Source: Nitrospirales bacterium
GTDB taxonomy: Bacteria; Nitrospirota; Nitrospiria; Nitrospirales; UBA8639
Direction of reading: 5' to 3'
Length of the DNA: 64,000 nucleotides
Assembly: GCA_963555755.3 (NCBI GenBank)
Contig: OY820905.2
Span: 2,464,001 to 2,528,000 of the forward strand
Each line of letters opens with the position of its first letter. Position 1 is the first letter of the stretch. Shown here one piece after another: positions 1 through 64,000 of the stretch. Both the position numbers and the translations under genes were made by a program. A model generated the notes under the pieces. That model searched no databases. It saw nothing but the letters and a program-made list of their open reading frames with translations, and had not been told where the DNA came from.

Positions 1-384
1 CAAAACCGGCTTCAGGAGGCTGCGTGTGCGGACTGACGCATACTCGCTCAAATAGATTCCGCTGGCCAGCCCGACCGGAACGGCGATCAGGGCAGCCCCT
101 GCCACCACGAGTAGAGTGCCGCACACGAGCGGAAGCACGCCGAAGGAGCGAGGCTTGAGGAGAGGCGTCCACGTCGTTCCAAAGAGGAACTCCAGGAGAG
201 GCACATCACGGTAGAACGAGAAGGCCTCCCGGGCGAGTACGAGGATGATGGCGATGGTGGTGGCGATGGATAAGAGCGCGCAAAGAAACAACCCTGTCTT
301 GATGCAGGTTTCCTGCCACCGGTTTTTCCACTTCCAATGGAGGTCTTCGGTTCCAATCACCGCGAGAGAGGAGTCCCCTTTCAT
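1..384 (-). CDS. pstC: Phosphate ABC transporter permease PstC (5' part; runs off window edge)
   Basis: Manual translation from ATG at 384: MKGDSS...LFLCALLSIATTIAIILVL...FLFGTTWTP...FGVLPLVCGTLLVVAGAALIAVPVGLASGIYLSEYA...LKPVL, a typical PstC N-terminus. Directly downstream of pstS. Absent from the ORF track because it has no stop in the window. Confidence 0.93.
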   Translation of the reverse strand, partial: MKGDSSLAVIGTEDLHWKWKNRWQETCIKTGLFLCALLSIATTIAIILVLAREAFSFYRDVPLLEFLFGTTWTPLLKPRSFGVLPLVCGTLLVVAGAALIAVPVGLASGIYLSEYASVRTRSLLKPVL

Positions 385-388
385 CCGC

Positions 389-1402
389 TTATGAACGTGC
401 ACCGAGAAGTTCTCCCAGGCTGATCCCTACCTTTGCTTTCTCTGAAAACACAGACCCTGTACGCCGACTCTTGAATCGCTCCAGGGCAAGCTCATAGACC
501 TGGTCCGGGAGCGGCACGTACCCGACTTCCTTGACCAATGTGGGCGCGTGTTGGAGGTAAAACGCCACGAATTCCGCTACCGGCGGACGTTCGGCCGCCG
601 CCTTGCTGACATAGATGAAGAGCGGACGGGAAAGCGGCTGGTACGTCCCGTCGTTGATCGTGGTGTTCGACGGAGCGATCGGCCCTTTGCCCCCGTCTAT
701 GGCCACAAGTTTCAGCAATGAACGGTTTTCCACATAGTAGGCGAATCCAAAAAAACCCAGGGCGTGTTCATCACCGGCGATGCCCTGGACAAGAACGTTG
801 TCATCTTCGCTGGCGGTGAAATCGGGCCGGGAAGCCTGCGCCTCGCCGTTGATGGCTTCCGTGAAATAGTCGAATGTCCCGGATGCGGTCCCCGGGCCAT
901 ACAACGCGAGAGGTTGGTCGGGCCACTCGGGGCGGACGTCATTCCATTTCTTGACGGTGCTTCCCGGCTGCCAGATCTTGCGAAGCTCCTCGACGGTCAA
1001 GGACTCGACAAATTCGTTTTTGGGGTTGACCACTACTGTCAGTCCGTCGAAGGCGACAGGTAGTTCGATGAACTCGATACTTCGCTCCTTTGCCCTCAGC
1101 AGTTCTGATTCTTTTATGGGCCGAGAAGCGTCATTAATATCCGTTTCGCTAGAAATGAACTTTTGGAATCCGCCGCCGGTTCCTGAGATCCCAACCGTCA
1201 CGCGAATGCCCTTATGTACCTTTTGAAAGTCCTCCGCTACGGCTTCGGTAATGGGAAAGACCGTGCTGGAGCCATCAATGGCCACCCTGCCCGAGAGCGC
1301 ATTGGTCCTTGGATCTTCGGCCTTTTCCCCACACCCGGTTCCTAAAAAGATCATGAATACCACAGTGCACGCAACATACGCTTTGGTTAAAAATCGCTGC
1401 AT
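389..1402 (-). CDS. pstS: Phosphate ABC transporter substrate-binding lipoprotein PstS
   Basis: Lipobox-like LGTGC; motifs DGSSTVFP, SGTGGGF, SGTFDYF, YQPLSRPLFIYV. Confidence 0.95.
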   Translation of the reverse strand: MQRFLTKAYVACTVVFMIFLGTGCGEKAEDPRTNALSGRVAIDGSSTVFPITEAVAEDFQKVHKGIRVTVGISGTGGGFQKFISSETDINDASRPIKESELLRAKERSIEFIELPVAFDGLTVVVNPKNEFVESLTVEELRKIWQPGSTVKKWNDVRPEWPDQPLALYGPGTASGTFDYFTEAINGEAQASRPDFTASEDDNVLVQGIAGDEHALGFFGFAYYVENRSLLKLVAIDGGKGPIAPSNTTINDGTYQPLSRPLFIYVSKAAAERPPVAEFVAFYLQHAPTLVKEVGYVPLPDQVYELALERFKSRRTGSVFSEKAKVGISLGELLGARS

Positions 1403-1444
1403 TTTCCTTTCTCCTTTCTTTTGAAAATTAGTGTAGCAACCTTT

Positions 1445-1494
1445 TGTAAAGACAGGATAAAGATCAGGTTAATTTTCCGAGTTACTCCGGTTAA
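1445..1494 (-). promoter_or_regulatory. Pho-box-like direct repeats upstream of pstS
   Basis: Minus-strand TTAACC/TTAACC/TTTATC/TTTACA units at 1489, 1467, 1456, 1445 (11-bp periodicity), upstream of pstS and beside phoBR. Confidence 0.65.
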
Positions 1495-1565
1495 GGTATT
1501 TGGGGGTGTTGTGCATAGGTGTTAAGCTATGAGTCTGCTTTATGGGTGTTTCGTGCCTTCAACCC

Positions 1566-1752
1566 GAAATCCGAATATCGAAATCCGAAACAAATCCGAA
1601 ATTCGAAACTCAACTGTTTCAAACGAATCAGTCAGGCAGAACAGGTGAATTGGCGTATTTGCTCTTCAAGCTCGTACAGACTGTTCTTCCGTGTTTTGGT
1701 CATTTGGAATTTGGTCATTTGAATTTGTTTCGGATTTCGATATTCGGATTTC
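1566..1752. repeat. Inverted-repeat cassette built from AAATCCG-like heptamers
   Basis: Perfect 30-bp inverted repeat GAAATCCGAATATCGAAATCCGAAACAAAT at 1566-1595 and 1723-1752. Confidence 0.85.
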
Positions 1753-1856
1753 TGGAAGGTATTTTCGCGCAAAACCTTAGCTTTACATCTATGGGATGGT
1801 AGGGGGACGGTGTAGGAAGCGCCGGAAAAAGGGAGACGAAAGATAGGTGCGAAAAA

Positions 1857-3641
1857 CTACGCGGATGTGGGTGCGAGTGGGAGGTATATACGAAAGGTAC
1901 TGCCCTTGCCGGGAACGCTGTCCACGGACACCCAACCACCATGTGCATGGGTGATATGCTTGACGATGGACAGGCCAAGGCCGGTTCCGCCAAGTTCCCT
2001 GGAGCGCGCCTTGTCCACGCGGTAGAACCGCTCGAAAATCCGGTCCAGGTCCCGAGGCTCGATCCCAATACCAGTGTCTTCGACTTCAATCACGGCATGC
2101 CCCTCTTCCTGGCGGAGACGGACCCAGACGCGCCCATTCTTTGGCGTATATTTGAGTGCGTTGTCCAACAAGTTTCTCACGACCTGACACAGCGCCTCCT
2201 CGTCACCCAAGACCGTCACCGGTTCTTCCGGAACTTGACTCTCTATGATGATGCCCTCCTTCTCACGCGGTGGAAGCAGACCTTGGGATGAAGCGAGGAC
2301 GGGATCGCGCAGGTCGAGGAATTTCCTTTCCAGGACATCTCCTTGTGTCTCCAGGCGGGAGATGGTCAGAAGGTCAGTCACAATTACGCCGAGGCGCATG
2401 GCTTGGTCCCGCACCTTAATGAGGAAGCGTTCGCGATGTTCAGGGTGCATCTGCTTGTCATCAATGAGCGTCTCAACCAAACCGCGAATTGCAGTAATTG
2501 GCGTTTTAAGTTCGTGAGAAACATTCGCGACGAAATCTCGTCGGACCGTCTCTAGCCGATGCAGTTCCGACAAGTCGTATAGGACAACTACCGCACCCAC
2601 AAGACTTCCTTGGCTGTCGTGCAGTGGCGAGGCGTTTACCTTGACAGCCCGATCTTGCGGTGGCCCTATGAGTTGCAGTTCCTCCGCCACCTCGGTTGCG
2701 TCACGGAGCGTTTTATCAACGATTTCACAAACTTTATGAATGGTAATCGACTCCCAGATCTTCTTGCCAACAATGCTCTCAGGCGAAATGCCAAGGATTA
2801 TCCCCGCCGCGGCGTTCATGTGAACAACACGCTCGTCTTGGTCGACGGCGACGACCCCTTCCACCATTCCTCCCAAAATGGCGAGCAACTTGTTACGATC
2901 CTTATTGATCGTTTCCATTCGATCCCGTAGGTTTTCTGACAGTCGATTAAGGGTGCGAGCAAGTGTACCGATTTCGTCTGTCGTGGTGACGGGTATCCTT
3001 TGGTCGTAGTTGCCGTGCGCCATCGACTCCGCTGCGGTAGTCATCGATGTGAGCGGATTGGTAACGCGTCGAGCAAAAAAGAGGCCTAGGATCAAGGCCA
3101 CCGAGACCGCTATTCCGGCTCCCAATGCCACCAGAGCATGCAGGTGGGCTAACCGTTCCTCAACAACGGAGAGGGGAAGAGACGTCCGGACATACCCGAC
3201 GAGCCGATCTTCACTCCACACCGGCAGAGCCAAGTACATCATCATTGTACCCAAGGTGTCGCTGAATCGAGTTGTGTTTCCAAGTTCGTGCGAACGTGCA
3301 GCAAGGATTTCAGGACGGTTCGCATGGTTATCCATTTCGGATGGATTCTCCTCGGAGTCCGCGATGACTCCTCCGTCCAATCCGATCACAGTGAGGCGAG
3401 TGTCGATTGCAGCGCCGAGGGCACGAATACGTTGTTGGAGAGTTGGGTCCGGAGGCCCTCGAAATGTGGGGCTTACCAGGTTTTGCAGGAACACCGCCCG
3501 AACGTTAAGAGATTGCCGGATTTCCTTGACCGAATCCTCTTCAATCTGTTGGGCGATTAAACCACCCACAATCGCCGTCGACAGCAGGATGAGCGCTACG
3601 TACCCCAGGTAAAGCTTTCGAAGAAAAGGAGAGCGGAGCAT
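1857..3641 (-). CDS. phoR: Phosphate regulon sensor histidine kinase PhoR (TM-HAMP-PAS-HisKA-HATPase)
   Basis: H-box DFVANVSHELKTP, N-box NLLDNALKY, RIFERFYRVDKARSRELGGTGLGLSIVKH; adjacent to pstS. Confidence 0.93.
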   Translation of the reverse strand: MLRSPFLRKLYLGYVALILLSTAIVGGLIAQQIEEDSVKEIRQSLNVRAVFLQNLVSPTFRGPPDPTLQQRIRALGAAIDTRLTVIGLDGGVIADSEENPSEMDNHANRPEILAARSHELGNTTRFSDTLGTMMMYLALPVWSEDRLVGYVRTSLPLSVVEERLAHLHALVALGAGIAVSVALILGLFFARRVTNPLTSMTTAAESMAHGNYDQRIPVTTTDEIGTLARTLNRLSENLRDRMETINKDRNKLLAILGGMVEGVVAVDQDERVVHMNAAAGIILGISPESIVGKKIWESITIHKVCEIVDKTLRDATEVAEELQLIGPPQDRAVKVNASPLHDSQGSLVGAVVVLYDLSELHRLETVRRDFVANVSHELKTPITAIRGLVETLIDDKQMHPEHRERFLIKVRDQAMRLGVIVTDLLTISRLETQGDVLERKFLDLRDPVLASSQGLLPPREKEGIIIESQVPEEPVTVLGDEEALCQVVRNLLDNALKYTPKNGRVWVRLRQEEGHAVIEVEDTGIGIEPRDLDRIFERFYRVDKARSRELGGTGLGLSIVKHITHAHGGWVSVDSVPGKGSTFRIYLPLAPTSA

Positions 3642-3644
3642 GAC

Positions 3645-4343
3645 CTACTTCTCTTCATCCCGGAATCGATAGCCGACTCCCCGGATGGTCTCGACCAAGT
3701 CCCTGTAGGGACCTAGCTTCTTTCGCACAGTTCGCATGTGGACATCGATATTGCGGCCAAGGACGAACGTATCTTCGCCGATTCCCTTGCTCAAGAGATT
3801 GTCTCGGGTATATACACGGCCCGGAGAGGATGCAAGGAAGTGGAGAAGTCGGAACTCCGTTGCGGTAAAGATAACTGCCTGCCCATTGACCCGAACCTCA
3901 TGCCGCTCGGCGTCGATCACCAATCCATCTCTCACGATTCGCTCTCCGGAAACCAGTTCCTTTTTGACCGATCCCCGACGTAAGACGGCCTTGACCCTTG
4001 CAAGGAGCTCCTTGGGACTGAACGGTTTGGTGATGTAGTCGTCGGCTCCGATGCCCAGCCCAAGGACGATATCACTTTCCTCTCCCTTGGCGGTGACTAT
4101 GATGACGGGGATATGTTGTGTCAGAGGATCTGATTTGAGCTTTCGGCACACTTCGATCCCATCGAGACCGGGCAACATTAAGTCAAGGAGTACAAGGTCA
4201 GGCTTTTCTTTTCGGACCAGGTGAACCCCTTCTTCGCCATCCCGAGCAGAGCAAACCCGGTACCCCTCCCGCAAAAGATTGTACTCAATCACCTCAAGGA
4301 TGTCGGCCTCATCCTCTATCACCATAACCTTCTCGCGCACCAT
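3645..4343 (-). CDS. phoB: OmpR/PhoB-family response regulator PhoB
   Basis: Receiver LLDLMLPG, GADDYITKPFS; wHTH ending ETIRGVGYRF; operonic with phoR. Confidence 0.92.
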   Translation of the reverse strand: MVREKVMVIEDEADILEVIEYNLLREGYRVCSARDGEEGVHLVRKEKPDLVLLDLMLPGLDGIEVCRKLKSDPLTQHIPVIIVTAKGEESDIVLGLGIGADDYITKPFSPKELLARVKAVLRRGSVKKELVSGERIVRDGLVIDAERHEVRVNGQAVIFTATEFRLLHFLASSPGRVYTRDNLLSKGIGEDTFVLGRNIDVHMRTVRKKLGPYRDLVETIRGVGYRFRDEEK

Positions 4344-4383
4344 CGGCCCTCTCTTTCTCCATGACTATCTGGGAAGCGCAGAT

Positions 4384-4414
4384 AGTAAAGCATCATTGTA
4401 AAGACGAGGTAAAG
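4384..4414 (-). promoter_or_regulatory. Pho-box-like repeats upstream of phoB (possible autoregulation)
   Basis: CTTTACC/CTTTACA/CTTTACT on the minus strand at 4408, 4397, 4384 (spacing 11 and 13 bp). Confidence 0.5.
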
Positions 4415-4710
4415 GATTCGTGATTTTTAGGATTCGAATCCTATACCCGGACGACCGTGTGATTTTCCTACTATGTTGTGAGCGTTGTTGCATAATCCTG
4501 GAAACGGCAGTTGGGCGCAAAAAAGACGTGTAAGGTATTGGCACACCGGGTGAATTACAAAAAGTCGTGGCCACCTTCGTGGTAATGAGATATTTTTCTT
4601 TTGCCAGGTGCGCCAAGAGCTTGCGCGGATGTTTGTGATCCAACTGCCGTTTCTAGGTTTAATCGGGAATCCAGGTGCGTTTTTTCTTTGACGAAGGTAG
4701 GTTTCATAGA

Positions 4711-5046
4711 TGGGTCTGATTGAGAATAATTATATGCAGGGTTTCGCCCCTGCAGACGAGGTTCCCTCGACGGATTCGGGACAGGCTCTTTTGTTTCGGC
4801 AAAAGGACCCAAAACTATTCTCGCCCGTGCCCGCCCCCCATGCCCCCGCGTGGGCAGCCTCTTCGGATGCCTCCGCCTCCGCACCGAATCCTTCGACTCC
4901 GCTCAGGATAGGTCACATGGCTACGTAACTCGCGGAGTCTATCCTTCGCCCTTCGACAAACTCAAGCCAGGCCTTGCCGAAGGGCTCAAACAGCCCCCGC
5001 CAAAGAAGTTGATTTGGTGCTGCGGCTCCGCCGCGCCCAACGCGGG
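4711..5046. repeat. Non-coding repeat/MITE family A, carrying nested CTTCGAC...CTCAGG palindromic inserts
   Basis: Shares GAGAATAATTAT.TGCAGGGTTTCG...CTTTTGTTTCGGCAAAAG...GCTCAAACAGCCC core with 8061-8280, 12434-12653 and 49690-49853. Confidence 0.8.
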
Positions 5047-5301
5047 TTGAGGTGAGCTTTTGATATTCTTAACCCTGCCAAACTCTCGACAAAAGATCTA
5101 ACGGCACATCTCTCCCTCAGGTGGCTTTATAAAGTTTAGCGTCCCCTTTTAAAAAGATGAAAATTGAAAAGGATTGTGCTCTAGTGGGAAGACCAAAAAC
5201 AATTATGCGGAACAGGTTGCGAAAAATCTAACATTCTTCAGTGAGGGATCAACTAAACTTTGGATGAGAGAAAATTGTTTAGCGAACGATCAAGTAAAAG
5301 A
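5033..5301. repeat. 269-bp non-coding module B, copy 1
   Basis: Near-identical to 8482-8750; its 3' ~145 bp has diverged copies at ~7862-8005 and ~12235-12378. Confidence 0.85.
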
Positions 5302-5409
5302 ATTTTCAGCCCCTCTTTCTTTATTTCCTGAATGTAAAAAAACTTAGACTTTATTTTTCAGCCACAGTCAGAATGAGTCAACTCTTACGTGTTCCATGGT
5401 CATTGGGCC

Positions 5410-5518
5410 TGTCATTCCCGCGGCACGGGTCAAAACGATTCACCACAGAGCCATGAACGCGGGAATCCAGTATTTCGAACGTAAAGACTGGATGCCCGCT
5501 TACTCCTGCGGGCATGAC
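5410..5518. repeat. REP-like palindromic element (GTCATTCCCGC...GCGGGAATCCAG type)
   Basis: TGTCATTCCCGCG...GCGGGAATCCAG and inverted CTGGATGCCCGC...GCGGGCATGAC arms. Confidence 0.7.
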
Positions 5519-5670
5519 GGAAGGCGAAGAAGGGGCATGAGGCTTCGCTCCAAAACAATCGTGCATTGTCTGTAAAATGAAATCCAAGTTTTTACACCTG
5601 AAATTACATTTGTCCCCTTTTTTAACCCCGTTATGTGGGCTTGAAAAAGGGTCTGCTCCAGCAAGAAACA

Positions 5671-6006
5671 CTAGATGGATAGTTGGTCGGCGAAAGTAAC
5701 CGTAGTCGTTGCGGGGCGTCTACTTCTTTTGCGTTTGACAATAATTTCAATTTCGCGGTCTAGTTTATTAAGCAAGCGAAAAAGACGATCCACGGAAAAC
5801 CCGCTCAAACCTCCACGGGCAAGATCGGAAACTCTAGATTGAGGAATTCCCAAAATTGCCCCAGCCTCTTTCTGTGTTAACTTCCATTTTTTGATGATGG
5901 CATTGAACTGACTCACCAGTTTGGCTTTGGTCTCCATGTCTTCGGGATTATCAAAGCCGAGGTCGGTAAAGACGTCGCCTGAGCCTCTTGCAATGTTCTC
6001 TGTCAT
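5671..6006 (-). CDS. XRE-family HTH antitoxin (HigA-like)
   Basis: GSGDVFTDLGF N-terminus, LTQKEAGAILGIPQSRVSDL HTH, FSVDRLFRLLNKLDREIEI. Confidence 0.85.
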   Translation of the reverse strand: MTENIARGSGDVFTDLGFDNPEDMETKAKLVSQFNAIIKKWKLTQKEAGAILGIPQSRVSDLARGGLSGFSVDRLFRLLNKLDREIEIIVKRKRSRRPATTTVTFADQLSI

Positions 6007-6074
6007 GACCTTTGCTTCTTCTTTAAATCTTCTTCTGCCATATTGAACCTTCCTGTAAACTCTTCAATATCCAA
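6003..6074 (-). pseudogene. Probable C-terminal remnant of a RelE/Gp49-like toxin
   Basis: Frame LDIEEFTGRFNMAEEDLKKKQRS* ends in an ATGA overlap with the antitoxin start; no upstream coding region survives. Confidence 0.4.
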
Positions 6075-6281
6075 ACATGCTAGTAGTAGGACAATTAGAT
6101 AGGCAATACAAGACCAATTGGAGGGAAAGAAGAGGCTCATTGCTCGCCCTCCCGCCCGGACTCAATGGTTCGTCGAAAAATCAATACTCATGCCTGGCCG
6201 CATTTCTGACCCTGGAGAGAGTATTGAGAAAAACAATTAATTATTTAACTAGGATTGACCTTTATTATTTTCTTTATTTTC

Positions 6282-6653
6282 TTATTTGACGTAGATCACT
6301 CCAGGCAGGTCCTTCAGGTCCGCGTCTCCCGTGACGACTTGCGCGTCCTGATCCCTGGCGGTGGCATACACGATGGCATCGGCCATGGCTAAACCGTACA
6401 ACAGGCTCATATCCGCCGCCAGATACGCGATGGATTCCGTGAGCTGGACGACATGGCTCGCACTGAGTTGTGCCGAAACCAATAAGGCCGTCTCTTCCCC
6501 CCTCTCCCGTTTGATTTTCTTGTACACTTCATACAGAACGATGGTCGGGATGATGCGGTCATGCCGAGGCGAGAAATAGGCAGCATAGCGTTCGGCAAGT
6601 GGCCCTTCTGTAAAGAATTCGATCCATCCGCTGGAATCCATCAGGATTTTCAC
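6282..6653 (-). CDS. vapC: VapC-family PIN toxin, copy 1
   Basis: ILMDSSGWIE, VLYEV, LAMADAIVYATA, VVTGDADL acidic PIN residues. Confidence 0.9.
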   Translation of the reverse strand: MKILMDSSGWIEFFTEGPLAERYAAYFSPRHDRIIPTIVLYEVYKKIKRERGEETALLVSAQLSASHVVQLTESIAYLAADMSLLYGLAMADAIVYATARDQDAQVVTGDADLKDLPGVIYVK

Positions 6654-6865
6654 AGCCGGTCCTGCTTTTCCCGAATGCCTGTCTTGGACATCCCCTTAAG
6701 TAATCCCTTCAGGCTTTTGAGGGGCAATTCCGGCACCAGGGTGATCACTCCACCCCTTTCTATGACCTGTAAACGCTGCTGAGGACACAGGTGAAGCTTC
6801 TCCCGCACGTCCTTGGGGATCACAATTTGAAATTTTGGTGAAATCGTTGTCGTGGCCATGCTCAA
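6650..6865 (-). CDS. AbrB/MazE/SpoVT-type antitoxin, copy 1
   Basis: TTISPKFQIVIPKDVREKL motif; overlaps the vapC start. Confidence 0.9.
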   Translation of the reverse strand: MSMATTTISPKFQIVIPKDVREKLHLCPQQRLQVIERGGVITLVPELPLKSLKGLLKGMSKTGIREKQDRL

Positions 6866-7184
6866 CCCTCCATACTAAATCATGATCGATCATGCTATCG
6901 TCTTACGACTTGCCAGTCAAGCGCGGGGGCCTCGCGCGGGATAACATATCTCTGAATAGTGAAAACTGATAACTTCCAAGTAAATAAATTGGATTAAAAT
7001 GCTTATGTCCCTTTCGGTGAAAGTAATAGTGAGAGCTTTTCCAAACAAGGAGTCATTCCATTTCTTTTCGAATAATTTCAGTGTTTTTCTGACATCTTTG
7101 TTGTTCGTGTGTTTCCCAATTATGCCATGCGAAAACCCAATAATAAGTTTCCTGGCACCTTTTCCTTCTCTTCAAAATATCCTG

Positions 7185-7730
7185 CTATTCATCGGTGTAG
7201 GTTTCCAGTAATTCCTGGATGCGGGAGAAGATTCGATACAACTCCTTCTGCTGCTTGACAATTTCGGCATGGTTGGCTGCGGCGGCGACACAGCCTCCAA
7301 GTTCATCCAGATCGTCCAGGGTAAGACTGACTGAGAGGCCATTCTTTTCTACGATGGCCAAGCGGATGCGGTTTTCGAATTCAGGTGGTAAGCAAATATC
7401 ACTATCGAGGAGAAGCTGCTGTTCACGTTTGCTGAGCGTGAGGGAAAGCTTTTCGTCTGGTTTGATCTTTTTCCGGGGAGGATTGGAGGGAGAGTTTAGG
7501 CCTGGGAACTGAACGTGTGGGTAAAGGACCGTGATTGAGCGGGCTTGGCCAGGGATACGCGAAATGAATCCCCGTTTTTCCAAGGTCAGAATCATCTGGT
7601 GCACCGATGGCGGCGAGATTTGGAAATGCCGCTGCATGTCGGCTTCCGCAGGAGGCACCCTCAGAATCAAGGTGTACCCGGCAATAAATGTCAGAAACTC
7701 AAGCTGGCGAGGTGTAGGTTTGGCATCCAT
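7185..7730 (-). CDS. LexA-DBD/MarR-like winged-HTH protein fused to an uncharacterised helical domain, copy 1
   Basis: TPRQLEFL..I..Y...PPAEADMQRHFQISPPSVHQMILTLEKRGFISRIPGQARSI; no LexA peptidase domain. Confidence 0.75.
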   Translation of the reverse strand: MDAKPTPRQLEFLTFIAGYTLILRVPPAEADMQRHFQISPPSVHQMILTLEKRGFISRIPGQARSITVLYPHVQFPGLNSPSNPPRKKIKPDEKLSLTLSKREQQLLLDSDICLPPEFENRIRLAIVEKNGLSVSLTLDDLDELGGCVAAAANHAEIVKQQKELYRIFSRIQELLETYTDE

Positions 7731-8060
7731 TCAGGGTTCTCCTGTGAAAGCCATATTCAGGACAAAGGGGGGGATCACGTCGAGTTTTGTAGCGCGGATC
7801 ATCCGATCAACAAATGGGGACAGAATGGTCGACCTCCTTTCCTTCACGAGGGATAACTTCCATGAAAATTGAAAAGGATTGTGCCCTAGTGGGAAGACAA
7901 GAAGCAATGATGCGGGATAGGCTGGGCGAGAGCGATCATTTTTCGGTGAGGGATCATCTAAATTTCCAATGAGAAGGATTTGTTTAGCGAACGATCAAGG
8001 AAAAGATTTCTGAGCCCTTCTTCATATCCTGAAAATAAATCTGTCCACTTTTTCTTGATT

Positions 8061-8280
8061 GGGTTTGTTTGAGAATAATTATTTGCAGGGTTTCGTCCCT
8101 GCACGACGAGTCACTTTTGTTTCGGCAAAAGTGACCAAAACCATTTCCGCCCGTGCGCGGCCCTTCGGGTGCCTCCGCCTCCGTCCCGAATCAAGATGGC
8201 TCGGGAACTCGCTCTGCTCAAACAGCCCTCGCCGAAAAGTCGATTCGGGACTGAGGCTCCGCCGCTCCCAAGGCGGGAAG
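8061..8280. repeat. Repeat/MITE family A copy
   Basis: Identical to 12434-12653; related to 4711-5046 and 49690-49853. Confidence 0.8.
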
Positions 8281-8481
8281 ACACTCAAGAAACAAATCCA
8301 GTTTTCAAACTAGTGCGGGGGAGAGCAAATCCTATTAAACTCAACATGCCTAACCCTACTTCCAACATGCAGTCGTGGTTTTCTAGCCATGCTCCCATCG
8401 CAATTGAACGACCAAATTAGCGCAATAACGCAGGCCTGACCCTCCTATGACCCTCCTACCAGGCCTGACCCTCCTACCGCT

Positions 8482-8750
8482 GCGCCCAACGCGGGTTGAG
8501 GTGAGCTTTTGATATTCTTAACCCTGCCAAACTCTCGACAAAAGATCTAACGGCAAATCTCTCCCTCAGGTGGCTTTATAAAGTTTAGCGTCCCCTTTTA
8601 AAAAGATGAAAATTGAAAAGGATTGTGCTCTAGTGGGAAGACCAAAAACAATTATGCGGAACAGGTTGCGAAAAATCTAACATTCTTCAGTGAGGGATCA
8701 ACTAAACTTTGGATGAGAGAAAATTGTTTAGCGAACGATCAAGGAAAAGA
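8482..8750. repeat. Module B copy 2, preceded by three TGACCCTCCTA units (8437-8476)
   Basis: Near-identical to 5033-5301. Confidence 0.85.
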
Positions 8751-8838
8751 GGTGTAAATTTCGTTACATTCCTAGAAAATAAATCTTTCCCTGTTTTTCT
8801 AAGAAATGAAAAGGAATGCCTTGGGAAGTAATGGGTCG

Positions 8839-9048
8839 TTAAACAGGTTGATAATAAAGCACTAAGAGTTGTTTAGATTTTAATGGGAGGGTCGCATAGG
8901 TACGGCCATCATTATCAACAAACTCGATTTCGAACATGTCTGATCTCAGCGACTCGATGACAGTACCTACCTGTCCACGACGCAATTCATGCTCTGGAAT
9001 GTCTTCTGTTAACGCCACCACATCTAAGGTATGGATTTCCCAGTTCAT
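8839..9048 (-). CDS. DUF4926-like small protein
   Basis: LDVVALTEDIPEHELRRGQVGTVIE...FEIEFVDNDGRTYA pattern; start moved to the ATG at 9048. Confidence 0.8.
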   Translation of the reverse strand: MNWEIHTLDVVALTEDIPEHELRRGQVGTVIESLRSDMFEIEFVDNDGRTYATLPLKSKQLLVLYYQPV

Positions 9049-9074
9049 TAGGTGTTTAGTCCCGCTCCCTTTTA

Positions 9075-10265
9075 TTAGCGCACCCAATGTTCGACTGGCC
9101 GGGAGAGGAAGTCCTTGATCGCGATACCGTCTCCTCCCACAAGGAGAGTACGTGAAGGTTGAAAGGTGGCGGTAAAAGCTTCCATTCCAGGGAGACTTTC
9201 TCCCCGGCGACCGCTTTTGACTTCGATGGCTGTGACGGATTCCCCTTTGCGGACAACGAAGTCCACCTCGCGATTTCGATCACGCCAATAATACAGTTCG
9301 ATCACGCCGGTAGCTGCTGCGTTGGCCAGATGTGCTCCGATAGCAGACTCAACCACTCGACCCCAGTAACCTAAATCCTTCCGTGCCGTGGTAAGGGTCT
9401 TTCTAGACTGTGCGCTCATGAGAGCGGTATTCAAGACCTGCAATTTTGGACTGGAGGCACGTTGTCGAGCCATTCCGCCGGAATACTTTTGCAAACCCAC
9501 GACCATACCCGCTCCAGCGAGTAATTGAAGATAATGGGCAAGGGTTGTGGTATTCCCGGCATCGTGGAGTTGCCCGAGCATTTTTTGATACGAGAGGATT
9601 TGCCCCGAATACGCACACCCGAGTTCGAAAAGCTGCCGCAACAACGCAGGCTTATCCACCCGGGTGAGTAAGAGGACATCGCGGGAGATGGTCGTCTCAA
9701 TAAGTGAGTCTTTCACGTAACGAGCCCAACGATTGGGCTCGTTCACGAGGGCGGAGGCTCCAGGATAACTGCCGTAAAAGAGAAATTGGTCGAGGGTCCA
9801 CTTGAAAGCCTCCTGCATTTCCCTGTAGGACCAGTGTGGCAGGTGAAGGATTTCAAAACGACCGGCAAGACTTTCTGTAAGTCCACGCTGAATAAGAAGG
9901 GGAGCTGATCCTAAGAGTATGACCTTCAGAGCCAAGCTCTTAGCGGTGTCAGCATCCCACAAACGTTTAACCGTTTCAGACCATTCGGGAACTTTTTGAA
10001 TTTCGTCGAGGATCAGCAAGGCCCCTCGCCGACCGGTGTCGGCGGCGACCAAGCGTGCCGCTTCCCATTGCTGCGTGACCCACGCTGTTCCCTGTAAGGT
10101 GGGTTCATCCGCACTGGCGTAACGAAAAGGAAGTCCGGCCTTCTTGGCGACCTGGCGGACCAATGTTGTTTTCCCCACCTGACGTGCTCCGGTGATGACT
10201 TGGATGAAGCGCCGGCGTTCCTTGAGCCGACGAGATATCTCAATGTGGTGAGGACGAATGTACAT
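9075..10265 (-). CDS. AAA+ ATPase (AAA_14-like) with DUF4143 / PD-(D/E)xK-like C-terminus
   Basis: Walker A GARQVGKT, Walker B LILDEIQ, LLGSA, ESLAGR; C-terminal YYWRDRNREVDFVV...AIEVKSG. Confidence 0.88.
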   Translation of the reverse strand: MYIRPHHIEISRRLKERRRFIQVITGARQVGKTTLVRQVAKKAGLPFRYASADEPTLQGTAWVTQQWEAARLVAADTGRRGALLILDEIQKVPEWSETVKRLWDADTAKSLALKVILLGSAPLLIQRGLTESLAGRFEILHLPHWSYREMQEAFKWTLDQFLFYGSYPGASALVNEPNRWARYVKDSLIETTISRDVLLLTRVDKPALLRQLFELGCAYSGQILSYQKMLGQLHDAGNTTTLAHYLQLLAGAGMVVGLQKYSGGMARQRASSPKLQVLNTALMSAQSRKTLTTARKDLGYWGRVVESAIGAHLANAAATGVIELYYWRDRNREVDFVVRKGESVTAIEVKSGRRGESLPGMEAFTATFQPSRTLLVGGDGIAIKDFLSRPVEHWVR

Positions 10266-10276
10266 GTGATTACACT

Positions 10277-10318
10277 TTACTTAATACGTTGAGTAAAATT
10301 ACTCAATGCGCTGAGTAA
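10277..10318. promoter_or_regulatory. Two tandem 20-bp palindromic operator-like sites upstream of the AAA ATPase
   Basis: TTACTTAA-TACG-TTGAGTAA (10277-10296) and TTACTCAA-TGCG-CTGAGTAA (10299-10318). Confidence 0.65.
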
Positions 10319-10654
10319 AGTCAATCACGGACGATACAGAAGTAAGGGTCGGGAGGGTGTAGCGAAACCACTCCACAATTGGATGACGGCAAGGTGAGCC
10401 ACAAGAACAATCGTTTCGACATTTCCTTACATTTAGAGGTCTGTTGAATATTTCACTTCAATTGTACATAAAAGCTTCAGATGAGCCTCGTATCGTCAAT
10501 GGGAGGGAAAGAAGAGGCTCATTGCTCGCCCTCCCGCCCGGACTCAATGGTTCGTCGAAAAATCAATACTCATGCCTGGCCGCATTTCTGACCCTGGAGA
10601 GAGTATTGAGAAAAACAATTAATTATTTAACTAGGATTGACCTTTATTATTTTC

Positions 10655-11026
10655 TTATTTGACGTAGATCACTCCAGGCAGGTCCTTCAGGTCCGCGTCT
10701 CCCGTGACGACTTGCGCGTCCTGATCCCTGGCGGTGGCATACACGATGGCATCGGCCATGGCTAAACCGTACAACAGGCTCATATCCGCCGCCAGATACG
10801 CGATGGATTCCGTGAGCTGGACGACATGGCTCGCACTGAGTTGTCCCGAAACCAATAAGGCCGTCTCTTCCCCCCTCTCCCGTTTGATTTTCTTGTACAC
10901 TTCATACAGAACGATGGTCGGGATGATGCGGTCATGCCGAGGCGAGAAATAGGCAGCGTAGCGTTCGGCAAGTGGTCCTTCTGTAAAGAATTCGATCCAT
11001 CCGCTGGAATCCATCAAGATCTTCAC
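10655..11026 (-). CDS. vapC: VapC-family PIN toxin, copy 2 (GTG start)
   Basis: One amino-acid difference from copy 1 (SAQ vs SGQ); the 203-aa track ORF is an upstream over-extension. Confidence 0.9.
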   Translation of the reverse strand: MKILMDSSGWIEFFTEGPLAERYAAYFSPRHDRIIPTIVLYEVYKKIKRERGEETALLVSGQLSASHVVQLTESIAYLAADMSLLYGLAMADAIVYATARDQDAQVVTGDADLKDLPGVIYVK

Positions 11027-11238
11027 ACCCGGTCCTGCTTTTCCCGGATGCCTGTCTTGGACATCCCCTTCAGCGATCCCTTCAGGTTTTTGAGCGGCAA
11101 TTCCGGAACCAGGGTAATCACTCCACCCTTTTCTATGACCTGTAAACGCTGCTGAGGACACAGGCGAAGCTTCTCCCGCACATCCTTGGGAATCACAATT
11201 TGAAATTTTGGTGAAATCGTTGTCGTGGCCATGCTCAA
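11023..11238 (-). CDS. AbrB/MazE-type antitoxin, copy 2
   Basis: Paralog of 6650-6865 with several substitutions. Confidence 0.9.
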   Translation of the reverse strand: MSMATTTISPKFQIVIPKDVREKLRLCPQQRLQVIEKGGVITLVPELPLKNLKGSLKGMSKTGIREKQDRV

Positions 11239-11557
11239 CCCTCCTTACTAAATCATGATCGATCATGCTATCGTCCTACGACTTGCCAGTCAAGCGCGGG
11301 GGCCTCGCGCGGGATAACATATCTCTGAATAGTGAAAGCTGATAACTTCCAAGTAAATAAATTGGATTAAAATGCTTATGTCCCTTTCGGTGAAAGTAAT
11401 AGTGAGAGCTTTTCCAAACAAGGAGTCATTCCATTTCTTTTCGAATAATTTCAGTGTTTTTCTGACATCTTTGTTGTTCGTGTGTTTCCCAATTATGCCA
11501 TGCGAAAACCCAATAATAAGTTTCCTGGCACCTTTTCCTTCTCTTCAAAATATCCTG

Positions 11558-12103
11558 CTATTCATCGGTGTAGGTTTCCAGTAATTCCTGGATGCGGGAG
11601 AAGATTCGATACAACTCCTTCTGCTGCTTGACAATTTCGGCATGGTTGGCTGCGGCGGCGACACAGCCTCCAAGTTCATCCAGATCGTCCAGGGTAAGAC
11701 TGACTGAGAGGCCATTCTTTTCTACGATGGCCAAGCGGATGCGGTTTTCGAATTCAGGTGGTAAGCAAATATCACTATCGAGGAGAAGCTGCTGTTCACG
11801 TTTGCTGAGCGTGAGGGAAAGCTTTTCGTCTGGTTTGATCTTTTTCCGGGGAGGATTGGAGGGAGAGTTTAGGCCTGGGAACTGAACGTGTGGGTAAAGG
11901 ACCGTGATTGAGCGGGCTTGGCCAGGGATACGCGAAATGAATCCCCGCCTCTCCAAGGTCAAAATCATCTGATGCACCGATGGCGGCGAGATCTGGAAAT
12001 GCCTCTGTATGTCGGCTTCCGCGGGAGGGACCCTCATAAGCAAGATGTACCCGGCGATAAATGCCAGAAACTCAAGCTGGCGAGGTGTAGGCTTGGCATC
12101 CAT
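11558..12103 (-). CDS. LexA-DBD/MarR-like wHTH fusion protein, copy 2
   Basis: Paralog of 7185-7730; differences are confined to the N-terminal HTH. Confidence 0.75.
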   Translation of the reverse strand: MDAKPTPRQLEFLAFIAGYILLMRVPPAEADIQRHFQISPPSVHQMILTLERRGFISRIPGQARSITVLYPHVQFPGLNSPSNPPRKKIKPDEKLSLTLSKREQQLLLDSDICLPPEFENRIRLAIVEKNGLSVSLTLDDLDELGGCVAAAANHAEIVKQQKELYRIFSRIQELLETYTDE

Positions 12104-12829
12104 TCAGGGTTCTCCTGTGAAAGCCATATTCAGGACAAAGGGGGGGATCACGTCGAGTCTTGTAGCGCGGATCATCCGATCAACAAATGGGGACAGAATG
12201 GTCGACCTCCTTTCCTTCACGAGGGATAACTTCCATGAAAATTGAAAAGGATTGTGCCCTAGTGGGAAGACAAGAAGCAATGATGCGGGATAGGCTGGGC
12301 GAGAGCGATCATTTTTCGGTGAGGGATCATCTAAATTTCCAATGAGAAGGATTTGTTTAGCGAACGATCAAGGAAAAGATTTCTGAGCCCTTCTTCATAT
12401 CCTGAAAATAAATCTGTCCACTTTTTCTTGATTGGGTTTGTTTGAGAATAATTATTTGCAGGGTTTCGTCCCTGCACGACGAGTCACTTTTGTTTCGGCA
12501 AAAGTGACCAAAACCATTTCCGCCCGTGCGCGGCCCTTCGGGTGCCTCCGCCTCCGTCCCGAATCAAGATGGCTCGGGAACTCGCTCTGCTCAAACAGCC
12601 CTCGCCGAAAAGTCGATTCGGGACTGAGGCTCCGCCGCTCCCAAGGCGGGAAGACACTCAAGAAACAAATCCAGTTTTCAAACTAGTGCGGGGAAGAGCA
12701 AATCCTATTAAACTCAACATGCCTAACCCTACTTCCAACATGCAGTCGTGGTTTTCTAGCCATGCTCCCATCGCAATTGAACGACCAAATTAGCGCAATA
12801 ACGCAGGCCTGACCCTCCTATTAATTCTG

Positions 12830-13399
12830 TCAACGGTTTTTGGGACCCTTTCCCTTCCCTCCTATCTCAACCAGAGCAAACGGAAGGGTAAAATCTAGGT
12901 TAAACGATTCAACCGCAATTAAATTAAGTTCCTCATTATCACGATCCCGGCAATCTCCATTAAAATCACGGCTTCCATTAATGTGAACCAGTACCCTGGT
13001 TTGATCAGGGTCCAGTGGAAGAACCAAATCGCTTAATGCAGGGTCATTGGGTGTCCACGGTGAAATACTATCAAACACCTCTGGAAAAGGGTCCAACGTA
13101 TAGGGGTCACCTTGGCAATTTACCAATGTCCAATAGATATGACGTCCATCTGTTGGAAAAAATCCTAATGGTGCTATCTCTATAAACACATAATTTTTAA
13201 ACTGAAAATATGTCGCTTCACTCGGATCACCAACGTAATAAACCATAACTTTTTCACCACCTGGAACTCCAACTACAGGCCCAAATGTTTTCCCATCATC
13301 ATCAACCACTGCAAGGCCGTTTGCCTGTGCCATAGCAATAGATGGCAGGAAGAGAATAGATAATAAAGCCAGTAAGAGAATCCCTCGTTTGGTCAACAT
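12830..13399 (-). CDS. Hypothetical secreted protein
   Basis: Start reassigned to MLTKRGILLLALLSILFLPSIAMA-Q (signal peptide), with a GAGG RBS upstream. Confidence 0.7.
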   Translation of the reverse strand: MLTKRGILLLALLSILFLPSIAMAQANGLAVVDDDGKTFGPVVGVPGGEKVMVYYVGDPSEATYFQFKNYVFIEIAPLGFFPTDGRHIYWTLVNCQGDPYTLDPFPEVFDSISPWTPNDPALSDLVLPLDPDQTRVLVHINGSRDFNGDCRDRDNEELNLIAVESFNLDFTLPFALVEIGGKGKGPKNR

Positions 13400-13661
13400 G
13401 ATTGTACCTCTCAGGGTAAAAACACAAAAGCCCTTCAAGACTCTTTGGTCCCAAAGGGCTTCTACCGACTTCCGAACTATTGAACGTAAACGGCCACCGC
13501 TTACCTCCAAATCGTGTAACCCAGGTTATCCCGCCACTGGATCACACCTCCGACTCACCATCTCATCGTCGTACTATTAGAAGTCAAGTGTAAAGAATGG
13601 GGGTAATGAAAGTAAATTGGGTGTATTCGCTAGGTGAAGAGTTTACAATGAAGGGTCTATC

Positions 13662-13725
13662 GTGAGTGCGGAGAGTGAGTAGGCAAGGACAACAAAAAAG
13701 CCCCACCGCCGCAACGATGAGGCTC
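13662..13725 (-). terminator. Intrinsic terminator plus conserved tail (repeated module, copy 1)
   Basis: Minus strand AGCCTCATCG-loop-CGGTGGGGCT-TTTTT downstream of the PEP-CTERM gene; near-copy at 14734-14798, hairpin only at 16094-16123. Confidence 0.75.
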
Positions 13726-13784
13726 TTTTTTATGTGACGTTTGGTGTGTACGTGTCCCGGTGGTGGCGATGGGCCGAAGGGGGG

Positions 13785-14288
13785 TTACCCGACTTGCTGC
13801 CCCTCACGTCGCCCTTGACGCCAGCGATAGCCAACCAGGCCGACTAAGCCGGTTGACAGTAACATCAGGGTGGCGGGTTCGGGGACCGGGTTCGAGCTGG
13901 TCTTAGGCTCATATCTTCCTGTGCTCATCTCGCTCGTTTCCCCCCCATCGATCGTCGCCCCTGCTGCGAAACTCCCGCCTTGGGCGCTCCATTGCCCCGT
14001 GTTACAATCCGGATTGCAAAATACCAACGCTGCATTCGCCCCTCGTGCTAGTAGGAAACCAACCGCCGCGAAATCCGCTATGTCCGCGGTGACCCAACTT
14101 ATGCCAATAAATGTTATCATAATGTCCGTAGGCTCGAAACCTGTCGCATCAAAATCGATAGAAAACATCCCGCTTATCTCCGGTGGTCCGTTCGGAGTGA
14201 CGATATTGAAATCGACAATGTTAACGGCCATGGCTGGGGTGGCCGTGAGAAGCAGGACACAGAACCCGAGAAGAATTTTAGTTTTCAT
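13785..14288 (-). CDS. PEP-CTERM sorting-domain surface protein
   Basis: Signal peptide ending PAMA; C-terminal VPEPATLMLLSTGLVGLVGYRWRQGRR. Confidence 0.92.
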   Translation of the reverse strand: MKTKILLGFCVLLLTATPAMAVNIVDFNIVTPNGPPEISGMFSIDFDATGFEPTDIMITFIGISWVTADIADFAAVGFLLARGANAALVFCNPDCNTGQWSAQGGSFAAGATIDGGETSEMSTGRYEPKTSSNPVPEPATLMLLSTGLVGLVGYRWRQGRREGQQVG

Positions 14289-14379
14289 ATAGAACCGCCT
14301 TTCGTTTCGCTGGGGTTAAGTGGAACAGGCCCGCCAGAATTTGCCAGTGTTCCCGTTCATGTTTACATGTGTGATACGA

Positions 14380-14395
14380 AGCAATTTCCCTGCCA
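14380..14395 (-). promoter_or_regulatory. Sigma54 (-24/-12) promoter of the PEP-CTERM gene
   Basis: Minus strand TGGCAGGGAAATTGCT (GG-N10-GC), ~90 bp upstream of the ATG. Confidence 0.75.
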
Positions 14396-14513
14396 CATTG
14401 TGGTGGTTTACGTTAGATGACGTAAGTCAGCGCGTTGAACAATGTTGTGTTCCGTTCCTGTCAGTTACCGTCCCCCTTGGAAGCAACACCTATCAGACCG
14501 TCGGCACCAAAAT

Positions 14514-14621
14514 TGTTGGAAATTTTGACACTTTTCAAAGACCCACACACCGAAGAATTCACAATCACCACTGTTCATACGGCAATGAGTCGCTTTTCGC
14601 AGAATGTAAAAATACCCGACA
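14514..14621. promoter_or_regulatory. Two TGT-N11-ACA enhancer-like boxes
   Basis: TGTTGGAAATTTTGACA (14514-14530) and TGTAAAAATACCCGACA (14605-14621), upstream of the sigma54 site. Confidence 0.6.
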
Positions 14622-14733
14622 CTATTTTCACAAAACATTACACACAACAGACAATCGCCACTGTCCATGGTAAAACGAGCCACTTCGCGCACACTGTGAA
14701 ATTGGCTGACGGTGGGTTAGGTAGGGTGAGGCG

Positions 14734-14798
14734 GTGAGTGCGGAGATTGAGTAGGCAAGGACAACGAAAAAAGCCTCACCGCCGACACGATGAGGCTC
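14734..14798 (-). terminator. Intrinsic terminator plus conserved tail (copy 2)
   Basis: Near-identical to 13662-13725; downstream of 14853-15272. Confidence 0.75.
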
Positions 14799-14852
14799 AC
14801 TGTGTGGGTGATGCTGGTATCAATGACTCGTTTACGCCTAGACACACATTTT

Positions 14853-15272
14853 TTAAAATGGCTTTTTCCCCTTTTTCGGTAGGTCGAAGTCGGATGGGTA
14901 GCATGTGAAAATATACACCATTCCCCTAATGTTTGACTGTTCGTCAACAAAGTTTTCAGTGGAAGTTATTGAAACCACGTTAGGGGTTTTATGATATACC
15001 GTTGCGAGTCCAGCTTTTATTTGCTTGGAAAAGGTTTTTGACAAAAGTTCTGCCGTCTCAACTCCCTTTTTATGAGCTGCCTCTATACACTCACCGCGTT
15101 TATAAAAACCATGTTCATAAGAAGTGGGTTCTAATTTTTCATAAGAAGTGGGTTCTAATGTCGTAGTGCTGGTTCGGGTAACAATCGCCTTTTCCCACAA
15201 AATCCACCCATCAGCATAGGCAGCAGTCGGGATGGCCAAAAACAATATTATCAGTAATAGCTTGCTTCGCAT
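14853..15272 (-). CDS. Hypothetical secreted protein with an internal 24-bp tandem duplication
   Basis: Signal peptide (..AAYA-D), GWILW, two Cys; LEPTSYE repeated. Confidence 0.7.
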   Translation of the reverse strand: MRSKLLLIILFLAIPTAAYADGWILWEKAIVTRTSTTTLEPTSYEKLEPTSYEHGFYKRGECIEAAHKKGVETAELLSKTFSKQIKAGLATVYHKTPNVVSITSTENFVDEQSNIRGMVYIFTCYPSDFDLPKKGKKPF

Positions 15273-15283
15273 TATTCACTTCC

Positions 15284-15862
15284 TCAATAGAGCAGATATA
15301 CAAGGATCGCCAATAAGCCTGCCGAGAGGATATGCAAGCCCACCCCTCCCCAAATGCCAACCGTATCGGCCAGGGAGAATGACTCCGCGTCTGGGGTCTT
15401 CGCTGCGATTTTCCCTCTTTCCCTTATTCCACCCAGTAGCCTATATACCTTCAGCACCTGCAAATAATTTTGGATTCGCTCGTACACGATGAACAAGTTT
15501 CCTATGATACTCGCAATAGCCAACCCCCAGATCGCTACCTTTACCCAAGGCGCAAGATTCGACATTTGTCCATGCCAGAGAAGAATCCATCCGAGAATGC
15601 CACAGGCGAGTACATTGGCTGCGTGTGTCTGAATTACAAAGAAGAGGGTCGCGAAAGCGTTTTGAATGCGTGTCTTTTCGCTTTCTGGTAGCGATGGGCT
15701 TTCGTCTCGCAATTTATAATATCTGGGCAAGGACTTTATTAAATCCCCGGAGACGGAGAATAATCTTATAAGGTTGGGAATCAATACCATGAGCAATACG
15801 ATAACTGATCCCCAAACCATGCTGCCCTTGGGTTCTATGAACTCATTCATCACCCACACCAA
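15284..15862 (-). CDS. Hypothetical membrane protein (~4 TM); start uncertain
   Basis: 192-aa ORF with several hydrophobic segments. Confidence 0.6.
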   Translation of the reverse strand: MVWVMNEFIEPKGSMVWGSVIVLLMVLIPNLIRLFSVSGDLIKSLPRYYKLRDESPSLPESEKTRIQNAFATLFFVIQTHAANVLACGILGWILLWHGQMSNLAPWVKVAIWGLAIASIIGNLFIVYERIQNYLQVLKVYRLLGGIRERGKIAAKTPDAESFSLADTVGIWGGVGLHILSAGLLAILVYLLY

Positions 15863-16053
15863 TCCTTCACTTTCGTCCCCCCATCATAGGGAACAGCTAC
15901 TTGTCGTTGAATCAGTAAGTCTGAAATATCCACTCCATCGGCCACCAGTCTGCCCACAATACGAAAATATTTCCCTCTGACTTCCTTGGGGTCATCATCA
16001 ATGGTGAGTTCTTCGAGGGTGCCGAAGTCTTTAGGGTTGAGGGGGGAAGCCAT
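15850..16053 (-). pseudogene. Chimeric fragment ending in a thermonuclease (SNase)-like C-terminus
   Basis: RGKYFRIVGRLVADGVDISDLLIQRQVAVPYDGGTKVKDWC resembles an SNase C-terminal half; the N-terminal catalytic half is missing. Confidence 0.55.
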
Positions 16054-16419
16054 GATGGAGGAAGGATACTGTATTTAGGTGTGATTGCAAAAGAAAAAGC
16101 CCCACCGCCGAAACGATGAGGCTTGATAAACAGCGAATTGAAGGGTGGATTAAGTGCATGGTTCTGAACCGAAGGGTGAGCTTAGGCATGCCGACATCTA
16201 AGAGAATGTATTAATCAAATACACGCCAGTGGAAAACCAGCTGCCTTTTTGAATTATGCAACAACGCCATGTTATACATGAACCGATTGTGCGAGATATT
16301 TTTAGCTGCGCTTGCCGGACGGGCCGTCTATACCGGGCGTGCGCAAACCGCCCGTGTTACGGTCGCGATGAGCGCGCGGACCGAATATCTACCGCTTTGA
16401 TGATGTACCGCCTCACGAT

Positions 16420-17046
16420 ATGCCTGACGTAATAAAACCGCTCCCACCGCCACGGACATACGGTCACGCGGTCGCAAGATGCTTGATCGCTCCGTTCGTG
16501 AACAGCGCGGTTCGACCGAACCATGTCACGACGGTGCGTCTGCTGACGGGTCTTGGCGCAGCATTGGCATTCGCGATCGGCGGCGAGCCTTGGACGAGGT
16601 TTGCGGGTCTGCTGTTCCTGCTCTCGCACCTGCTCGATCGCGCCGATGGCGAACTTGCGAGATTAACCGGACGCACCTCGCCGGCCGGACATCACTACGA
16701 TCTCCAGTGTGATCTCACGAGCAATGTCGCGATATTTATCGGTATCGGTATTGGGCTGCGGCACAGCGAGCTCGGGCAACTGGCGATCCTAATGGGCATC
16801 GTCGCAGGTGTGTCAATTGGCGCGATCTTTCGCATCGTCTTTGCGTTGCATGACGTTGGTTCTCACCCAAATACCGCACTAGGCGGGGGGAGGCGCTTCG
16901 ACCTGGATGACGGTCTGTTTCTGATCGCACCACTCGCATGGTTGGGTGCCTTAAAGCCGCTGCTGGTCGCGGCAGCAGTTGGCGCGCCACTGTTTTTAAT
17001 ATACGCCCAGTTCCAATACCGACGAACCCGACGAACAACTGACTGA
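16420..17046 (+). CDS. CDP-alcohol phosphatidyltransferase family protein
   Basis: PNHVT and LDRADGELARLTGRTSPAGHHYDLQCD motifs; multiple TMs. Confidence 0.9.
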   Translation: MPDVIKPLPPPRTYGHAVARCLIAPFVNSAVRPNHVTTVRLLTGLGAALAFAIGGEPWTRFAGLLFLLSHLLDRADGELARLTGRTSPAGHHYDLQCDLTSNVAIFIGIGIGLRHSELGQLAILMGIVAGVSIGAIFRIVFALHDVGSHPNTALGGGRRFDLDDGLFLIAPLAWLGALKPLLVAAAVGAPLFLIYAQFQYRRTRRTTD

Positions 17047-17067
17047 CGTTGGTACTTACCGCCGCCT

Positions 17068-18057
17068 TTAATCAATCCACCCTTCGGCACGGTACCACTG
17101 CACCGCGTCATGCGCGGACGACTCAATCGGCCGCGGGGTGATATCCAGTTCAGTTAGGCTTTTGCTGGGGTCGAAGTACATGCTGCGCCGGGTGAGGCGG
17201 ACCCCGGTAACCGTCGCGAGCGGGTTCTTTCCAGTCACCAGGTCCGCCCAGCGTTCGCTGCACCACGCGGCGGCAACCGCGAGCGCATACGGCACTTGCC
17301 AGCGAGGTGGTTTACACGACGCCGATTTAGCCAGGATGCCCAACCACTCTGATAACCAGTAGTTGTTGCCGCCGAGCAGGTAGCGAACATGCGGCCGTCC
17401 GCGCGCCATAGCTGCCACCATGCCTGCGGCAACATCGCGCGCGTCGATCAAATTAAACTGACAATCAACAATCGCAGGCAGTTGGCCGCGGCATAGCGCA
17501 ACCGCCATCCGGGTCGGTGGTGTCTGTCGGCGATCGCCTGGTCCAACCGGCAGGGTTGGCGCAACGACAATGATCGGCGCACCTTTTGCGGCCATGTCGA
17601 ATGCCGCGCACTCTGCGTGGTATTTGCTCAAACAATAAGGCCCCAACATATCCGATTCGCGCAATTTCAGGGTTTCGACCGCCCCAGATCGATCACCTTC
17701 GGTCGCTAGAATGCTCTCGGTGCTGGTGTGCAACATGCGCTCGACCCCGTGATCGATCCCCGACTGCAACACATTAACCGTGCCAAGGTGGTTTACCTGG
17801 TCGAATTCCCGGCGTTTACGGCGCCACAAATTCGGATCGGCGGCGAGATGATAAATGCTCGTGCAGCCGTGAACCGCAGCATCGACCCCGGCGCGATCTC
17901 GAATATCAACCCGAACGATTTCGACATCGTCTTGCGGCAGATGCGTGACGTCGGCATCGGGGTGCTCCAATATACGGACGCGTTGCCCGTCATTTAACAG
18001 ACGAGTGACTAGATGGGTGCCGAGGAAACCGGCACCACCGGTAACTAATATCCTCAC
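17068..18057 (-). CDS. NAD-dependent epimerase/dehydratase (HpnA/dihydroflavonol-reductase-like SDR)
   Basis: TGGAGFLG, YCLSK, PVGPGD..TPP, IDARDVA. Confidence 0.88.
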   Translation of the reverse strand: MRILVTGGAGFLGTHLVTRLLNDGQRVRILEHPDADVTHLPQDDVEIVRVDIRDRAGVDAAVHGCTSIYHLAADPNLWRRKRREFDQVNHLGTVNVLQSGIDHGVERMLHTSTESILATEGDRSGAVETLKLRESDMLGPYCLSKYHAECAAFDMAAKGAPIIVVAPTLPVGPGDRRQTPPTRMAVALCRGQLPAIVDCQFNLIDARDVAAGMVAAMARGRPHVRYLLGGNNYWLSEWLGILAKSASCKPPRWQVPYALAVAAAWCSERWADLVTGKNPLATVTGVRLTRRSMYFDPSKSLTELDITPRPIESSAHDAVQWYRAEGWID

Positions 18058-19067
18058 CTCGGCCGCTCCGACAACAACTCGCGCAGGCTCTCGAGATGGC
18101 CATAAGCCGGGGGCAGCCGGTTATCGACGATCCGCTCGATCAGGGCATGCGCTGCGCGGTTAAACGGCGCCGGAAACTCCCCGGCCAAGCGGATCAAATG
18201 TCCGTTGTAGGCATCAATTTCGGTTCGACCGGTACCAATATCCGGCGCCATCGAACAATATGTACCACGCAGCGAGGGCCGAAAAAAAATCGCCAGCAAC
18301 GACGCTAACCCCGGGTTCCGTAAGATGCGATCGACCGTATCCGGATGAAAAGGTCCAATTTTGGCGAGCGGGATTTGAGCATGTTTCAAGATTGCATAGT
18401 TCTCGCGCAGCAAACCAAAAAACAGCCGCTTGACCAACGGGTCTGTGATGAGCGCGCCGTTGTCAACACCGGCAGCCGCAGCGAGCGGTGATATTGCTGC
18501 GTTATACATGAGTTTAGTGGCTTTAAAGGGCAAGACATCATCGACCGATCGAACCGGAAATAACGAATTGTCGACCAGTAGATCGGTCAACCACTCGATG
18601 CGATGGCGCTCCGCGTCACTAACAGATCGTCTCGGCCCAATGTGCAGTTCCCCATCACGGGTAATGCGCGTGACCGGACGATCACGATCGCATTCGGATA
18701 CGAATGAGGCGATGCCTTCAGCCGCGTGCCGGTGAGCGTCGAGCGCCGGGGCAAAGCCATTTTGCACCGGTACCAGGAACGTCGCGGGGTCGAGTTTTTC
18801 GAGGACCGCCGCGTTGTCGTAGGTTTTGCAACACAGCAACACCGCGGCGTCCGCGGGCGCGAGCCAATCGCGAAAAGCGACCAGTGGAATTCGACGGTTA
18901 GGGAGACCCGCAACCGCGATTCCGTTTTGCTGCCCGGCCTCGAGTTTGTTCTGGTCGGACTCGATCAAGCGCACTGTTGCGCCGGTGATATCCAAAACGT
19001 AGGCGAGCGCCACACCGATGCCCCCGGCGCCGACGATATCGATGTGCATATTTGAACTACTCACCAT
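18054..19067 (-). CDS. Ketopantoate reductase (PanE/ApbA) family protein
   Basis: GAGGIG, CKTYD, VQNG, KLMYNAAISPL, SMAPD..GRTEIDAYNG. Confidence 0.8.
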   Translation of the reverse strand: MVSSSNMHIDIVGAGGIGVALAYVLDITGATVRLIESDQNKLEAGQQNGIAVAGLPNRRIPLVAFRDWLAPADAAVLLCCKTYDNAAVLEKLDPATFLVPVQNGFAPALDAHRHAAEGIASFVSECDRDRPVTRITRDGELHIGPRRSVSDAERHRIEWLTDLLVDNSLFPVRSVDDVLPFKATKLMYNAAISPLAAAAGVDNGALITDPLVKRLFFGLLRENYAILKHAQIPLAKIGPFHPDTVDRILRNPGLASLLAIFFRPSLRGTYCSMAPDIGTGRTEIDAYNGHLIRLAGEFPAPFNRAAHALIERIVDNRLPPAYGHLESLRELLSERPR

Positions 19068-19328
19068 TGTTTCCGCGTAATCGGTTATGTTATTAAAAAT
19101 TATAATTTCGTTTCATCACGGCGTGGATCCGGTTGTACAGGATCTGCCGAATGGGCCCAAAGGGTTCTGTCGCAAACAACGTTTTTGAAGGCAATAAGGG
19201 GTTTTATCTCCGTGTCCCGCAGACGAGAATTGTCAACTTTACTGGAGTTTTTCAACTTGGTCCAACATGAAAACCAGTGGCGTAACTCACAATTCTATTA
19301 TTTGCGACAGAACCTTAGTGCATGGGAG

Positions 19329-19604
19329 TTAGGCCCAACTGTCGCGATAAGCGCCAATTGCGTCTTGTAGCCAGCTCCAGTTCCAAGTGTGGCTCTGGTG
19401 GCCAGCAGTGGTGACAACAACGACATGAAATTCTGTTCCATCTTCGCTCCGCTTGCCGGTCGCAGCGATGGGTTCTGCTGACGGATCGTCTTCGGGCCTT
19501 ACCAAAACCCGGATTTCCTTGTTCGGCTTGGCGCTCTCGATGGTCGAACGGTTTAGGCTATTGCGAAAATCGAGGATGTAAGTGGGCGATTCGAACTCTT
19601 GCAT
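19329..19604 (-). CDS. Hypothetical protein (91 aa)
   Basis: ATG with an AAGAGG RBS; globular-like composition; isolated ORF. Confidence 0.6.
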   Translation of the reverse strand: MQEFESPTYILDFRNSLNRSTIESAKPNKEIRVLVRPEDDPSAEPIAATGKRSEDGTEFHVVVVTTAGHQSHTWNWSWLQDAIGAYRDSWA

Positions 19605-20143
19605 TTGAACCTCTTAAAAAGGTTGGTGAACGATTCCGTAACTAATCTTCATGTGAAGTATGCACCAGTTCTCGGTTAAAAACTTACTAGGGTGCCCTTC
19701 GTGAAAGGAATTGTATGCTTCTTGGCGCGAAGATTGAAATAGAAAAGATGAGGGAAAGACGGATGGGGAAGGTGTGGTGTTAGGTAATTTTACCTACTAT
19801 TCCCATTTCAAAAAAATAGCACGTGTGCTACGAGGGGTCCGGCCATTGGCACCCCAACGAAACAATTGTGGGGATCGACTTTTTGCAGGAGCGATTTTTC
19901 GGGGGTTAGAGAAGCCAAAAATTCACGGCGAGAAATTTAGTCAAAGTGAACAGGTTGGCTAGGTTGCGCCTGGGTTGCGGATTTGCGGACAGGTGACCCT
20001 CTTTGGTCTATTCCTGTCCGCGTAAACTCAAGTATAATCAGTGTAATCAACAATCAGGAAGCAACTCTAACATCCCAGGTTGTGGCATGATCTGGTCTGA
20101 GCCATGTCGAACCATGAATGGGATTTTTGGCATCACTCCCAGT

Positions 20144-21349
20144 TTAGTTTTCTAAAAACTTCTGGGTCTCTTCGAGGTGTTTCTTCAGGTAGTCCATGAA
20201 GGGGGTTCCACCAGTCCCAACAGCATTGGAATTGCTGAGCCCACGATCCTTTTGGTGATGGATATAAGCTCCTGCATATTCAATGTGGGTCGCTCGAAAT
20301 CTGGTGAGCAACTGGACGCCTTGGCAATACGCTTTCCAGAGGTCGGGCTCTTTTTCTTTTCGATCCCGAACATATCCCCACAACAGCGGTCGGCCTTGAT
20401 CATCTTTGCGTGCTTCCAGATACTCGATAAACGCACGATGCTGAGGCGGCATGTACTGACGCATTTCATTCAAGTAATGGGTCAACGGATCATCGGCATG
20501 ACCCACCCCGAAGGCGGCATCCAGCGAAGGAATAATGGAGCTTTGCGCGCCGGTTTCCCCACGGAATTTTTGGGGCTGCCCCTGTATCTCTTCAACGCCT
20601 TCATACACAAGGCCATGGGGAAGCGCTGGATTATCCTTTGATCCATGAATGTATGGTCTCACCCGCTGATAATAGATGTAGGGATCACAGCGTTCCGGCA
20701 TGCGGTCAAGCGTCTGACACATGGCTTCCTGTGCCGCTGCGACGGCGCGTAAATGGGTGATCACTTCATCGACTTCATCCTCTGCCGCGGCCTCTTGCGC
20801 GTGGACGAGGCCGGCTAAGGCCATTCCGGCTTTGGCTTCGATATCGATATGGATTAACACGAACCACTCTTCGTCTAATCCACCCAAAAAGTTTTGAATC
20901 AATACGATATTATCCAAGACGATGGGTTTCGTCCGATCAAAGCGCCGCCAATTGTCCAGGGCATAAGAGGCGTAAGAAAGCACGGGAGGGCGGCCCAGTT
21001 TTTTCGCCATGTTCCACCATGGTATGGCTATCGCTGCTGGCAGGTGCTGGGCGACATCGTCTGGGTCTTCCCACACGTAGGCATGAGCCGCGAAGGATAG
21101 CACGCGAAACACGGCCCGATAGGTCTCGGGATCGTCGTGATGCAATTCGGCAGGCATCATCGTTTCCTGTTCATGGACCCAGTGACGAAATCGCCGAGCT
21201 GCCAGAAGCTTAGGGAGTTCCGTTCGGAGGTGGTCCAGCGCGGGATATGATGCCAGGCATTCAACGGGATCGTGATCCGGCAGAAACCCCCGCTCTTCAG
21301 ACATATCAAATTGAGTGAGGTCTAATACGTCGGCCGTCGCGTGCTTCAT
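20144..21349 (-). CDS. Indoleamine 2,3-dioxygenase-family heme enzyme
   Basis: ERGFLP, LGRPPVLSYASYALDNW, DEEWFVLIH, RGETGAQSS, YMPPQH, GTGGTPF. Confidence 0.9.
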   Translation of the reverse strand: MKHATADVLDLTQFDMSEERGFLPDHDPVECLASYPALDHLRTELPKLLAARRFRHWVHEQETMMPAELHHDDPETYRAVFRVLSFAAHAYVWEDPDDVAQHLPAAIAIPWWNMAKKLGRPPVLSYASYALDNWRRFDRTKPIVLDNIVLIQNFLGGLDEEWFVLIHIDIEAKAGMALAGLVHAQEAAAEDEVDEVITHLRAVAAAQEAMCQTLDRMPERCDPYIYYQRVRPYIHGSKDNPALPHGLVYEGVEEIQGQPQKFRGETGAQSSIIPSLDAAFGVGHADDPLTHYLNEMRQYMPPQHRAFIEYLEARKDDQGRPLLWGYVRDRKEKEPDLWKAYCQGVQLLTRFRATHIEYAGAYIHHQKDRGLSNSNAVGTGGTPFMDYLKKHLEETQKFLEN

Positions 21350-21381
21350 GATGACACTCCTTTTATTGGAAGGGACCCGTA

Positions 21382-21460
21382 GTAATGCGTAAAGCGTGAT
21401 GCGAATAAGATGTTAAGTGATTTGTCTCCACGTATTACGCCTCACGCATTACGTTTCACG
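21382..21460. repeat. Inverted heptamer cassette (GCGTRAT family) overlapping the lipA stop
   Basis: GTAATGCGTAAAGCGTGATGCG ... CACGTATTACGCCTCACGCATTACG. Confidence 0.8.
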
Positions 21461-22381
21461 TCTTCCCACTTGCTGTTCGGCATGATACGAGCTTCTTACC
21501 AGTGGCCCTGATTCCACATGCTGGAACCCGAAGGATAAACCTTCTTCTTTCAATGCTTGGAATTCTTCTGGCGTATAAAACCGAGCAACCGGGGCATGGT
21601 CTTTTGTTGGGCGCAGATATTGGCCAAGAGTCAAAATGTCGCATCCAACTGCTCGAAGATCGAGCATCACGTCCCTGAGCTCGTCAAAGGTTTCTCCCAA
21701 CCCTGCCATCAATCCTGATTTGGTCAGTGCTCCCATGGATTTGGCTCGGTCGAGCAGTTCAAGGGAGCGCTGGTATTTGCCTTGAGGCCGGATCGAAGGA
21801 AACAGTCGTGGGACGGTTTCAATATTGTGATTGAGAATATCTGGCTGCTCATTCATCACGGTGGCGAGAGCGGATTCTCGGCCTTGGAAGTCCGGGATCA
21901 ACACCTCAACAGTACACGTGGGTATCTTGTTCCGGATTTGGCGGATCGTGTCCGCGAAGAGTGAGGCTCCGCCATCCTCCAGTTCGTCCCGGTTCACGGA
22001 AGTGATGACAGCATGCCTCAAGCCCAGGGCCTGTACAGCATCGGCAACCCGAACTGGCTCGTCTAAATCCAACTCATTGGGACGGCCTGTCGTCACCGCA
22101 CAGTAATGGCACCGGCGTGTACAAATATCACCCAGAATGAGAAACGTTGCAGTGCGATTGTTCCAGCATTCCCAGACATTTGGGCACCGGGCTTCTTCGC
22201 ATATAGTGTGAAGCCCGCGTTCGGTCATAATCCGCCGGATTTCCTGGTAATCTGGGCCCTGTCGGATTTTGACCTTGAACCAAGGAGGAAGATGCCCGTT
22301 TGAGGTCTGTTTTCTTCCCCCCCATGTTGAGTGCCGAATCTCATTCATCCGCACAAAGGTTATCGTTTCGTTTCCAGTCAC
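21449..22381 (-). CDS. lipA: Lipoyl synthase (true start possibly 22348)
   Basis: CEEARCPNVWEC, CTRRCHYC, RSSYHA. Confidence 0.95.
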   Translation of the reverse strand: MTGNETITFVRMNEIRHSTWGGRKQTSNGHLPPWFKVKIRQGPDYQEIRRIMTERGLHTICEEARCPNVWECWNNRTATFLILGDICTRRCHYCAVTTGRPNELDLDEPVRVADAVQALGLRHAVITSVNRDELEDGGASLFADTIRQIRNKIPTCTVEVLIPDFQGRESALATVMNEQPDILNHNIETVPRLFPSIRPQGKYQRSLELLDRAKSMGALTKSGLMAGLGETFDELRDVMLDLRAVGCDILTLGQYLRPTKDHAPVARFYTPEEFQALKEEGLSFGFQHVESGPLVRSSYHAEQQVGRRET

Positions 22382-22454
22382 GTTTCTTTTCCTTTTGCTC
22401 TTTTGGAAAGTGACGAATCATCCGTCGTTATTATCTCGTGACTTGTCTGCCTGA

Positions 22455-22594
22455 TCCCCTCGCCCCCGTGGCGGGGGAGAGGGCAAGAGTGAGGGGGGCA
22501 ACGAAGGTGCATAAGCGCGATCAATGACAAAACCGGGGTTAGAAAGTAGCCCCTCACCCCAACCCTCTCCCCACTGAACATGTGGGGAGAGGGA
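22455..22594. repeat. REP-like element (CCCCTCACCCCAACCCTCTCCCC family)
   Basis: Paired GC-rich palindromes; close copy at 25521-25657, relative at 30764-30886. Confidence 0.85.
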
Positions 22595-22643
22595 GTTTTT
22601 AGCGGGCCAGCTGTTCGCCTTGGGTCATTCATATTTTGTTCTT

Positions 22644-23480
22644 TCACGAAATACGAGAGACGAACGACGAACCCAATCTGTTCATCCCCCTGCCAGAGAT
22701 TCGAACATGTGCATCACGGGATTTTGCATTTTTTTGCTGCTGTGTCGCGATGGCTTCCAGGACGGAGCCAATACCGTCTCCTTTGAGAGCCACGGTCGCG
22801 ACAACCTGGGGAACCCAGCCCTGTAAATCACGTAGCGTCGCCTCGGCACCATCTCGGTCAGCCTTGTTGACCACCACCAGGTGGGCAATCTCTAACAATC
22901 CAGCTTTCATCGCCTGAATCTCGTCTCCGAGTCCTGGAGCGACCACCACCACCACGGTCTGGGCAAACCGCGCGATTTCTCCTTCCTCCTGACCCATGCC
23001 AACGGTTTCAATCAACACCACATCAAATCCAGCGGCTTCGAGAACTTTAAGTGCGCATCCCGTGGCTTTGGCCAGTCCCCCACGGTGCCCCCGTGTGGCC
23101 ATGCTCCGAATATACACGTGCTCGTCTAGCGAATGGTCTTGCATACGAATTCGGTCACCCAAGATGGCTCCTCCGGAAAAAGGGCTGCTTGGATCAACAG
23201 TCAATATGCCAACGTTCTTGCCCTCTGCTCGATACGCGGCTGCAAGACGATTGATCAACGTGCTTTTCCCAGCACCGGGATATCCGGTTATGCCAATGAC
23301 CGATGTTCGTCCAGATGAGGATCCAAGCTGGTTAATGAGTTCAGTGGCCTGGGTAAGATTGGATTCGGCCATGCTGATTAAACGGGAGACCGCACGAAGG
23401 TTTCCGCTTTTAGCTTGGTTCCAGAGGGACACGGGTTTATTGAGATCCTCTTCACGAACAGTCATTTGAGTTCCATCCAT
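22644..23480 (-). CDS. meaB: MeaB/ArgK GTPase chaperone of B12-dependent acyl-CoA mutase
   Basis: GYPGAGKST, VDPSSPFSGGAILGDRIRM, IRSMATRG, ETVGMGQ, NKAD. Confidence 0.93.
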   Translation of the reverse strand: MDGTQMTVREEDLNKPVSLWNQAKSGNLRAVSRLISMAESNLTQATELINQLGSSSGRTSVIGITGYPGAGKSTLINRLAAAYRAEGKNVGILTVDPSSPFSGGAILGDRIRMQDHSLDEHVYIRSMATRGHRGGLAKATGCALKVLEAAGFDVVLIETVGMGQEEGEIARFAQTVVVVVAPGLGDEIQAMKAGLLEIAHLVVVNKADRDGAEATLRDLQGWVPQVVATVALKGDGIGSVLEAIATQQQKNAKSRDAHVRISGRGMNRLGSSFVSRIS

Positions 23481-24412
23481 TAACCAGTATTAGCCCCAAC
23501 CATGGTTGAATTAGGCGGAGCGCTAAACGTTGAAGACAGAGTGTGCCCTAATTCTTTTGTGATTATCCCAAATGCTTCAACGACTTGTTTTTCATTGACT
23601 GCCAGGTGGGCATTCTGGGCTTTGAACGCTCTGACCAAGTCTTCGGTGGCCACATTGCCCGGGGCTCCTGGCGCATACGGGCACCCACCTAAGCCACCCG
23701 CACTCCCATCAAAATGTGTGATGCCAAACTGTTCCCACGCCATCAACGCATTGGCGATAGCCAACCGATACGTGTCGTGGAGATGCAAGCCGAGTCGCGC
23801 AGGAGGCCATTCCGCACACACGGTTTCTAACAAGGCCCGCATGTCATGAGGAGAGGCCTTGCCGAGTGTTTCGCCCAACGCGATCTCCTCCACGCCGATA
23901 TCCTGAAGCTGGCGCATGACCATCATCACGGCCTCCGGAGCAATTCGACCTTCATACGGACACACCACCACCGTTGAAATGTACCCTCGCACCTTCAATC
24001 CGGTTTGCTTTGCCCGAGACACCACGGGACGAAGGCGGGCGATGGATTCGGCAATGGTGGCATGAATATTATGTTGATTGAAGGAATTGGACGCCGCAGT
24101 GAAGACCGCAATTTTATCCACGCCAGCGGCTAATGCCCGCTCCAAGCCTTGTTCATTGGGCACCAGAGCCGTATACGTAACGCCCTTGGTTCGATTGATC
24201 TGCCGGAAGACTTCGTCGGTGTCTTTCATTTGCGGAACGGCCTTGGGTGACACAAAGGCGCCGACTTCGATTTCGGAGACCCCAGTGGCCGACAAGGCAT
24301 TAATAAAATTGACTTTCGTTTCAAGTGACACCTGTGTGCCTTCATTTTGGAGCCCATCCCTTGGCCCGACCTCGGTAATCCGAATGATCGTTGATTGTTG
24401 TTTTTCAGGCAT
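23480..24412 (-). CDS. liuE: Hydroxymethylglutaryl-CoA lyase
   Basis: EVGPRDGLQNE, FVSPKAVPQM, HLHDT, GLGGCPYAPGAPGNVATED; start at ATG 24412 with a GGAG RBS. Confidence 0.92.
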   Translation of the reverse strand: MPEKQQSTIIRITEVGPRDGLQNEGTQVSLETKVNFINALSATGVSEIEVGAFVSPKAVPQMKDTDEVFRQINRTKGVTYTALVPNEQGLERALAAGVDKIAVFTAASNSFNQHNIHATIAESIARLRPVVSRAKQTGLKVRGYISTVVVCPYEGRIAPEAVMMVMRQLQDIGVEEIALGETLGKASPHDMRALLETVCAEWPPARLGLHLHDTYRLAIANALMAWEQFGITHFDGSAGGLGGCPYAPGAPGNVATEDLVRAFKAQNAHLAVNEKQVVEAFGIITKELGHTLSSTFSAPPNSTMVGANTG

Positions 24413-24450
24413 ATTCACTCCCAAGGAACTATCCAGGTTGTAAGGGGCAA

Positions 24451-24650
24451 GGTTCAAAGTTCAGGGTTCAAAGTTCAGGGTTCAAAGTTCACGGTTCAGG
24501 GTTTTCGGATCACGGATCCTAACCCGAACCCCTGAACCTTGAACCCTTGAACCTTAATCCTCTGAACCTTGAACCCCTGAACCTTGAACCCTTGAACCTT
24601 AATCCTCTGAACCTTTAAACCCTGAACCCCTAAACCTTAACCCCTGAATC
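24451..24650. repeat. Inverted heptamer cassette (GTTCAAA/GTTCAGG family)
   Basis: About seven GTTCARR units followed by many CYTGAAC units; overlaps the 3' end of the hydratase. Confidence 0.9.
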
Positions 24651-25460
24651 TGACACCTGCGAAGAGGTTTTCACCCAATGCGGAGATCGCTTTTCAACAA
24701 AAGCCAACAGTCCCTCTGCTGCCTCAGCCGACCCTCGCATCTCAGCATTCACGCGGGTGCATAGAGGCCACTTGTCTTGATCCGGAAGTGCAAGGAGTAT
24801 CCGCAGGAATTTCTTCGTTTCCTTAATGGCTTCAGGTGCTCCTTGAAGGATATGTTCAATGAGCAGGTGAATGTGGCTATCGAGCTCCTCAGCTGGCACC
24901 ACTTCCTGAACCAACCCGACCTGTTTGGCAACATCGGCTGAAAAAATTTCTCCAGTCAAACACAAACGGGTCGTCTGGGAAACGCCAAGTCGTCGCAGCA
25001 AATAGGGCGCGATAATCGCTGGAATCAAACCCAACCGGACTTCGCGAAAGGCAAACTGGGCATCTGGTGAGGCTACAGCCATATCACACGCGGCAATGAG
25101 GCCCGCTCCTCCTCCAAAGGCTGCTCCGTGGACTCGGGCAATCACAGGATAGGGGCACTCGTCGATTGCCTGATACATCTGCAAAAGGTTTTCGGCGGCC
25201 TGCACTCGTTGGACTTTCGAGATTTGGTCGGTCGTAGTCAACCACTTGAGGTCCATCCCTGCGCTGAAGGTAGGGCCGGCTCCACCCAGGATGATGACCC
25301 GAACGTTCGGGTTTTGGCTAAGCCCCTGAAAAAGAGTAGCCAGTTCAATCACCATTTGAGGATTGAAGGCATTTCTGACCTCAGGTCGGTTCAAGGTCAC
25401 CTGGGCCACTGTATCCTGAATCTCAATTTTGACTGTCTCGAAATGTTTCATTGTGTTCAC
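24630..25460 (-). CDS. liuC: Enoyl-CoA hydratase, methylglutaconyl-CoA hydratase-like
   Basis: LNRPEVRNAF, FSAGMDL, GAAFGGGAGL, EVRLGLIPA; lies between the carboxyltransferase and HMG-CoA lyase. Confidence 0.85.
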   Translation of the reverse strand: MNTMKHFETVKIEIQDTVAQVTLNRPEVRNAFNPQMVIELATLFQGLSQNPNVRVIILGGAGPTFSAGMDLKWLTTTDQISKVQRVQAAENLLQMYQAIDECPYPVIARVHGAAFGGGAGLIAACDMAVASPDAQFAFREVRLGLIPAIIAPYLLRRLGVSQTTRLCLTGEIFSADVAKQVGLVQEVVPAEELDSHIHLLIEHILQGAPEAIKETKKFLRILLALPDQDKWPLCTRVNAEMRGSAEAAEGLLAFVEKRSPHWVKTSSQVSDSGVKV

Positions 25461-25520
25461 TCTAATTCGTATCTCGTATCTCGTCGTTCGAATTTCGTAA
25501 CTCGTGCCTCGTCTGTCTGA

Positions 25521-25657
25521 TCCCCTCGCCCCCGTGGCGGGGGAGAGGGCAAGGGTGAGGGGGGCAACGAATAGGCATACCCTCGTCCAAAGGCAAAACC
25601 GGAATGAAGTAGCCCCTCACCCCAACCCTCTCCCCACCAAACATGTGGGGAGAGGGA
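25521..25657. repeat. REP-like element copy, flanked by TCGTATC/TACGAAA heptamer arms (25466-25803)
   Basis: Similar to 22455-22594. Confidence 0.8.
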
Positions 25658-25804
25658 GTTAGGCGCTGGCCAATTCACAAATTGCATAAACCGTTCCTCT
25701 ATCCGTTTTTGTGCTACTCGATATCTACAATTGAAATTCAACACCGACGTCATTCGTATTTCCTTCTTTCAGGAAATACAAGGTGCGAAATACGAACGAC
25801 GGAT

Positions 25805-27412
25805 TTACCATCTGGACACAGGTTGCAGCGTAATGCCTCTTCTTGGGCGATAGACAATGTCCAGGCAAAGTCCGATCACCTTTCGTGTGTCAGCCGGGTC
25901 TATGATTCCGTCATCCCAAAGATGGGCAGAGGAATAGTAGGCACTCCCTTCCTGTTCATATTGTGCCAAAATGGCTTCGGTTTGTTTCTTCATCCCTTCT
26001 TCCGAGACTGCTCGTCCTTGCTGAGCAGTCTGAGCTTTCTTAATAGTGCTCAACACTTGAGCGGCCTGCGGGCCACCCATGACAGAAGTCCGGGAATTTG
26101 GCCACGTAAACAGGAATCGAGGGTTATACGCTCGACCACACATGGCATAATTTCCTGCTCCATGGGAGGCCCCAATAATTACAGTTAATTTAGGAACTTT
26201 TGAAGTCGCCACAGCTTGAACCATTAATGCGCCAGCTTTGATGATCCCCCGTTCCTCTTGCTGTTTTCCCACCATAAAGCCTGGAATATTTTGGAGGAAT
26301 ATCAGAGGAATGTTGCGCTGAGAGCACAGTTGAATGAAGTGTGCCCCCTTCGATGCTGATTCGATGAACAGGACGCCATTGTTGGCCACAATGCCAACGC
26401 GGTGTCCCATCCACTGTGCAAAGCCACACACCAATGTGGTTCCATACCGGGGTTTGAATTCTTGGAATCGGCTGCCATCAACCAGACGAGCAATGATGTC
26501 TTTGATTTCAAAGAGCTGGCGTGTGGTATTGGGAATCAAACTGTAGAGGTCCCTGCTGGGGTAGAGCGGCTCTTCCGGCTCGGATCGTTGACCGAAGCGT
26601 CGAGAGGGCTCTCCCCAATTCGACACGAGGTCTCGACAGAGTTCCAAGGCTTCCTGGTCACTTTCCGCAAGGTAGTCGCTCACGCCTGACAGGCGAGTGT
26701 GAAGATCAGCTCCTCCCAAGGCTTCTGCTGTGACATCTTCACCCGTTGCGGCTTTGACGAGCGGTGGCCCAGCCAAATAAATGGTCCCCGTGCCCTTGAC
26801 GATAATGTTCTCATCGCACATGGCCGGCACATAGGCCCCGCCTGCCGTACACATCCCCATCACCACGGCGAGTTGAGGGATGCCCATGGCCGACATGCGG
26901 GCTTGGTTAAAAAAGATTCGGCCAAAATCGTTTTTGTCTGCGAACACTTCGGCTTGCTTGGGAAGGAACACGCCACCGGAATCAACGAGATAAATCGCCG
27001 GCAGCCGATTTTGAAAGGCCACTTCTTGAGCGCGAAGGTGCTTCTTAATGGTCAGAGGAAAATAGGTTCCGCCTTTCACAGTGGCATCATTAGCCACGAT
27101 CACGCAGGGTCGCCCGGACACCATCCCAATCCCGCTGATCAGTCCAGCGGATGGAACATGATTGTCGTACAAATCCCAAGCGGCTAATGGGCTGAGTTCC
27201 AACCAAAACGACTCCGGATCAAGCAGCGCCGCAATCCGTTCGTGAGCCAAGAGTTTGCCTCGCTTGCGATGAAGCGCAACAGCATCTGAAGAGCCACCGC
27301 TGTGAACATGTTTTAAACGGTCCCGCAACTCGGACAGAAGTTGGTCGTTATGCACGTGATTCCCTTTGTAGGGATCAGCTGTAGAATCAATGGAAGAGTG
27401 AAGTGCTTTCAT
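25805..27412 (-). CDS. liuB: 3-methylcrotonyl-CoA carboxylase beta (carboxyltransferase) subunit
   Basis: [61 protein letters not shown]. Confidence 0.92.
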
Positions 27413-29355
27413 GATGCAACTTTCTCACATTGGTTAGGTGTCCTAGGTATTTCCGGGGCTTGAGTCCCGTAATCATTCAGGCCGCGTTGGATAATTCCGC
27501 GAGAGAGAAAAGAATAATGCCCGTGCATGGCTTCTCTCCCCACCGCAGTGCTGTTGTGGTCGTCGTTGTAAATCAGTTCGTGGATCGTCTGGTCAATTCG
27601 TATTCTCCCAGTACGATAGACTTCTTCAGCGAGATCCCACACACGGCTATCGCCATGAATCCGATGTTGGGATTCAGCGAATAAGGCTGTCGCGGCGATG
27701 GTCAACATGTCTTCTCCCACCATTTCAATCCTATTTTGTCGGCCTTGATCCTCTTGAAGATTCTCTCGATGAATGGCCATGGCGTATAAGATCGTTCGCG
27801 CCAGACGACGGCTCGCCCCTTCGAGAAATCGAAATTTCTTGTAGACCTTCGGGTGTTCGATCTCGGGCCGTTGGGGAAGAAGGTTTGGTTTCCACTGCCC
27901 CACATACCATGGGATGTAATAGAGGATCAGTTTGAGAAGTTCACTTATTCGGCTTGTCTGTGTTTGGGAGGGCTCCAAATAGGCTTTCCCTCGTTCGAGA
28001 TGAGGATTGAGCCCTTCACGAGCCACGAATGGACGTAAGATATCGGTTGCGCCTTCGCCAATGCGATACATCTCAGCGTCGCGCACGAGTTGTTCCATGA
28101 GAAACGCAGGTTCGCCACGAAAACGCTTGGAGTCCGCGGTCTCGTAGCCCATTCCTCCAAAGATGGTCTGGGCATCTTTGAGGAATTGAATGGTGTGTTC
28201 AGAACAGAAAATTTTGGCAATGGCGGCTTCGATTCTAATGTCGTAGCTTTTCTGATCGGCCATGCGCCACACGAGTGAGGACAACGCTTCCATGGCGAAG
28301 AGATCAACCGCCATTCGTCCGGCCCGCATGACTTGTGTGTGCCGTGCAGAGAGGGGTTTCTGAAAGGTCATGCGGGTATTGGCTCGATCCAAAGTGGGCT
28401 GCCATGCTTGCTTTGCCATCCCCAGGCAAATGGCGGGAATACTAATGGCACGGCCGACGTTGAGGATCGTCAGGGCATATTTCAGACCTTTTCCGATTTC
28501 ACCAATCACATTTTCGACGGGGACGCAGACGTTCTTGAACGTCATATGCGCATTTTCTATTCCTCGGCATCCCTCAAACTGACATCGCTGATGAACGACC
28601 ACACCTGGGGACGTCATTTCTAAGATAAACGCCGTATGAACCCTGTCATGCACATCTTTTTCACCTGAGACAGGAACCCAGCGAGTGTTCCCTTTGTGGG
28701 TTTCTTTTCGCGCCGGAACTCGGGCAATGAGGGTAATAACGCTGGCGATTGGTCCATTCGTGCACCAGAGCTTTTCTCCGTTGATTCGAAAATGCGTACC
28801 TGATGCGTCCAGGACCGCTTCCGTCTGAACATTGGCGGCATCAGAGCCGGTGTTGGGTTCTGTGAGCGCAAAAGCGGAAATTTCATTGCGAGCCACCCGC
28901 GGGAGGTATTTCTTTTTTTGGTCTTCATTCCCAAAGAGCAGAATAGGCATCGCGATGCCGATCGATTGTGGAACCGCGACGGTAAGCGCCAAGATATTGC
29001 TCCAACTGGCGATCAGCGTCAGCACCCGGCCATAGTTCGTATAAGAAAACTCCAGCCCTCCATACTCTTGCGGGATTTTCATGCCAAAGGCTCCGAGCTT
29101 GAACAGCCCCTTCAGGACGTGTTCGGGAATCTTAGCCGTTCGCTCGATTTCGTCCGGGTCTACATGGTTCCTGAGAAACGATTCGATTTTGTGGCAATAG
29201 GCCTCTCCAATCTCTCTTTCTGCGTCAGTCTCTTCCGGGGGAAGCAGTAACGCAAAATTGGGTTTCCCAACAAACACCCCTGCCATGAAGCTTGAGCCCG
29301 TGAGGTGCTCACGGGCTTCTTCAATCCGTTCAAAACCTTTAAACAGTCCGGCCAT
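27409..29355 (-). CDS. Long (VLCAD/FadE-type) acyl-CoA dehydrogenase
   Basis: [42 protein letters not shown]; extended C-terminal domain. Confidence 0.92.
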
Positions 29356-29373
29356 GTCTTACCTCATGGGGAT

Positions 29374-29458
29374 GTAATGCGTGATCCGTAATGCGTAAGC
29401 CGTCAATTTTTCTTTTCTCTACGCATAACCCATCACGCATCACGCATCACGCATCACG
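29374..29458. repeat. Inverted heptamer cassette (GCGTRAT family) overlapping the stop of the B12-binding subunit
   Basis: GTAATGCGTGATCCGTAATGCGTAAG ... (CATCACG)n. Confidence 0.85.
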
Positions 29459-29886
29459 AATTTATCTTCAAGCTCCAAACTTTTCACAAAATCGACGATC
29501 TCGCTCATAGTAGTCCCGGGAGGGAATAAATTGCGGATACCTTGTTCGCGAAGGTGTTGGACGTCTTCATCAGGGATGACTCCACCGCCGAATACGATAA
29601 TGTCATCGGCTCCTTGTTCTTTGAGCAGTTCCAATACACGGGGCAGCAGATAATTATGCGCTCCGGAATGTACGCTTAACCCGATCGCACGGACATCTTC
29701 TTGAATGGCAATGTTTACCACCTGTTCGGGGGTTTGGTGAAGACCCGTATAGATCACTTCCATACCAGCATCCCGAAGAGCACGCGCAACGAGCTTAATG
29801 CCCCGGTCATGCCCATCCAGGCCAACCTTTCCCACCAGCACGCGAATGGGTGGCTTTTGAGGCCCAACCTCTTGTGCGGCATTCAT
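29440..29886 (-). CDS. icmB: Cobalamin-binding small subunit of acyl-CoA mutase (IcmB-like)
   Basis: KVGLDGHDRG (DxHxxG), GLSVHSG, FGGGVIP. Confidence 0.85.
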   Translation of the reverse strand: MNAAQEVGPQKPPIRVLVGKVGLDGHDRGIKLVARALRDAGMEVIYTGLHQTPEQVVNIAIQEDVRAIGLSVHSGAHNYLLPRVLELLKEQGADDIIVFGGGVIPDEDVQHLREQGIRNLFPPGTTMSEIVDFVKSLELEDKFVMRDA

Positions 29887-30722
29887 GGCACGGCCTCCAA
29901 AAAATATTTTCCTTCAATGTCCTTTTTGACATGCCCCATTGAGATCTTGGGGTCGTGTTCAAACACTAATAACCACTCCTCTTCACATGCCTGGTCGAGA
30001 ACCCACCGTTTTGATTCTAAGGTCTGCAGAGGGTACAGATCGTATCCCATGATGTAGGGAAGCGGCAGGTGGGACACGGTGGGGATAAGGTCACCGAGGT
30101 AGAGCGCGACCTTTCCTTCTGATTCGATTTTCACGACTTGGTGATGTTCCGTGTGCCCACCGGTGACCACGACCGAAAGACCAGGAAGGAGTTCTGTGTC
30201 CCCCTCGAGAAACTCCCATTGATTGCAATGCATTAGCGGAGTGAAATTTTCCCGCCGATAGCTGGCTTTGGTTCGTTCATTGGACCGGACGGCATCATTG
30301 TATTCACCTTGTTGCACAAAATACTTGGCTCGTGGGAAAGCGGGCACTGTCTGTCCTTGCTCATCTAAACAGGTATTTCCCCCGGCATGATCAAAATGGA
30401 GATGCGTGTTAATCACGAAGTGGATGTCGTCTGGAGCCAGGTCGAACTGGCTCAGTGAGTCTAATAATGTTGCTCTCCGCTCGACGGCAAACATCTTTTT
30501 GAACTTGTCATCGTTCTTTGAGCCGAGACCCGTATCCACCAAAATGTTTTTCCCATGCGCTCGTATCAAGAGCGGGGCGAGGCCCAGTTGAACTCGATTG
30601 AACTCATCAGCAGGGCAGCACCGTTCCCACAACACCCGAGGCACCACGCCAAACATCGCACCGCCGTCGAGTTTGAATTGCCCATCAGTCAATGGAATGA
30701 TGTCGAAGTTTCCAAGTTTCAT
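29883..30722 (-). CDS. MBL-fold metallo-hydrolase
   Basis: LDGGAMFGVVP, THLHFDHAGG, GHT, GDL, FEHD. Confidence 0.9.
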   Translation of the reverse strand: MKLGNFDIIPLTDGQFKLDGGAMFGVVPRVLWERCCPADEFNRVQLGLAPLLIRAHGKNILVDTGLGSKNDDKFKKMFAVERRATLLDSLSQFDLAPDDIHFVINTHLHFDHAGGNTCLDEQGQTVPAFPRAKYFVQQGEYNDAVRSNERTKASYRRENFTPLMHCNQWEFLEGDTELLPGLSVVVTGGHTEHHQVVKIESEGKVALYLGDLIPTVSHLPLPYIMGYDLYPLQTLESKRWVLDQACEEEWLLVFEHDPKISMGHVKKDIEGKYFLEAVP

Positions 30723-30763
30723 AGTTTATGGCTTCGGTCCTTGTTCAATATTGTGAGCTCTCA

Positions 30764-30886
30764 ATTCCTCCCCTTTGTAAGGGGAGGTTCGGTGGGGTAG
30801 AGTCTTGCGATGGTGGAATAGATTCAAAAAACCTGCTCAGTCTACCCTTCTACCTCCCCTAACCCCTCCTTACAAAGGAGGGGAAT
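30764..30886. repeat. REP-like element (CCTCCCCTAACCCCTCCTT family)
   Basis: Inverted arms ATTCCTCCCCTTTGTAAGGGGAGG ... CCTCCCCTAACCCCTCCTTACAAAGGAGGGGAAT. Confidence 0.8.
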
Positions 30887-30919
30887 GTTGGAACATTTAT
30901 TGATCACGTATCACTCTCA

Positions 30920-32524
30920 TCACAGCACCACCGGCTCCTGATACGTGCCAAAGACGTTCTTTAAATCTGCGCAAATTTCACCGAGGGTCGCATTTGCTTT
31001 GACCGCCGCAATGAGGTGCGGCATCATGTTTTCGCTCGACTGTGCCACTTCCTGTAATGCATGAAGACACTTCTTCACCTTCACGTCATCCCGTCGTTTC
31101 CTCAGGTCAGCTAAACGTTGATTTTGGTCTTGCTCCACTTCGGGCCCTATTTTGAGTGTCGGGATTTTGTGACATGTGTCGTCAACATGTTCATTGATCC
31201 CAATAATGGTTCGTTTCTGCTGCTCAACTTCTTGCTGGTATGTTTGTGACGCGTCCAGAATCTCTCGTTGTGGGAACCCTTGTTCAATGGCTTTGAGCAT
31301 CCCACCCATGCCATCAAGTTTCCTGAAATAGTCTTGGGCCCCCTCTTCCATTTGAGTGGTAAAGGATTCCAGAAAGAATGATCCCCCCAAGGGGTCCACT
31401 GTATTGGTGACTTCGCTTTCGCGCGCAATCACCTGTTGGGTTCGCAAGGCCAGGGTCACGGCTTCCTGAGTTGGGAGAGACAGCGTCTCATCCAGGGAAT
31501 TGGTGTGTAAGGATTGTGTCCCACCCAACACGGCAGCCAGGGCCTGCAACGTCGTACGAACCACGTTGTTCATAGGTTGCTGCGCGGTGAGGGAACATCC
31601 AGCTGTTTGGGCATGGCAGCGAAGTTGAAGTGAACGCGGGTTCTTTGGGTGGTAGCGTTTTTCGATCTCTTTGGCCCAGAGCCGACGAGCTGCACGGAAC
31701 TTCGCAATCTCTTCAAAGAAATCATTGTGCACATTGAAAAAGAAAGAGAGCTGAGGGGCAAACGCATCGATATCCAGCCCGGACTGCACAGCAGCTTCGA
31801 CATAGGTCAGGCCATCGTATAACGTAAATGCCAATTCCTGAATGGCAGTCGAACCAGCTTCCCGGATGTGATACCCGCTGATGCTAATGGGATGCCATTT
31901 GGGAACGTGTTCGCTGCAAAATTCGATCGTATCAACGATCAGGCGAAGATGCGGTTCCGGTGGAAACAGCCACTCCTTTTGCGCGATGTACTCTTTGAGA
32001 ATATCGTTTTGGAGGGTCCCGCCAAGTTGTTGAAGTGAGATCCCTCGTTCTTCCGCCACAGCTAAATACATGGCGAAGATCACCGCTGCCGGACCATTGA
32101 TGGTCATGGAGGTTGTCACCTGATCGAGGGCAATGGCTTCAAACAATCTGTCCATATCATCAATTGACGAAATGGCCACCCCGCAATAGCCCACTTCCCC
32201 GCGGGATCGGGGATCATCGGAGTCCAGTCCCATTAACGTGGGCATATCAAAGGCGGTGCTAAGCCCGGTTTGCCCTTGGGCCAGCAGATATTTAAATCGA
32301 TCATTGGTGTCGGCAGCAGACCCGAAGCCGGCAAATTGGCGCATGGTCCACAACCGACCACGGTACATGGTGGGATAAATCCCACGCGTATAAGGAAACT
32401 CTCCAGGATCGCCAAGGTCTCGATCAGCATCCCATTCTTTAAGGTCATCTTTGGTATAAAGACGAGAAACGGGAAGCCCCGACAGGGACGAGAAGCGATC
32501 CTTCCGTTCGGAGATTCCCGGCAT
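30920..32524 (-). CDS. icmA: B12-dependent acyl-CoA mutase large subunit with isobutyryl-CoA mutase signature
   Basis: [17 protein letters not shown] (F at the MCM Tyr89 position), [13 protein letters not shown] (Q at the MCM Arg207 position), SGYHIREAG. Confidence 0.85.
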
Positions 32525-32541
32525 TATAGTAAGACCTCCTT

Positions 32542-32622
32542 CGTGAAGCGTAATGTGTGAAGCGTGAAACGTAAAAACAAAAAGGGTTTCATTTCTGACT
32601 CATCACGGTTCACGCATTACGT
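32542..32622. repeat. Inverted heptamer cassette overlapping the hbd stop
   Basis: CGTGAAGCGTAATGTGTGAAGCGTGAAACGTAA ... CATCACGGTTCACGCATTACG. Confidence 0.8.
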
Positions 32623-33483
32623 CTTCTGATATTCGTAAAACCCTCTTCCCGTTTTTCGTCCCAACCATCCGGCCTCCACATATTTCCGGAGTAGGGGACA
32701 AGGCCGGAATTTGGGATCGCCCATGTCTTGGTAGAGCGTTTCACAAATAGCCAAGACGGTGTCGAGACCAATCCGATCGGCCAACGCAAGAGGACCCATG
32801 GGCTGATTCGTTCCCAAAACCATCGCTTGATCGATGCCTTCAGCAGGGGCTACCCCCTCAGCTAAGGCAAACACCGCTTCGTTTACCAGAGGAATCAATA
32901 TGCGGTTCACAATAAACCCTGGAGCATCTTTTGATGCGATAGGCGTCTTCCCCATTTTTTTCGCGAGTTCGACCACGAGCGTGGTCGTCTCATCACTTGT
33001 CTCCAAGCCACGAATGACTTCTACTAATTTCATGACAGGGACGGGATTCATAAAATGCATCCCCACGACTCGATCACCCCGGCCTGCAGCTTTTCCCAAT
33101 TTTGTGATAGATATCGAAGACGTGTTGCTGGCCAACACCACCTCTGGTTTGCAAATCTGACCAAGTTCCAAAAAGATCTTTGACTTAAGATCAGGTTGCT
33201 CCGACGCGGCTTCAACAATGAATTGGGCTTCGGCCATGGCATCGAGTGACTGGCATGTCTTGATTCGACTCGCTGCCTCCACAACCTCCGAGGCGGTCAT
33301 CTCACCGGCTTCATGCTGCTTGGTAAACCCTTTCTGAATTCCAGCAAGCGCCTTGGTGAGGCGCTCAGGAGTCACGTCCAGCAGCAAGACTTCAAAGCCT
33401 GCTTTTGCACTGACCAGGGCAATGCCAGCTCCCATCTGGCCAGCACCGATGATTCCGATTCGTGTGATGTCGGAAAGTGTCAT
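32617..33483 (-). CDS. hbd: 3-hydroxybutyryl-CoA dehydrogenase
   Basis: GAGQMGAG, ASNTSSISIT, GMHFMNPVPVMKLVEV, PGFIVNR, GRKTGRGFY; start at ATG 33483 (the track ORF extends into a MITE). Confidence 0.92.
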   Translation of the reverse strand: MTLSDITRIGIIGAGQMGAGIALVSAKAGFEVLLLDVTPERLTKALAGIQKGFTKQHEAGEMTASEVVEAASRIKTCQSLDAMAEAQFIVEAASEQPDLKSKIFLELGQICKPEVVLASNTSSISITKLGKAAGRGDRVVGMHFMNPVPVMKLVEVIRGLETSDETTTLVVELAKKMGKTPIASKDAPGFIVNRILIPLVNEAVFALAEGVAPAEGIDQAMVLGTNQPMGPLALADRIGLDTVLAICETLYQDMGDPKFRPCPLLRKYVEAGWLGRKTGRGFYEYQKT

Positions 33484-33498
33484 GTCTCGTTTCCTTTG

Positions 33499-33620
33499 GG
33501 GAATGTTGAAAAAAGCCGCCAGCGGCGTTCTCGCCCTTTTGCCGTGCTCACGTACTGAGAGTACGCTCCGCGCGTCAAAAGGGCTGCGGCCTTGCTGGAC
33601 GAACTTTTTTGAACATTCCC
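33499..33620. mobile_element. MITE family C (TIR GGGAATGTTGAAAAA)
   Basis: Terminal IRs GGGAATGTTGAAAAAAG / CTTTTTTGAACATTCCC; core GCTCACGTAC..GAGTACGCTCCGCGCG; copies at 47330-47549, 55133-55297, 56607-56821. Confidence 0.85.
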
Positions 33621-33663
33621 TGTGAAGCGTGATGCGTAAAACCAAAAAATTCCTTGGCTTTCT

Positions 33664-34858
33664 TTACGCATCACACTTCTGAATCATCACAGCCAATGCT
33701 TCGCCTCCGCCAATGCACAGACTAGCAATACCCAATCGCCCTCCTCGGGCCTCTAGCGCGTATAACAGCGTGGTGAGAATCCGAGCCCCGGTTGCGCCGA
33801 TGGGGTGTCCAAGTGCTACCGCGCCTCCATTCACGTTGACTTTAGATGGATCCAACCCAAGCTCCCGGTTCACCGCCAATGCAACGGAACTAAACGCCTC
33901 GTTGATTTCAAAAAGGTCGATTTGATCAATCGTATGGCCGGTTCGCTTGAGAAGATTTCGTACGGCATCCACCGGAGCGATGGTGAACCACTCAGGGGCC
34001 AATGCAGCTCCGGCATACCCCACGATTCTCGCTAGCGGCTTCATGCCTCGGTTAATAGCTACCTGTTCTTCCATGACCACCATGGCGGCAGCCCCGTCGT
34101 TGCAAGAGGGGGAATTGCCCACGGTCAACACCCCGTCGTCCTGAAACGCGGGTTTCAAGAAAGGCATTTTTTCCAGATTGACCCGATTAGGTTCTTCATC
34201 GTCGATCACAATGACCGGGTCTCCTTTTTTTGTGAGGAATTTCTACCGAGACGATTTCGTTTTTGAATGCCCCTGAAGCCATGGCCATTCGAGCCCGGCG
34301 ATAACTCTCTAGAGCAAACTCATCGGCTTCTGTGCGCGTGATGCCATATTTCTTTGCGCACAGCTCACCGCCATGTCCCATGTGAAATTGATTGTACACA
34401 TCCCATAACCCATCTTTGATCAGACTGTCCTCAAGTTCGCCGTGGCCCAGTTGATACCCCTGGCGTGCTCGCATGAGCAGATAGGGTGCGTTGGTCATAT
34501 GCTCCATCCCACCAGCCACGAAAATACTTCCGTCCCCCAGTTGAATGTGTTGGGACGCCATGATCACGGTTTGCAAACTCGATCCACAGACTTTGTTGAC
34601 GGTGGTGGCTCCGACGGAGTGAGGGATTCCTGCTCCGATCGATGCTTGTCGAGCTGGAGCTTGACCAAGACCAGCTGCCAACACGCATCCCATGAACACA
34701 CTGTCTACATGCTCCCCGGGAAGATCGATTCGTTTTAGGGCTTCCGCGATGGCCACACTTCCTAGCTTGGTGGCTGACAGGGGACTGTAGGCCCCACTAA
34801 AACTTCCCAGGGGAGTTCTGACCGCACTGACGATGACGGGCTGGTTTTGTTTGTTCAT
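33664..34858 (-). pseudogene. Acetyl-CoA acetyltransferase (thiolase) split by a +1 frameshift in an A7 run (possibly a sequencing error)
   Basis: N-part NKVCGSS; C-part NEAF, GHPIGATG, CIGGG. Removing one T from 34225-34231 restores PHKKGDPVIVIDDEEP. Confidence 0.88.
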
Positions 34859-34865
34859 AGTGGCT

Positions 34866-36023
34866 TCACCACTCCTGCGACTCGATAGATTGTTTGACCT
34901 TCTGCATGAATTGATCCGCCATGGCTCCATCAATCATCCGATGATCAAACGATAAACTCAGATAGGCCATGGGTCTGATTGCAATCGCATCATTGATGGC
35001 CACGGGTCGTTTTTGAATTGCGCCTACACCCAGGATGGCCGTTTCGGGTTGGTTGATGATGGGGGTCCCCAATAGACTTCCCGAGCTGCCATGATTGGTA
35101 ATGGTAAACGTGCCTCCCTGAACCTCATCCGGGATGAGTTGCTTGGATCGAGCGCGTTGAGCCAGATCGGCGATGTTCTCCCCTAGTTGAGACACGTCTT
35201 TTTGATCAGCATGACCGATCACGGGCACCAAGAGGCCATCGTCAAGGGCGACTGCAATCCCAATGTTGATATGATTCTTCATGACGATACCGGTATCACT
35301 CCATGACGAGTTCACCTGAGGGTAGGTTTTCAAGGCCTGTGCTACGGCTTGAACAACAAATGGTAAGTATGTGAGCTTGAGATTTTTTCGAGTGGGTTCG
35401 ATTACTGAAAAATCTACTTCAAAAACCGTGGTGACATGGGCGGCTGTCCGACGACTATCCATCATCCGCTCAGCGATGGTTTGCCGCATGGTCGTCAATG
35501 GAATCACGGTATCCTGGGAAGTATGATCTTGCCCAACGGACTGGCCTTTCCCATTGGCGGAAATCTCTGTGGTATCCTCTTTGGTGGCTATGAGCGCGCG
35601 AATATCTCGTATGGTGATACGTCCTTCTCCACCAGTTCCTTGTATTGTAGAAAGATCCACGCCATGTTCTTTGGCTAAGTGTTTGACGGCGGGAGAAAGA
35701 TGGAGATGGGGATCCGAGTCAGGTGGGATGATCTTCTCTGAATCCTTTTTCCCGTTGGACGTTGGTTGCGGAGCGACGTTGGAAGACTCGACGGCCAAAC
35801 GGGCAATGGGTGTTCCCACCGGAACCGTTTCCCCTTCCTGGATCAGAATTTCCATGAGTGATCCGCATTCAGGCGAGGGAATTTCGAGGGCCACTTTGTC
35901 CGTTTCCACCTCCAATAGGGCCTGATCCTTTTCCACATGGGCTCCTGTGGCCACGAGCCACTTCAAAATGGTGCCTTCGGCAGTGCTTTCACCTAATTGG
36001 GGCATGATAATATCTGTCGCCAT
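34866..36023 (-). CDS. bkdB: 2-oxoacid dehydrogenase E2 (dihydrolipoamide acyltransferase)
   Basis: Lipoyl motif ETDKV, subunit-binding GTGGEGRIT, catalytic DHRMIDG. Confidence 0.9.
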   Translation of the reverse strand: MATDIIMPQLGESTAEGTILKWLVATGAHVEKDQALLEVETDKVALEIPSPECGSLMEILIQEGETVPVGTPIARLAVESSNVAPQPTSNGKKDSEKIIPPDSDPHLHLSPAVKHLAKEHGVDLSTIQGTGGEGRITIRDIRALIATKEDTTEISANGKGQSVGQDHTSQDTVIPLTTMRQTIAERMMDSRRTAAHVTTVFEVDFSVIEPTRKNLKLTYLPFVVQAVAQALKTYPQVNSSWSDTGIVMKNHINIGIAVALDDGLLVPVIGHADQKDVSQLGENIADLAQRARSKQLIPDEVQGGTFTITNHGSSGSLLGTPIINQPETAILGVGAIQKRPVAINDAIAIRPMAYLSLSFDHRMIDGAMADQFMQKVKQSIESQEW

Positions 36024-36043
36024 GTCTGCCTCCGTCTTTCGGA

Positions 36044-36188
36044 CGTGATGCGTGATGCGTAATGCGTGACCCGTAAAGAATGAAAAACTTCTAGTCTTTT
36101 CGCATTACGCGTCACGCATTACGCCTCACGTTGTTTTCCTCTTGTCTTTACACTTCACGTATCACGCATCACGCATCACGCGTTACGT
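36044..36188. repeat. Extended inverted heptamer cassette (GCGTRAT family)
   Basis: CGTGATGCGTGATGCGTAATGCGTG followed by two blocks of CATYACG repeats. Confidence 0.85.
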
Positions 36189-36197
36189 TTTCCCCTC

Positions 36198-37187
36198 TCA
36201 ATACGTTGCCAATTGACGAGCCGCTCGAAGCACATCATCGACCTTTGGTAAAAAGAACTCTTCCAATGGAGGGCTATAGGGAACTGGTGTATCAGGAGCG
36301 GCGATTCGAAGAATGGGCCCATCCAGGTGATCGAAACAGTATTCACTGATCAACGCGGAGATTTCCGCCCCAATGCCTCCGGTTTTCGTGGCCTCATGTA
36401 AGACGATGACCTTGCTGGTTTTCCGAACCGACTCCAGAATGGCTTCTTGATCCAATGGCAAAAGCGTGCGCAGATCCACCACTTCGAGGTCGATAGCTTC
36501 TTTTTCCAAGATTTCCGCCGCTTCTAAAGCCAGAGGAACCATGGCGCCATAAGTGATGACAGATATGTCGCGACCCGTTCGTTTGACGTCGGCTTTCCCA
36601 ATAGGAACGATGTAGTCCTCTTCTGGCAGCACTTCCTTGGCACGACGATACAGGTATTTATGTTCAAAATAGATCACGGGATTGTCATCGCGAATGGCGG
36701 CCTTCAGCAGACCCTTGGCATCATAGGGTGTGGATGGGGCTACAAGTTTTAAGCCCGGCGTATGGAAGAACCAAGCTTCGGGACAGACTGAATGGAACGG
36801 TCCGCCATGGATTCCCCCTCCATAGGGCGCCCGAATGACCATCGGAACAGCAGCACCCCATCGATAATGATTCTTGGCGGCAACCTCGGTGATTTGATCA
36901 AACGCGCAGGAAATGAAATCAGCAAATTGCATCTCCACCACCGGACGCATGCCCATCATAGCTGCTCCAATCGCGGCTCCAACAAACCCTGATTCCGCGA
37001 GTGGCGTATCCAGCACGCGCCATTCACCGAACTTTTTTTGAAATCCCTCGGTGACACGAAACGCCCCGCCATAAGGGCCAATGTCTTCTCCAAGAAGAAA
37101 CACTCGCTCGTCTCGGCTCATTTCTTCGTCTAAGGCTTGTGAGATGGCTTCTAAATAGGTCACTTCCTGAGAGATCGCTGTGGTCAT
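36198..37187 (-). CDS. bkdA2: 2-oxoacid dehydrogenase E1 beta, branched-chain type
   Basis: LGEDIG, DTPLAESG, EMQFADF, GGPFHS, FEHKYLYR. Confidence 0.88.
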   Translation of the reverse strand: MTTAISQEVTYLEAISQALDEEMSRDERVFLLGEDIGPYGGAFRVTEGFQKKFGEWRVLDTPLAESGFVGAAIGAAMMGMRPVVEMQFADFISCAFDQITEVAAKNHYRWGAAVPMVIRAPYGGGIHGGPFHSVCPEAWFFHTPGLKLVAPSTPYDAKGLLKAAIRDDNPVIYFEHKYLYRRAKEVLPEEDYIVPIGKADVKRTGRDISVITYGAMVPLALEAAEILEKEAIDLEVVDLRTLLPLDQEAILESVRKTSKVIVLHEATKTGGIGAEISALISEYCFDHLDGPILRIAAPDTPVPYSPPLEEFFLPKVDDVLRAARQLATY

Positions 37188-38221
37188 ACATGTACCTCCT
37201 CAAGCGTCTCAGCATAGACGCCATCCAATGTCTCGGAGCCTTCAGGGAGAGGACTCTCTTCAGCGAACTCCACCGCGGTATCAATTTCCTTTTTCACTCG
37301 TTCTTGGATTTCCATCAATACTGATTCATCCGCGTAGCCCATGGTTTTCAGAGCATATTCAACTTTGAGAATGGGATCTCTGCGTTTCCATTCTTCCAAT
37401 AACTCACGAGGGACGTACTTGGCGGAATCGTGCTCTGCATGGCCATGCATTCGCATGGTTTTGCATTCAATGAAGGAAGGCCCGTGCCCTTCCCGCGCAC
37501 GTTTGATCACCCGCTGAGCTGTGACATACACCGCGGCGACGTCATTCCCATCGATAATTTCACTGGGGATGCCATAGGCCTTGGCCCGGTCTGCCACGTC
37601 GGGAGTTCCCATCTGAAGCTCAAGGGGCGTGGAGTAGGCATATTGGTTGTTGCAGCAGAAAAAGACCACGGGAAGTTTGCGAACCGCGGCGAAGTTGAGG
37701 GCTTCATGAAAGTCGCCACGGCTTGTTCCGCCATCTCCGGTATTCGCCACGACTACCTGAGATTGCCCTCGGATTTTAAACGCGAGAGCGGCTCCCGTGG
37801 CAAGAGGGAGGTTGTCAGCCAGATGGCTCACAAAGGCAAAAATTCCCCGTTTTAAATCACCCATATGCACGTTGGCATCTTTTCCTTTGGTGGGGCCTGT
37901 GCGTTTGCCCAGGTATTGAGCGAGGATTTCTTCAGGCTTCATGCCACGAATCAGAAACGCTCCCATGTCGCGATGCATAGGGGCGATGACATCGCCAGCC
38001 TCAAGCGCGTACGCGTACCCAACAGAAATGGCTTCCATTCCGTGGGAGGTGTACACTCCACCAACAATTCGACCTTGTCGGTAGAGTGCGGTCACTCGAT
38101 CTTCAAGGGTTCGTGTGAGGCAGAGGTAATAGTACAGTTGAAGGTAGTCAGCTTTTGACACCTTACTGAAGGGCTTCCTTCTGTCCTCCGGGCTGTCTCT
38201 TCGTTCTATGTCCATACTCAT
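37184..38221 (-). CDS. bkdA1: 2-oxoacid dehydrogenase E1 alpha, branched-chain type
   Basis: TPP motif GDGGTSRGDFHEALN...NNQYAYSTP; RMHGHAEHD. Confidence 0.88.
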   Translation of the reverse strand: MSMDIERRDSPEDRRKPFSKVSKADYLQLYYYLCLTRTLEDRVTALYRQGRIVGGVYTSHGMEAISVGYAYALEAGDVIAPMHRDMGAFLIRGMKPEEILAQYLGKRTGPTKGKDANVHMGDLKRGIFAFVSHLADNLPLATGAALAFKIRGQSQVVVANTGDGGTSRGDFHEALNFAAVRKLPVVFFCCNNQYAYSTPLELQMGTPDVADRAKAYGIPSEIIDGNDVAAVYVTAQRVIKRAREGHGPSFIECKTMRMHGHAEHDSAKYVPRELLEEWKRRDPILKVEYALKTMGYADESVLMEIQERVKKEIDTAVEFAEESPLPEGSETLDGVYAETLEEVHV

Positions 38222-38244
38222 TATTTGTACCTCCTTGCGGTGAT

Positions 38245-39954
38245 CTATCCCTTCACCACAGATTCCTTAAAACATTTGTCACGGTATGCACGTAATGTTT
38301 CTGATAGTCGCGATTTCAGTTCCAATCGTTTTGGTTTTCCCGTGGCGGTGTACGGGATATCGTCACCGAACAGAATGACTTTGGGACATTTGGCGAATGG
38401 GAGTCGGCTTTGGCAAAACTTCATGATGTCCGATTGAGATGGCGTGCTGGCTCCTTCGTGAATAACCACATATCCGGCTATTTCTTCGCCGTAAAAGCGG
38501 TTTTCGAATGGCACGGCCATCGCGAATTTGACTGAAGGATGTCCCCGGAGGACCTCATCAATTTCCAGCGGAGAGATATTCACCCCTCCTCGAATAATCA
38601 GTTCCTTGATCCTTCCCGAAATAAAGAAAAATGGACGGCCCTGTTGATCCCGCACAAAAAATCCTTCGTCCCCTGAACGGAACCAACCCCATTGAAACGC
38701 GGCCTCGTTTGCATCCGGGCGCTTGAGGTATCCAGAGCAGATCGTTTGGCCTCGAATGCAGATCTCACCTCTTGTTCCTTCCGGGACTGAGTGCCCTTGC
38801 CCATCCAGGATGGCCATTTCATTGTGGTGAATAGGCACGCCAATGGAGGGAAACTCATAGTGGGTCAGCCAATGATGGTGCTCCTCGGCTGATAAGTCAT
38901 TTGGTAAAAAACAGGAGTAACACGTGGTTTCTGACAGTCCATAGCCATGACGAATAGGAACCTGGAAGTGGTTTTCGAAGTGTGTCGCTGTTTCTTTTAA
39001 TAAGGGCCCTGCACCGCAAATCAGTCCGCGAAATCCATTCAATTGAAAAGGTGCATAATCTGTTCCGGATTCGAGTAAGAATTCCAACAGTGTGGGTACC
39101 ACACTGGCACACACCACATGTTCCTCTTGCACTCGTGACCAAAATACACCCGACTTGAATTTTTTGTTGAGGACGGCTTTCCCTCGGAAGTAGAACGGGG
39201 TGATCAGGGTGACGACGATACCATTCACGTGGTGAATCGGGAGGACGCACATGAGACAATCACCTTGCCCAAATCCGTGCCATTGGGTAATGGCGTCGGC
39301 ATCGATGAGAAGATTTTCCATGGTGAGTATGACGCCCTTTGGGGGGCCTGTTGTTCCGGAGGTGTAAATGATGAGCGCTTCATCCTCTATTCGGTCTTTC
39401 CAAGTCGGGGAAATAGGTTTCGCTTGAGATAGGTTCTGGGTTAGTGCACAACGTTGGGGATCATCCAAAACTAAGATGGCTTCCTGAAGGTATGGCAGTT
39501 CATCGATAAATTCCTGAATTTCATCGTAGGCATCACCCCAGCAAAACACGACCGACGCCTCTGAGTGTTCGAGGATATACCGTTTCTTGTCAGCGGATTC
39601 GGCAATGTTGATGGGGACGATAGTGGCACCTAAAGTCCAGACCGCAAAGTAAATCAAAACGGTTTGGTCATGATTGAATAACACCGTGGCAAGACGATCC
39701 CCTCGCTTGATGCTCAGTCGATCACGGAGAACCGAGGCCATTTTTGCTACTGCCTCGCCAAATTCCCCATAGGTGTAGGTTCGGTGGACCAACTGATCAT
39801 CGTCGTGGTAACTCAAAAATGTGTGTTGCGAAAGTTGTAGATCGTGAACTCGTTCGTAGAACAGACCAGAGAAAGAGGAAAAGGGAAACTGGTGAGGTGG
39901 CGTACAACTTTGATGCGCTCCCATGATGCTGTCCTCAATGGTGGTGGAGGTCAT
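38245..39954 (-). CDS. AMP-forming acyl-CoA synthetase / adenylate-forming enzyme
   Basis: YTSGTTGPPKG, GYGLSET, SGDEG, GRIKELIIRGG, TATGKP; start at 39954 coupled (TGATG) to the upstream gene. Confidence 0.9.
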   Translation of the reverse strand: MTSTTIEDSIMGAHQSCTPPHQFPFSSFSGLFYERVHDLQLSQHTFLSYHDDDQLVHRTYTYGEFGEAVAKMASVLRDRLSIKRGDRLATVLFNHDQTVLIYFAVWTLGATIVPINIAESADKKRYILEHSEASVVFCWGDAYDEIQEFIDELPYLQEAILVLDDPQRCALTQNLSQAKPISPTWKDRIEDEALIIYTSGTTGPPKGVILTMENLLIDADAITQWHGFGQGDCLMCVLPIHHVNGIVVTLITPFYFRGKAVLNKKFKSGVFWSRVQEEHVVCASVVPTLLEFLLESGTDYAPFQLNGFRGLICGAGPLLKETATHFENHFQVPIRHGYGLSETTCYSCFLPNDLSAEEHHHWLTHYEFPSIGVPIHHNEMAILDGQGHSVPEGTRGEICIRGQTICSGYLKRPDANEAAFQWGWFRSGDEGFFVRDQQGRPFFFISGRIKELIIRGGVNISPLEIDEVLRGHPSVKFAMAVPFENRFYGEEIAGYVVIHEGASTPSQSDIMKFCQSRLPFAKCPKVILFGDDIPYTATGKPKRLELKSRLSETLRAYRDKCFKESVVKG

Positions 39955-40718
39955 CACGCTCCCCCTCCAGTTGTAACGCCCATTTGAGTGGGAGAGGAAT
40001 TGCCGATTATCGTTTCCCGATTCCGTTCCAATCCCATCCAAAACCCTTCGAGATAATCCAACACTTTTTTGACTCCATGGGAAAAGTTGGTTTCCTCGTC
40101 GGCTGATAAGGCTCCATGAGAAGACGAGTGGTCTTCCATAGCGGAAACAGCTTTCTCCATGGCATCCTCGTGTGTCGATTCCAGTTCCCGATGAAAGGTG
40201 AAATATTCCATGTCCATATGAGGGTGCCGGGAGCGTTTGAGCACCAGCAGCCCGGGAAGCAAATGATCCCACATCGTAATGGCCATGTTTTCCAAACCGA
40301 ACGATGCGCCTAAGGCCTGTTCGTGGTTGCCGCTGCTGTACAGCATTTCCATTCCTTCGATGTAGGCTTTGGTCGATGGCATCATGGGTCGGGTGAGGGC
40401 TTCTTGGATGGAAATGCCGACTGACGTGAGAAACCTTCGATACAACAGCTCATGGCGATGTTCCGGTTTCCCATCGCCTAATTCGGAATAGAGCACTCGG
40501 GTGAGTTCTTCGGCAATGGATTCGTCCTCCGTGTTGACTAGTTGCGAAACGAGGATTTTGGGGAAAAACCGAGCGAAGCTATAAAACTCGATGGCAAAGT
40601 CTTGAAGTTCAGGATCGGATAATTCGCCCGTTTGGAAACGAATCAGGTACGGATTATTAATGGCTCCATGTTTAAGGACGAAGTTCCGCTTGTCCTGGTA
40701 AAGAACTGACATAGTCAC
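39954..40718 (-). CDS. Heme-oxygenase-like diiron (HDO; CADD/PqqC/TenA-fold) enzyme
   Basis: Putative ligand pattern SELG...HRH, GLE, YFTFHRELESTH; GGAGG RBS; first gene of the leftward operon. Confidence 0.8.
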   Translation of the reverse strand: MTMSVLYQDKRNFVLKHGAINNPYLIRFQTGELSDPELQDFAIEFYSFARFFPKILVSQLVNTEDESIAEELTRVLYSELGDGKPEHRHELLYRRFLTSVGISIQEALTRPMMPSTKAYIEGMEMLYSSGNHEQALGASFGLENMAITMWDHLLPGLLVLKRSRHPHMDMEYFTFHRELESTHEDAMEKAVSAMEDHSSSHGALSADEETNFSHGVKKVLDYLEGFWMGLERNRETIIGNSSPTQMGVTTGGGA

Positions 40719-40859
40719 CTCCTCGGTCCTGAAAAGATCCTTCTTTATTGGCTACTTTTTTGAGGGGCCTTCTTGCCTTGCCAAGAAAGCCCCTGAGAGC
40801 CACTTTGGTTCCAGGATGTCTTGAAAACTCGCCAAATTGGTATCCCTCACCCTAGGCCT

Positions 40860-41060
40860 TGCCATTATTTATAATTTCGGTTTTATTATATTAATAATAA
40901 AATTTAATTATCCTATCATTTTTTTCAATATAACGATCAATTATGCTATGTTTTATGACGTATATGCTTATTGTAAATAATTACTCTAAATTTAATGATT
41001 GCAATACCCGATAAAAAATAATAAACTTTTATTATTAATTATAATATATTATTATCATGA
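40860..41060. promoter_or_regulatory. Very AT-rich divergent control region with near-palindromes
   Basis: Between divergent operons; e.g. TTTTATTATATTAATAATAAAA at ~40881-40902. Confidence 0.6.
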
Positions 41061-41242
41061 GAGTCTACCAGTCGCAACAGTTTTTTTCTATGACAGATGG
41101 GTGAGGAATCGCCCGATACGGAAAGATAGGTGCCTCTACCCAAGGCAACCTAATCATGGATTGCACCAAACGTTCGGCAAAGGAAAAACAACACCCAGTG
41201 TGGAATGAGTTACGACAGAACACATAATGAGGAGGTAGGCGT

Positions 41243-41815
41243 ATGGCAGGCACACTCGGCATTGATCACATAACGCTTTGCGTCCCTGATCTTGGGGCGG
41301 CGGAGTTCCTATTCAATCAGGTGCTCGGGTTTCACACTATTTGGTCTGCTCAGGATGTAGGGACGGAAAAATCCAGCATGGATACTATTGTGGTCCAACG
41401 GGATAGCATCAAAGTCGCGTTGATGCAGGGCAATGACAAACAAGAAAAGTCACAAATCACAGACTTTGTTGAACGATATGGTCCGGGGGTTCAGCATGTG
41501 GCCATCGAAGTCGATGATATCGAGGCTGTGTCCAATGAGTGGGAGGACCAAGGGGTGAAATTTTCTGGGCCAATCAAGGAGGGGAAAGATGGTTTTGGGC
41601 CCCTGAGACAACGATTTACTTGTCCCCTCTTTCCCGGCAGTGGAGTGTTTTTTGAACTCACTCAACGTCAACATGGGGAAGAAACATCGCGGACGTTTGT
41701 CAAAGGAACCGTGGAGTCCTTGTATCGTGACATCGAAAAGCAACAATCAGCCGGAGTTGGAGATACCATCATTGACTATAGTCGCCAGCATCAATGCGTG
41801 GATAATGAGAAATAG
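41243..41815 (+). CDS. VOC-family protein resembling the C-terminal catalytic half of 4-hydroxyphenylpyruvate dioxygenase
   Basis: GIDH, SQITDFVERYGPGVQHVA, VFFELTQR, VESLYRDIEKQQ; upstream of hmgA. Confidence 0.75.
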   Translation: MAGTLGIDHITLCVPDLGAAEFLFNQVLGFHTIWSAQDVGTEKSSMDTIVVQRDSIKVALMQGNDKQEKSQITDFVERYGPGVQHVAIEVDDIEAVSNEWEDQGVKFSGPIKEGKDGFGPLRQRFTCPLFPGSGVFFELTQRQHGEETSRTFVKGTVESLYRDIEKQQSAGVGDTIIDYSRQHQCVDNEK

Positions 41816-41830
41816 GACCAGGAGAGGACT

Positions 41831-42967
41831 ATGTACCTTGTAAAACGGGGTTCCCCCCCGAATCAAGCTCATGTTGATATTCCTGATGGACTTCATGAGG
41901 AAGAACATGGCCGGATGGGGTTTACGGGTCGGGTGTCTCATCTGTACCGGTCCCATCCTCCAACCAATTGGATCCGAATTGATGGTCCCTGCCGCCCACG
42001 AGCCTTTTCATGCAGCGAACTTCTAACTCCCGATCTTCGCTCGGACGATGATCGTCCCTTGGAGATCCTCCGAAGTTCCGATGTCCGGGTTTTCATTTCC
42101 CGTCGAGCCCACACCATGCCCTTTTGGTTTCGCAATGCGGATGGAGACGAGCTGCATTTTATCCATAAAGGTCACGGTGGGTATGAAACCGATTATGGCT
42201 ATCTTTCCTATGGACCAGGTGATTACATCTTACTGCCTAAAGGAACCACGTATCGCATTGTGGTCGAAGAAGGCCCAGGCCTTTCGCTGATTGTTGAAAC
42301 GCCCGATCCCATTTCCCTTCCGGAGCGAGGCCTGCTTGGGCAACATGCCTTGTTTGATCCAGGAGTGCTCACTGTTCCTGAACCCTTCGCCACTAGCCAA
42401 ACCCAAGATGAATACGAGGTCAGAATTAAACGCGATGGCACGTATACCCGGGTCTTTTACGCTTTTAATCCTTTGGACGTCGTGGCGTGGAAAGGTGATT
42501 TGTGGCCCACCAAACTCAACATCAAAGATTTTCGGCCCGTCACCAGTCCAGGGTATCACCTTCCTCCCAGCGTTCATGCGACATTTCAGGCTGGCGGCCA
42601 CGCTGCTGGCCAAACTGCTGGCCAAGCTGCTGGAATGATCATTTCCACCTTTGCGCCAAGGCCACTGGAAACTGATCCTCTAGCGTTAAAAGTTCCTTTT
42701 TATCATCGGAATATCGATTACGATGAAGTGTTGTTTTATCACGAGGGAGACTTTTTTAGTCGATCCGGGATTAAGCCAGGAGCACTCACCCTCCATCCCC
42801 AGGGCATTCATCATGGGCCGCATCCTGCCGCCGTGGCTGCGAGCAAAACGAAGACACACACCAATGAAGTCGCGGTGATGGTGGAATCACGCCACCCATT
42901 TCAAGTGCTTCTTGAAGCGGAAACCGTTGAACTCAAAGATTACCCTCTAAGCTGGAGCCAGCCATGA
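41831..42967 (+). CDS. hmgA: Homogentisate 1,2-dioxygenase
   Basis: EEEHGRMGF, RNADGDE, PLDVVAWKG, HLPPSVH, PFYHRNIDYDEVLFYH, HPQGIHHGP. Confidence 0.92.
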   Translation: MYLVKRGSPPNQAHVDIPDGLHEEEHGRMGFTGRVSHLYRSHPPTNWIRIDGPCRPRAFSCSELLTPDLRSDDDRPLEILRSSDVRVFISRRAHTMPFWFRNADGDELHFIHKGHGGYETDYGYLSYGPGDYILLPKGTTYRIVVEEGPGLSLIVETPDPISLPERGLLGQHALFDPGVLTVPEPFATSQTQDEYEVRIKRDGTYTRVFYAFNPLDVVAWKGDLWPTKLNIKDFRPVTSPGYHLPPSVHATFQAGGHAAGQTAGQAAGMIISTFAPRPLETDPLALKVPFYHRNIDYDEVLFYHEGDFFSRSGIKPGALTLHPQGIHHGPHPAAVAASKTKTHTNEVAVMVESRHPFQVLLEAETVELKDYPLSWSQP

Positions 42968-43950
42968 AACTTGTCACCTTCCAAGTATCCACATCAGTCG
43001 GAAAGTTTGCCCGTGTTGGAGCGTGCTTCAATGACACCATTGTCGATTTAAACATGGCGTATACGCGCATGCTGTCCGATCAAAAAGAAGCTCAATCGTA
43101 CCGAATGGCCCAAGCTGGAGTCCCCTCCACCATGATGGAATTGCTGGAGGGAGGACATTCGGCAATGGATCGAGCACGCACGGCTTTTCGGTATGTCACC
43201 GGAGAAGGCGAAGCCCGGCAGGGGCCGGAGGGTGAAACGATTGTCTATCCGGTTCAAACTATCCGGCTGTTAGCTCCACTTAATCATGTGCCGATGCTCC
43301 GCGATTTCATTGCCTTTGAAGATCACATCGCGGCGACCTCAAAACGACGTGGCCAGCCTATCCCTCCCGAGTGGTATACCGCCCCGGTGTACTACAAAGG
43401 CAACCCGCACACCATCCTTGGCCCTGATGAGGAACTTCCATGGCCACTCAATACGGAAAAATTGGATTATGAGCTGGAGTTAGCCTGTGTGATCGGCCGA
43501 ACCGGCAGGGATATTCCAAAAGACGAAGCAGATCAGTATATCGCGGGGTACACCATCATGAACGATTTCAGCGCCCGCGATGTCCAATTTCAAGAAATGG
43601 CCTGTCGGTTAGGACCGGCGAAGGGAAAAGATTTTGGCACGGTCTTGGGGCCATGCCTCATCACCCCTGATGAAATCCCCAATATCAACGACCTCACCAT
43701 GATCGCACGGATCAATGGAGAAGTGTGGTCCGAGGGAAAATTTGGAAGCATCCATTGGTCATTCTCGCAGATGATTCAACATGTCTCGCGAGGCGAGACC
43801 ATATATCCGGGAGAGGTGTTTGGTTCTGGAACCGTCGGTGGAGGCTGTGGGCTGGAATTGAATCAATTCTTGAAACCTGGAGATCTTGTCGAGTTGGAGA
43901 TTCAACCAATTGGAATATTGCGAACTCCGGTGGCTATTGAAAAGACGTGA
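42964..43950 (+). CDS. fahA: Fumarylacetoacetate hydrolase family protein
   Basis: RDFIAFEDH, LDYELELA, NDFSARDVQ, KGKDF, GSGTVG. Confidence 0.88.
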   Translation: MKLVTFQVSTSVGKFARVGACFNDTIVDLNMAYTRMLSDQKEAQSYRMAQAGVPSTMMELLEGGHSAMDRARTAFRYVTGEGEARQGPEGETIVYPVQTIRLLAPLNHVPMLRDFIAFEDHIAATSKRRGQPIPPEWYTAPVYYKGNPHTILGPDEELPWPLNTEKLDYELELACVIGRTGRDIPKDEADQYIAGYTIMNDFSARDVQFQEMACRLGPAKGKDFGTVLGPCLITPDEIPNINDLTMIARINGEVWSEGKFGSIHWSFSQMIQHVSRGETIYPGEVFGSGTVGGGCGLELNQFLKPGDLVELEIQPIGILRTPVAIEKT

Positions 43951-44021
43951 TGCGTAATGCGTGAGACCTAATGCGTAACAAATCTTTATTTTTCGCTTCA
44001 CGCATTACGCTTCACGCTTCA
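43946..44021. repeat. Inverted heptamer cassette providing the fahA stop
   Basis: CGTGATGCGTAATGCGTGAG ... CTTCACGCATTACGCTTCACGCTTCAC. Confidence 0.85.
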
Positions 44022-44037
44022 CCGCCAAAAGGAGACC

Positions 44038-44805
44038 ATGAACGCCTTGGCTTCCCATGAAAAGAGACTGGCTCAAGTCATCGACGATCATCGATTACTG
44101 TATGCTGACCCCACGGTCGAGACGAAGCTCCGACAGCTGATTGATGTATCACCTCATTCTTTTTTAACCGAGAGTGAGCTGCTCGAGCTGTTTCGCCGGA
44201 CACAATCAATCTTTTTCAACACCCATCTCGAAGTTGCTTCTGGTCACCATACAGGTACGTATCTTCGGTTTGAATCGATTGCTCATTTTCCTGACCGGAT
44301 CGACATCATTGTGCAGGACATGGCCAATTGGGTGTCCAAGTTAGACAAGGATCAGAAAGTCCATGGCATCATGGTGCCCAATTCTGATGCGAGATTGTTG
44401 GCGGAAGGAATTGCAAACAGACTGAAAAAACAAGTTCCTCTACGTGTTGTCCCAGCCCCCTTTGATCCCACAACTGGAAGAATTGGGACCGATGTGCCAC
44501 CTGAAAAAATTCAAAAAGGTGAGCACTTCATCGCATTCAATGATGTCACCGCTCGTGGCAACTGCGTCAACAAGCTTGGCCAAATTGTCACCGATCGTGG
44601 GGGGACAGTCGTGGGCATGATGGTCTTCGCGAGACGAGACAGCGGTCAGTTTCCTTTCATGGATGAGCTTGCAGCTCAGTACCCCTTTTATTATAGCGTC
44701 GGTTTAGACATGCCTCAGTGGAAACAATCAGAATGCTCGTTGTGTCGCCTCGGTGAAGAATTGTTGAGTTGGCGTGATATGCCGTTGTTAAGACGTGAAG
44801 CGTAA
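44038..44805 (+). CDS. Type I phosphoribosyltransferase-fold protein (PyrE-like, atypical PRPP loop)
   Basis: HLEVASGHHTGTY, FIAFNDVTARGNC, C-terminal ECSLC. Confidence 0.7.
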   Translation: MNALASHEKRLAQVIDDHRLLYADPTVETKLRQLIDVSPHSFLTESELLELFRRTQSIFFNTHLEVASGHHTGTYLRFESIAHFPDRIDIIVQDMANWVSKLDKDQKVHGIMVPNSDARLLAEGIANRLKKQVPLRVVPAPFDPTTGRIGTDVPPEKIQKGEHFIAFNDVTARGNCVNKLGQIVTDRGGTVVGMMVFARRDSGQFPFMDELAAQYPFYYSVGLDMPQWKQSECSLCRLGEELLSWRDMPLLRREA

Positions 44806-44862
44806 GGCGTGAAGCGTTAAGATTAAGGAGAAGGTCTTTTCTTCTACGCATTACGGATCACG
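44794..44862. repeat. Inverted heptamer cassette providing the PRTase stop
   Basis: CGTGAAGCGTAAGGCGTGAAGCGTTAA ... TACGCATTACGGATCACG. Confidence 0.8.
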
Positions 44863-44924
44863 AGATAGAGGAGTACTCCAGCCATGAGCCTGACGACAAA
44901 CGGATCTCATCAAGAATTGAGATC

Positions 44925-45704
44925 TTACTGGTCCTGGAAATTGGGCTGGCGTTTTTCTAAGAAGGCATTGATGCCTTCTTTGGCATCCTTCGTTTCAAAC
45001 AACTCGCCAAAGAGCTCGGCTTCCTGGGCTAATCCTTCAGCCAGTGGATTGTCTTGTGCCGCACGAAGGGCACGCAATACGGCTCGAAGGGCCAGGCGCG
45101 CTTTTTGTGCGAGTCGTGCGGCGAATTCCTGTGTGCGAGGCAAGAGATCGGCCTCAGACCACACTGCATTCACTAAGCCACAACGTTGGGCCTCATCGGC
45201 GGAAATCAGTGACCCGGTCAAAAGTATTTCCGTGGCTTTTGACAGCCCAATGAGTTTGGGCAGGCGTTGGGTGCCCCCCCATCCAGGAATCAAACCGAGA
45301 TTGACTTCGGGAAGACCAAACGAGGACGCAGGCGAGGCGAAACGAAGATGACAGGCCAGAGCCAATTCTATGCCGCCTCCAAGACACGATCCATTGATCG
45401 CAGCGAGAACGGGTTTGTCCAGTTGTTCAATCCGATTCAGCAGGGCTTGACCATGAAGCGACACATCTTTTGCTTGTTGAGGGGTGTCGATGTGTTGCAG
45501 TTCTTTGAGGTCCGCTCCTGGACAGAAAAACCGGCCGGATGAGGTAATAACCATGACTTTGATGGAAGAATCTGTTGCCAATCGGTCGACAAGCCGACCC
45601 AATTCAACCAAAACCCGTGTGCTCAAAAGATTAACGGGAGGATTATTGAATGTGATCGTGGCGACACGATCGACAACGGAAAGCACAAGAAGCTCGTTCG
45701 ACAT
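44925..45704 (-). CDS. Enoyl-CoA hydratase (crotonase)
   Basis: FCPGADL, CLGGGIELALACH, PEVNLGLIPGWGGTQRLP. Confidence 0.92.
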   Translation of the reverse strand: MSNELLVLSVVDRVATITFNNPPVNLLSTRVLVELGRLVDRLATDSSIKVMVITSSGRFFCPGADLKELQHIDTPQQAKDVSLHGQALLNRIEQLDKPVLAAINGSCLGGGIELALACHLRFASPASSFGLPEVNLGLIPGWGGTQRLPKLIGLSKATEILLTGSLISADEAQRCGLVNAVWSEADLLPRTQEFAARLAQKARLALRAVLRALRAAQDNPLAEGLAQEAELFGELFETKDAKEGINAFLEKRQPNFQDQ

Positions 45705-45901
45705 TGACGCACCTATTCCTTCGGAGTTGATGTCGTGGATACTGGTTCGTGAGAGGGATGAGTGAGTGGTTCATGGGAGCAATGGGTTAAGAGTAATGGG
45801 TAATGGGTAAAAAAACAATCGTGATTCGTCATGCGCAAAGCGTAAGAAAAAGAGGGTTTTTATGCCTCACGCCTTACGAATCACGAAAAAAGAGGTTCTC
45901 A

Positions 45902-47317
45902 GTGAGCGAAGCATCTAACGGGTTGCTAACCAAAACTTTGGCGGCGTATGCCCATCGGCTGTCATTCAACAAGCTCCCAAGGGAGGTGGTCCATGAAGTG
46001 AAACGCCGGATCGTGGATAGTTTGGGCTGTGCCTATGGAGCGATGTCTGCGCCTCCCTGTCGAATGGCAAGGAGCTTAGCAGAAGCCGTGCCGCTGCCGA
46101 AGGGGGTGTCCGTGTGGGGAACTGAGGTTCGGACCACCCCCGAGTTAGCTACCTTCGCAAATGGGACTTTGGTTCGGTATTTGGATTGCAACGATACGTA
46201 CCTTTCGAAAGAACCTGCCCATCCCTCCGACAATATTCCAGCCTGCCTGGCCGTGGGAGAAATGTGTCATGCCTCGGGCCGATCCGTCATCGTGGCTATG
46301 GCCATTGCCTATGAACTCCAATGTCGGCTGTGTGATGCCGCCGCACTCCGGCCGCTTGGTTGGGATCATGTGACCTATGGAGCATTTTCCACCGCGTTGG
46401 CCGCGGCCAAGTTGTTGAAGCTGTCGCCAGAAGCCATGGCACAGGCACTCAGCATTGCAGGAGTCACCTCCGGGGCACTTCGGCAAACCCGCGTGGGAGA
46501 AGTGTCGTTGTGGAAAGCCTGTGCGTTTGCTAATGCAGCCAGGAACGGGGTATTTGCCACGCTGGCTGCTCGACGAGGCATGACAGGCCCGTTAGACGTA
46601 TTCGAAGGCGAGAAAGGATTTATGCGCGTCATTTCCGGCCCCTTGTCGCTACCAACATTAGGCGGCGAGCGAGGAGCCTCGTTTAAAATTTTGGACACCT
46701 ATATTAAGCCGTATCCCGTGGAATATCACGCGCAATCGGCAGTCGAAGCGGCGATGAAAATCCGGCACATGATCGTAGAGGCTGAAGGGCATTGTGACAT
46801 GTCTCAGATTAAGAACATTGTCGTCGAAAGCTTTGACGTCGCTATAGAGATTATCGGGCGGGATCCAGAAAAGTGGCGTCCCAAAACGAGAGAAACCGCT
46901 GATCATAGTCTTCCCTATTGCGTGGCTGTGGCGTTGAGTGATGGCCGGATCACGCCTCATTCGTTTTCGTCGAAACGACTCAACGATACAGCACTTCGTG
47001 CGCTGGTGAAAAAGGTAAAGGTCGTTGAACAGCCTGACTTCACGGCTTGGTATCCAGAGGCGATGCCAAATCGACTTCGAGTCACCACCACGCAAGGGAA
47101 AGACTACATGGCCCAGGTGGATCACCCCTTGGGGCATCCCAAACGGCCAATGTCTGACAGTGAAGTGGAAACGAAGTTCCATCAATTTGCTGACCAAAAA
47201 ATTGGGGCCTATCAAGCGAACCGCCTCATTGAGCGGGTCTGGGATCTTGAACACATCACTGATGTGTCCATGCTCATACGGACGTTTCCAGTTGTGGGGA
47301 ATATGAGGGTGGCGTGA
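45902..47317 (+). CDS. prpD: 2-methylcitrate dehydratase (MmgE/PrpD)
   Basis: VRYLDCNDTY, HPSDN, GWDH, SLWK, ETADHSLPY, GHP; start set at GTG 45902 (the upstream extension is a heptamer cassette, 45820-45885). Confidence 0.92.
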   Translation: MSEASNGLLTKTLAAYAHRLSFNKLPREVVHEVKRRIVDSLGCAYGAMSAPPCRMARSLAEAVPLPKGVSVWGTEVRTTPELATFANGTLVRYLDCNDTYLSKEPAHPSDNIPACLAVGEMCHASGRSVIVAMAIAYELQCRLCDAAALRPLGWDHVTYGAFSTALAAAKLLKLSPEAMAQALSIAGVTSGALRQTRVGEVSLWKACAFANAARNGVFATLAARRGMTGPLDVFEGEKGFMRVISGPLSLPTLGGERGASFKILDTYIKPYPVEYHAQSAVEAAMKIRHMIVEAEGHCDMSQIKNIVVESFDVAIEIIGRDPEKWRPKTRETADHSLPYCVAVALSDGRITPHSFSSKRLNDTALRALVKKVKVVEQPDFTAWYPEAMPNRLRVTTTQGKDYMAQVDHPLGHPKRPMSDSEVETKFHQFADQKIGAYQANRLIERVWDLEHITDVSMLIRTFPVVGNMRVA

Positions 47318-47329
47318 TTAACAGTGACG

Positions 47330-47549
47330 GGGAATGTTGAAAAAGGGCGCCAGCTGCGTTCTCGGCACTTTGTCGAACCTTCGAGCTCACAGACTTGCCG
47401 CTCTTCGCGGCGTTCGCGCTCACGTACTATGAGTACGCTCCGCGCGCCAAGCCTACTCCGCCGAAGTGGCTACGAAGGCCGGGAGTGCCTGCGGCTTTGC
47501 TGGACAGACCCTTCGGAAAGACTCAGGGCATGCTTTTTTGAACATTCCC
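47330..47549. mobile_element. MITE family C copy with nested palindromic inserts
   Basis: TIRs GGGAATGTTGAAAAA / TTTTTGAACATTCCC. Confidence 0.8.
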
Positions 47550-47595
47550 CAGCCCTCTGTATGTTTCACCGAATTGTCCAAGGGTAATCAGGAGG

Positions 47596-48525
47596 ATGAA
47601 AATTTTGAATTTTTCAACGTCCCCTGAAGTAAGTCGATCAGCAACGCTTCGGGCCTCACTTGAACAGGGCACGTTGGCCGTGCCAGGAGCATTTAACGCC
47701 TTTTCGGCGCGGCTGATTGAGGAGTCCGGGATGCCCGCCGTGTATGTCTCTGGCGCGGGGCTGTCCGCGAGCCGAGGGTTGCCGGATATTGGGTTATTGT
47801 CCTTGGAAGAAGTCACTGAAGAAACTCGGCGGATTTGTCAGGCAGTGCGAATCCCGGTGATTGTGGATGCTGATACCGGCTTTGGGAACGTTGAGCAGGT
47901 ACGTCGAACGGTTCAGGCATTGGAAGCCGCCGGGGTTTCCGGCATTCAGCTTGAAGACCAAGTATTTCCCAAGCGGTGTGGGCATCTTTCCGGGAAGCAA
48001 ATCGTGAACTGCCAGGAAATGTGCGACAAAATTGCAGCAGCAGTTTCCGCGAAACACGATCGCGATTTATTGATCATCGCAAGAACCGATGCGCGTGCTA
48101 TCGAAGGGATTGAGGGCGCCATTGAGCGGGCTAAGGCCTATCAGGCAGTTGGGGCGGATGCCATTTTTCCCGAGGCGCTTGAGTCGGTGGAAGAGTTTGA
48201 GCGGTTTGCCATGAGTTTCAGGATGGCCCGGATTCCGCTCATGGCGAACATGACGGAATGGGGAAAGACCCCTATGCTCTCCGTCCACGAATTTTCACAG
48301 TTGGGTTATCACATGGTGCTGTTTCCCATGACGATGTTTCGAATGATGGCAAAATCGATGGAAATGGGGCTCATGGAATTGCAGTCCCGTGGAACGCAAA
48401 AAGAGCTTCTCGATCTGATGCAGCCTCGAAGTGAGTTGTACAGGGTGCTTCGTTATGAAACTAATGACGAACTGAATGGAATAAAGGAAGAAAGGCAGGT
48501 GTTGCATGTTGACGACGAGTCCTAA
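47596..48525 (+). CDS. prpB: Methylisocitrate lyase
   Basis: GLPDIG, DADTGFG, EDQVFPKRCGH, ARTDA, ANMTEWGKTP. Confidence 0.93.
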   Translation: MKILNFSTSPEVSRSATLRASLEQGTLAVPGAFNAFSARLIEESGMPAVYVSGAGLSASRGLPDIGLLSLEEVTEETRRICQAVRIPVIVDADTGFGNVEQVRRTVQALEAAGVSGIQLEDQVFPKRCGHLSGKQIVNCQEMCDKIAAAVSAKHDRDLLIIARTDARAIEGIEGAIERAKAYQAVGADAIFPEALESVEEFERFAMSFRMARIPLMANMTEWGKTPMLSVHEFSQLGYHMVLFPMTMFRMMAKSMEMGLMELQSRGTQKELLDLMQPRSELYRVLRYETNDELNGIKEERQVLHVDDES

Positions 48526-49636
48526 CTCTGGCCTTGAAGGTATAGTGGCGGGCGAGAGCGCTATTTGCTTGATAGATGAAGAAAAAAGCGAGTTGCGGTA
48601 TCGAGGCTATTTAGCCGAAGAACTGTCTGAGCGCGCGACGTACGAAGAAGTGGCCTATTTGCTTCTCAAGGGAGAATTGCCTTCCTCTCAGGCTTTGGAA
48701 GTGTGGAAAGACGAATTGGTCCAGGCTTCCATCCTTCCCGCCCTCATATTCCAGTGGTCCCGGATGGTACCGCCTCACGCTCACCCTATGGACATCCTTC
48801 GCACGGGGGTATCCTTGCTGGGGATGGTCGACCTGGAGGCGACCAAATCATCCTATGAGGCGAATATTCAGAAAGCGATCAAACTGCTGGCTCAGACGCC
48901 TCTTCTGGTGGCCATCGCCTCGCGACCGAACGAGAAGAAGACGCACCCGTTTCAGTTAATCAGAAGTCAATCGTTCGCGGAAAACCTGTTGTATTTTCTC
49001 ACAGGAGATCGCGATGCCGTTCATGCCAAAGAATTGGACATTTCGCTGATTTTGTATGCCGAACATGAGTTGAATGCCTCCACGTTTGCCGCGCGTGTGA
49101 CAGCCTCTACGCTGGCTGATATGTACGGCGCGGTGATGTCGGGAATTGCCGCGCTCAAGGGCCCCTTGCATGGCGGGGCCAACGAAGCCGTCGCGCAGAT
49201 GCTGACGAGCATTGGCGAGCCGGAAAAAGCCAAGGATTGGGTGCTGTCATTGCTGAGAAACAAACAACGGATCATGGGATTTGGCCATCGTGTATTGAAA
49301 CATGGTGATCCCCGCTCTGATGTCATGAAGCGACGAGCCAAGGCGCTGAGTGGCCAACTCGGAAACTGGCAGTGGTATGAGATGGCCGAACGCATTGACC
49401 AGACGATGCACGAGGAAAAAGGGATTCCTCCCAATCTCGACTTTTATACCGCCGTGGTCTATTTGTTATTGAGGATTCCCATCCCAGCCTATACCCCGAT
49501 TTTTGTGGCCAGCCGAATGTCAGGATGGTGCGCACACATTATTGAGCAACAAATGAACAACCGCATCATCCGTCCTCGTGCAACATACACGGGGCCTCCG
49601 AAACGGGAATTCCTTCCGATCTCGTATCGTACTTAA
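48506..49636 (+). CDS. prpC: 2-methylcitrate/citrate synthase
   Basis: AEHELNASTF, GPLHGGAN, MGFGHRV, PNLDF; operonic with prpD and prpB. Confidence 0.9.
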   Translation: MLTTSPNSGLEGIVAGESAICLIDEEKSELRYRGYLAEELSERATYEEVAYLLLKGELPSSQALEVWKDELVQASILPALIFQWSRMVPPHAHPMDILRTGVSLLGMVDLEATKSSYEANIQKAIKLLAQTPLLVAIASRPNEKKTHPFQLIRSQSFAENLLYFLTGDRDAVHAKELDISLILYAEHELNASTFAARVTASTLADMYGAVMSGIAALKGPLHGGANEAVAQMLTSIGEPEKAKDWVLSLLRNKQRIMGFGHRVLKHGDPRSDVMKRRAKALSGQLGNWQWYEMAERIDQTMHEEKGIPPNLDFYTAVVYLLLRIPIPAYTPIFVASRMSGWCAHIIEQQMNNRIIRPRATYTGPPKREFLPISYRT

Positions 49637-49689
49637 CAAATCGTTGCTCGTCGCGCAGGAAGAGAAAACGGAATGATTCCATTAAAATG

Positions 49690-49853
49690 CGGGGTTTCGG
49701 CAAAAGTGCCCAAAACCATTCTTGCCTGTGCGCGGCACTACGGGTCCCTCCGTCTCCGTCCCGAATAAGATGGCTCAGGAACTCGCTGCGCTCAAACAAC
49801 CTTCGCCAAAGAGGTCGATTCGGGACGGAGATTCCGCCGCACCCAACGCATAG
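49690..49853. repeat. Repeat/MITE family A partial copy
   Basis: TTTCGGCAAAAG...CCAAAACCATT...GATGGCTC.GGAACTCGCT..GCTCAAACA. Confidence 0.75.
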
Positions 49854-50055
49854 GACAAGAAAGATTCTCAACCTTCAGAAAAATATAGGGAATACCTTTT
49901 GGTGTGGCCCATTAATTTCCCCTGCCGTCGAAGGTTCTCTGGTCCGATGTGGCACTGCAAGACCTGACCCCCAGCCGGTTTGATCCCAAGCCATAGGGCA
50001 GACCAGAGAAGTTACAGTATTAAGTCAAGACTTGCCCCGCATCGCAGGAACCAAC

Positions 50056-50490
50056 TTATTGGAGTAAAGGGTTGCGAGGAGAAAGAGTGGGGAATCGACT
50101 GAAATCACGATCCGCGGTCCATAACTCTTGAATACCATGATGTCGACAAAGGGCCGCAATGCGGGCATCATGTATGAGAGGACCTTGGATTTTGCCCTCC
50201 ACCACAGCTTGTCGCAGGACCGGCCAATACCCATTTGTTTCTGAAAGAAGCGTGGCCCGGGGGGATTCTAACCATGCGTCCACTTGCTCGCAGGCTCTCT
50301 GTAAGGGGGTAGGCGGTTTGAAGATTCGCGGGTGAGTCACGATCGCCAGAAACTCATGCAGACATGGCCAGGGAATGGCCCATGGTGTGGCCCCTTCAGC
50401 TAAGTTGGCCAGATGGTGGTAGGCTGACTCATGCCAGGGGGAATCTTCCCGATGGGCATACACCAAGATATTGGTATCAACGGCAATCAC
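50056..50490 (-). CDS. vapC: VapC-family PIN toxin
   Basis: IAVDTNILVYA, CLHEF, HDARIAAL, WTADRDFSRF. Confidence 0.92.
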   Translation of the reverse strand: MIAVDTNILVYAHREDSPWHESAYHHLANLAEGATPWAIPWPCLHEFLAIVTHPRIFKPPTPLQRACEQVDAWLESPRATLLSETNGYWPVLRQAVVEGKIQGPLIHDARIAALCRHHGIQELWTADRDFSRFPTLSPRNPLLQ

Positions 50491-50732
50491 CCGCCGCGAC
50501 CTTCATACGCTCGTTCCCGCATGGCTTCCCACGTGGCCCCTGCCATATCTGGCTGAAGGCCTTTTCCTTTAAAGGTCGCCTTTCGAAGGCGGAACATCTC
50601 TGAACGTTGATGCTGGCTGATGACTCGCCGTAACCCTTCTTCCACCAACGCTTTCACCGTGGTCCGATTATTGGCTGCGAGTTTTTTGGCCTCATCTAAA
50701 AGTGATTGAGGTATATCAACAGTTGTCTTCAC
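50487..50732 (-). CDS. vapB: VapB-type ribbon-helix-helix antitoxin
   Basis: MKTTVDIPQSLLDEAK...LVEEGLR; overlaps the vapC start. Confidence 0.88.
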   Translation of the reverse strand: MKTTVDIPQSLLDEAKKLAANNRTTVKALVEEGLRRVISQHQRSEMFRLRKATFKGKGLQPDMAGATWEAMRERAYEGRGG

Positions 50733-50924
50733 CCATATAGATGTATCATGAAATATGGGTATATGTCAAAAAGGATTACACTCATTAATTAATGGTGCGT
50801 TATGCCCTTGATATCCATCATGGTGACTTCACCTTTTCCTGGGAGTGTCCCAGGAGCCAAGTAGGGGTAGAGTACGACCGGGCTTCTACACACCAAAGAA
50901 AACCGTGCCGAACTCGGGGCAGGG

Positions 50925-51184
50925 ATGAGATGGCCGAACGCATTGACCAGACGATGCACGAGGAAAAAGGGATGCCTCCCAATCTCGACTTTTATACCGC
51001 CGTGGTCTATTTGTTATTGAGGATTCCCATCCCAGCCTATACCCCGATTTTTGTGGCCAGCCGAATGTCAGGATGGTGCGCACACATTATTGAGCAACAA
51101 ATGAACAACCGCATCATCCGTCCCCGGGCCACATACAATGGGCCCTCGAACCGGGAATATCTTCCGATCTCGTATCGCTCTTAA
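50925..51184 (+). pseudogene. Duplicated 3' end (260 bp) of prpC
   Basis: Direct repeat of 49377-49636 (offset 1548), nearly identical except near the stop. Confidence 0.92.
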
Positions 51185-51246
51185 GGGAATGTTGAGGAAC
51201 ATAAACATGAAGACAGATCTTATTATGCCAGTATTTTCCTTCTGAC

Positions 51247-51783
51247 TTACTTGGTCTCCTTGCTCGTCTTTAGAGTGATGTCGATTACCATGTCGTCGGC
51301 CAGCTTTTCGAGAGCCGTGCGGATCTGTTCGAAATCGACTCTGGCGGGTGGGACAAGCTCGGCCTCGGCACGAAAGAGCCGCTCTCCTGACATGGGAGCA
51401 CTCTCGATGACGGTCCGGAGTTCCTGAATGTTGACCCCGAGCGCCGCCAAGGTACACGAAATATCCCGCATGATCCCTGGCCGGTCTTGTCCTACCAGGT
51501 CGAGTCGCAACGATTCTCGATGGTCAACGACCGTAAGAGACCAGTCGCTATCGACGACGCTGACGGAAAGCCCTTGGTCGGCTAGCGTGGGAAGCAAAGC
51601 GATAAGCCCCTCTGCAAGGTCCTCCTGGATGTGAATCTGGACAACCCCTGCGAAGTGGCCTGCAAGGCGTGCCATGCGGCTCTCGTCCCAACTCCCCTCG
51701 TGCCGAGCGATTAAATCCGCCAGTGCTTCAACCAGGCCCGGTTGATCTTTGCCGATTACCGTCAGAACCAGAACACGCGCCAT
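51247..51783 (-). CDS. Tandem-ACT-domain protein (GcvR-like)
   Basis: LTVIGKDQPGLV and LVGQDRPGIM ACT motifs; SAPMSGE; start at ATG 51783. Confidence 0.88.
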   Translation of the reverse strand: MARVLVLTVIGKDQPGLVEALADLIARHEGSWDESRMARLAGHFAGVVQIHIQEDLAEGLIALLPTLADQGLSVSVVDSDWSLTVVDHRESLRLDLVGQDRPGIMRDISCTLAALGVNIQELRTVIESAPMSGERLFRAEAELVPPARVDFEQIRTALEKLADDMVIDITLKTSKETK

Positions 51784-51890
51784 ATTTATTCGTACCTCGA
51801 AAAAGAATTGTCGGTTGGGGTTGGGGGTCAAGTATTGACTTACTATATTTCTTTCGCAAGAGCCAGCCGAAAAAGGGGCAATCCTATTTA

Positions 51891-52033
51891 AGGGCACCTC
51901 TAAAAACCGTCCTTTTCCGTGAGGGCGGCGTCAGCCGCGTGCTCACATCCTCATGTATTCGCCCATACACTCCGGTTTTCCGCGCGCGGCTTCCTTGCCC
52001 TCACAAAAAATGCCGGGTTTTTAGAGGTGCCCT
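51891..52033. mobile_element. MITE family D (17-bp TIR AGGGCACCTCTAAAAAC)
   Basis: Perfect TIRs at 51891-51907 and 52017-52033, flanked by TTA/TAA. Confidence 0.8.
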
Positions 52034-52105
52034 TAATATTGCATTATGGATTTTTGGTCAATTCTCACATTCCTACTTTTTCTGCTATTCCGACACCCGA
52101 AGCAG

Positions 52106-52156
52106 GGGGGCAGAGTGCTTGATTCAATTCTGAATTATATCAAGCACTCTGCCCCC
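52106..52156. repeat. Long hairpin
   Basis: GGGGGCAGAGTGCTTGAT ... ATCAAGCACTCTGCCCCC 18-bp perfect stem. Confidence 0.75.
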
Positions 52157-52311
52157 TTACCATCCCTACTTTGAGCGGACGCGGGCCGAGTATTTATCCG
52201 CCCATGGGTTGTCTGTGGCGGAGCTACAAAAACAGGGTACGTCGTATTTGGTGATGCATGCGGAAGTGTTTTGCCGATCCTCGGCCCACTGAGGAATGTT
52301 TTGCCTTGGCG

Positions 52312-53268
52312 TCAAGAGTGCCCTTTTCTTCGTCGATTGAGGCGAGCTCGGAGGGATCGTTCAGCTTTATATTCGGTGACGTAGCGAGTCTCAAAGAGGG
52401 CCACGGGATTGAGATCTCGCACATGGTTTTCATCCCAACTAATATGCAATTGATCAATCATGGTGATGGGTGGCGTGGCGCCATCATCACCTAACGCATG
52501 TTCCACATACGACCGGGAGAACAGTATAATTTCGTTGTCAAAAAGGGCCGAATTGATTTGGCCTTTGACCCCTTGTTTTTTGTATTCGGCCGCCAGTCGT
52601 TGGAAGGTCAGCGTTTGACCGAGTTCCTCGCGAAAGGCAAAAAACGTTGAGACGCCCACCAACTTCTGGTCGTTGAGGACTTGGAGAGCTTCAGCGATTT
52701 TTTCTTCTTTGGTGAGCTGATCTTTCGTGAAAATAAACAATCGGCGAATCTTCACCCCTCGTTTGATGGCAAATTTACTGCCCATCAGATAATTGGGAAA
52801 CAGGGGCCCCTCTCTTCTCCAGACTTTCCAGCGCTCTATAATGGAATCTACTGAACTCTCCGTGGTCCTCAGGATTCGGTCCATTTCCGTATAGGCGATA
52901 TTCCCTTCATAGGACAGCATTTGGGATTCTAATTGCCGAAGGTCGTGGCCAATATCTTGGACCTTTTGCGGAATATACCGAGGGTGTTCAGGAACATTAA
53001 TCAGGACATCCACGGCTGTCAGAGCCATTTCCCAATGTTCTTTTTCTCCGGTTGGGGCTTTGTCCCTTTGGGCGACAAGGAGGAGTTCGACAGGATTCTT
53101 CTCGAGTAAGTTCGCAATTCTAATGCAGACAGCGGTATTGGGAACTTTCTTGCCACGACGAAACCAGTTGGCCTCGGGTTGGCTCACCTTGAGTTTTTTC
53201 GCAAGGGTGTAGTCACTGGTGACCCCATATTTTTTTTTGACTTGTTCAATGTAACGCGGAATGCCCAT
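52312..53268 (-). CDS. XRE/phage-repressor-like HTH protein with a large uncharacterised C-terminal domain
   Basis: TSDYTLAKKLKVSQPEANWFRRG HTH; GGAGGAG RBS. Confidence 0.75.
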   Translation of the reverse strand: MGIPRYIEQVKKKYGVTSDYTLAKKLKVSQPEANWFRRGKKVPNTAVCIRIANLLEKNPVELLLVAQRDKAPTGEKEHWEMALTAVDVLINVPEHPRYIPQKVQDIGHDLRQLESQMLSYEGNIAYTEMDRILRTTESSVDSIIERWKVWRREGPLFPNYLMGSKFAIKRGVKIRRLFIFTKDQLTKEEKIAEALQVLNDQKLVGVSTFFAFREELGQTLTFQRLAAEYKKQGVKGQINSALFDNEIILFSRSYVEHALGDDGATPPITMIDQLHISWDENHVRDLNPVALFETRYVTEYKAERSLRARLNRRRKGHS

Positions 53269-53585
53269 ATGACTCCTCCTCCGGGAACTCCAAGAATAGT
53301 GAAGAAATGGGTTAAGAGCAAATGATTTCTAGATGGGGTAAGGAAAGGGCCAAAAAGGAAGAGTGAGGGTCTGTCACTGTCAGGAGCACAACGCACGACT
53401 TCGTAGATGCGTTCCGCACCATGCGGAAAAGAACGTTTGCCGCGTAATGCCAAATTTGATGGCCTGCAGGCCATCCCATTATTGAATGTCATTGATGGCT
53501 ACGTTGGCCTAACCTGAGGTTTCTTGATTTCGCGAATGTGCTCCTCACTGTTAAAAAGATCACTGGGATATTTGGTGTTCATGAG

Positions 53586-53969
53586 TTACTTCTGCAGCTG
53601 AAATCGCCGGCGAATGGTTTCGACTCGTTTGCGGTTCGCTCCAAGGTCGGAGTAGCCGACTCGCGAAGCCGACCGAACATGGATCACCTTCTGGGTGTCA
53701 TCGAATGCAAAGTCCAGATCATCGGTAAAACGAAAAATCAATGAGGTGGATTCTGCCCGAAGGTACGTGGGCTCCTCTTCCACAATTCTGGTGCGTGGCA
53801 AGGAGGTGAGGATTTGCATTATCCGCGCCTTAGCCTCCTGAAGGGAATCATGATAGGCAATCGGGTCAATGAAATGGTCGGCATCCGAGCTTTGTGAGGA
53901 CACGCAGTTTGGGGACTGGGAGCAAGGCGGCAAGCTTTTGAGGCCTGGACTTTCGGCATCTGGGTTCAT
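53586..53969 (-). CDS. DUF1499 family protein
   Basis: CSQSPNCVSSQ, FRFTDD, VRSASRVGYSDLGANRKRVE. Confidence 0.88.
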   Translation of the reverse strand: MNPDAESPGLKSLPPCSQSPNCVSSQSSDADHFIDPIAYHDSLQEAKARIMQILTSLPRTRIVEEEPTYLRAESTSLIFRFTDDLDFAFDDTQKVIHVRSASRVGYSDLGANRKRVETIRRRFQLQK

Positions 53970-54517
53970 GGCTTCTTTGCCTTGTTCCTTCCTTCCAACG
54001 TGAGAAGTATGACTTTGATAGGCAAGCCTCCGCCGTACCCCACCAATTGGCCCGTGCTGCCGATGACTCGGTGGCATGGCACGATAATCGAAAGCGGATT
54101 TTTTCCGTTGGCAGCACCCACAGCCCGAGAGGCATGTGGGTGGCCAATAGCCTTCGCGATCTCGCCATACGAAACGGTCTTGCCATAGGGAATGGTTCTC
54201 AAGGCGCGCCAGACCTTTTGTTGAAACGGGGTTCCTGCCGGGTCCGTTTTAATCGTGAATGTTTTGAGTGTGCCTGAGAAATAGGCTGTTAATTGGCGAA
54301 TGGTTTCCCGGAAGGGTCGCGGGGCATTGATCCAGGAAGCCTCAGGTTGTATGGGATGTTTTCCCTTTTGGAAGGAAAGAAGCGCGAGCCGGTCATTGTG
54401 TCCCGCAAGAAGGAGTTTCCCCACGGGACTATCGATGATGCAGAAGGTGGTGGCTGGCAACCCCGCCTTCTTTTGTGAGGGTTTCTGACGAGAATTTTGG
54501 AGTGTGTTGGATGCCAT
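53966..54517 (-). CDS. ogt: Methylated-DNA--protein-cysteine methyltransferase
   Basis: GTPFQQKVW, IPYG, RAVGAANGKNP, PCHRV active site. Confidence 0.95.
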   Translation of the reverse strand: MASNTLQNSRQKPSQKKAGLPATTFCIIDSPVGKLLLAGHNDRLALLSFQKGKHPIQPEASWINAPRPFRETIRQLTAYFSGTLKTFTIKTDPAGTPFQQKVWRALRTIPYGKTVSYGEIAKAIGHPHASRAVGAANGKNPLSIIVPCHRVIGSTGQLVGYGGGLPIKVILLTLEGRNKAKKP

Positions 54518-54543
54518 CGGTACCTGTTTTTTACCGGTACGCG

Positions 54544-55107
54544 TTATCCATACCCAGGAGCGGTATCTTCATCACGTGATTCTTTGGCTGCCTCTTTCGT
54601 AGCTTGCTCTTGATTCGCAAGGGCATAGGCTTGGTCGATTTCGAAAAGATCCTGGGATGTCAAATATCGAATGGCCGTGCATGCAAGGATTTTTTGGCTC
54701 ACTTTTCCTTTTAATTGAATGTTGGCCACTGCATCGGCGCCCAAGGCTCGAGCCTTTTGAAGAAGGATCACATGCAGCTCACCCCAATTGACTGTCTTCT
54801 TGTCTGGGGGTTGATGGGCTTCCAACTCATCCAACGTTTCATACGGCACATCCGGCAAGGCGTCCAGAATGGGAATAGGACGATCGCTGTTAGGGGGTTC
54901 TTCCGAAATGGGGGTCGGCGTCGCGGTCGGTTCCTCCACTCGTGGGGCTCGGGCTGCATTAATATCAAAGGTCTTTAATCGCAAAGCGGCTAACGCGGCT
55001 TCATGTTCATTACTGCTGTGCGAGAGACGCTTTAGCTTTTCCACACGTTCAAGCGCTTCCTGAAGGCTCATTCGAGCCCCGGATTTGCGAAGGGCATTGA
55101 CTGGCAT
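54544..55107 (-). CDS. Hypothetical protein (DUF2786-like N-terminus; YbjQ-like segment)
   Basis: VEKLKRLSHSSNEHEAALA; LLQKARALGADAV. Confidence 0.65.
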   Translation of the reverse strand: MPVNALRKSGARMSLQEALERVEKLKRLSHSSNEHEAALAALRLKTFDINAARAPRVEEPTATPTPISEEPPNSDRPIPILDALPDVPYETLDELEAHQPPDKKTVNWGELHVILLQKARALGADAVANIQLKGKVSQKILACTAIRYLTSQDLFEIDQAYALANQEQATKEAAKESRDEDTAPGYG

Positions 55108-55132
55108 ACAGATACTCCACTCGTTGAATAAT

Positions 55133-55297
55133 GGGAATGTTGAAAAAGCATGCCCCCGCGGAGGCGGGGGGGCGTCAGCGGCGTTCTCGACCCTTTGTCG
55201 TGCTCACGTACTATGAGTACGCTCCGCGCGTCAAAGGGCCTGCGGCCTTTCCTTCGATAAACTCAGGACAGGACTGAGCGCACCTTTTTAACATCCC
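55133..55297. mobile_element. MITE family C copy
   Basis: TIR and core as in 33499-33620; shares extended flanks with 56607-56821. Confidence 0.8.
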
Positions 55298-55626
55298 CTC
55301 TTGCTCTTGACGTTTTATAAGATGAGTTACACGTGAATGGTATCAGAAAATTTTTCCAATTGTTGAACGGTCACACAATCGAAAGTTCGTGCTTGAAACA
55401 AGGAAAAGGAAATTGGCTATATCACGTCGGACCCCCGCTTTAATGAAGGCGAACTTAAGGAACACAGCGTGACCTGCTCCTGATGATTTCTACCTATCCG
55501 AAAAACGAGTTGTCAACCCGGGTGACGTGGCCTTGAATCCTGAAGCAGGTGGACGGAAGTACTAGGAATAGGGAATGAGGACCCAGATTACTGAATAGGA
55601 ACACAGTCGGGCGCGAGGTGATTTGA

Positions 55627-56376
55627 TTAGGGGGTAAGCTGGCAAGCCCGAGCGATACTATCTCGATACCGTAACCAGAGTCGCAGGGATTTCCGCAAAG
55701 CGGTCAAAATCGAATCTTGGTCCCTACGAGTGTTTGTGTGTTGGACGACCATATCATAGGCATTATGACGGTGGCCGTTCTCGACCATTTGATGGGCTCT
55801 GCTCAGGTCCATGCAGGCTGGAGAAAGACCGTGATAGCGCACGAGAGGATGGCGTTTTATCTGCGCTTCCATTTGCCGTGCGGTTTTGGCTTTTGAAGGA
55901 TGGTGAATTTCTTGCCGGTCATGGATGCTGCCTTCAACAAAAATGGTCAGCACCGCAGCTCCCAAAACCCAATTCTGATTCATCGACGCCTGATCAAGCC
56001 AACCCCGATAATGACGGCTCGCGGGGAGCAAGGTCATGGTTTCAAATGCACCATTTCTAAATCCTAACCCTTCCATCATCGTCAAAAAGAGTTCCGGGTG
56101 AGACGTTCCCAACGATAGTTGTCCGGTATCTTCCTCAAAAATGTTTTCCGCCAGCATTTGGCGAACGTCCATTGGCGGATTTTTGCCATAAATACGTGCC
56201 AGCAAGACAGGGAAGTCGCGAACATATACCGCATATTCCTGTTGAAAATGGATTTTGAGTTGTGCCTTGGAGATCCAGTTCCCCGCAAACTGGGGCCAGG
56301 CCCAATGGTGTTTCTCGTCCATGACAGCCAATAGCTGATTGCGGAAGTGTGAGGGTGTCAACGGTTTCGAAATCAT
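55627..56376 (-). CDS. Second heme-oxygenase-like diiron (PqqC/TenA/CADD-fold) protein
   Basis: ENIFEEDTG...SHPELF, IFVEG, AHQMVENGH ligand pattern; start at ATG 56376. Confidence 0.8.
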   Translation of the reverse strand: MISKPLTPSHFRNQLLAVMDEKHHWAWPQFAGNWISKAQLKIHFQQEYAVYVRDFPVLLARIYGKNPPMDVRQMLAENIFEEDTGQLSLGTSHPELFLTMMEGLGFRNGAFETMTLLPASRHYRGWLDQASMNQNWVLGAAVLTIFVEGSIHDRQEIHHPSKAKTARQMEAQIKRHPLVRYHGLSPACMDLSRAHQMVENGHRHNAYDMVVQHTNTRRDQDSILTALRKSLRLWLRYRDSIARACQLTP

Positions 56377-56606
56377 ATGTGTTCTAACTGTATCGAGATA
56401 TACAAAAATCCAGGCTTCAAGAGAATCCCTTTCTTCATACACTCTTGTGGGTATCTTCGGTTGAGTTGAGACCAGACCAAAGTCTCAAATCAGGTGTGAA
56501 CATTGTGTGATGGGAGGCTTACTACCCGCAGGACTTATGACAAATGGCACAAAACCGCCATCCTTTTGAAGTTACGTATAGAAACCTAGCGCATTGAGCT
56601 AATAAT

Positions 56607-56821
56607 GGGAATGTTGAAAAAGCATGCCCCCGCGGAGGCGGGGGGGCGTCAGCGGCGTTCCCTGCCTTCGCCGTAGCAGCTTCGCGTTTACGCACTGTAG
56701 CCGCTACAACGCGCAAGCGTGCTGGCAGGTCGGCACTTTGACGTGCTTCACGTACTAATGAGTACGCTCCGCGCGTCAAAGTGCCTGCGGCCTTGCTGAG
56801 CGCACATTTTTGATCATCCCC
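56607..56821. mobile_element. MITE family C copy with nested insert
   Basis: GGGAATGTTGAAAAAG ... TTTTTGATCATCCCC. Confidence 0.8.
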
Positions 56822-57029
56822 TGTTGTTCTAGATGAGTCACATGAGAACGGCATTGTGAAGAATTTTCAATTATTCAACGGTTCCATAATTTAACCCAAG
56901 TCCGTATCTCTGATGTCAAATGTTTTCACGGTGGAGTGAATCTGGGAGTGTGGGCTAAGGTTAGTTGAAAATTGAAGTGACTCCCTCAACTGTGGTGAGA
57001 TGGCGTTCGACCAAGAACCGACATCTTTC

Positions 57030-58801
57030 GGATCAATCGCACTTTTGGTGGAGTGGGGGTAAACGGTGAGGGGAAGAAAGGAGGGAGCATGACCGGATGG
57101 ACACCACCGATGAACGTCAGATGCTGGCCTTCTTCTTACCCGAAGGCCCCTTGGAGTATTTCGAGCTGAGTCGAGGCACGAAGACGGCCCACGCGATCCA
57201 CTTGGTACTGGAAGAGAAGAATCACCCTCCGCTGGCGGATGCGCAGCCAGGCCCACGCGTCTGGTCCAAAGGATTCCAGGACAGCACCATCACCGATTGT
57301 CCCGCCAGGGGCCGACCCGGTTCCCTCACGTTTCGCCGCCGGCGCTGGCAGGTGGAGGGCGAGCCCTCGCTTCTGACGCGCGCCATGGCTCTTCCGGCCC
57401 CCGGGACACAACTGGCGACGGAATGTGCGGCTTTTGTAAAAGCACGCGGCTGCCCACAAGCCGCGGGCCTGGGCCACGATTGCCGAGGCTCATTTCCTGG
57501 ATGCCACGGGGGTTGTGCGGCACTACCGCGAGCCTCGCAGCGACGTCCCCACGTGGGAGGCGCGCACGCATGCCGCCGCATGGCTCGTGTTTCCGGAGAA
57601 CGTGGGGAGGCACGTGCGCCTTGCTGCAGTGGCAAGCAGCCAAGGCGAGCGCGACACCGTCCTCACGAACAACGCGCGCCACGGCAAGCACGGCGCGCTG
57701 GTTGCCATCGTCAAGGGCCCCAAGACCGAGGTCGTCAGCGAGGGCTTGCGCCGGATCCCTGAATCCATACGAGAGACGGGCCAGCCCGTCACCCGCGATC
57801 TCGACGCGAGTATGGCACAGCTTGCAACGGTCTGCTTCCCGAATGCGCAGCAGAGCGAGGACCGCGTCCAGGTCCAGCAACGCGTTTCTGAAGCGTTCCA
57901 GGAAGTCCGTGTGGCCTTGCGCAAGGAGGCGATCACGGACGACAACGCCCAGGTCAAAGCGGCTCGGGAACGTGGGAGCCACTCCCAGGCCCCCCGCTAC
58001 GAGAATGGGGATACCCACAAGGCGGTACTGGCAAGCAGTCGCGACCTGTTGTTCAAGGCGAGGAGCACATGGACCGTCTCACAGCAGGAACGGGGCGCCA
58101 TGCTCTTCTGCGAGTATCCCGTGCGACAGAAAGCCTACAACCGCTCCATGATGTTCCGGGGAATCTACGAATACTGTGAGACGCAAGGCCATGCCCACGA
58201 GAAGTTGCAGGAGTGGGACAACAAACTAGGGAGCATACAGAATCTATGGTTCTATCCTACCGCCATCCAATTCTGGCCCCATGGAGTTTCTTGGCCATGG
58301 CGTTGCTTCCTGTGAGCGTTCTTGCTTGTGTCGCTGCACGATCTTCTCGTGCCCTCTTCCCACGGACCAAGGGGCTATGACGCCAGGAAGAGGCAGCATG
58401 AGATGCGGCAGCGACCTAAAAATACAAGACGACGCCATTCGCTCAAAAGGAGAGGCGACATAACCCACGAGGAGTGCCATAACTTTATGTGCACCTGATC
58501 GTATTGTGCTGCCAGAACCCTAAATTCTGCATGATCCCAAACTAGACACCTCCATTGAGATCCTGCCGGCCTGCGAGACGCCGATGCAGAGGATCAAACT
58601 CCATGAGACAACCATCTTGCACTCCTTTGATAGCCGGCGGACCACTGCCAGCGCTGAATCGTGTCATGCAAAGAGTAAGAATTTCCGTGCGCTGCAGCGA
58701 GGTGTCCGAGGGGTGCCCTTTTTCCTCTACCGCCTCGCGAAGATCTACGGCTAAGAACATGAAGGATGGTACCCTGGCTCCACCAAAATTGCGATTGATC
58801 C
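57030..58801 (+). mobile_element. Degenerate ISL3-family (ISAon1-like) insertion sequence, interrupted by a MITE
   Basis: 24-bp TIRs GGATCAATCGCA(C/A)TTTTGGTGGAG at both ends; decayed transposase motifs LEEKN, RRRRW, WLVFPEN, ENGDT, TASAES..AK.K.FR..RGV. Confidence 0.88.
58230..58537. mobile_element. ~308-bp MITE with IS256-like ends, inserted in the ISL3 transposase
   Basis: 24-bp imperfect TIR GGA(G/T)CAT(A/G)CAGAAT..; 8-bp target duplication CAAACTAG (58222-58229, 58538-58545); excision restores the reading frame. Confidence 0.85.
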
Positions 58802-59151
58802 GCTTAACACCTTGAGCAGATCATTGCGAAACGTTTTACCATACTTGGGTGGTCGACCCGAGCGGGGCTGATCCTGAAGGCCGGCTAGCCCATTCTCGAC
58901 ATAGCGTTATCGCCAATCAATGACTTTGTTGGGGTACGTGGTGAGTTCCTGAGCGATCTGTTTGACCGGTTTTCCCGCTTCGCTCTCCAAAATCATTTTC
59001 GCTCGGGCCACCGTTTGCTTGGGCAATGTTCGGCTCTTTGTCCGGTTTCGTAACGTTCTCTTGTCCTCTGGGGGGATCTCTATGGGGGGGGGCAGTTCTC
59101 GGCATAAGGCCAAAATTACATAATATAGTTTAACTTAGCAATTAAACACTA
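58802..59151 (-). pseudogene. IS630-family transposase 5' remnant
   Basis: RAKMIL...IAQEL...VIDWR*RYVENGLAGLQDQPRSGRP with an internal stop; truncated at the ISL3 right end; element end TAGTGTTTAATT. Confidence 0.8.
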
Positions 59152-59657
59152 GGACATAATCGGACACGGGCCCGAGGCAAAGTCTGACCATATTTTCAGG
59201 ATTCCGCTGATTTAAATAGAAAACCAATTTCAATATACTTCATTTCAATTTTCGGGGCGCCCGTGGTCGACGCAGAAGACAACCTGGGTGGGGTCGTAGC
59301 CAGGCGGGCTATTCTCCCAGACTATTTACCTGCGAACAGACCACGCAAGGTTTTCTAAGGGGAAACGGTCTCCCTGGTACGATCCACTTGTGGAAAAAAA
59401 TCAGAAAGGCGGACGAACTAAGGCAACTCTCCGTCTCCAAGTGAAGAGCATGATTGTGTAAGGTTCCCGAACCCCTCTGCCGCGCCTTTTTTATTGCTAT
59501 GGGGAACCCATGGTTACCGGGGTGCTGGGACTCTCAGGTGACACACCAGAGTCACTGAGAGGACGGCAGACGAAGCAGTAAAACAGCAGAAGCCGTGGGT
59601 TATGTGGTGAGGGGCAAGACGGCTTCATACAATTACATCTCTCAAAGGAGGATCATA

Positions 59658-60188
59658 ATGGGAACAGTCAAACAAATACTGATCGGGCTAGTCAGTGTGG
59701 CATTCCTGATTGGCGTGGTGCCGATGGGCACGCCGTTGGGGAGCGTGGCGCAGGCGGCCCCAGGGAACCAAGCCAAGCAATTCGTGGTGTTGGGGACGGG
59801 CGAGGTGTTGGATCTGACCACCGGCTTGCGGTGGCAGCCAGCTCCTGGAACCACTGAGACAGGAGGTGGGTCTTTCTGTAACGGACCTAGGCAGTGCGGC
59901 CCGTGGCAACAGAACGTGGACTATTGTGCCGCCCTTGGGGATGGCTATCGGCTGCCGGAGTTGAAGGAGCTGATCAGCCTGTTGGATTACGGCGTGGCTT
60001 CCCCTGGCCCTACCCTCCCTGCTGACCATCCGTTTATTGAAGTCCAGTCGACCTTCTATTGGTCGGCGACGACGAGTGCCGATAATCCCGCGAACGCGTG
60101 GGGCGTGAGCTTCAGCAATGGCGACGTGGGCATCGGCAATAAGCTGAGCAACGACTGGTTTGCCTGGTGTGCGCGCAGTCGCTCGTGA
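59658..60188 (+). CDS. Secreted DUF1566 (Lcl/CLec-like) domain protein
   Basis: Signal peptide; VLDLTTGLRWQ, YRLPELKELISL, YWSAT, NAWGVSF, WCAR; AGGAGG RBS before ATG 59658. Confidence 0.88.
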   Translation: MGTVKQILIGLVSVAFLIGVVPMGTPLGSVAQAAPGNQAKQFVVLGTGEVLDLTTGLRWQPAPGTTETGGGSFCNGPRQCGPWQQNVDYCAALGDGYRLPELKELISLLDYGVASPGPTLPADHPFIEVQSTFYWSATTSADNPANAWGVSFSNGDVGIGNKLSNDWFAWCARSRS

Positions 60189-60323
60189 TGGGGTTTGAGG
60201 ATTTGGTCATTTGAGTTATTTGGTGATTTCGGGGGTGCAGGGGGCGGGAGCCCCTTGCTCGCCCCTGATGTGGGGTAGCGGTGAATTGCACACTCACTGT
60301 TACCTGACCAAAGGAGGCCCAAC

Positions 60324-60402
60324 GTGACCGCATCTTGCAGTATGTTCAGTCAGATTCTCAAGCTCATTCCGCGGGTAGAATTCCAACGCTTCGTCAAGCA
60401 GA
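60324..60402 (+). pseudogene. IS4-family transposase N-terminal fragment (DUF4372-like)
   Basis: GGAGG RBS then VTASCSMFSQILKLIPRVEFQRFVKQ. Confidence 0.55.
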
Positions 60403-60499
60403 GGTATTGTTGTGGCCTTGTCCAACTCCCATGCGCGGCGTAATTATGAATTCGAGACCCATAGCCAAATCTTGCTTAACTTGACAATGCCCCCTCCGA

Positions 60500-61087
60500 T
60501 CATTTCAGAGGGAATTGAATAATGATGCCCCCCATGACATCGTTGAGCTTGTAGTCCTTCCTCGGACTGAGCAGGTGTTCATTGTGACAGGTTGCGCAGG
60601 CTTGAGTGACCGCTCTATCCGCATAGATCGCTTTGAAGTGGGGACCTTTTGCTCTTCTGATCGTGGTCGTATGTACTGTACTCGGATCATCCGCCACAGC
60701 CTGTAATCCTGTTCGTTCGAAGTCCGTGGCCGGCCCATTGGTCTCATCAATAGGCCACAGGCTCGCTAGCCGGTACTTCAGGCGGGATCCCCTCCTTTCC
60801 ACCTCAAGCCCTGCAAACTGCAGCAGTTGAGCTGGAAGAGGAAGCTGGTTCTTCTGGGCCCAGTCTTCTGACGCATAGGCTTTCTGATGAAGCTGCATCC
60901 TTTCAACCACGAGGGAGGCATACAGGGTCCGGTCCGCTTCAATGATCGCATGGATATAGTCTGCAACTAACTTTGGCGCAACACAGGCCTCGCCGCCCGC
61001 TTCTTTCGCTCCCGACGAACAGCCCACATACGCGACCAACGCGAACCCAGCAAGAAGAGTTCCCCGCAAGAAACCTGTTTTGATCAT
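60500..61087 (-). CDS. c-type heme lipoprotein (DUF3365/Tll0287-like)
   Basis: YVGC lipobox-like, LPLPAQ, CATCH heme motif, DVMGG; AAGGAGG RBS. Confidence 0.85.
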   Translation of the reverse strand: MIKTGFLRGTLLAGFALVAYVGCSSGAKEAGGEACVAPKLVADYIHAIIEADRTLYASLVVERMQLHQKAYASEDWAQKNQLPLPAQLLQFAGLEVERRGSRLKYRLASLWPIDETNGPATDFERTGLQAVADDPSTVHTTTIRRAKGPHFKAIYADRAVTQACATCHNEHLLSPRKDYKLNDVMGGIIIQFPLK

Positions 61088-61212
61088 GACAACACCTCCT
61101 TTGTGCATTCCCTTAGAAAGATTCCCTAAAGAACGACAGATATTCAAAGGCCGTAGCACTGAATCTCACGGTCGGCGTAGGCAGTTCGTCTCACCTTTTG
61201 TTAAAAACAAGA

Positions 61213-61245
61213 AAGCCCTCAGGGCGTATAGCACCCTGAGGGCTT
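61213..61245 (-). terminator. Intrinsic terminator downstream of the Sel1 gene
   Basis: 12-bp stem AAGCCCTCAGGG/CCCTGAGGGCTT followed by a T-rich tract on the minus strand. Confidence 0.75.
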
Positions 61246-61478
61246 CATAGTGAATTTCGACAATGAGGACTTAATCCAAAGAAAAGTTACCCCATGGGAG
61301 TATCCTTATAGTATTAAACAAAATTTTGCTCCTCTTTGAAAGGAAAGTAAAGCCTATTGTTTTTAAAAAAGCCTGGAACGAAACCCTTTCAGACCCTGTC
61401 CCTTCTATAAATTCGTCCCCATTGAAAAACTTGATTTTTTAGATACCGCAAGGCTGGATGAGTTTTTTGACCATACGA

Positions 61479-62627
61479 CTATTCTCGCCATCCTTCTGCG
61501 CGCTGTTCAGCTTCGGCAATTTGAGTCATGTCCATTCTGGTGGCTAGATGATCTCTTGCCCTTGTTGCCTCTCCATCGCTCTGGTCCGCTGAAAGGGTGA
61601 ACCACTTATACGCCTCCACGTCATCTTGGTTCAGGCCTAATCCATCTCGATACATCTTTCCCAAAAGATATTGTCCCTCTGCATGACCTTGTTCGGCGGC
61701 TTGGCGAATCCAATGCTCGGCTTCTTGATAATCTTGTTGAACTCCCTTTCCTTCGAAATACAGCACGCCTAAATGGTACTGGGCTTTCTCCATTCCTTGT
61801 TCTGCGGCTAAGTGATACCATTTCACGGCTTCTCGCTCATCTTTCGTCAGGCCCGTTCCATTGGCATACAACCACCCCAAGCTGTACTGAGCTTCCCGGT
61901 GTCCCTGTTCGGCAGCCTTCCGAAACCACTGTGCAGCTTTTTGATCGTCTTGTGTGGTTTCATCGGTTCTCTGATACAGCCAGCCTAACGCGTACTGAGC
62001 GATGACATGGCCCTGCTCTGCTGCACGTTCCCACCAGGGTATGGCATCCTCCAGGTTTGTCGCGACTCCTTGACCATTGGCATAACTCCACCCCAGGCTG
62101 TATTGTGCTTCAGCAAGTCCTTGGTTCGCGGCTTTTCGAAACCACTTCACGGCTTGTTGAGGATCTTGCGTGACACCGTGGCCATTCACATGAAGCCAAC
62201 CGAGACTATACTGCGCGTGCAAGTATTCCTGGTCTGCCGCCTGATGAAACCACTTGGCCGCTTGCTGATAATCTTGGCTGACTCCTTCGCCTCGTTCGTA
62301 CATCACACCCAAGTTAAATTGCGCTTCAATTTCTCCCTGCTCAGCTGCCATGTGATACCATTTCCCCGCTTCGTGATTATTCTGTGGAGTCCCTTCCCCC
62401 TTGCGATACATGTCCCCGAGAAAGGATTGCGCCGCAGCATTTCCTTGTTCTGCCTCTACATGAAATTCATGCAAGGCGGTTTCATGGTCTCCGAATGCAT
62501 AGGCTCGAATCCCAGTCTCTAAGTCCGCGATTGCCTCAGACATTGGTCTCAGGAAAAGGATGATCATCCAAATCACGAACATGGAAATTGGGAAAGACCG
62601 AGAGCCCTTCCTGCAAAACATTTTCAT
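61479..62627 (-). CDS. Secreted Sel1-repeat protein
   Basis: About eight repeats of AQxxLGxxYxxGxGVxQDxxxAxxWxxxAAEQG. Confidence 0.93.
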   Translation of the reverse strand: MKMFCRKGSRSFPISMFVIWMIILFLRPMSEAIADLETGIRAYAFGDHETALHEFHVEAEQGNAAAQSFLGDMYRKGEGTPQNNHEAGKWYHMAAEQGEIEAQFNLGVMYERGEGVSQDYQQAAKWFHQAADQEYLHAQYSLGWLHVNGHGVTQDPQQAVKWFRKAANQGLAEAQYSLGWSYANGQGVATNLEDAIPWWERAAEQGHVIAQYALGWLYQRTDETTQDDQKAAQWFRKAAEQGHREAQYSLGWLYANGTGLTKDEREAVKWYHLAAEQGMEKAQYHLGVLYFEGKGVQQDYQEAEHWIRQAAEQGHAEGQYLLGKMYRDGLGLNQDDVEAYKWFTLSADQSDGEATRARDHLATRMDMTQIAEAEQRAEGWRE

Positions 62628-62905
62628 ATGATTATTATGAAAGATTTCTTAGACAAACACCAAATTGACGCAAAGGTACACTCAAGATGTTGTCCCGTAT
62701 GGTAAAAAAACTCAAACGGGGAAAGTTTGACGAACCTTCTCATTGGGCCTCTGGGAAGGCTAGGGATTCGGCATGCACAGGCCCTCTTGCGTTCCAATCG
62801 CACTACGTTGACAATTGCTCTATGGGCAGACCAATCCCGAGCCTTATCGCAATAAGTTTTGGTTCAGGGTGAGGCGCTTGTCTTTTTTCGAGTGAAGGGA
62901 GGCGG

Positions 62906-63895
62906 GTGATGAAGGTTTTAGTTCTCGGAGCAACTGGGCAGTTGGGATCAAACCTGGTGCGGATGTTGTTGGCAAAGGGCGATCAGGTTCGCGCTCTCGT
63001 GCGTCCGACAAGTAAAACGCTGACTCTCGATGGCCTTGACATCGAACGAGTCACCGGAGACCTCAACAATCTCGATTCGCTGGTTCTCGCTTGTGAGCAC
63101 GCGCAGGTGGTGTATCAAACGGCCAGCTATTACCCTCCCGCGACGATCCCAGCCGAGGAGGCTAAAGCCCAGGCTCTCAAAGAAACCAATAATCTGCTCA
63201 ATGCCGTCCGGCAGACGGGCGTCGAGTGCCTGGTGTTTACCAGCACCTTAACGACCATTGGGTTCCCCACAGCTCCCGGCCAATTGGCTAACGAAGATTG
63301 TTTATTCAGCACACAATTTCCCAACAACCCATACTTGACCGCTAAAATGGCGATGGAGATCCGGGTACTAGAAGCCACGAGGGAAGGCATTCCCGCCGTT
63401 GTCGTCAACCCGACGGCCTTCTTCGGGCCCTACGACAGCAAACCGACGAGTGGGACTCAAATCTTGATGATTGCGAAACGACTGATGCCTGGCTACATCC
63501 AGGGGCCAGTCAACGTGATTGACGTGCGGGATGTGGCAGGCGCACTCATCAAAGCCGCAGAGCGTGGGCGCGTTGGGGAGCGGTACATCATCGGGAACTG
63601 GAATACCACACAGCAAGACTTGAACAAACTCATCGCCAAGGTGGCCGGGGTGATGGCCCCCATGATTCCCGTTCCGTTTCTCATCGCCCAACAGGGGTCG
63701 AAACTCGGGGAATGGGCCACCAAGACCATTTTACAAAAGCCTCCCTTCGTCCCAGCCTTTTTCGTGGAGATGCTCAAGCACATGCAGCAGTACGATTGCT
63801 CGAAGGGCCTGCGCGAATTGGGTTATCACCAAAGCTCTGTGGAAACGGCGATCCGGGATGCCCTGACGTGGTTTAAACAGAATGGGTATGTGTGA
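62906..63895 (+). CDS. NAD-dependent epimerase/dehydratase (HpnA-like SDR)
   Basis: GATGQLG, YLTAK, VNPTAFFGPYDSKPTSG, IDVRDVA. Confidence 0.88.
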   Translation: MMKVLVLGATGQLGSNLVRMLLAKGDQVRALVRPTSKTLTLDGLDIERVTGDLNNLDSLVLACEHAQVVYQTASYYPPATIPAEEAKAQALKETNNLLNAVRQTGVECLVFTSTLTTIGFPTAPGQLANEDCLFSTQFPNNPYLTAKMAMEIRVLEATREGIPAVVVNPTAFFGPYDSKPTSGTQILMIAKRLMPGYIQGPVNVIDVRDVAGALIKAAERGRVGERYIIGNWNTTQQDLNKLIAKVAGVMAPMIPVPFLIAQQGSKLGEWATKTILQKPPFVPAFFVEMLKHMQQYDCSKGLRELGYHQSSVETAIRDALTWFKQNGYV

Positions 63896-64000
63896 GGGGA
63901 GAGGCGCTTTTCCCTCGGGAAACATGATGTCCCAAAGTTCCAACCTGATCCCGCACTTTTCTGCCAGTGAGGCCCAGTCCCTCGCCGCGGATCTGTTTGG

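Follow-up and report, generated by a model that had tools for sequence, protein, structure and literature searches.

Inverted arrays of degenerate seven-nucleotide units, here termed family-A cassettes, are located at the 3' ends of genes of a Nitrospirales bacterium, and individual copies are present or absent among its close relatives. They are probably gene-less derivatives of a small selfish element, which in its filled form carries a four-helix-bundle gene (PF05635/TIGR02436) between the heptamer arms. An earlier note on a 64,000-nt window of this genome (the whole stretch of DNA that was analysed) listed eight such cassettes, all of which were found where it had placed them, and in six of the eight the outer arm contains the stop codon of the upstream gene, at a depth of 9-23 nt; the protein tails are exactly as quoted there. 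The proposed location at operon junctions applies to the six cassettes found at same-strand junctions, but those at 44790 and 45816 occupy a convergent and a divergent gap, respectively. Some gene names also had to be revised: "fahA" and "PRTase" are family-level matches that fall short of NCBIfam cut-offs, and "thiolase" denotes the latter half of a gene broken by a frameshift. The cassettes (bounds set by the profile; strand "." where none is assigned) and adjoining genes of the window are as follows:

21384..21464, strand., family-A inverted heptamer cassette; lipA stop 16 nt within the outer arm
29376..29462, strand., family-A cassette; mutase B12-binding subunit gene ends 23 nt within the arm
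32545..32625, strand., family-A cassette; hbd stop 9 nt within the arm
33624..33679, strand., family-A cassette; thiolase stop 16 nt within the arm; adjoins an unrelated palindromic repeat
36047..36197, strand., family-A cassette (36047-36127) accompanied by a third arm (~36155-36190), in the gap separating the E1-beta gene from the E2 gene
43942..44020, strand., family-A cassette; stop of the FAA-hydrolase-family gene 9 nt within the arm
44790..44859, strand., family-A cassette in a convergent gap; PRTase-like stop 16 nt within the arm
45816..45882, strand., family-A cassette in a divergent gap; no stop near, PrpD-like gene 19 nt further
24448..24628, strand., cassette of family 4, a sister heptamer family
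25464..25805, strand., cassette of family 3, also a sister heptamer family; interior 258 nt
21449..22096, strand -, lipoyl synthase gene (lipA), 3' part, ORF reaching 22381; last codons encoded by the arm
29440..29886, strand -, acyl-CoA mutase C-terminal (B12-binding) subunit gene, TIGR00640; arm-encoded tail
32617..33483, strand -, 3-hydroxybutyryl-CoA dehydrogenase-like gene (hbd); arm-encoded tail
33664..34209, strand -, thiolase gene, second half, separated from the first by one inserted nucleotide near 34225-34232; tail encoded by the arm
36198..37187, strand -, 2-oxoacid dehydrogenase E1-beta gene; own stop, cassette or not
42964..43950, strand +, FAA-hydrolase-family gene; tail unlike that in G005 after a small indel
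44038..44805, strand +, phosphoribosyltransferase-like gene, weak pyrE match; arm-encoded tail, identical in G005

Anatomy and placement of the cassettes

The genome contains 103 family-A cassettes. In each, inverted arrays (median of approximately four heptamer units) enclose a short spacer, and arm polarity never varies. Tracts of period 7 number 187, compared with 9-39 for periods 5, 6, 8, 10, 11 and 13, and 159 of them are intergenic. Family-A arms number 141+133, and the reversed genome yields 14+24; 98 of 133 have an inward-facing partner no more than 100 nt away, and none of 141 has an outward-facing one within 200 nt. The cassettes are far beyond chance expectation. The units are more degenerate than the (GCGTRAT)n consensus quoted in the earlier note; their most conserved position is an A, and their profile contains no G run, i.e. 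none of the G-tracts of a quadruplex. Five heptamer families (A, 1, 2, 3 and 4) were distinguished in this genome or its kin. Family A does not consist of near-identical dispersed copies of the MITE type: its spacers are nearly all unique, with a sibling for 7 of 94, whereas 20 of 32 family-2 sites have a common spacer.

Mapping against the ends of 4375 genes, predicted with a simple in-house gene caller, revealed that the cassettes are concentrated at stop codons. Among neighbouring gene 3' ends, 92/123 lie within 15 nt of a family-A cassette and 45/123 overlap an arm, while only 18/81 gene starts are as close. At same-strand junctions the cassette is closer to the stop in 60 of 67 cases, convergent gaps are occupied more often than divergent ones (28 versus 7 of the 103 cassettes; p 6e-5), and in roomy gaps 20 of 36 cassettes hug a stop (5.5 expected). 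This preference could reflect survival instead of targeting. The earlier note had weighed its proposal against random placement and unchanged C-termini in orthologues lacking the repeats; placement is non-random, and at two junctions the gene end differs in alleles that lack the cassette.

Filled forms and turnover among relatives

We know of no role for PF05635 proteins outside rRNA. In this genome (G000), all four PF05635 matches sit in heptamer arms, and for each of the five families a form containing the gene exists, here or in kin:

Family A: G000 (C1:3789357-3790013, interrupted), G002 (intact) and G008; PF05635/TIGR02436 gene between the arms
Family 1: G000
Family 2: G005, G006 and G039
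Family 3: G003 and G020
Family 4: G000

These forms, of the ORF-containing kind that the earlier note had suggested looking for, support the link it had drawn between heptamer arms and four-helix-bundle genes and its suggestion that the cassettes are empty derivatives. The interrupted gene is the only family-A gene detected in G000, and the family-2 gene of G006 is not counted as intact because of an apparent frameshift near its start. Empty copies outnumber filled ones by about 100 to 1. GxxExxY (PF13366), considered as an alternative cargo, has no match in the genome.

The relation of empty to filled copies is clearest in family 2, whose empties begin with the head of the gene; one of them, of 113 nt, is composed of the head (97%) and tail (92%) of the G005 gene. 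Family-A spacers contain no recognisable gene fragment and have only the arms in common with the filled form. Since they carry no gene piece and so few have siblings, the descent of family A from its filled form is argued from the arms they have in common and by analogy with family 2. The family-A cassettes are likely gene-less derivatives of the heptamer-armed four-helix-bundle element. The association extends to homologous gene loci, of which 48/104 have 7-periodic tracts on both sides (inverted in 39), against 1/394 shifted controls; the other 56/104 lack tracts on both sides. At least 20 model matches were obtained in 11 of 21 genomes with PF05635 and in 1 of 20 lacking it, which is consistent with the link, although it is a rough comparison among the matches listed, covering both strands and kin that are not independent. 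A protein tree built by a quick method (77 rows; 40 of 74 branches left open) unites the three family-A proteins (96%), but co-evolution of protein and heptamer cannot be shown from it.

Comparison with relatives revealed filled, empty and absent alleles at matching junctions. Between ybeY and ftsY, where the filled copy of G000 is located, a filled cassette is also present in G002 and G008, while in G005, G003, G004 and G001 the stop of one gene overlaps the start of the other. The stretch 36047..36197 is missing from G005, X8 and X10, and its counterpart in L146 has two arms and is 64 nt shorter; one relative of 95% identity has the same operon junction without the 36047 cassette. By eye, this E1-beta/E2 junction in nine relatives is cassette-free in five, carries heptamer arms of another unit in three and is unclear in one. 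The 32545 cassette is present in L146 with one unit more, 47 other letters stand in place of the 29376 cassette in sediment relatives, and the downstream neighbour of the mutase-subunit gene differs in all eight relatives found. No clean target-site duplication was readable at the two empty sites (E1-beta/E2 and ybeY-ftsY), at which gain and loss cannot be told apart.

Most family-A copies are old and common to relatives of 92-95% identity. All 18 cassettes of G005 (compared over ~0.59 Mb of 2.2 Mb, overlaps included) and 11 of 13 of G006 (compared over ~0.12 Mb) occur in G000, the cassettes having been picked partly by score. The term "mobile micro-element" used in the earlier note fits the gain or loss of cassettes at single junctions. 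Present-day movement of family A does not follow from the data, in which just 7/94 spacers have a sibling. Within retained copies, 18 of 32 alignment gaps of at least 4 nt measure 7 or 14 nt, and variable unit positions change at 0.21, compared with 0.08-0.10 at fourfold sites. Core positions change at 0.044, below the 0.06-0.10 expected from neutral change and detection bias. Strong purifying selection on the core was considered and is undercut by a simulation in which detection bias accounts for part of core conservation, the quick change at variable positions being the larger effect; therefore we claim modest constraint or homogenisation, and no more.

Stop codons, hairpins and slippage

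The earlier note had proposed that the cassettes donate stop codons. Stops do lie in the arms: 41 of 103 family-A cassettes overlap one, 37 of 86 near stops share one phase of the heptamer, and the outer strand of 571 of 655 units includes a stop. The accompanying claim of stops in all three frames is true of 152/206 arms, though not of every arm. Such figures could be taken to mean that the arms are selected as donors of stop codons or as insurance against read-through, but this explanation is largely contradicted already and we consider it very improbable. Where the stop is in an arm, tail length was altered in 5 of 12 cases, compared with 1 of 25 edge comparisons (p 0.009; the comparisons are not independent). 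The FAA-hydrolase-family gene of G005 retains its own stop immediately before the arm, and outer-strand stops occur in only 3/79 units of family 3 and 1/104 of family 4. The E1-beta stop is at the identical codon in cassette-bearing and cassette-free alleles, and LipA tails vary freely (by eye) among relatives lacking this cassette; the 29 LipA loci compared (one cut off; 69-81% identity) are too distant for dating the insertion. The 30 letters read from the cassette-free mutase-subunit allele do not include its stop. Because the E1-beta stop is unchanged, the arm-encoded tails are labile and two sister families are almost stopless on that strand, stop donation looks secondary, probably a side effect with no function of its own. 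Given their instability, arm-encoded C-terminal tails should be assigned no meaning by annotators.

A stronger case can be made that the host keeps the cassettes as REP-like 3' hairpins tuning mRNA stability or processing, translation, or subunit stoichiometry. Folding is predicted for all eight copies in the window (z -3.2 to -7.5; -28.6 kcal/mol and z -3.6 for the predicted RNA hairpin at 21384), 15 of 28 convergent gaps leave at most 30 nt beyond the cassette, and a lowering of translation is reported for E. coli REPs located no more than 15 nt from a stop (PMC12306157). The slower core change and the retention of the majority of copies in relatives of 92-95% identity point the same way. 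However, arms match their own partners no better than random arms (0.720 versus 0.729), so there is no covariation; swapped arms fold as well as native ones (-23.3 against -23.9), and sense and antisense strands fold alike. A role as intrinsic terminator was rejected, since only 3 of 63 same-strand cassettes have a U-run. In the 95% relative, the E1-beta/E2 operon junction occurs with no cassette. We regard maintenance by the host as possible but rather doubtful; it is also compatible with a selfish origin.

The unique spacers, the frequent gain and loss of units, the rapid change at variable positions and the lack of a readable target duplication would suit arrays formed in place by 7-mer slippage and template switching, in which no cassette moves as a whole and the four-helix gene is merely resident. 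This is unlikely in view of the fixed polarity (98 inward, none outward), the five discrete unit families each matched to a gene-filled form, the single deletion-derived spacer at 20/32 family-2 sites, and the filled cassette wholly present or absent at the ybeY-ftsY junction. Under the preferred origin from a selfish element, empties would arise by internal deletion of the gene, followed by spread or persistence. A site at the stop would be tolerated, since most outer arms contain stops in every frame; a gene that suffers a small indel would then end a few codons on, within the arm. Slippage or conversion may then reshuffle the units, keeping a common core and scrambling the other positions.

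Relation to known systems and possible routes of movement

Several known systems resemble the cassettes in part. The closest PDB match of the four-helix-bundle protein is XCC0516 (2GSC; E 6e-25), and 2RLD was also matched, while a profile search of PDB with this protein did not reach Avd. PF05635/2GSC is reported to be homologous to Avd, with a five-bundle assembly cited for XCC0516 (PMC10053308), and an Avd-like fold of the cargo protein, based on these sequence matches, is putative. Unlike DGR/Avd systems, the cassettes have no reverse transcriptase beside them, and their variation is not adenine-specific, A being the most conserved position. ORF-bearing intervening sequences of 23S rRNA, as described for S23p of Coxiella and Leptospira (PMC4990558), share the protein family, terminal inverted repeats, location within a host transcript and sporadic occurrence, but the cassettes lie between protein-coding genes (the filled copy between ybeY and ftsY, the window copies between enzyme genes) and not in rRNA genes, and their arms, made up of imperfect heptamer arrays, show no covariation with the partner arm. 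REP/REPIN-RAYT elements, as described, are likewise short, inverted, extragenic, non-autonomous and long-lived, lie near stops and number ~100 per genome; the cassettes differ in having arms of tandem heptamers instead of single palindromes, and a four-helix-bundle gene as the linked gene in place of a Y1 transposase. No enzyme that might mobilise the cassettes was found: Y1 genes lie within 1.5 kb of any arm in 2 of 17 cases, neither of family A (random expectation 18%), 1 of 35 reverse transcriptase matches is near any arm (not above random), and the N-termini of 21 genes flagged between tracts (3895 examined) do not look like those of a transposase.

A putative Avd-like oligomer might recognise its own heptamer, the insertion chemistry being borrowed from the host or a trans-acting enzyme. 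REPIN-like movement at the DNA level is a tentative candidate route, an RNA intermediate with a borrowed reverse transcriptase a somewhat fainter one, and the rest of the likelihood falls to recombination or other routes. More speculatively, the cassettes could represent a transposase-free mobile element, in which a pentameric Avd-like protein would read its own array (~4-5 units per arm) and a borrowed enzyme would copy the hairpin cassette just past stops; we regard this model as conceivable but rather unlikely. Heptamer repeats and PF05635 genes are tied together five times in this genome, and with the matched alleles these pairings make the binding of each protein to its own heptamer directly testable.

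Intergenic heptamer repeats are reported to be over-represented in bacteria, an excess left unexplained there (PMC4692102, PMC4679880). If the model were true, every clade of the protein would give rise to a heptamer family of its own, the published Xanthomonas one included, which would account for this excess. In Beggiatoaceae (MacGregor 2015, PMC4679880), a heptamer supplies a stop in each of the three frames, 13 sets extend over the stop of the gene upstream and a mobile origin is discussed; unlike family A, these repeats are direct, lie mostly just 5' of starts and form no inverted cassette in that account, whose text does not mention "four helix bundle" or "IVP".

For the empty elements there is a precedent in print in Xanthomonas (Rehm 2015, PMC4692102). 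According to that study of Xanthomonas and Nostoc, a genome contains ~185 degenerate heptamer runs, mostly of four units and within 50 bp of stops, some overlapping them; there are 70-75 convergent inverted pairs, 83% are retained in a sister species, and divergent gaps are rarely occupied. Family A is similar in its ~4 units, inverted layout, 92/123 stops within 15 nt and 7/103 divergent locations, but the Rehm unit is G-rich and was interpreted as a quadruplex. The main text of that paper contains none of the terms "helix bundle", "S23" and "xcc0516" and reports no mobile-element link, and our literature search found no paper joining empty heptamer pairs to a four-helix-bundle gene. Its supplement, however, lists a heptamer run immediately before XCC0516, the top PDB match of the cassette protein, which we count in favour of an origin from the gene-bearing element.

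Heptamer cassettes in the window and across the genome

The window spans positions 2464001-2528000 of the main contig (C1) of a 4.62-Mb genome (G000), probably from Nitrospirales, judging by where its kin fall among named sequences in a tree. Period-7 tracts occur 187 times in this genome, 159 of them between genes; the counts at six other periods are 9-39. A unit profile learnt from these tracts was then used to search the genome, which revealed five heptamer unit families exceeding background: that of the eight window cassettes (family A) and four sister families (families 1-4). Family-A arms number 141 and 133 (14 and 24 when the genome is reversed); inward pairing was observed for 98 of 133 and outward pairing for 0 of 141. 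The median cassette has 4 units per arm and a 25-nt spacer, A-rich and then T-rich.

All eight cassettes previously reported in the window (21382, 29374, 32542, 33622, 36044, 43946, 44794 and 45820) were found in place, six between same-strand genes, one in a convergent and one in a divergent gap. The earlier note had also placed the ends of six upstream genes within the repeat; all six were recovered, in the outer arm and with the same C-terminal tails. As family assignments, their names were right: lipoyl synthase, mutase C-terminal subunit, 3-hydroxybutyryl-CoA dehydrogenase, thiolase and FAA-hydrolase family, the match of the phosphoribosyltransferase being weak. Each window cassette has a predicted RNA hairpin, with folding energies from -26 to -44 kcal/mol that 0 of 200 shuffles matched in stability.

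In the thiolase gene a 1-nt insertion, located in a T-run (window 34225-34232), divides the reading frame. That frame is open in a relative's locus (L146) and in the 95%-identical relative G005, and the extra base is absent from sequencing runs X8, X10, X13 and X14; the split is due to a frameshift specific to this strain or else to an error of assembly. Other 7-8-nt tandem tracts with different units (window 45777-45810, 1564-1608 and 1695-1727) include one directly preceding the 45816 cassette. The window also holds two ORFs of equal length, 181 aa (7185-7730 and 11558-12103), of which the former matches LexA weakly. Elsewhere on the main contig (C1), five identical family-4 cassettes lie in tandem with a 159-nt period (4379943-4380686). 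The small contig C2 (14 kb) is probably an assembly duplicate: it has the same content as a stretch of C1 near 4.14 Mb, and hits in the two score identically.

Placement at gene ends and stop donation

Of 103 family-A cassettes, 67 lie between same-strand genes, 28 in convergent and 7 in divergent gaps, and 1 inside a called gene. Convergent gaps holding cassettes outnumber divergent ones 28 to 7, against a background of 519 to 605 (p = 6e-5). With gene ends taken from our own gene calls, 92 of 123 neighbouring stops are no more than 15 nt from a cassette's outer edge and 45 overlap it, while the corresponding figures for starts are 18 and 1 of 81. The stop is the nearer neighbour of 60 of the 67 same-strand cassettes, and at least one stop is overlapped by 41 of the 103. 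Even in gaps with at least 60 nt to spare, 20 of 36 cassettes hug a stop (5.5 expected). This preference reflects either targeting or survival.

The proposal that the repeat places stops in all three frames holds for 152 of 206 family-A arms and fails for the remainder. For stops at least 9 nt inside an arm, 5 of 12 comparisons with G005 or another compared genome, G006, show a different tail length; for stops at the arm edge or outside it, 1 of 25 does. In the case of the FAA-hydrolase gene, the G005 stop falls just before the arm and a small indel takes the window gene into it. Families 3 and 4 carry almost no stops on the strand concerned and are situated further from gene ends than family A. 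Since tails are labile and these two families are nearly stop-free, the arm stops are best read as what allows family A so near gene ends, not as its purpose.

Four-helix-bundle genes and cassette turnover

Cassettes enclosing a four-helix-bundle gene (filled forms) account for all PF05635 matches in G000: 4 of 4 lie inside heptamer arms, and the 3 that were scanned all passed the TIGR02436 cut-off. Among homologous four-helix loci (110 fetched, 104 scorable), 48 are flanked on both sides by 7-periodic tracts, 39 of these inverted, versus 1 of 394 shifted controls. The family-A filled copy of G000 resides between ybeY and ftsY, and an unrelated palindromic repeat, accompanied by a 5-bp duplication, interrupts it; at this junction the filled cassette is intact in G002, present in G008 and missing from G005, G003, G004 and G001, in which the stop overlaps the next start. 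Filled copies of families 1 and 4 occur in G000, of family 2 in G005, G006 and G039, and of family 3 in G003 and G020. Two clusters of A-rich family-1 cassettes (C1:3231179-3235374 and 3159148-3159701) bracket a pair of four-helix genes that are almost identical; both flanks hold whole cassettes.

Family-2 empty cassettes start with the first codons of the four-helix gene, one retains 113 nt comprising the gene head and tail, and 20 of 32 have a common spacer. These remnants are direct sequence evidence that family-2 empties are internal deletions that then multiplied. Most family-A spacers are unique: siblings exist for 7 of 94, five of the seven in a set borne between the ends of another repeat. 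For this family, internal deletion of the filled form is therefore inferred from the shared arms.

Three alleles were identified at the E1-beta/E2 junction: none, two-arm (L146) and three-arm (window genome). G005 is cassette-free here, with a 12-nt gap, and X8 and X10 share this joint, on short sides. Judged by eye, 5 of 9 relatives lack a cassette at this junction, 3 have arms built from different units and 1 is ambiguous. At the mutase-subunit junction, X13 and X14 contigs run across the site and have 47 different letters there (an identical loose end is seen in X16), and the open frame runs on to a different tail. Over the fetched stretches of G005, to which 30 family-A cassettes map, 18 are present, 3 one-armed and 9 scored absent; by eye, the nine comprise 2 decayed copies, 3 that are truly missing and 4 from the repeat-borne set. 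G006 has 10 of 11. Cassette turnover is moderate. At L409 of G005 (ortholog of C1:3263975), an other-type heptamer cassette is nested between family-A arm remnants.

Arm evolution, mechanism and precedent

In 29 orthologous pairs, change rates are 0.044 at the four core unit positions, 0.21 at the three variable ones, 0.16 in spacers and 0.13 in near flanks, and 18 of 32 gaps of at least 4 nt measure 7 or 14 nt. Fourfold sites differ from G005 by 0.08-0.10, and a neutral simulation with the same detection filter gave 0.06-0.10 at core positions; the variable positions are therefore fast, which fits shuffling of units, and conservation of the core is no more than modest. Family-A arms resemble their own partner no better than a random arm (0.720 vs 0.729), and swapped arms are predicted to fold equally well. 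This speaks for a repeated motif being recognised, or for homogenisation, rather than for selection on an exact stem. Our preferred reading is a selfish cassette, its four-helix protein putatively reading its own heptamer. It may spread slowly via a borrowed enzyme, and filled cassettes would decay into gene-less hairpins, tolerated at stops. We consider a host role for the predicted hairpins rather unlikely. Neither reverse transcriptases (1 of 35) nor Y1 transposases (2 of 17) are enriched near heptamer arms in G000. Many of the 35 reverse-transcriptase matches fall in identical-scoring sets, resembling multiplied group II introns.

The feature is real, and its empty form has published precedent. 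For Xanthomonas heptamer repeats the same empty anatomy has been described (inverted pairs, four units, stop overlap), with 83% retained in a sister species (Rehm et al. 2015, PMC4692102), and for a Beggiatoaceae heptamer three-frame stops and 13 stop overlaps (MacGregor 2015, PMC4679880). The cargo protein matches Xanthomonas XCC0516 (PDB 2GSC, five chains), reported as similar to Avd of diversity-generating retroelements (PMC10053308). The supplement of Rehm et al. places a heptamer run directly before XCC0516, on which the main text is silent (PMC4692102). Full-text searches, covering mainly open-access literature, turned up no paper that joins such arrays to the four-helix gene. The link of heptamer cassettes to this protein family without known function is well supported and apparently unpublished.

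A 122-nt palindromic MITE-like repeat (window 33499-33621) occurs at about 289 places in G000 and is also very abundant in G005 and G006; one copy is that interrupting the family-A four-helix gene. Six family-A cassettes (C1:985735, 1280429, 1356499, 3303093, 3656299 and 3756616) lie between its ends, far from stop codons, five of them with a common spacer. Because G005 has a plain repeat interior and no cassette at two of these six sites, comparison of the two genomes suggests conversion or hitch-hiking.

Follow-up and report, generated by a model that had tools for sequence, protein, structure and literature searches.

A diiron HDO-fold protein linked to homogentisate genes in Nitrospirales as a candidate pterin-independent phenylalanine 4-hydroxylase

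A minus-strand gene at positions 39954..40712 of a 64,000-nucleotide stretch of Nitrospirales DNA (contig OY820905.2, positions 2,464,001 to 2,528,000; hereafter the window) encodes an uncharacterized 29-kDa member of the HDO superfamily with a predicted two-iron active site, which we propose as a candidate phenylalanine 4-hydroxylase. The conversion of phenylalanine to tyrosine is pterin chemistry, and PhhA, the pterin-dependent phenylalanine 4-hydroxylase, stands upstream of HPPD-HmgA-FAH. Judging from gene context and distribution, the window protein (HDO below) probably functions in phenylalanine/tyrosine catabolism; that it is specifically a pterin-independent diiron phenylalanine 4-hydroxylase strikes us as an evenly balanced proposition. 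We lean slightly toward the broader view that the family, in nitrite-oxidizing Nitrospirales and acid-loving Thermoplasmatales, may provide a second, pterin-free phenylalanine route into the homogentisate pathway. It would then extend the HDOs to primary catabolism and to hydroxylation of a free aromatic ring, in each case for the first time.

The HDO gene probably starts at ATG 40712 (252 aa) rather than at GTG 40718 (254 aa; residue numbers here are counted from this GTG), because GGAGG lies 5 nt upstream of the ATG and the closest homologs are 252 aa long. The initial annotation had recognized both an HDO fold and an E..H/E/H..E..H ligand pattern, and both hold up. The predicted diiron ligands, E79, H89, E143, H176, E180, and H183, present the E-H-E-H-(D/E)-H dimetal motif that the available portion of PMC11363339 gives for the superfamily. 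All but H176 are invariant in 20/20 aligned rows, H176 is found in at least 90% of them, and conservation of each of the six reaches 99% or more both in 75 archaeal rows and in 40 Nitrospirales rows. The protein scores 85.8 bits against PF14518 (Haem_oxygenas_2; gathering cut-off, 28.9), and its AlphaFold2 model (pLDDT 94) has a helical heme-oxygenase-like fold whose best matches by Foldseek and VIA-align are BesC, CADD, and HrmI (Z ∼25, rmsd 2.0 to 2.6, >210 residues aligned). An ESM Atlas search returned unnamed HDO and VOC clusters and nothing else, a plasmid search gave matches of 25 to 28% only, and a metagenome scan yielded three short loci with uninformative neighbors. A contig from a public run spans 33778-45000 of the window with 0 differences and identical gene order.

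BesC (4-chloro-allylglycine synthase, PDB 7TWA) is the top PDB sequence match (E 6e-12) and ties for the best fold match (Z 25.6, rmsd 2.2, 214 aligned, 21% identity); like HDO, it is a stand-alone protein with the six-ligand motif. However, HDO scores 51.2 against NF042919, for which the cut-off is 500, and the substrate that BesC cleaves is 4-Cl-lysine, its gene belonging to a biosynthetic cluster with lysine halogenase and alkyne genes, whereas the neighbors of HDO are catabolic, and a scan of 28 window proteins turned up no halogenase; we therefore reject a BesC assignment. The lysine N-oxygenase HrmI (PDB 9N1X, 9NH9) also ties for the best fold (Z 25.7, rmsd 2.6, 224 aligned) and acts on a free amino acid, as proposed for HDO, but it shares only 14% identity, carries ∼115 extra N-terminal residues, and belongs to secondary metabolism.

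HDO is divergent from a half-size HPPD (41243..41815, plus strand, 190 aa), its constant head-to-head neighbor, across an AT-rich intergenic region (40713..41242, 530 nt, 36% GC); the corresponding spacer measures 213 to 319 nt in 24 relatives. We found no conserved operator across 25 such intergenic regions, and a promoter and terminator scan gave counts no higher than chance. The half-size protein is a stand-alone C-terminal (catalytic) HPPD domain that has one VOC domain rather than two and scores 93 bits against TIGR01263 (cut-off, 277). Its H9, H85, and E138, which we take to be the His-His-Glu iron ligands, align invariantly with two full-length archaeal HPPDs. At several positions of the C-terminal domain, it departs from full-length HPPDs. 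Next on the plus strand come a short-type homogentisate 1,2-dioxygenase (HmgA; 41831..42967, 378 aa), a fumarylacetoacetate hydrolase (FAH) family protein (42964..43950), and a phosphoribosyltransferase-fold (PRT) protein with no assigned role (44038..44805), which stands behind FAH in 24/24 related loci. Short hppD-fah-hmgA operons often lack maleylacetoacetate isomerase, and on that ground we set aside the idea that HDO replaces this enzyme.

On the HDO side, minus-strand genes for a 2-oxoacid dehydrogenase (34866..38221; E1a, 37184-38221; E1b, 36198-37187; E2, 34866-36023) appear to encode the branched-chain type, based on context and the Nitrospira moscoviensis annotation bkdAA/AB. The initial annotation had placed HDO at the head of this operon. 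The three genes do lie downstream here, but they follow the PRT gene, not HDO, in all 20 Nitrospiraceae loci. A putative HTH regulator (52312..53268, minus strand; weak HTH_3 match, E 0.026) has counterparts on the HDO arm in 20/20 of those loci.

A PhhA-like linkage to hppD-hmgA-fahA recurs in distant genomes. The head-to-head arrangement of HDO with half-size HPPD, followed by HmgA-FAH, is present in 20/20 Nitrospiraceae and 4/4 loci of the window's own family (24/24 Nitrospirales loci), and HDO occurs in 44 of 151 Nitrospirales genomes, all 44 with HmgA, with two further genomes having HmgA only. Because the Pfam model lacked the sensitivity to detect short-type HmgA (19/44), protein queries were used instead; the alignment for later HmgA searches had four rows, three of them distinct sequences. 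Thermoplasmatales homologs of HDO are 42 to 51% identical, and 169 Thermoplasmatales genomes divide into 96 with HDO and HmgA, 10 with HDO only, 4 with HmgA only, and 59 with neither. A single motif designed to exclude Nitrospirales gave 111 genome matches, a biased sample, of which the 80 loci with flanks were used for neighborhood counts and the other 31 left out. Among these 80 (nearly all archaeal, mostly Thermoplasmatales), HmgA lies within 10 kb of HDO in 36; HDO is directly beside HmgA or HPPD in 10, and HDO, HPPD, FAH, and HmgA stand in line in 2.

A sister clade of HDO is 22% identical (hhalign, 98.8%) and falls in the same 98% SH-aLRT group of a quick tree, in which it and a CADD-like row sit on long branches. 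In genomes G296 and G754, an independently acquired HPPD-FAH-HmgA-flavin reductase-thiolase-AACS cluster ends with the sister HDO; four genomes of the same genus had neither the sister HDO nor HmgA. The linkage of HDO to homogentisate genes rests on about three independent events.

We propose HDO as the phenylalanine-to-tyrosine enzyme because of this linkage to HPPD-HmgA-FAH and because PhhA was not found: PF00351 was found in none of 80 HDO genomes and not in the window's own genome, and it does not match HDO, which differs from PhhA, an unrelated fold with mononuclear iron and pterin. PhhA occurs in 4 of 261 Thermoplasmatota, all four with HmgA and none with an HDO of the Nitrospirales-archaeal clade (clade 1). 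As a sign of mutual exclusivity, these counts (0/80 and 0/4) are weak and confounded by kinship, because PhhA is rare across both lineages. HmgA occurs in 32 Thermoplasmatota, of which 17 carry no PhhA and no clade-1 HDO, and of 5 of those 17 checked for the sister clade, 2 were positive and 3 negative. Since some HmgA genomes thus have none of the three, HmgA does not demand a phenylalanine hydroxylase. Conversely, full HmgA was absent from 10/10 tested incomplete MAGs of non-Thermoplasmatales archaea with a 44 to 56% identical HDO, one of which gave a partial match (6.6e-11). Both observations, together with the failure to see a conserved reductase, weaken the phenylalanine-hydroxylase reading.

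Proteome data from N. moscoviensis place the genes in a starvation response. We infer that NITMOv2_0065 (UniProt A0A0K2G7E3) is the HDO ortholog from gene order, length, and mass relative to the related locus L045, not from sequence. This 243-aa, 27.975-kDa protein, listed as uncharacterized, was 144-fold up on nitrite starvation, a partly imputed value, with spectra of 20/24/28 versus 0/0/0 (PMC9381531 Table S1), and NITMOv2_0064, the neighboring 194-aa HPPD, was 62-fold up. Induction extended to the branched-chain dehydrogenase (∼10-fold), tryptophanase (12.6-fold), and the CoA ligase discussed below (23.8-fold) (PMC9381531). Because the whole island is induced, the proteome cannot pin HDO to its aromatic branch. 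One RNA run gave scattered, low-depth contigs, none of them over HDO, an uninformative result.

Under the proposed mechanism, the divergent HDO/HPPD promoter would fire in both directions during energy starvation. Diferrous HDO would bind phenylalanine and, as in other HDOs, activate O2 via a peroxo-diferric species, hydroxylating C4 to yield tyrosine with two electrons per turnover from a putative donor. Housekeeping aminotransferases or an amino-acid dehydrogenase would then form 4-hydroxyphenylpyruvate, which half-size HPPD, HmgA, and FAH would convert to fumarate and acetoacetate, and the ligase may activate propionate and/or acetoacetate in place of PrpE, AACS, or SCOT. A transaminase, initially thought to be absent, is encoded in the genome (IlvE, above its equivalog cut-off; TIGR01122, 450 versus 246 bits), as is a Leu/Phe/Val-dehydrogenase-type gene.

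If the proposal is true, a nonhomologous diiron enzyme in place of PhhA would extend the HDO superfamily to arene hydroxylation and primary catabolism, close a gap in this pathway for two distant lineages, and put a pterin-free biocatalyst on offer. It would also give a function to a protein that N. moscoviensis shows only when starved of nitrite and bear on how nitrite oxidizers survive without nitrite. The roughly one dozen validated HDOs covered in the available portion of PMC13108848 are all biosynthetic, and none hydroxylates a free arene. Our literature search, which covered few subscription journals, found nothing linking an HDO to phenylalanine/tyrosine catabolism.

The synteny and profile evidence would be identical if HDO hydroxylated an arylacetate rather than phenylalanine. 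HPPD-type enzymes can make 2-hydroxyphenylacetate from phenylpyruvate or leak 4-hydroxyphenylacetate, either of which HDO might convert to homogentisate; phenol rings are hydroxylated more easily, and the substrate of the half-size HPPD may differ, given its changed C-terminal-domain positions. Carboxylate ligation to Fe1 is seen in UndA (available portion of PMC13108848). We nevertheless consider this reading unlikely, as the HPPDs that accompany HDO in archaea are of the usual full-length kind and score above the cut-off for TIGR01263, and with these no second hydroxylase is needed for tyrosine.

It also seems unlikely, on the neighborhood evidence, that HDO acts on tryptophan or another amino acid as a mere member of a general amino-acid catabolic island. 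At least 3 of the 20 loci (L035, L037, and L045) do carry a tryptophanase on the HDO arm, the window contains an IDO-family gene (20144-21349), and some HDO genomes are without HmgA. Moreover, AetD and SktA are tryptophan-acting HDOs (available portion of PMC11869266), and the top structural matches BesC and HrmI act on lysine (available portion of PMC13108848). However, AetD ranks low structurally (Z 17.8 versus ∼25 for the top matches), and among the frequent archaeal neighbors of HDO, read by eye, the recurrent catabolic genes are those for homogentisate, with no tryptophanase-like cluster.

A different chemistry, in which HDO is a reductant-free four-electron dioxygenase that converts phenylalanine and O2 to 4-hydroxyphenylpyruvate and NH3 in a single step, would replace PhhA plus a transaminase and feed HPPD directly. 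Its atoms and electrons balance arithmetically, and we found no reductase among the conserved neighbors of clade-1 HDO in Nitrospiraceae and archaeal loci, but the sister clade adjoins a flavin-reductase-like gene, and we know of no precedent for ring hydroxylation coupled to deamination. FlcD is a reductant-free four-electron HDO (available portion of PMC11363339). The aminotransferases IlvE and AspC of N. moscoviensis do not share in the induction of the island (1.09- and 1.27-fold), as this reading would have it, but are abundant in both conditions (PMC9381531). On balance, we judge the four-electron reaction improbable.

Directly downstream of HDO lies a gene for an ANL-family acyl-CoA ligase (38245..39954, minus strand, 569 aa; a 675-aa ORF from GTG 40272 is a mechanical extension only). 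The TGATG stop/start overlap reported at 39952..39956 is real when the minus strand is read directly (HDO TGA, 39956-39954; ligase ATG, 39954-39952), and GGAGG inside the HDO tail lies 9 nt upstream of the ligase ATG. The overlap is not special, because -1 or -4 overlaps occur at 5 of 17 junctions of the same minus-strand run, and it is lineage specific: in all four other genomes in which HDO adjoins the ligase, the two genes do not overlap and stand 84 nt or more apart. Ligase orthologs (59 to 66% identical) mostly close a prpD-prpB-prpC operon: of 20 related loci, 16 have the ortholog behind these methylcitrate genes and 4 have it behind HDO; the 16 include one genome of the window's own family. 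In the window, prpD-prpB-prpC lie at 45803..49636 on the plus strand, and the ligase is not in that position.

The usual place of prpE is beside the prp genes, and the ligase orthologs occupy that slot. Neither TIGR02316 (PrpE) nor TIGR01217 (acetoacetate-CoA ligase) is among the ligase's best 25 of 105 NCBIfam matches, and none of these 25 attains its cut-off. The best PDB match is the oxalate-CoA ligase AAE3 (5IE0, E 1.4e-63), but the oxalate-specific residues Ser289 and His319 (available portion of PMC8905533) are replaced by Ala and Cys, ruling out an oxalyl-CoA synthetase. No PrpE, AACS, or SCOT was found in this genome, whose other ANL enzymes, read by eye, are Acs-, Aas-, and benzoate-ligase-like only. 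The likely substrate of the ligase is a small acid, either or both of propionate and acetoacetate.

The initial annotation had treated HDO and the ligase as a dedicated pair, turning an amino acid into an acid and then a CoA ester for the branched-chain dehydrogenase pathway, or else forming a small biosynthetic module. Besides the overlap and the adjacency in four other family genomes, the pair has in its favor that 38 of 151 Nitrospirales genomes carry both (6 have HDO only and 5 the ligase only), that both are induced on starvation, and that some ligase follows HDO in 14 of 20 Nitrospiraceae loci. The last, however, is a different AMP-binding ligase (25 to 28% identical) heading a beta-oxidation cassette; no ligase of any type follows HDO in the other six, and the ortholog itself lies ∼21 to 23 kb away. 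Across the 44 HDO genomes, HDO tracks HmgA (44/44) better than the ligase (38/44), and archaeal HDO loci have no ligase ortholog, with any AMP-binding match in 1 of 80 flanked loci (24% identical). The presence of IlvE removes the gap that the pair was meant to fill, and an island wholly catabolic in content and induced on starvation in N. moscoviensis does not support a biosynthetic module. The initial annotation had named separation of the two genes in relatives as an outcome against its proposal, and that is largely what the related loci show. Given the prp-linked orthologs, the missing overlap in relatives, and the archaeal loci, we reject a conserved pair and regard a dedicated function for it as having little chance of being correct. 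The neighbor is probably a CoA ligase for small acids that is unrelated to HDO and came to lie next to it through a rearrangement in one lineage, and it is probably not its partner; as a product of local rearrangement, the overlap carries little weight. An oxidative entry route into amino-acid catabolism remains the best class of explanation, with the ligase as partner and the transaminase gap removed from it.

The initial annotation had also named clustering with CADD as an outcome against its proposal. Placing HDO among the self-sacrificing p-aminobenzoate synthases of the CADD type is highly improbable and rejected here: CtCADD/NePabS (PDB 1RCW, 8VA9, 9PJ4) share its fold, size, and 3-His/3-carboxylate ligand set, CADD is level with the other top fold matches (Z 25.3, rmsd 2.0, 213 aligned), and TIGR04305 matches at E 5.5e-15, but that match scores 55.5 against a cut-off of 200, the CADD sacrificial residues Tyr27 and Lys152 (available portion of PMC13108848) align with Leu25 and Leu153 of HDO (phmmer against 1RCW), and the host genome has PabC above its cut-off (TIGR03461, 179.7 versus 176.85). 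As a separate observation, a PabB-like ORF, recognized by eye, precedes PabC in this genome.

The constant partner of the heme-oxygenase-fold predicted diiron protein (HDO; 39954 to 40712, minus strand) is the homogentisate pathway. Among 151 Nitrospirales genomes, HmgA was found in all 44 that encode the HDO and alone in 2. A profile search recovered HDO relatives at 40 to 50% identity, and a motif built from these gave 111 matches across the collection of genomes, almost all of them archaeal. Of the 80 matches with flanking sequence, on which the neighborhood counts rest, 36 had HmgA and 30 had full-length HPPD no more than 10 kb away, with direct adjacency in 10 and the order HDO>HPPD>FAH>HmgA in 2. 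The 169 Thermoplasmatales genomes searched divided into those with both HDO and HmgA (96), HDO only (10), HmgA only (4), and neither (59); in ten further archaeal genomes HDO was present and a full HmgA was not found. G296, one of the two Nitrospirales with HmgA alone, has an unrelated cluster (HPPD-FAH-HmgA-flavin reductase-thiolase-acetoacetate ligase). This cluster and that of G754 both end at an HDO of a sister clade, which was found in Nitrospinaceae, some Nitrospirales, Melainabacteria, and Thermoplasmatota. Four genomes of the genus concerned yielded neither HmgA nor the sister-clade HDO, and one fragmentary genome yielded a partial HDO only. We count about three independent HDO-homogentisate linkage events. 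Sister-clade proteins (L222:4918-5739, plus strand; L254, L255, L261, and L266) have no Pfam match.

The metal-ligand pattern proposed from the initial reading is present (E79, H89, E143, H176, E180, and H183, numbered from the GTG at 40718), and by domain, predicted fold, and the E-H-E-H-(D/E)-H dimetal motif given for HDOs in PMC11363339, the protein is assigned to the HDO superfamily. Structure prediction gave the HDO fold with high confidence, and the matches to BesC, CADD, and HrmI were level at a Z of about 25. The protein falls outside CADD, BesC, and PhhA (the pterin-dependent phenylalanine 4-hydroxylase); it probably functions as PhhA does. It scored under the CADD cut-off, with leucines in place of the sacrificial Tyr27 and Lys152 of CADD, and under the BesC cut-off as well. 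A quick tree grouped the Nitrospirales, archaeal, and sister-clade sequences together (SH-aLRT, 98), with 23 distant HDOs and one CADD-like row outside this group. SktA is described in PMC11869266, and the accessible portion of the review PMC13108848 lists no arene-hydroxylating or catabolic enzyme among the HDOs it covers. A literature search, with most subscription journals outside its reach, returned no paper tying an HDO to phenylalanine or tyrosine catabolism. A second PF14518 protein in the window (55627 to 56442, minus strand; 271 amino acids; E value, 1.7e-18) has no pairwise similarity to the HDO. A third HDO-like gene (28% identical), outside the window (G000:C1:2435820-2436542, minus strand), lies immediately upstream of a 497-amino-acid methyltransferase-like ORF; 16 of 22 family genomes have matches resembling it, at 27 to 32%. 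By eye, four distant HDO domains (P0165, P0167, P0174, and P0176) are joined to protease-like or GAF-like regions in proteins of 427 to 787 amino acids.

Phenylalanine 4-hydroxylation is the oxygen-requiring step without a gene in HDO organisms. A search for PF00351, the PhhA family, which detected its control, gave no match in 80 HDO genomes or in the genome that contains the window. Only 4 of 261 Thermoplasmatota encode PhhA, all with HmgA and all without the clade of HDOs shared by Nitrospirales and archaea (clade 1); the one of these searched for the sister clade also lacked it. Neither PhhA nor a clade 1 HDO was present in 17 of 32 HmgA-positive Thermoplasmatota genomes, and the sister clade was present in 2 and absent from 3 of the 5 of these that were checked. 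We saw no conserved reductase beside clade 1 HDOs. As a sign that HDO replaces PhhA, this distribution of genes is suggestive, not decisive. We consider it probable that the HDO has a role in phenylalanine/tyrosine catabolism, and put the chances that it is the phenylalanine 4-hydroxylase itself at about even.

Published proteomics supports a catabolic starvation role for the HDO, coregulated with HPPD, and names no substrate. Because gene order, lengths, and masses in Nitrospira moscoviensis agree gene for gene with locus L045, NITMOv2_0065 is treated as the HDO and NITMOv2_0044 as the ligase on those grounds rather than by sequence. In the rows available from Table S1 of PMC9381531, nitrite starvation raised NITMOv2_0064, a 194-amino-acid putative HPPD, 62-fold and the uncharacterized 243-amino-acid NITMOv2_0065 144-fold, a value flagged as imputed (spectra, 20/24/28 versus 0/0/0). 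Among these rows, the genes on either side of the divergent promoter were the most induced of the island; increases were also listed for NITMOv2_0063 (4.3-fold), 0062 (3.6-fold), 0061 (6.1-fold), 0066 (3.5-fold), tryptophanase (12.6-fold), BCKDH E1 (about 10-fold), and the 572-amino-acid ligase 0044 (23.8-fold), and IlvE and AspC were detected and flat (PMC9381531).

The initial annotation suggested that the HDO and the adjacent ANL-family acyl-CoA ligase (569 amino acids; 38245 to 39954, minus strand) may be a coupled entry route replacing an absent transaminase. The TGATG stop/start overlap is indeed present at 39952 to 39956, and across the 151 genomes HDO and ligase co-occur in 38, with HDO only in 6 and ligase only in 5. 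In relatives, the true ligase orthologue (59 to 66% identity) was compared across 20 loci from four families. It comes after the prp genes in 16 of them, one of which is in a genome of the same family as the window. In only 4, which all belong to a single genus, does it come after HDO, and there 84 nt or more separate the two genes. All 20 Nitrospiraceae loci have HDO facing the half-size HPPD and directed away from the BCKDH genes, within an order HPPD-HmgA-FAH-PRT-E1a-E1b-E2; HDO is followed by another ligase (25 to 28% identical) leading a beta-oxidation cassette in 14 and by the candidate regulator in 6. Given these arrangements, the window order would most simply reflect a rearrangement in which the HPPD/HDO block was flipped with respect to E1a and the ligase was carried in. 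Co-occurrence is shared island membership, the pair itself is local, and a dedicated HDO-ligase pair is very improbable. Nor is a transaminase missing, since the genome encodes IlvE above the cut-off and a 345-amino-acid amino-acid dehydrogenase. The sequence features first reported stand, and their interpretation is supported in part.

The best solved relative of the window ligase is oxalate-CoA ligase; the oxalate-specific Ser289 and His319 (PMC8905533) are Ala and Cys here. Acetoacetate is released by both FAH and HMG-CoA lyase, and propionyl-CoA is consumed by the prp genes. Because SCOT was not found in the genome, its remaining ANL enzymes resemble (by eye) Acs, Aas, and a benzoate-type ligase, and the independent homogentisate clusters of G296 and L105 include a true acetoacetate-CoA ligase, this genomic context suggests that the window ligase likely activates propionate, acetoacetate, or both.

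Judged by the names of its homologues, the window belongs to Nitrospirales. The amino-acid catabolic island spans ∼20.1 to 53.3 kb. Its minus strand encodes HDO, ligase, E1a, E1b, E2, thiolase, 3-hydroxyacyl-CoA dehydrogenase, methylmalonyl-CoA mutase parts, acyl-CoA dehydrogenase, carboxyltransferase, hydratase, HMG-CoA lyase, MeaB, LipA, and, last of the run, an indoleamine 2,3-dioxygenase-family gene (20144 to 21349; PF01231; E value, 1e-90). This last gene was not seen in the related loci compared, whose extent may stop short of its position. Out of a divergent AT-rich gap, the plus strand encodes half-size HPPD, HmgA, FAH, a phosphoribosyltransferase-fold gene, and prpDBC. The half-size HPPD is a stand-alone C-terminal domain of 190 amino acids (41243 to 41815), found in 24 of 24 related loci and possibly a minimal HPPD. 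The phosphoribosyltransferase-fold protein (44038 to 44805; weak PyrE match) always follows FAH (24/24 loci), and its counterpart rose 6-fold in the N. moscoviensis starvation rows. A candidate regulator of the island is a 318-amino-acid protein (52312 to 53268, minus strand), which combines a weak N-terminal HTH with an unassigned C-terminal domain and is located on the HDO arm of all 20 Nitrospiraceae loci. Some relatives have a tryptophanase on that arm (L035:3576-4976, L037, and L045:6994-8400).

A frameshift in a seven-A run near 34225 to 34231 breaks the thiolase (33664 to 34933, minus strand) in two, whereas in relatives it is one ORF of 393 to 544 amino acids; the frameshift is probably real in the window strain, since contigs from two sequencing runs (X1 and X5) are identical to the window there. 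Local duplications were read by eye in two places: the 3' end of prpC recurs, nearly unchanged, behind a PIN-like gene (50792 to 51184, plus strand), and two 181-amino-acid ORFs (7185 to 7730 and 11558 to 12103, minus strand) are near-identical. Short repeated elements at about 33500 to 33620, 36035 to 36200, 43980 to 44020, and 44810 to 44850, where contig depth is doubled or very high and many joints link one element to another, are read as a REP- or MITE-like family; they fall in part within the extended 5' portion of the mechanically called ORF at 32617 to 33645.

Follow-up and report, generated by a model that had tools for sequence, protein, structure and literature searches.

The insertion sequence at 57030..58801 is a dead, MITE-interrupted, otherwise ordinary member of the ISAon1 family, and the A:T>C:G transversions that dominate its decay are a scar common to most mobile-element families of its genome and absent from the sampled ordinary genes. 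As a pattern, the confinement of this A:T>C:G process to mobile elements is supported; the changes accumulate in bursts, the copies recombine with one another, and A/C and T/G sites are homoplastic beyond expectation. The explanation that we favor, at a probability of roughly one in three, is error-prone homology-linked repair that inserts G opposite A, the change being fixed and spread by MutY, with the roles of these enzymes predicted. The window referred to below is the whole 64,000-nucleotide stretch that was analyzed, C1:2464001-2528000 of a 4.62-Mb genome (G000) in which ~1.08 Mb is repeated DNA.

Structure of the element and its sister copies

Without its MITE the element is ~1.46 kb long, with two overlapping frames and inverted ends that start with GG, as in the ISAon1 subgroup of ISL3 (NF049916, NF049917, PF01610). 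The preliminary description had recognized an ISL3 remnant, and this identification stands: frame 1 scores 74.8 bits on the ISAon1 upstream model against a cut-off of 55, ORF2 matches PF01610 (DDE_Tnp_ISL3), on which the intact homologue L053 scores 154 bits, and the inverted ends are 33 nt long and 88% complementary. The ISAon1 downstream model gives 233.5 bits against a cut-off of 250 with a query that is partial and mutated. That description had missed the nested MITE at 58230-58537 and the two sister copies, which are included in the following list.

57030..58801, plus strand: ISAon1-type ISL3 element, copy A (end pairing, profile models, sister copies)
57030..57061, plus strand: left terminal inverted repeat
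57097..57453, plus strand: ORF1, ISAon1 N-terminal region protein; A:T>C:G accounts for 15 of its 17 non-synonymous changes
57432..57442, plus strand: T/A run at the ORF1/ORF2 overlap, likely -1 frameshift signal; T>G at 57436 breaks the run
57440..58754, plus strand: ORF2, ISL3 DDE transposase, split by the MITE; A:T>C:G accounts for 43 of its 64 non-synonymous changes
57623..57628, plus strand: acidic Asp-Glu pair, now Ala-Ala through a pair of A>C changes common to copies A, B and D
58222..58229, plus strand: left copy of the 8-bp target duplication of the MITE (from sequence; not repeated in copy D or in homologues)
58230..58537, no strand assigned: nested MITE with ISL3-type ends, 308 bp; 17 full copies in the genome
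58538..58545, plus strand: right copy of the 8-bp target duplication (from sequence; reads of copy D show the joint 58221-58538)
58770..58801, minus strand: right terminal inverted repeat
C1:2535353-2537126, minus strand: sister copy B, 98.7% identity
C1:735920-737544: sister copy D, 98% identity

The stop codon of ORF1 has become TGC through an A>C change and the frame reads through. Neither frame has gained a stop codon, in agreement with the earlier remark that long frames stay open. A role of the T/A run as a -1 frameshift signal is likely in view of the frame overlap in intact L053. The Asp of the altered acidic pair is a candidate catalytic residue; sediment contigs retain A at 57624 and 57627. 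The frameshift run and the acidic pair are thus destroyed while the ends of the element are spared, the outer 24 nt of the right terminal repeat being identical in homologues from other samples. Compared with L053, to which it is 89% identical, copy A is dead, interrupted by a MITE and transverted at 11% of its A/T sites, and its GC content is 62% against 58%.

Copy B lies 12.5 kb from copy A in inverted orientation and holds the same 308-bp MITE, and copy D, at 0.736 Mb, holds a different MITE of 168 bp. Taken alone, copy A is not bordered by an 8-bp target duplication. When the flanks are compared (window 57022-57029 and 58802-58809; C1:2535345-2537134), the left flank of A matches the right flank of B at 7 of 8 positions and the left flank of B matches the right flank of A at 6 of 7, implying that the two copies have probably swapped flanks, as would be expected after inversion by recombination of the 12.5 kb between them. 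The terminal repeat of the element is also found on a 760-bp five-copy repeat (C1:1014821-1015580 and four more) and on a 375-bp eleven-copy MITE (repeat family 37). A transposase of the same family, 92% identical, is present on a contig of 1.7 kb that was assigned to the bin of a Phycisphaerae genome (L273), which would be either cross-phylum transfer or misbinning.

Substitution spectrum of copy A

A search with a 24-nt end pattern returned 86 metagenome stretches, of which six independent loci, together with their duplicates, spanned the greater part of the element; two more homologues came from a scan of genomes, and these outside homologues are 83-89% identical. Seven served as outgroups, and L053 is the one among them in which both frames are intact. 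Against the majority of the seven, copy A carries 97 changes over 526 A/T and 769 G/C ancestral sites, and 58 of them are A:T>C:G, hence the transversion of 11% of A/T sites. The remainder comprise A:T>G:C (8), A:T>T:A (0), C:G>A:T (2), C:G>T:A (21) and C:G>G:C (8). The proportion rises to 55/69 for non-synonymous changes and is 23/29 for changes since the copies split. Copies B and D give 61/95 and 43/77, and the outgroup tips themselves give 1/21, 6/13, 8/53, 8/60, 13/103, 7/33 and 14/71. With five outgroups the count for copy A is 60/108, divided between A>C (31) and T>G (29) and spread evenly along the element; the branch counts are 41/82 on the common stem, 16/18 on the A+B stem, 5/5 on B, 1/4 on A and 1/2 on D, with five sites that fit no tree.

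Alignment to real homologues, intact L053 included, therefore bears out the enrichment and the direction of change that the preliminary description had proposed, but not its wording of almost exclusive A:T>C:G change, since the class makes up 56-60% of all changes and ~80% of decay-phase changes. Similarly, 14 of its residue examples are single A>C or T>G changes relative to the real ancestor, and two of its assumed ancestors were wrong: the Ala following FLK is already ancestral, and the ancestor has TNAAAES, where Ser results from a G>A plus a C>G change.

A long-read artefact was considered and rejected: short-read contigs from four runs of two studies, which may include the source sample, show the same letters except for sister-copy alleles, and the ancestral A/T letters are present in sediment contigs of four other studies. 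The runs X1-X8 are clonal in unique DNA and yielded no spectrum of polymorphisms. Searches with the mutated ORF2 protein among longer proteins, with the element in a plasmid collection, and in 400 genomes of the phylum (at 1e-20) gave no match.

Spectrum of the backbone and of host genes

The backbone was compared in two relatives, using 61 of about 390 contigs of genome G005 (94% identical) and 42 of about 400 contigs of genome G006 (90%). Unique DNA aligned over 326,431 and 355,869 bases, with 39,425 bases present in all three genomes, so that only 39 kb could be polarized. Within these, A:T>C:G accounts for 30/247 changes at fourfold sites on the G000 branch (47/330 and 72/637 otherwise) and for 20/124 intergenic changes on that branch (27/211 and 46/390 otherwise), showing no genome-wide excess of the kind that a mutator would leave at neutral sites. 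The ratio of A:T>C:G to A:T>G:C on the G000 branch is 30:53 at fourfold sites and 20:24 in intergenic DNA, against 58:8 in copy A. Unpolarized fourfold differences to G005 are A/C or T/G in 1111 of 4809 cases.

No scarred backbone tract exceeded binomial expectation in windows of 40 differences among 16,398 + 34,004 (50,402) differences. Likewise, no host gene with the pattern was found among the 245 and 249 genes scored, the sole outlier being an IS, and these genes and 639 ORFs of relatives included no host pseudogene old enough to serve as a control. The sampled ordinary genes are thus without the scar, and it is not genome-wide. Replication position was rejected as a cause, the scar showing no correlation with how far an element lies from the skew minimum (rho -0.08, p=0.18).

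One host gene is informative at an insertion junction. A phosphoketolase gene (L021:363-944; C1:3185862-3186443) has been cut at codon 194 by a second ISAon1 family, and no remaining part of it was found elsewhere in the genome. The truncated gene shows 1 A:T>C:G change where 12.4 would be expected with a shared dose; this lack of dose in the flank indicates that the scars of the second family predate that junction, although with ~2 changes since truncation the flank does not separate age from targeting. Elsewhere in the backbone, C1:1285410-1288596 and 4218918-4222104 form an identical 3187-bp inverted duplication that contains two host genes.

Other mobile-element families and host duplicates

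The second ISAon1 family occupies different insertion sites with different flanks in G000, G005 and G006, and A:T>C:G makes up 31/66, 39/65 and 34/58 of its changes. Per site, A:T>C:G in this family exceeds that at fourfold sites of the same genomes (4.9% vs 2.0%, p=5e-4; 6.2% vs 3.1%, p=2e-3), whereas transitions are fewer than at fourfold sites (1.6% vs 3.3%; 0.7% vs 4.2%, p=7e-13).

Across 32 IS and group II intron families of G000, 642 of 1087 non-synonymous differences between copies are A/C or T/G, and this class outnumbers transitions in 28 of the 32. In 26 host duplicates, which were picked by eye and for which purifying selection is a caveat, the corresponding values are 150/539 and 2 of 26. 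The mobile set was drawn from 38 rows, of which four were dropped (three without changes, one a fragment of another family) and two adhesin-like repeats were moved to the host set. The family names IS256, IS30, IS1595, IS91, IS630, IS5 and intron are our assumption from protein motifs; ISL3 and IS110 were assigned otherwise. Host duplicates have an ordinary fourfold GC content of 0.58-0.62. Repeat genes as a whole are GC-richer than host genes at fourfold sites (0.78 vs 0.63), the reverse of the usual pattern.

The scar is confined to mobile repeats but does not affect all of them: many MITEs and the young families escape it, as do duplicated host genes. The least diverged, and thus youngest, IS copies are ordinary (14/82), large young families of 14-40 near-identical copies have almost no such change, and most short repeats are ordinary, among them the 168-bp MITE (61 copies) and families 12, 14, 15, 17 and 37, whose private spectra are ordinary though they recombine. 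In the nested 308-bp MITE, on the other hand, 29 of 41 variable sites are A/C or T/G and 7 are transition sites; the class makes up 23/25 shared variants versus 7/20 singletons, and little-changed parent-like copies stand side by side with scarred ones. Orthologous small repeats differ by A/C or T/G at 134/428 and 115/336 sites, against ~26% in intergenic DNA, and an orthologous insertion in another lineage has 4 A:T>C:G among 8 in-place changes. Outside homologues at the six tips besides L053 show a mild excess (39 non-synonymous A:T>C:G vs 14 A:T>G:C). IS110-centred loci of three other genera are mostly too young; their few cross-genome pairs, which are unpolarized, give 33-41% A/C or T/G, a hint.

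Bursts, recombination and homoplasy

Accumulation of A:T>C:G changes is not clock-like. Copy D has 1 change whereas the A+B stem has 16 without a transition (p=1.4e-4; assigning the three conflicting sites to D raises this to p=1.5e-3). Of the repeat genes whose private transitions number one or none (231 in all), 204 lack any A:T>C:G change and five have 6-13, an over-dispersed distribution (mean 0.36, variance 2.19). At 2.670-2.676 Mb, three neighbouring but unrelated elements have 6, 13 and 7 A:T>C:G changes and a single transition apiece, corresponding to doses of 1.1-2.4%. The surrounding block, C1:2664256-2676329, consists of nested ISs between two IS91-like elements beside the GC-skew minimum (2.65 Mb), with its inner three elements scarred and the two outer ones not. 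The bursts are not coordinated by strand (92 of 194 neighbouring changes fall on the same strand) and clump weakly, mildly on the A+B stem (p=0.015) and at p<0.05 in 2 of 10 sets.

Recombination between copies is evident from four-gamete conflicts that increase with distance in 6 of 8 families. Three A:T>C:G sites contradict the ((A,B),D) tree. In 21 of 25 families (p=9e-4) conflict is more frequent between A/C-T/G sites than between transition sites, with the order reversed in 4; the pooled excess is modest (812/8039 vs 1011/12328). In the nested MITE, 29 A/C-T/G sites require 25 extra steps on the tree, against a mean of 1.1 and a maximum of 4 in 25 simulations without recombination. Over three families the extra steps are 25, 5 and 2 against simulated means of 1.1, 0.2 and 0.04, and transition sites give 0/7, 3/30 and 0/5, with just two transition sites informative in the MITE. 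The A/C and T/G sites are therefore far more homoplastic than the tree allows, indicating that letters pass between copies. Intrinsic hot spots do not account for this homoplasy: the scars share 8 sites with changes in outside homologues, where chance alone would give 4.9 (p=0.10).

Sequence context, repair genes and polymerases

The context of the changes is weak. A 5' A is raised (0.043) and a 5' G is lowest (0.023); AAA is the highest triplet (27/461), and GAC (11/554) and GAA (10/621) are among the lowest. Adenine-methylation hot spots were also considered and rejected, with no enrichment at GATC (6/170) or GANTC (3/152) relative to 247/7561. Pol IV of P. aeruginosa prefers 5'G/3'C and makes A-to-C changes with oxidized guanine nucleotides (PMC12318082), E. 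coli mutT prefers a 3' A (10.1101/2022.10.21.513255), and MutT mutants yield almost solely T>G (PMC10995721).

The mutT-like, mutY, mutM and mutS frames are open, and loss of any of them is rejected at the gene level. The mutT-like gene has a Nudix box, passes TIGR00586 (99.7 vs a cut-off of 97.9 bits) and is conserved in relatives, contrary to the loss of mutT that a mutator would imply; the same 135-aa protein also scores as the MutY C-terminal domain NUDIX_4, and it is thus a candidate MutT and the only one. It lies in a split mutY arrangement (G000:C1:1134236-1135414; L157:1216-2394), in which a 252-aa glycosylase without the C-terminal domain is followed by the 135-aa NUDIX_4/MutT-like gene; the layout is the same in G002 and G005, and G003 has a short mutY with an adjacent NUDIX gene. 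The proposal of a mutT-type mutator lineage in its simple form is not supported by these observations, given also the ordinary backbone spectrum and the ordinary spectra of the youngest IS copies and most MITEs.

A dinB gene and a lexA-imuB-dnaE2 cassette are present:

C1:1968315-1970941: SRAP-type gene near dinB
C1:2175889-2181632: cassette of lexA-like, imuB-like and dnaE2-like genes

The cassette labels in part, and the SRAP-type label of the gene beside dinB, are our assumption. No trimeric dUTPase was found in 5 of 5 genomes and no dimeric dUTPase in 21 of 21. Three UDG-family genes are present, together with a ~400-aa double Dcd-like protein at C1:2396824-2397942. No Piwi domain, as a mark of Argonaute, was found in 21 genomes.

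Possible origin of the scar

In the favored explanation, the scar would arise when repeated copies recombine. Repair synthesis, for which DinB or DnaE2 is the candidate low-fidelity polymerase, would insert G (probably as 8-oxo-dG) across from A; MutY would then turn the mispair into a fixed C:G, and heteroduplex repair would hand the new C:G letters from copy to copy. MutY takes A out of G:A pairs (PMC12606429), and its action on recombination heteroduplexes has been proposed and modelled (PMC2582958). Conversion can propagate alleles, yet the many radical ones seen here cannot originate from it, and a raised de novo rate must therefore be assumed; we infer that the new changes are made at recombination, by 8-oxo-dG chemistry, with MutY and a low-fidelity polymerase. 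Of the explanations considered, only this one would account at once for a scar limited to mobile repeats whatever their chemistry, for the clean flanks, for the bursts and for the homoplasy of individual sites. Against it, the escape of host duplicates, of young families and of certain high-copy MITEs is left unexplained, the context matches neither P. aeruginosa Pol IV nor E. coli mutT, the bursts lack strand coordination and are weakly clumped, and the similar dose of the three neighbours at 2.670-2.676 Mb would fit a shared journey equally well.

Such a journey is part of an alternative that we consider unlikely, in which elements were scarred elsewhere, in a mutT-type mutator cell or on a plasmid, phage or excised circle with a high A:T>C:G rate, and then re-entered an ordinary backbone. 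The near-pure A+B stem (16/18) resembles the 97% purity of mutT strains (PMC12318082), the three adjacent unrelated elements share doses of 1.1-2.4%, and the host gene cut by the second family, with 1 change versus 12.4 expected, places the scars before that junction. However, some 28 families in three species would have to be exported and re-imported repeatedly, the MITEs inside A/B and D are residents of the lineage, no scarred tract appears among 16,398 and 34,004 backbone differences, 4 of 8 in-place changes in the orthologous insertion of another lineage are A:T>C:G, and such a stay elsewhere does not by itself explain the homoplasy. At the other extreme, A:T>C:G might be the neutral spectrum of the whole genome, now or in the past, masked at fourfold and intergenic sites by selection or recombination. 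This is very improbable: selection would need to act about ten times more strongly on A:T>C:G than on A:T>G:C (30:53 and 20:24 vs 58:8), the spectra of neutral MITEs and of young IS copies are ordinary, and D and A+B are not clock-like, despite the values for orthologous small repeats (134/428 and 115/336 vs ~26% intergenic), the mild excess in outside homologues (39 vs 14 at six tips besides L053), and a control limited to 39 kb of polarized backbone with no old pseudogene among 245 and 249 genes.

Other explanations place the cause at the elements themselves. A dedicated RIP-like defence that inactivates mobile or repeated DNA by recognizing it and mutating its A:T pairs would account for confinement to ISs and introns of all chemistries, for the bursts, and for spared ends beside a destroyed frameshift run and acidic pair; it is nevertheless doubtful, with no candidate gene found, no Piwi domain in 21 genomes and no sharp motif, and large young families of 14-40 copies are untouched, so that the defence would be slow. 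A by-product of recombination and repair between copies fits the data at least as well as such a defence. Each mobilization, whether copy-out, donor-gap repair after excision, rolling circle or intron cDNA, might instead resynthesize the element outside the replisome with errors opposite A, which would be element-limited and episodic and would suit the nested MITE, where shared variants are A/C-T/G in 23/25 and singletons in 7/20 and where parent-like and scarred copies coexist; this is improbable, since families of 14-40 near-identical copies have moved often with almost no such change, strand coordination is lacking, the family 37 MITE with the element's own ends has ordinary private changes, and neighbours of different families share a dose. 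There is, finally, a slim chance that the targeting is as in the favored explanation and the chemistry another, with dUTP incorporated opposite A and excised, and the abasic site bypassed with C to yield T>G. Insertion of C opposite abasic sites is a trait of Rev1, of which no bacterial counterpart was identified here; site-wise spread is also unexplained. The absence of trimeric (5/5 genomes) and dimeric (21/21) dUTPase, the three UDG-family genes, the Dcd-like gene and the presumed SRAP-type gene beside dinB are favorable to this chemistry. The route is reported to yield T>G in mammalian cells (10.64898/2026.08.21.746158); many bacteria, on the other hand, lack dUTPase (PMC5122711).

Relation to known systems

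The scar resembles that of mutT mutators of E. coli and P. aeruginosa in the base change, its occurrence on both strands and its near-purity on some branches, but it is not genome-wide, the mutT-like gene passes TIGR00586, and there is neither a 3' A nor a 5'G/3'C preference. RIP of fungi is a one-way, burst-like change of repeated mobile DNA that inactivates it, C:G>T:A being produced by a cytosine methyltransferase-like enzyme at preferred dinucleotides. The process described here is similarly one-way, burst-like, inactivating and confined to repeated mobile DNA, whereas it is A:T>C:G, GC-raising and bacterial, has a weak context without a dinucleotide rule, spares young high-copy families and host duplicates, and has no dedicated gene that could be found. 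Diversity-generating retroelements share adenine-directed change, although they replace adenines with any other base, on a single strand and within a short stretch; here A>C (31) and T>G (29) are equal, A>T is absent (0), and the changes are spread evenly over whole elements. With MutY repair and GC-biased conversion the scar shares the A:G>C:G direction, recombining copies and over-homoplastic A/C-T/G sites; conversion, however, cannot create alleles, MutY here lacks its C-terminal domain (matched by the separate downstream gene), and A:T>G:C is not raised as a general GC bias would predict (8 vs 58; 29 A/C-T/G vs 7 transition sites in the MITE).

Insertion sequences of bacteria are thought to decay by ordinary AT- and transition-biased change or by deletion. 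Full-text literature searches, which covered few subscription papers, returned no description of IS-restricted A:T>C:G hypermutation; an ordinary family member is thus the carrier of a scar pattern for which no published description was found. The earlier suggestion of an undescribed process directed at mobile elements holds with respect to confinement, and its "directed" part, a dedicated defence, is not borne out. At somewhat less than even odds, we would describe this as a lineage with a RIP-like process: homology-dependent, one-way A:T>C:G change of repeated mobile DNA of every chemistry that inactivates its targets while adding neither stops nor frameshifts, is ratcheted from copy to copy by A:G repair of the MutY type and leaves host genes untouched. 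If true, fungal RIP would have its first counterpart in bacteria, or a side effect of 8-oxoG repair would have gone unrecognized, and transposase phylogenies, dN/dS and dating would be biased. The same genomes combine a split MutY, one MutT candidate, DinB/DnaE2 and no recognizable dUTPase.

Other repeats in the window and genome

The 14-kb C2 contig duplicates C1:4141231-4153174 at 99.98% identity, carries one IS end in addition and probably represents assembly redundancy. In the window, 51890-52036, 55170-55290 and 56640-56830 are short hairpin-rich repeats of very high contig depth (hundreds of copies in the genome and its relatives). Directly right of the element, 58802-59482 is a 681-bp duplicate of C1:1605016-1605695 with an IS630-like fragment inside.

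What the first reader, a model, noticed from the sequence alone, without database searches (positions are those of the whole stretch)
60058..60270. DUF1566 gene looks like an orphan diversity-generating retroelement (DGR) target
Seen: the 3' end reads AAC GCG TGG GGC GTG AGC TTC AGC AAT GGC GAC GTG GGC ATC GGC AAT AAG. The putative variable codons (GGC, AGC, AGC, GAC, GGC, ATC, GGC) are all NNC and derivable from AAC by adenine-only changes. The gene is followed by TTTGGTCATTTGAGTTATTTGGTGATTT and a GC-rich hairpin (GCAGGGGGC-GGGA-GCCCCTTGC). Known: DGRs diversify CLec-fold C-termini through A-specific mutagenesis and use a downstream IMH/hairpin. I found no RT, Avd or template repeat in the window. 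Inference: a remote target diversified in trans, or a fossil target, beside IS debris.
Basis: partly seen in the sequence, partly recalled or inferred. Interest (0 to 1): 0.7.

Follow-up and report, generated by a model that had tools for sequence, protein, structure and literature searches.

The report
Frozen DGR target, machinery lost
The tip of this small, likely secreted binding protein carries the adenine-specific signature and target hairpin of a diversity-generating retroelement, but the genome has no matching template or enzyme, so it is most likely a frozen leftover of a known hypermutation system, one that a relative's genome suggests could be re-armed by a newly arriving cassette.

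Summary
Observation confirmed. The gene (59658-60188, Pfam Lcl_C) ends in a real DGR variable region: against a relative's template repeat (TR), found independently of it, the 51-nt core differs at 10 of 22 adenines and 0 of 29 other bases. The downstream hairpin occurs twice in 4.6 Mb, each time behind one of the genome's two Lcl_C genes. In relatives it precedes avd-TR-RT; here an IS4-like stub follows. The genome has no DGR RT (35 RTs, all outside the DGR clade), no Avd and no cognate TR, only scraps. Contigs from 3 samples carry the identical region. So this is a fossil, not a remote target diversified in trans. Such leftovers are published (Treponema, PMC4891356), and this scan noted them before on other DNA. 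The family context adds something: 18 of 20 hairpin loci lack TR and RT downstream, and in genome G144 a target from another lineage with an intact hairpin matches the resident TR (1 of 98 non-A differences), whereas two without it do not. The T-rich tract is not the IMH. New member of a known kind.

The parts
59658..60188 (+). Target gene, 176 aa, intact frame, ribosome-binding site at 59644-59653
59658..59756 (+). Predicted Sec signal peptide (residues 1 to about 33; no lipobox cysteine)
   Evidence: hydropathy up to 2.9, first Cys at residue 74; cleavage site inferred
59802..60176 (+). Lcl_C / DUF1566 domain, C-type-lectin-like fold
   Evidence: Pfam E 4e-19; model pLDDT 88.7; top Foldseek rows are CLec folds, none at E<=0.001
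60042..60161 (+). DGR variable region (VR); core 60042-60143
   Evidence: 14 of 34 A against 4 of 68 non-A differences to the L088 TR; 10 of 22 against 0 of 29 to the G017 TR over 60093-60143
60162..60179 (+). IMH-equivalent constant end (codons A-W-C-A-R-S), with non-A differences from every TR found
   Evidence: aligns with TR 3' ends; IMH definition from PMC5758913
60189..60231 (+). T-rich spacer conserved before the hairpin in the family; no counterpart in the TR
   Evidence: alignment of 25 target ends; core motif 12 times in the genome
60232..60258 (+). GC-rich target hairpin of this DGR family
   Evidence: 2 copies in the genome, both behind Lcl_C genes; 20 hits in 13 of 115 family genomes, 0 for the reversed control; fold
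60324..60401 (+). IS4-like transposase N-terminal stub at the place where avd begins in relatives
   Evidence: DUF4372 E 0.003, below Pfam's cut-off; single copy in the genome
58802..59481 (.). IS630 end (58802-59152) plus 330 bp of leader, duplicated at C1:1605016-1605695, directly upstream of the gene's own 175-bp leader
57030..58801 (+). Broken ISL3 element (IS debris)
   Evidence: DDE_Tnp_ISL3 E 4e-15; copies at C1:735916 and 2535354

Best explanation
This gene carries the variable region and hairpin of a DGR target while the genome holds no DGR reverse transcriptase, Avd or matching template, so it is most likely the stranded, now frozen target of a lost target-hairpin-avd-TR-RT cassette. 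Shown: adenine-biased match to TRs of a Nitrospirales DGR family; the family's hairpin; the cassette order in relatives; no machinery in the assembly. Inferred: while the cassette was present, error-prone reverse transcription of the TR rewrote the adenine positions of the lectin-fold tip; an IS4-type insertion behind the hairpin followed by deletion removed avd-TR-RT; the last variant is now inherited like an ordinary gene. The product is predicted to be a secreted or periplasmic single-domain C-type-lectin-fold binding protein with one fixed specificity; its ligand and its expression are untested.
For: VR signature against three TRs found through Avd or RT searches: 10/22 vs 0/29 (G017), 9/21 vs 3/30 (G144), 9/21 vs 1/30 (G242). 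Third-base test. Differences from the closest protein P0002 fall on 12 of 17 TR-adenine codons but 1 of 17 constant codons, with 23 of 92 upstream. Hairpin found only behind the two Lcl_C genes. Cassette order in G017, G144, L082, L084, L088, L089. All 35 own RTs fall outside a clade of 29 DGR-type RTs (SH-aLRT 100, quick tree); 8 of 8 representatives have group II intron RT as best NCBIfam hit, 6 over the cut-off; a DGR-RT profile scores at most 154 bits in the genome against 340 or more for its own members, and an Avd profile finds nothing. No A-only template for four VR segments. Other DGR scraps show decay in this genome: a second orphan target, a 76-nt TR stub of another subtype, 26- and 40-nt avd scraps. 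Main contigs of 4 runs have 0 other letters across the VR. Only 2 of 20 family hairpin loci keep TR and RT within 1.5 kb.
Against: No cognate TR was found: the best of 10 TRs leaves 4 of 68 non-A differences, where three cognate pairs leave 0, and the last codons before the IMH (CTG, TGG) and GCG, CGC in it are not derivable from any TR found. So drift after the loss cannot be told from a TR I have not seen. Run contigs drop rare variants, and one sample may be the source of the assembly. The assembly has 2 contigs, so an unassembled element cannot be excluded. The IS4 stub is below Pfam's cut-off, and the order insertion-then-deletion is inferred. Several hairpin-less Lcl_C genes (L021, L042, L043: 0.17-0.19) match the G144 TR as well as the window gene does over the full length (0.20).
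Confidence: 0.85

Rival explanations
1. The gene is a live remote target, diversified in trans by avd-TR-RT on a plasmid, prophage or region missing from the assembly, or present in only part of the population.
For: The frame and the hairpin are intact. Remote targets exist in this family (G144, 330 kb apart) and in print (PMC5758913 section 13). PMC10907252 section 8 describes loci whose intact form was seen only in some cells.
Against: Nothing in the 99.4%-complete assembly. Identical VR in contigs at depth 10-127 from at most 3 samples and 2 studies. This RT subfamily was found in 0 of 6 same-genus genomes and in 3 of 301 order genomes, plus one fragment. No viral contig with this RT, target or TR pattern.
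Confidence: 0.08
2. The target gene arrived alone by horizontal transfer or IS-mediated movement and never had a cassette in this lineage.
For: IS debris on both sides and a duplicated leader upstream. Similarity to G003 and G006 stops left of the IS region (the G006 contig ends there). PMC4891356 names this alternative for Treponema.
Against: The genome holds other DGR scraps (TR stub, avd scraps, second orphan), and same-genus G002 has targets followed by avd stubs. The two histories are hard to separate for this one gene and give the same frozen state.
Confidence: 0.05
3. The NNC pattern is ordinary codon bias plus protein conservation in an Lcl_C gene, and the hairpin is a terminator.
For: The TRs were picked with a pattern that shares constant segments with the VR, so their non-A identity is partly circular. 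No cognate TR was found.
Against: TRs found through Avd or RT give the same result. Synonymous third bases match far above codon usage. The hairpin has no T-run after it and precedes avd in relatives. Hairpin-bearing genes have a median non-A difference of 0.17 (n=18) against 0.385 for hairpin-less homologues (n=30; 3 skipped; kin not independent).
Confidence: 0.02

Closest known systems
Leftover target genes in Treponema denticola isolates lacking the core DGR (PMC4891356, section 11 read)
   Same: VR differs from relatives' TRs mostly at adenines; no RT or TR in the genome; read as a leftover of cassette loss.
   Different: Other phylum and target class (Lcl_C, no lipobox). In isolate SP32 the old-type remote target kept its old VR after a new DGR arrived; in G144 here an old-lineage target matches the new TR.
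Category 'd' / CLec2 DGRs with DUF1566 targets, exemplified by Legionella LdtA (PMC5758913, passages and section 13 read)
   Same: Short DUF1566-only target, C-terminal VR, GC-rich inverted repeat, avd; the family's RT has a weak MutS_I extension, as that paper notes for three RTs.
   Different: Here TR, avd and RT are gone; the protein is predicted secreted, not a lipoprotein.
Incomplete DGR loci and trans-diversified targets of Thiohalocapsa PB-PSB1 (PMC10907252, section 8 read)
   Same: Broken loci that keep a target; some are driven by another locus's TR, one is invariant.
   Different: That genome keeps matching TRs and RTs and shows read-level variation; this one has neither.
Bordetella phage BPP-1 target site: IMH plus hairpin/cruciform (PMC3240598, abstract only)
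   Same: GC-rich stem with a short loop downstream of the VR.
   Different: Here about 50 nt, including a T-rich spacer, separate the IMH-like codons from the stem; the hairpin's function was not tested in this family.

Membership tests
DGR target gene (past or present) | VR differs from a TR mainly at TR adenines | tested here: met
   (relatives' TRs, not a cognate one)
DGR target gene (past or present) | C-type-lectin or Ig fold carrying the VR at its C-terminus | tested here: met
   Pfam Lcl_C; top Foldseek rows CLec-fold (Bd2740, Lcl, Mtd, TvpA) but none at E<=0.001
DGR target gene (past or present) | IMH at the VR end, homologous to IMH* of the TR | tested here: inconclusive
   60162-60179 aligns with TR ends but differs at non-A positions from all found
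DGR target gene (past or present) | GC-rich inverted repeat downstream | tested here: met
Active DGR or live remote target | Cognate TR in the same genome (A-only differences) | tested here: not met
   the only TR-like stub is of another subtype and truncated
Active DGR or live remote target | DGR-class reverse transcriptase in the genome | tested here: not met
Active DGR or live remote target | Avd or other accessory gene | tested here: not met
   NF033474 best E 4.7e-4, far below cut-off; family Avd profile no hit; HRDC, MSL and CH1 not searched
Active DGR or live remote target | Allelic variation at TR-adenine positions in the population | tested here: inconclusive
   contigs identical in 4 runs, but contigs drop rare variants and no raw reads were offered
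CLec2 / category 'd' class of Wu et al. | VR overlaps DUF1566 and aligns with the CLec2 profile | tested here: inconclusive
   DUF1566 overlap shown; not aligned to the paper's supplementary VR set
Legionella LdtA/Lcl-type surface lipoprotein | Lipoprotein signal with lipobox cysteine | tested here: not met
   first Cys at residue 74

The most novel reading that the evidence does not exclude
Orphan targets that keep their hairpin are dormant, re-armable landing pads: DGR cassettes come and go in Nitrospirales, each loss leaves a target plus hairpin, and a later, non-cognate cassette overwrites the old VR with its own template. In G144 a target with the flanks of another lineage and a scrap of a different RT behind it matches the resident TR at 97 of 98 non-A positions, while two targets with a missing or broken hairpin do not. 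The window gene, with frame and hairpin intact, would be such a stored scaffold awaiting the next cassette.
Probability: 0.3. Interest if true: 0.62.

Novelty: new member of a known kind. Interest (0 to 1): 0.32.

Why it matters
For this gene alone, little: it is one more frozen DGR target. It shows that DGR surveys anchored on the RT miss most traces of this family (2 of 20 hairpin loci keep TR and RT), and that a short hairpin motif finds them. If the G144 pattern is general, lost DGRs leave reusable scaffolds that a new cassette can adopt. That would explain how remote targets arise and gives a natural test of what a target needs (hairpin, IMH, tolerated TR mismatch).

Tried and rejected
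BLASTN, tblastn and an A-wildcard scan of the own genome for a TR: only poly-A repeats and the gene itself. The three 328-aa RT frames looked DGR-sized but have group II intron RT as best hit and group with the other own RTs. Laying contigs of 4 runs on a related avd-TR locus (L081) gave no long cover of avd or TR; only the VR-bearing contigs, short repeat matches and one depth-2 piece were laid. Contigs show presence, not absence, so this is not counted as evidence. No RNA holder listed. Low-depth variant contigs in X2 and X3 differ outside the VR too and are read as another organism, not DGR alleles. Viral contigs: no hit for the TR pattern, RT or target (close relatives only). Rfam over 58500-61500: one weak His-leader match at E 0.038, not believed. 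An upstream GTGAC-GTCAC-type palindrome appeared before the start of only 3 of 19 targets and was dropped. Sequence searches of PDB found nothing credible. The ESM Atlas and the wide structural search were busy and gave no result. The careful RT tree did not finish; the quick tree is cited. A broad paper search returned unrelated papers. The DNA around P0002, the closest homologue (13.7-kb contig), could not be fetched, so its possible cassette is unseen.

Full report
Observation. They belong to an intact 176-aa gene, 59658-60188, with a ribosome-binding site, a hydrophobic N-terminus without lipobox and a Pfam Lcl_C (DUF1566) domain. An AlphaFold model from 25 sequences (pLDDT 88.7) has C-type-lectin folds as its top Foldseek rows, among them Lcl, Mtd and TvpA, but none reaches E 0.001. 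The genome is 4.62 Mb in 2 contigs, 99.4% complete; two related records are titled Nitrospiraceae.

Is it a variable region? Homologues occur in 27 of 61 genomes searched, the own genome included. In G002 (same genus) and G017 they are followed by the same T-rich spacer, the same hairpin and an avd start. G017 also has a TR and a broken RT. A motif search built on that TR found 9 metagenome and 2 genome loci, four with target-hairpin-avd-TR-RT in order. An RT search found an apparently intact cassette in G144. Against three TRs found through Avd or RT, the 51-nt core of the window gene differs at 10 of 22, 9 of 21 and 9 of 21 adenines but at 0 of 29, 3 of 30 and 1 of 30 other bases. Over 102 nt the best TR, L088, gives 14 of 34 against 4 of 68 (p 3e-5; 11 changes to G, 3 to T); that TR came from the motif search, so part of its identity is built in. 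Third codon bases match the TRs at 26-30 of 31-32 codons where codon usage, taken crudely from long open frames, predicts about 11-12 (the L088 row there is an error and is not counted). The closest protein, P0002, differs at 12 of 17 TR-adenine codons, 1 of 17 constant codons and 23 of 92 upstream residues. So the region was written by a DGR. Against this: the codons just before and in the IMH-like end cannot be derived from any TR found, no TR is cognate (best 4 of 68 non-A differences; three cognate pairs 0), and some hairpin-less homologues match TRs equally well, probably as older fossils.

The downstream signals. The hairpin motif occurs twice in the genome, once here and once behind the only other Lcl_C gene, a PEP-CTERM protein at C1:1851271-1851969. 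The T-rich core occurs 12 times, mostly in unrelated short repeats, and has no counterpart in the TR. By the definition in PMC5758913 (passages) the IMH is the constant VR end shared with the TR, here the codons at 60162-60179. PMC3240598 (abstract) shows a downstream hairpin is needed for efficient homing in BPP-1; that it does so here is inference.

Is the machinery present? No. There are 35 RT matches. None has the DGR-type motif, and all fall outside a clade of 29 DGR-type RTs from relatives (quick tree). Eight representatives have group II intron RT/maturase as best hit. A DGR-RT profile scores 154 bits at best against 340 or more for members, and an Avd profile finds nothing. No A-only template exists for four VR segments. 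What remains are scraps: a 76-nt 5' TR stub with the family's TR leader at C1:4066958, of the PEP-CTERM subtype and not matching this VR; 40 nt of an avd 3' end at C1:3934379; 26 nt of avd behind the PEP-CTERM gene. Behind the window hairpin, where avd starts in relatives, lies a 26-codon IS4-like stub (below cut-off). Upstream are an IS630 end with a duplicated leader and a broken ISL3. The main contigs of four public runs (at most 3 samples, 2 studies; one may be the source) carry the VR without a difference at depth 10-127; contigs hide rare variants, so this is weak.

Family context. The exact hairpin pattern hits 20 places in 13 of 115 family genomes, the reversed control none. Nineteen follow a recognisable Lcl_C-type end and one is doubtful. 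Within 1.5 kb downstream, 2 have TR and RT, 9 have only an avd stub (one cut by a contig end, one also with an RT tail), 1 has an RT scrap, and 8 have nothing found. This RT subfamily is in 3 of 301 order genomes plus one fragment, and in 0 of 6 of the genus; no TR was found in five genomes checked. Many of these genomes are incomplete. The picture is repeated loss of the machinery with target and hairpin left behind.

G144 is a natural experiment with n = 1. Its remote target, 330 kb from the cassette, has a tail 95% like L081 and 59% like the resident target, upstream DNA 80% like G002:C86 and 55% like the resident, and a 44-nt scrap of a divergent RT behind its hairpin. Yet its VR differs from the resident TR at 1 of 98 non-A positions, against 9 of 69 from the L081 TR over the first 102 nt. 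Two further targets, one without a hairpin and one with a broken hairpin, differ from the resident TR at 12 and 14 of 71; the first is closer to L081 (4 of 69). The simplest reading is that the resident cassette overwrote an older orphan whose hairpin was intact. In G017, whose RT is broken, no such match is seen.

Mechanism. Shown: VR signature, hairpin, cassette order in relatives, absence of machinery in this assembly. Inferred: past mutagenic retrohoming, loss of avd-TR-RT through IS insertion and deletion, and a now fixed binding tip on a secreted lectin-fold protein. Ligand and expression are unknown. I put 0.85 on the fossil, 0.08 on live trans activity from an unassembled element, 0.05 on arrival of the target alone and 0.02 on chance.

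Comparison with what is known. [quoted passage not shown] PMC5758913 (passages, section 13) covers DUF1566 targets, remote targets and MutS_I-extended RTs. PMC10907252 (passages, section 8) covers incomplete loci driven in trans. PMC8144416 (passages) notes that RT-anchored mining misses remote targets. Searches for DGR with Nitrospira and for target capture or remnants listed no paper on this family or on overwriting of a foreign-lineage orphan; I saw listings only, and did not open supplements of the large surveys, which may list these cassettes. Earlier notes of this scan report at least eight similar orphan targets in other genomes (unchecked, not evidence).

Verdict. A real, ordinary fossil DGR target: new member of a known kind, interest 0.32. 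The re-arming idea rests on one relative's genome and is the part worth following.

Noticed in passing
G000:C1:1851271-1851969 (-), locus L124: Second orphan DGR target: Lcl_C plus PEP-CTERM, same hairpin, 26-nt avd scrap behind it. G002:C82 (L135) has a matching gene with a similar hairpin context and a different VR.
   Followed up: partly
G000:C1:4066958-4067033 (L185): 76-nt stub of a template repeat with the family's TR leader, PEP-CTERM subtype, cut off after the A-W codons and preceded by a palindromic repeat.
   Followed up: partly
G000:C1:3934379-3934418 (L186): 40-nt avd 3' end attached to palindromic repeats like those that follow avd in L083 and G144; repeat recombination may drive cassette decay.
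   Followed up: partly
G144:C4:355606 (L132), 686352 (L138), 281097 (L179), 353344 (L180): Four targets in one genome: the two with an intact hairpin match the resident TR, including one with flanks of another lineage; the two without do not.
   Followed up: yes
L088:4128-5663 and relatives: This DGR family's RT is about 510 aa with a weak C-terminal MutS_I match (E 2e-6), and its start lies directly behind the TR end.
   Followed up: partly
whole genome G000: 35 group II intron-type RT frames in several families, some nested or in tandem (C1:3481-10968, 2160212-2165516, 797171-802282).
   Followed up: partly
window 58222-58543: A 310-bp element with over 30 full or partial copies interrupts the ISL3 remnant; some copies lie just upstream of group II RT genes.
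   Followed up: no
window 58802-59481: IS630 end plus 330 bp of non-IS leader duplicated with C1:1605016-1605695, where it precedes a long oxidoreductase-like gene; it may have replaced this gene's promoter.
   Followed up: partly
runs X2, X3, X5, X7 laid on window 59784-60210: Low-depth contigs of a relative with a P0002-like allele, and a second contig family matching 60022-60090 whose flanks are not in this genome.
   Followed up: no
G022:C1:895-1938 and 2833054; G026:C2:313050 and 661007: Family members carry other DGRs with shorter RTs and large targets, outside this RT subfamily.
   Followed up: no
window 52312-53268 (-): Gene with an N-terminal helix-turn-helix-like region that reads like a phage or island regulator; not searched.
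   Followed up: no
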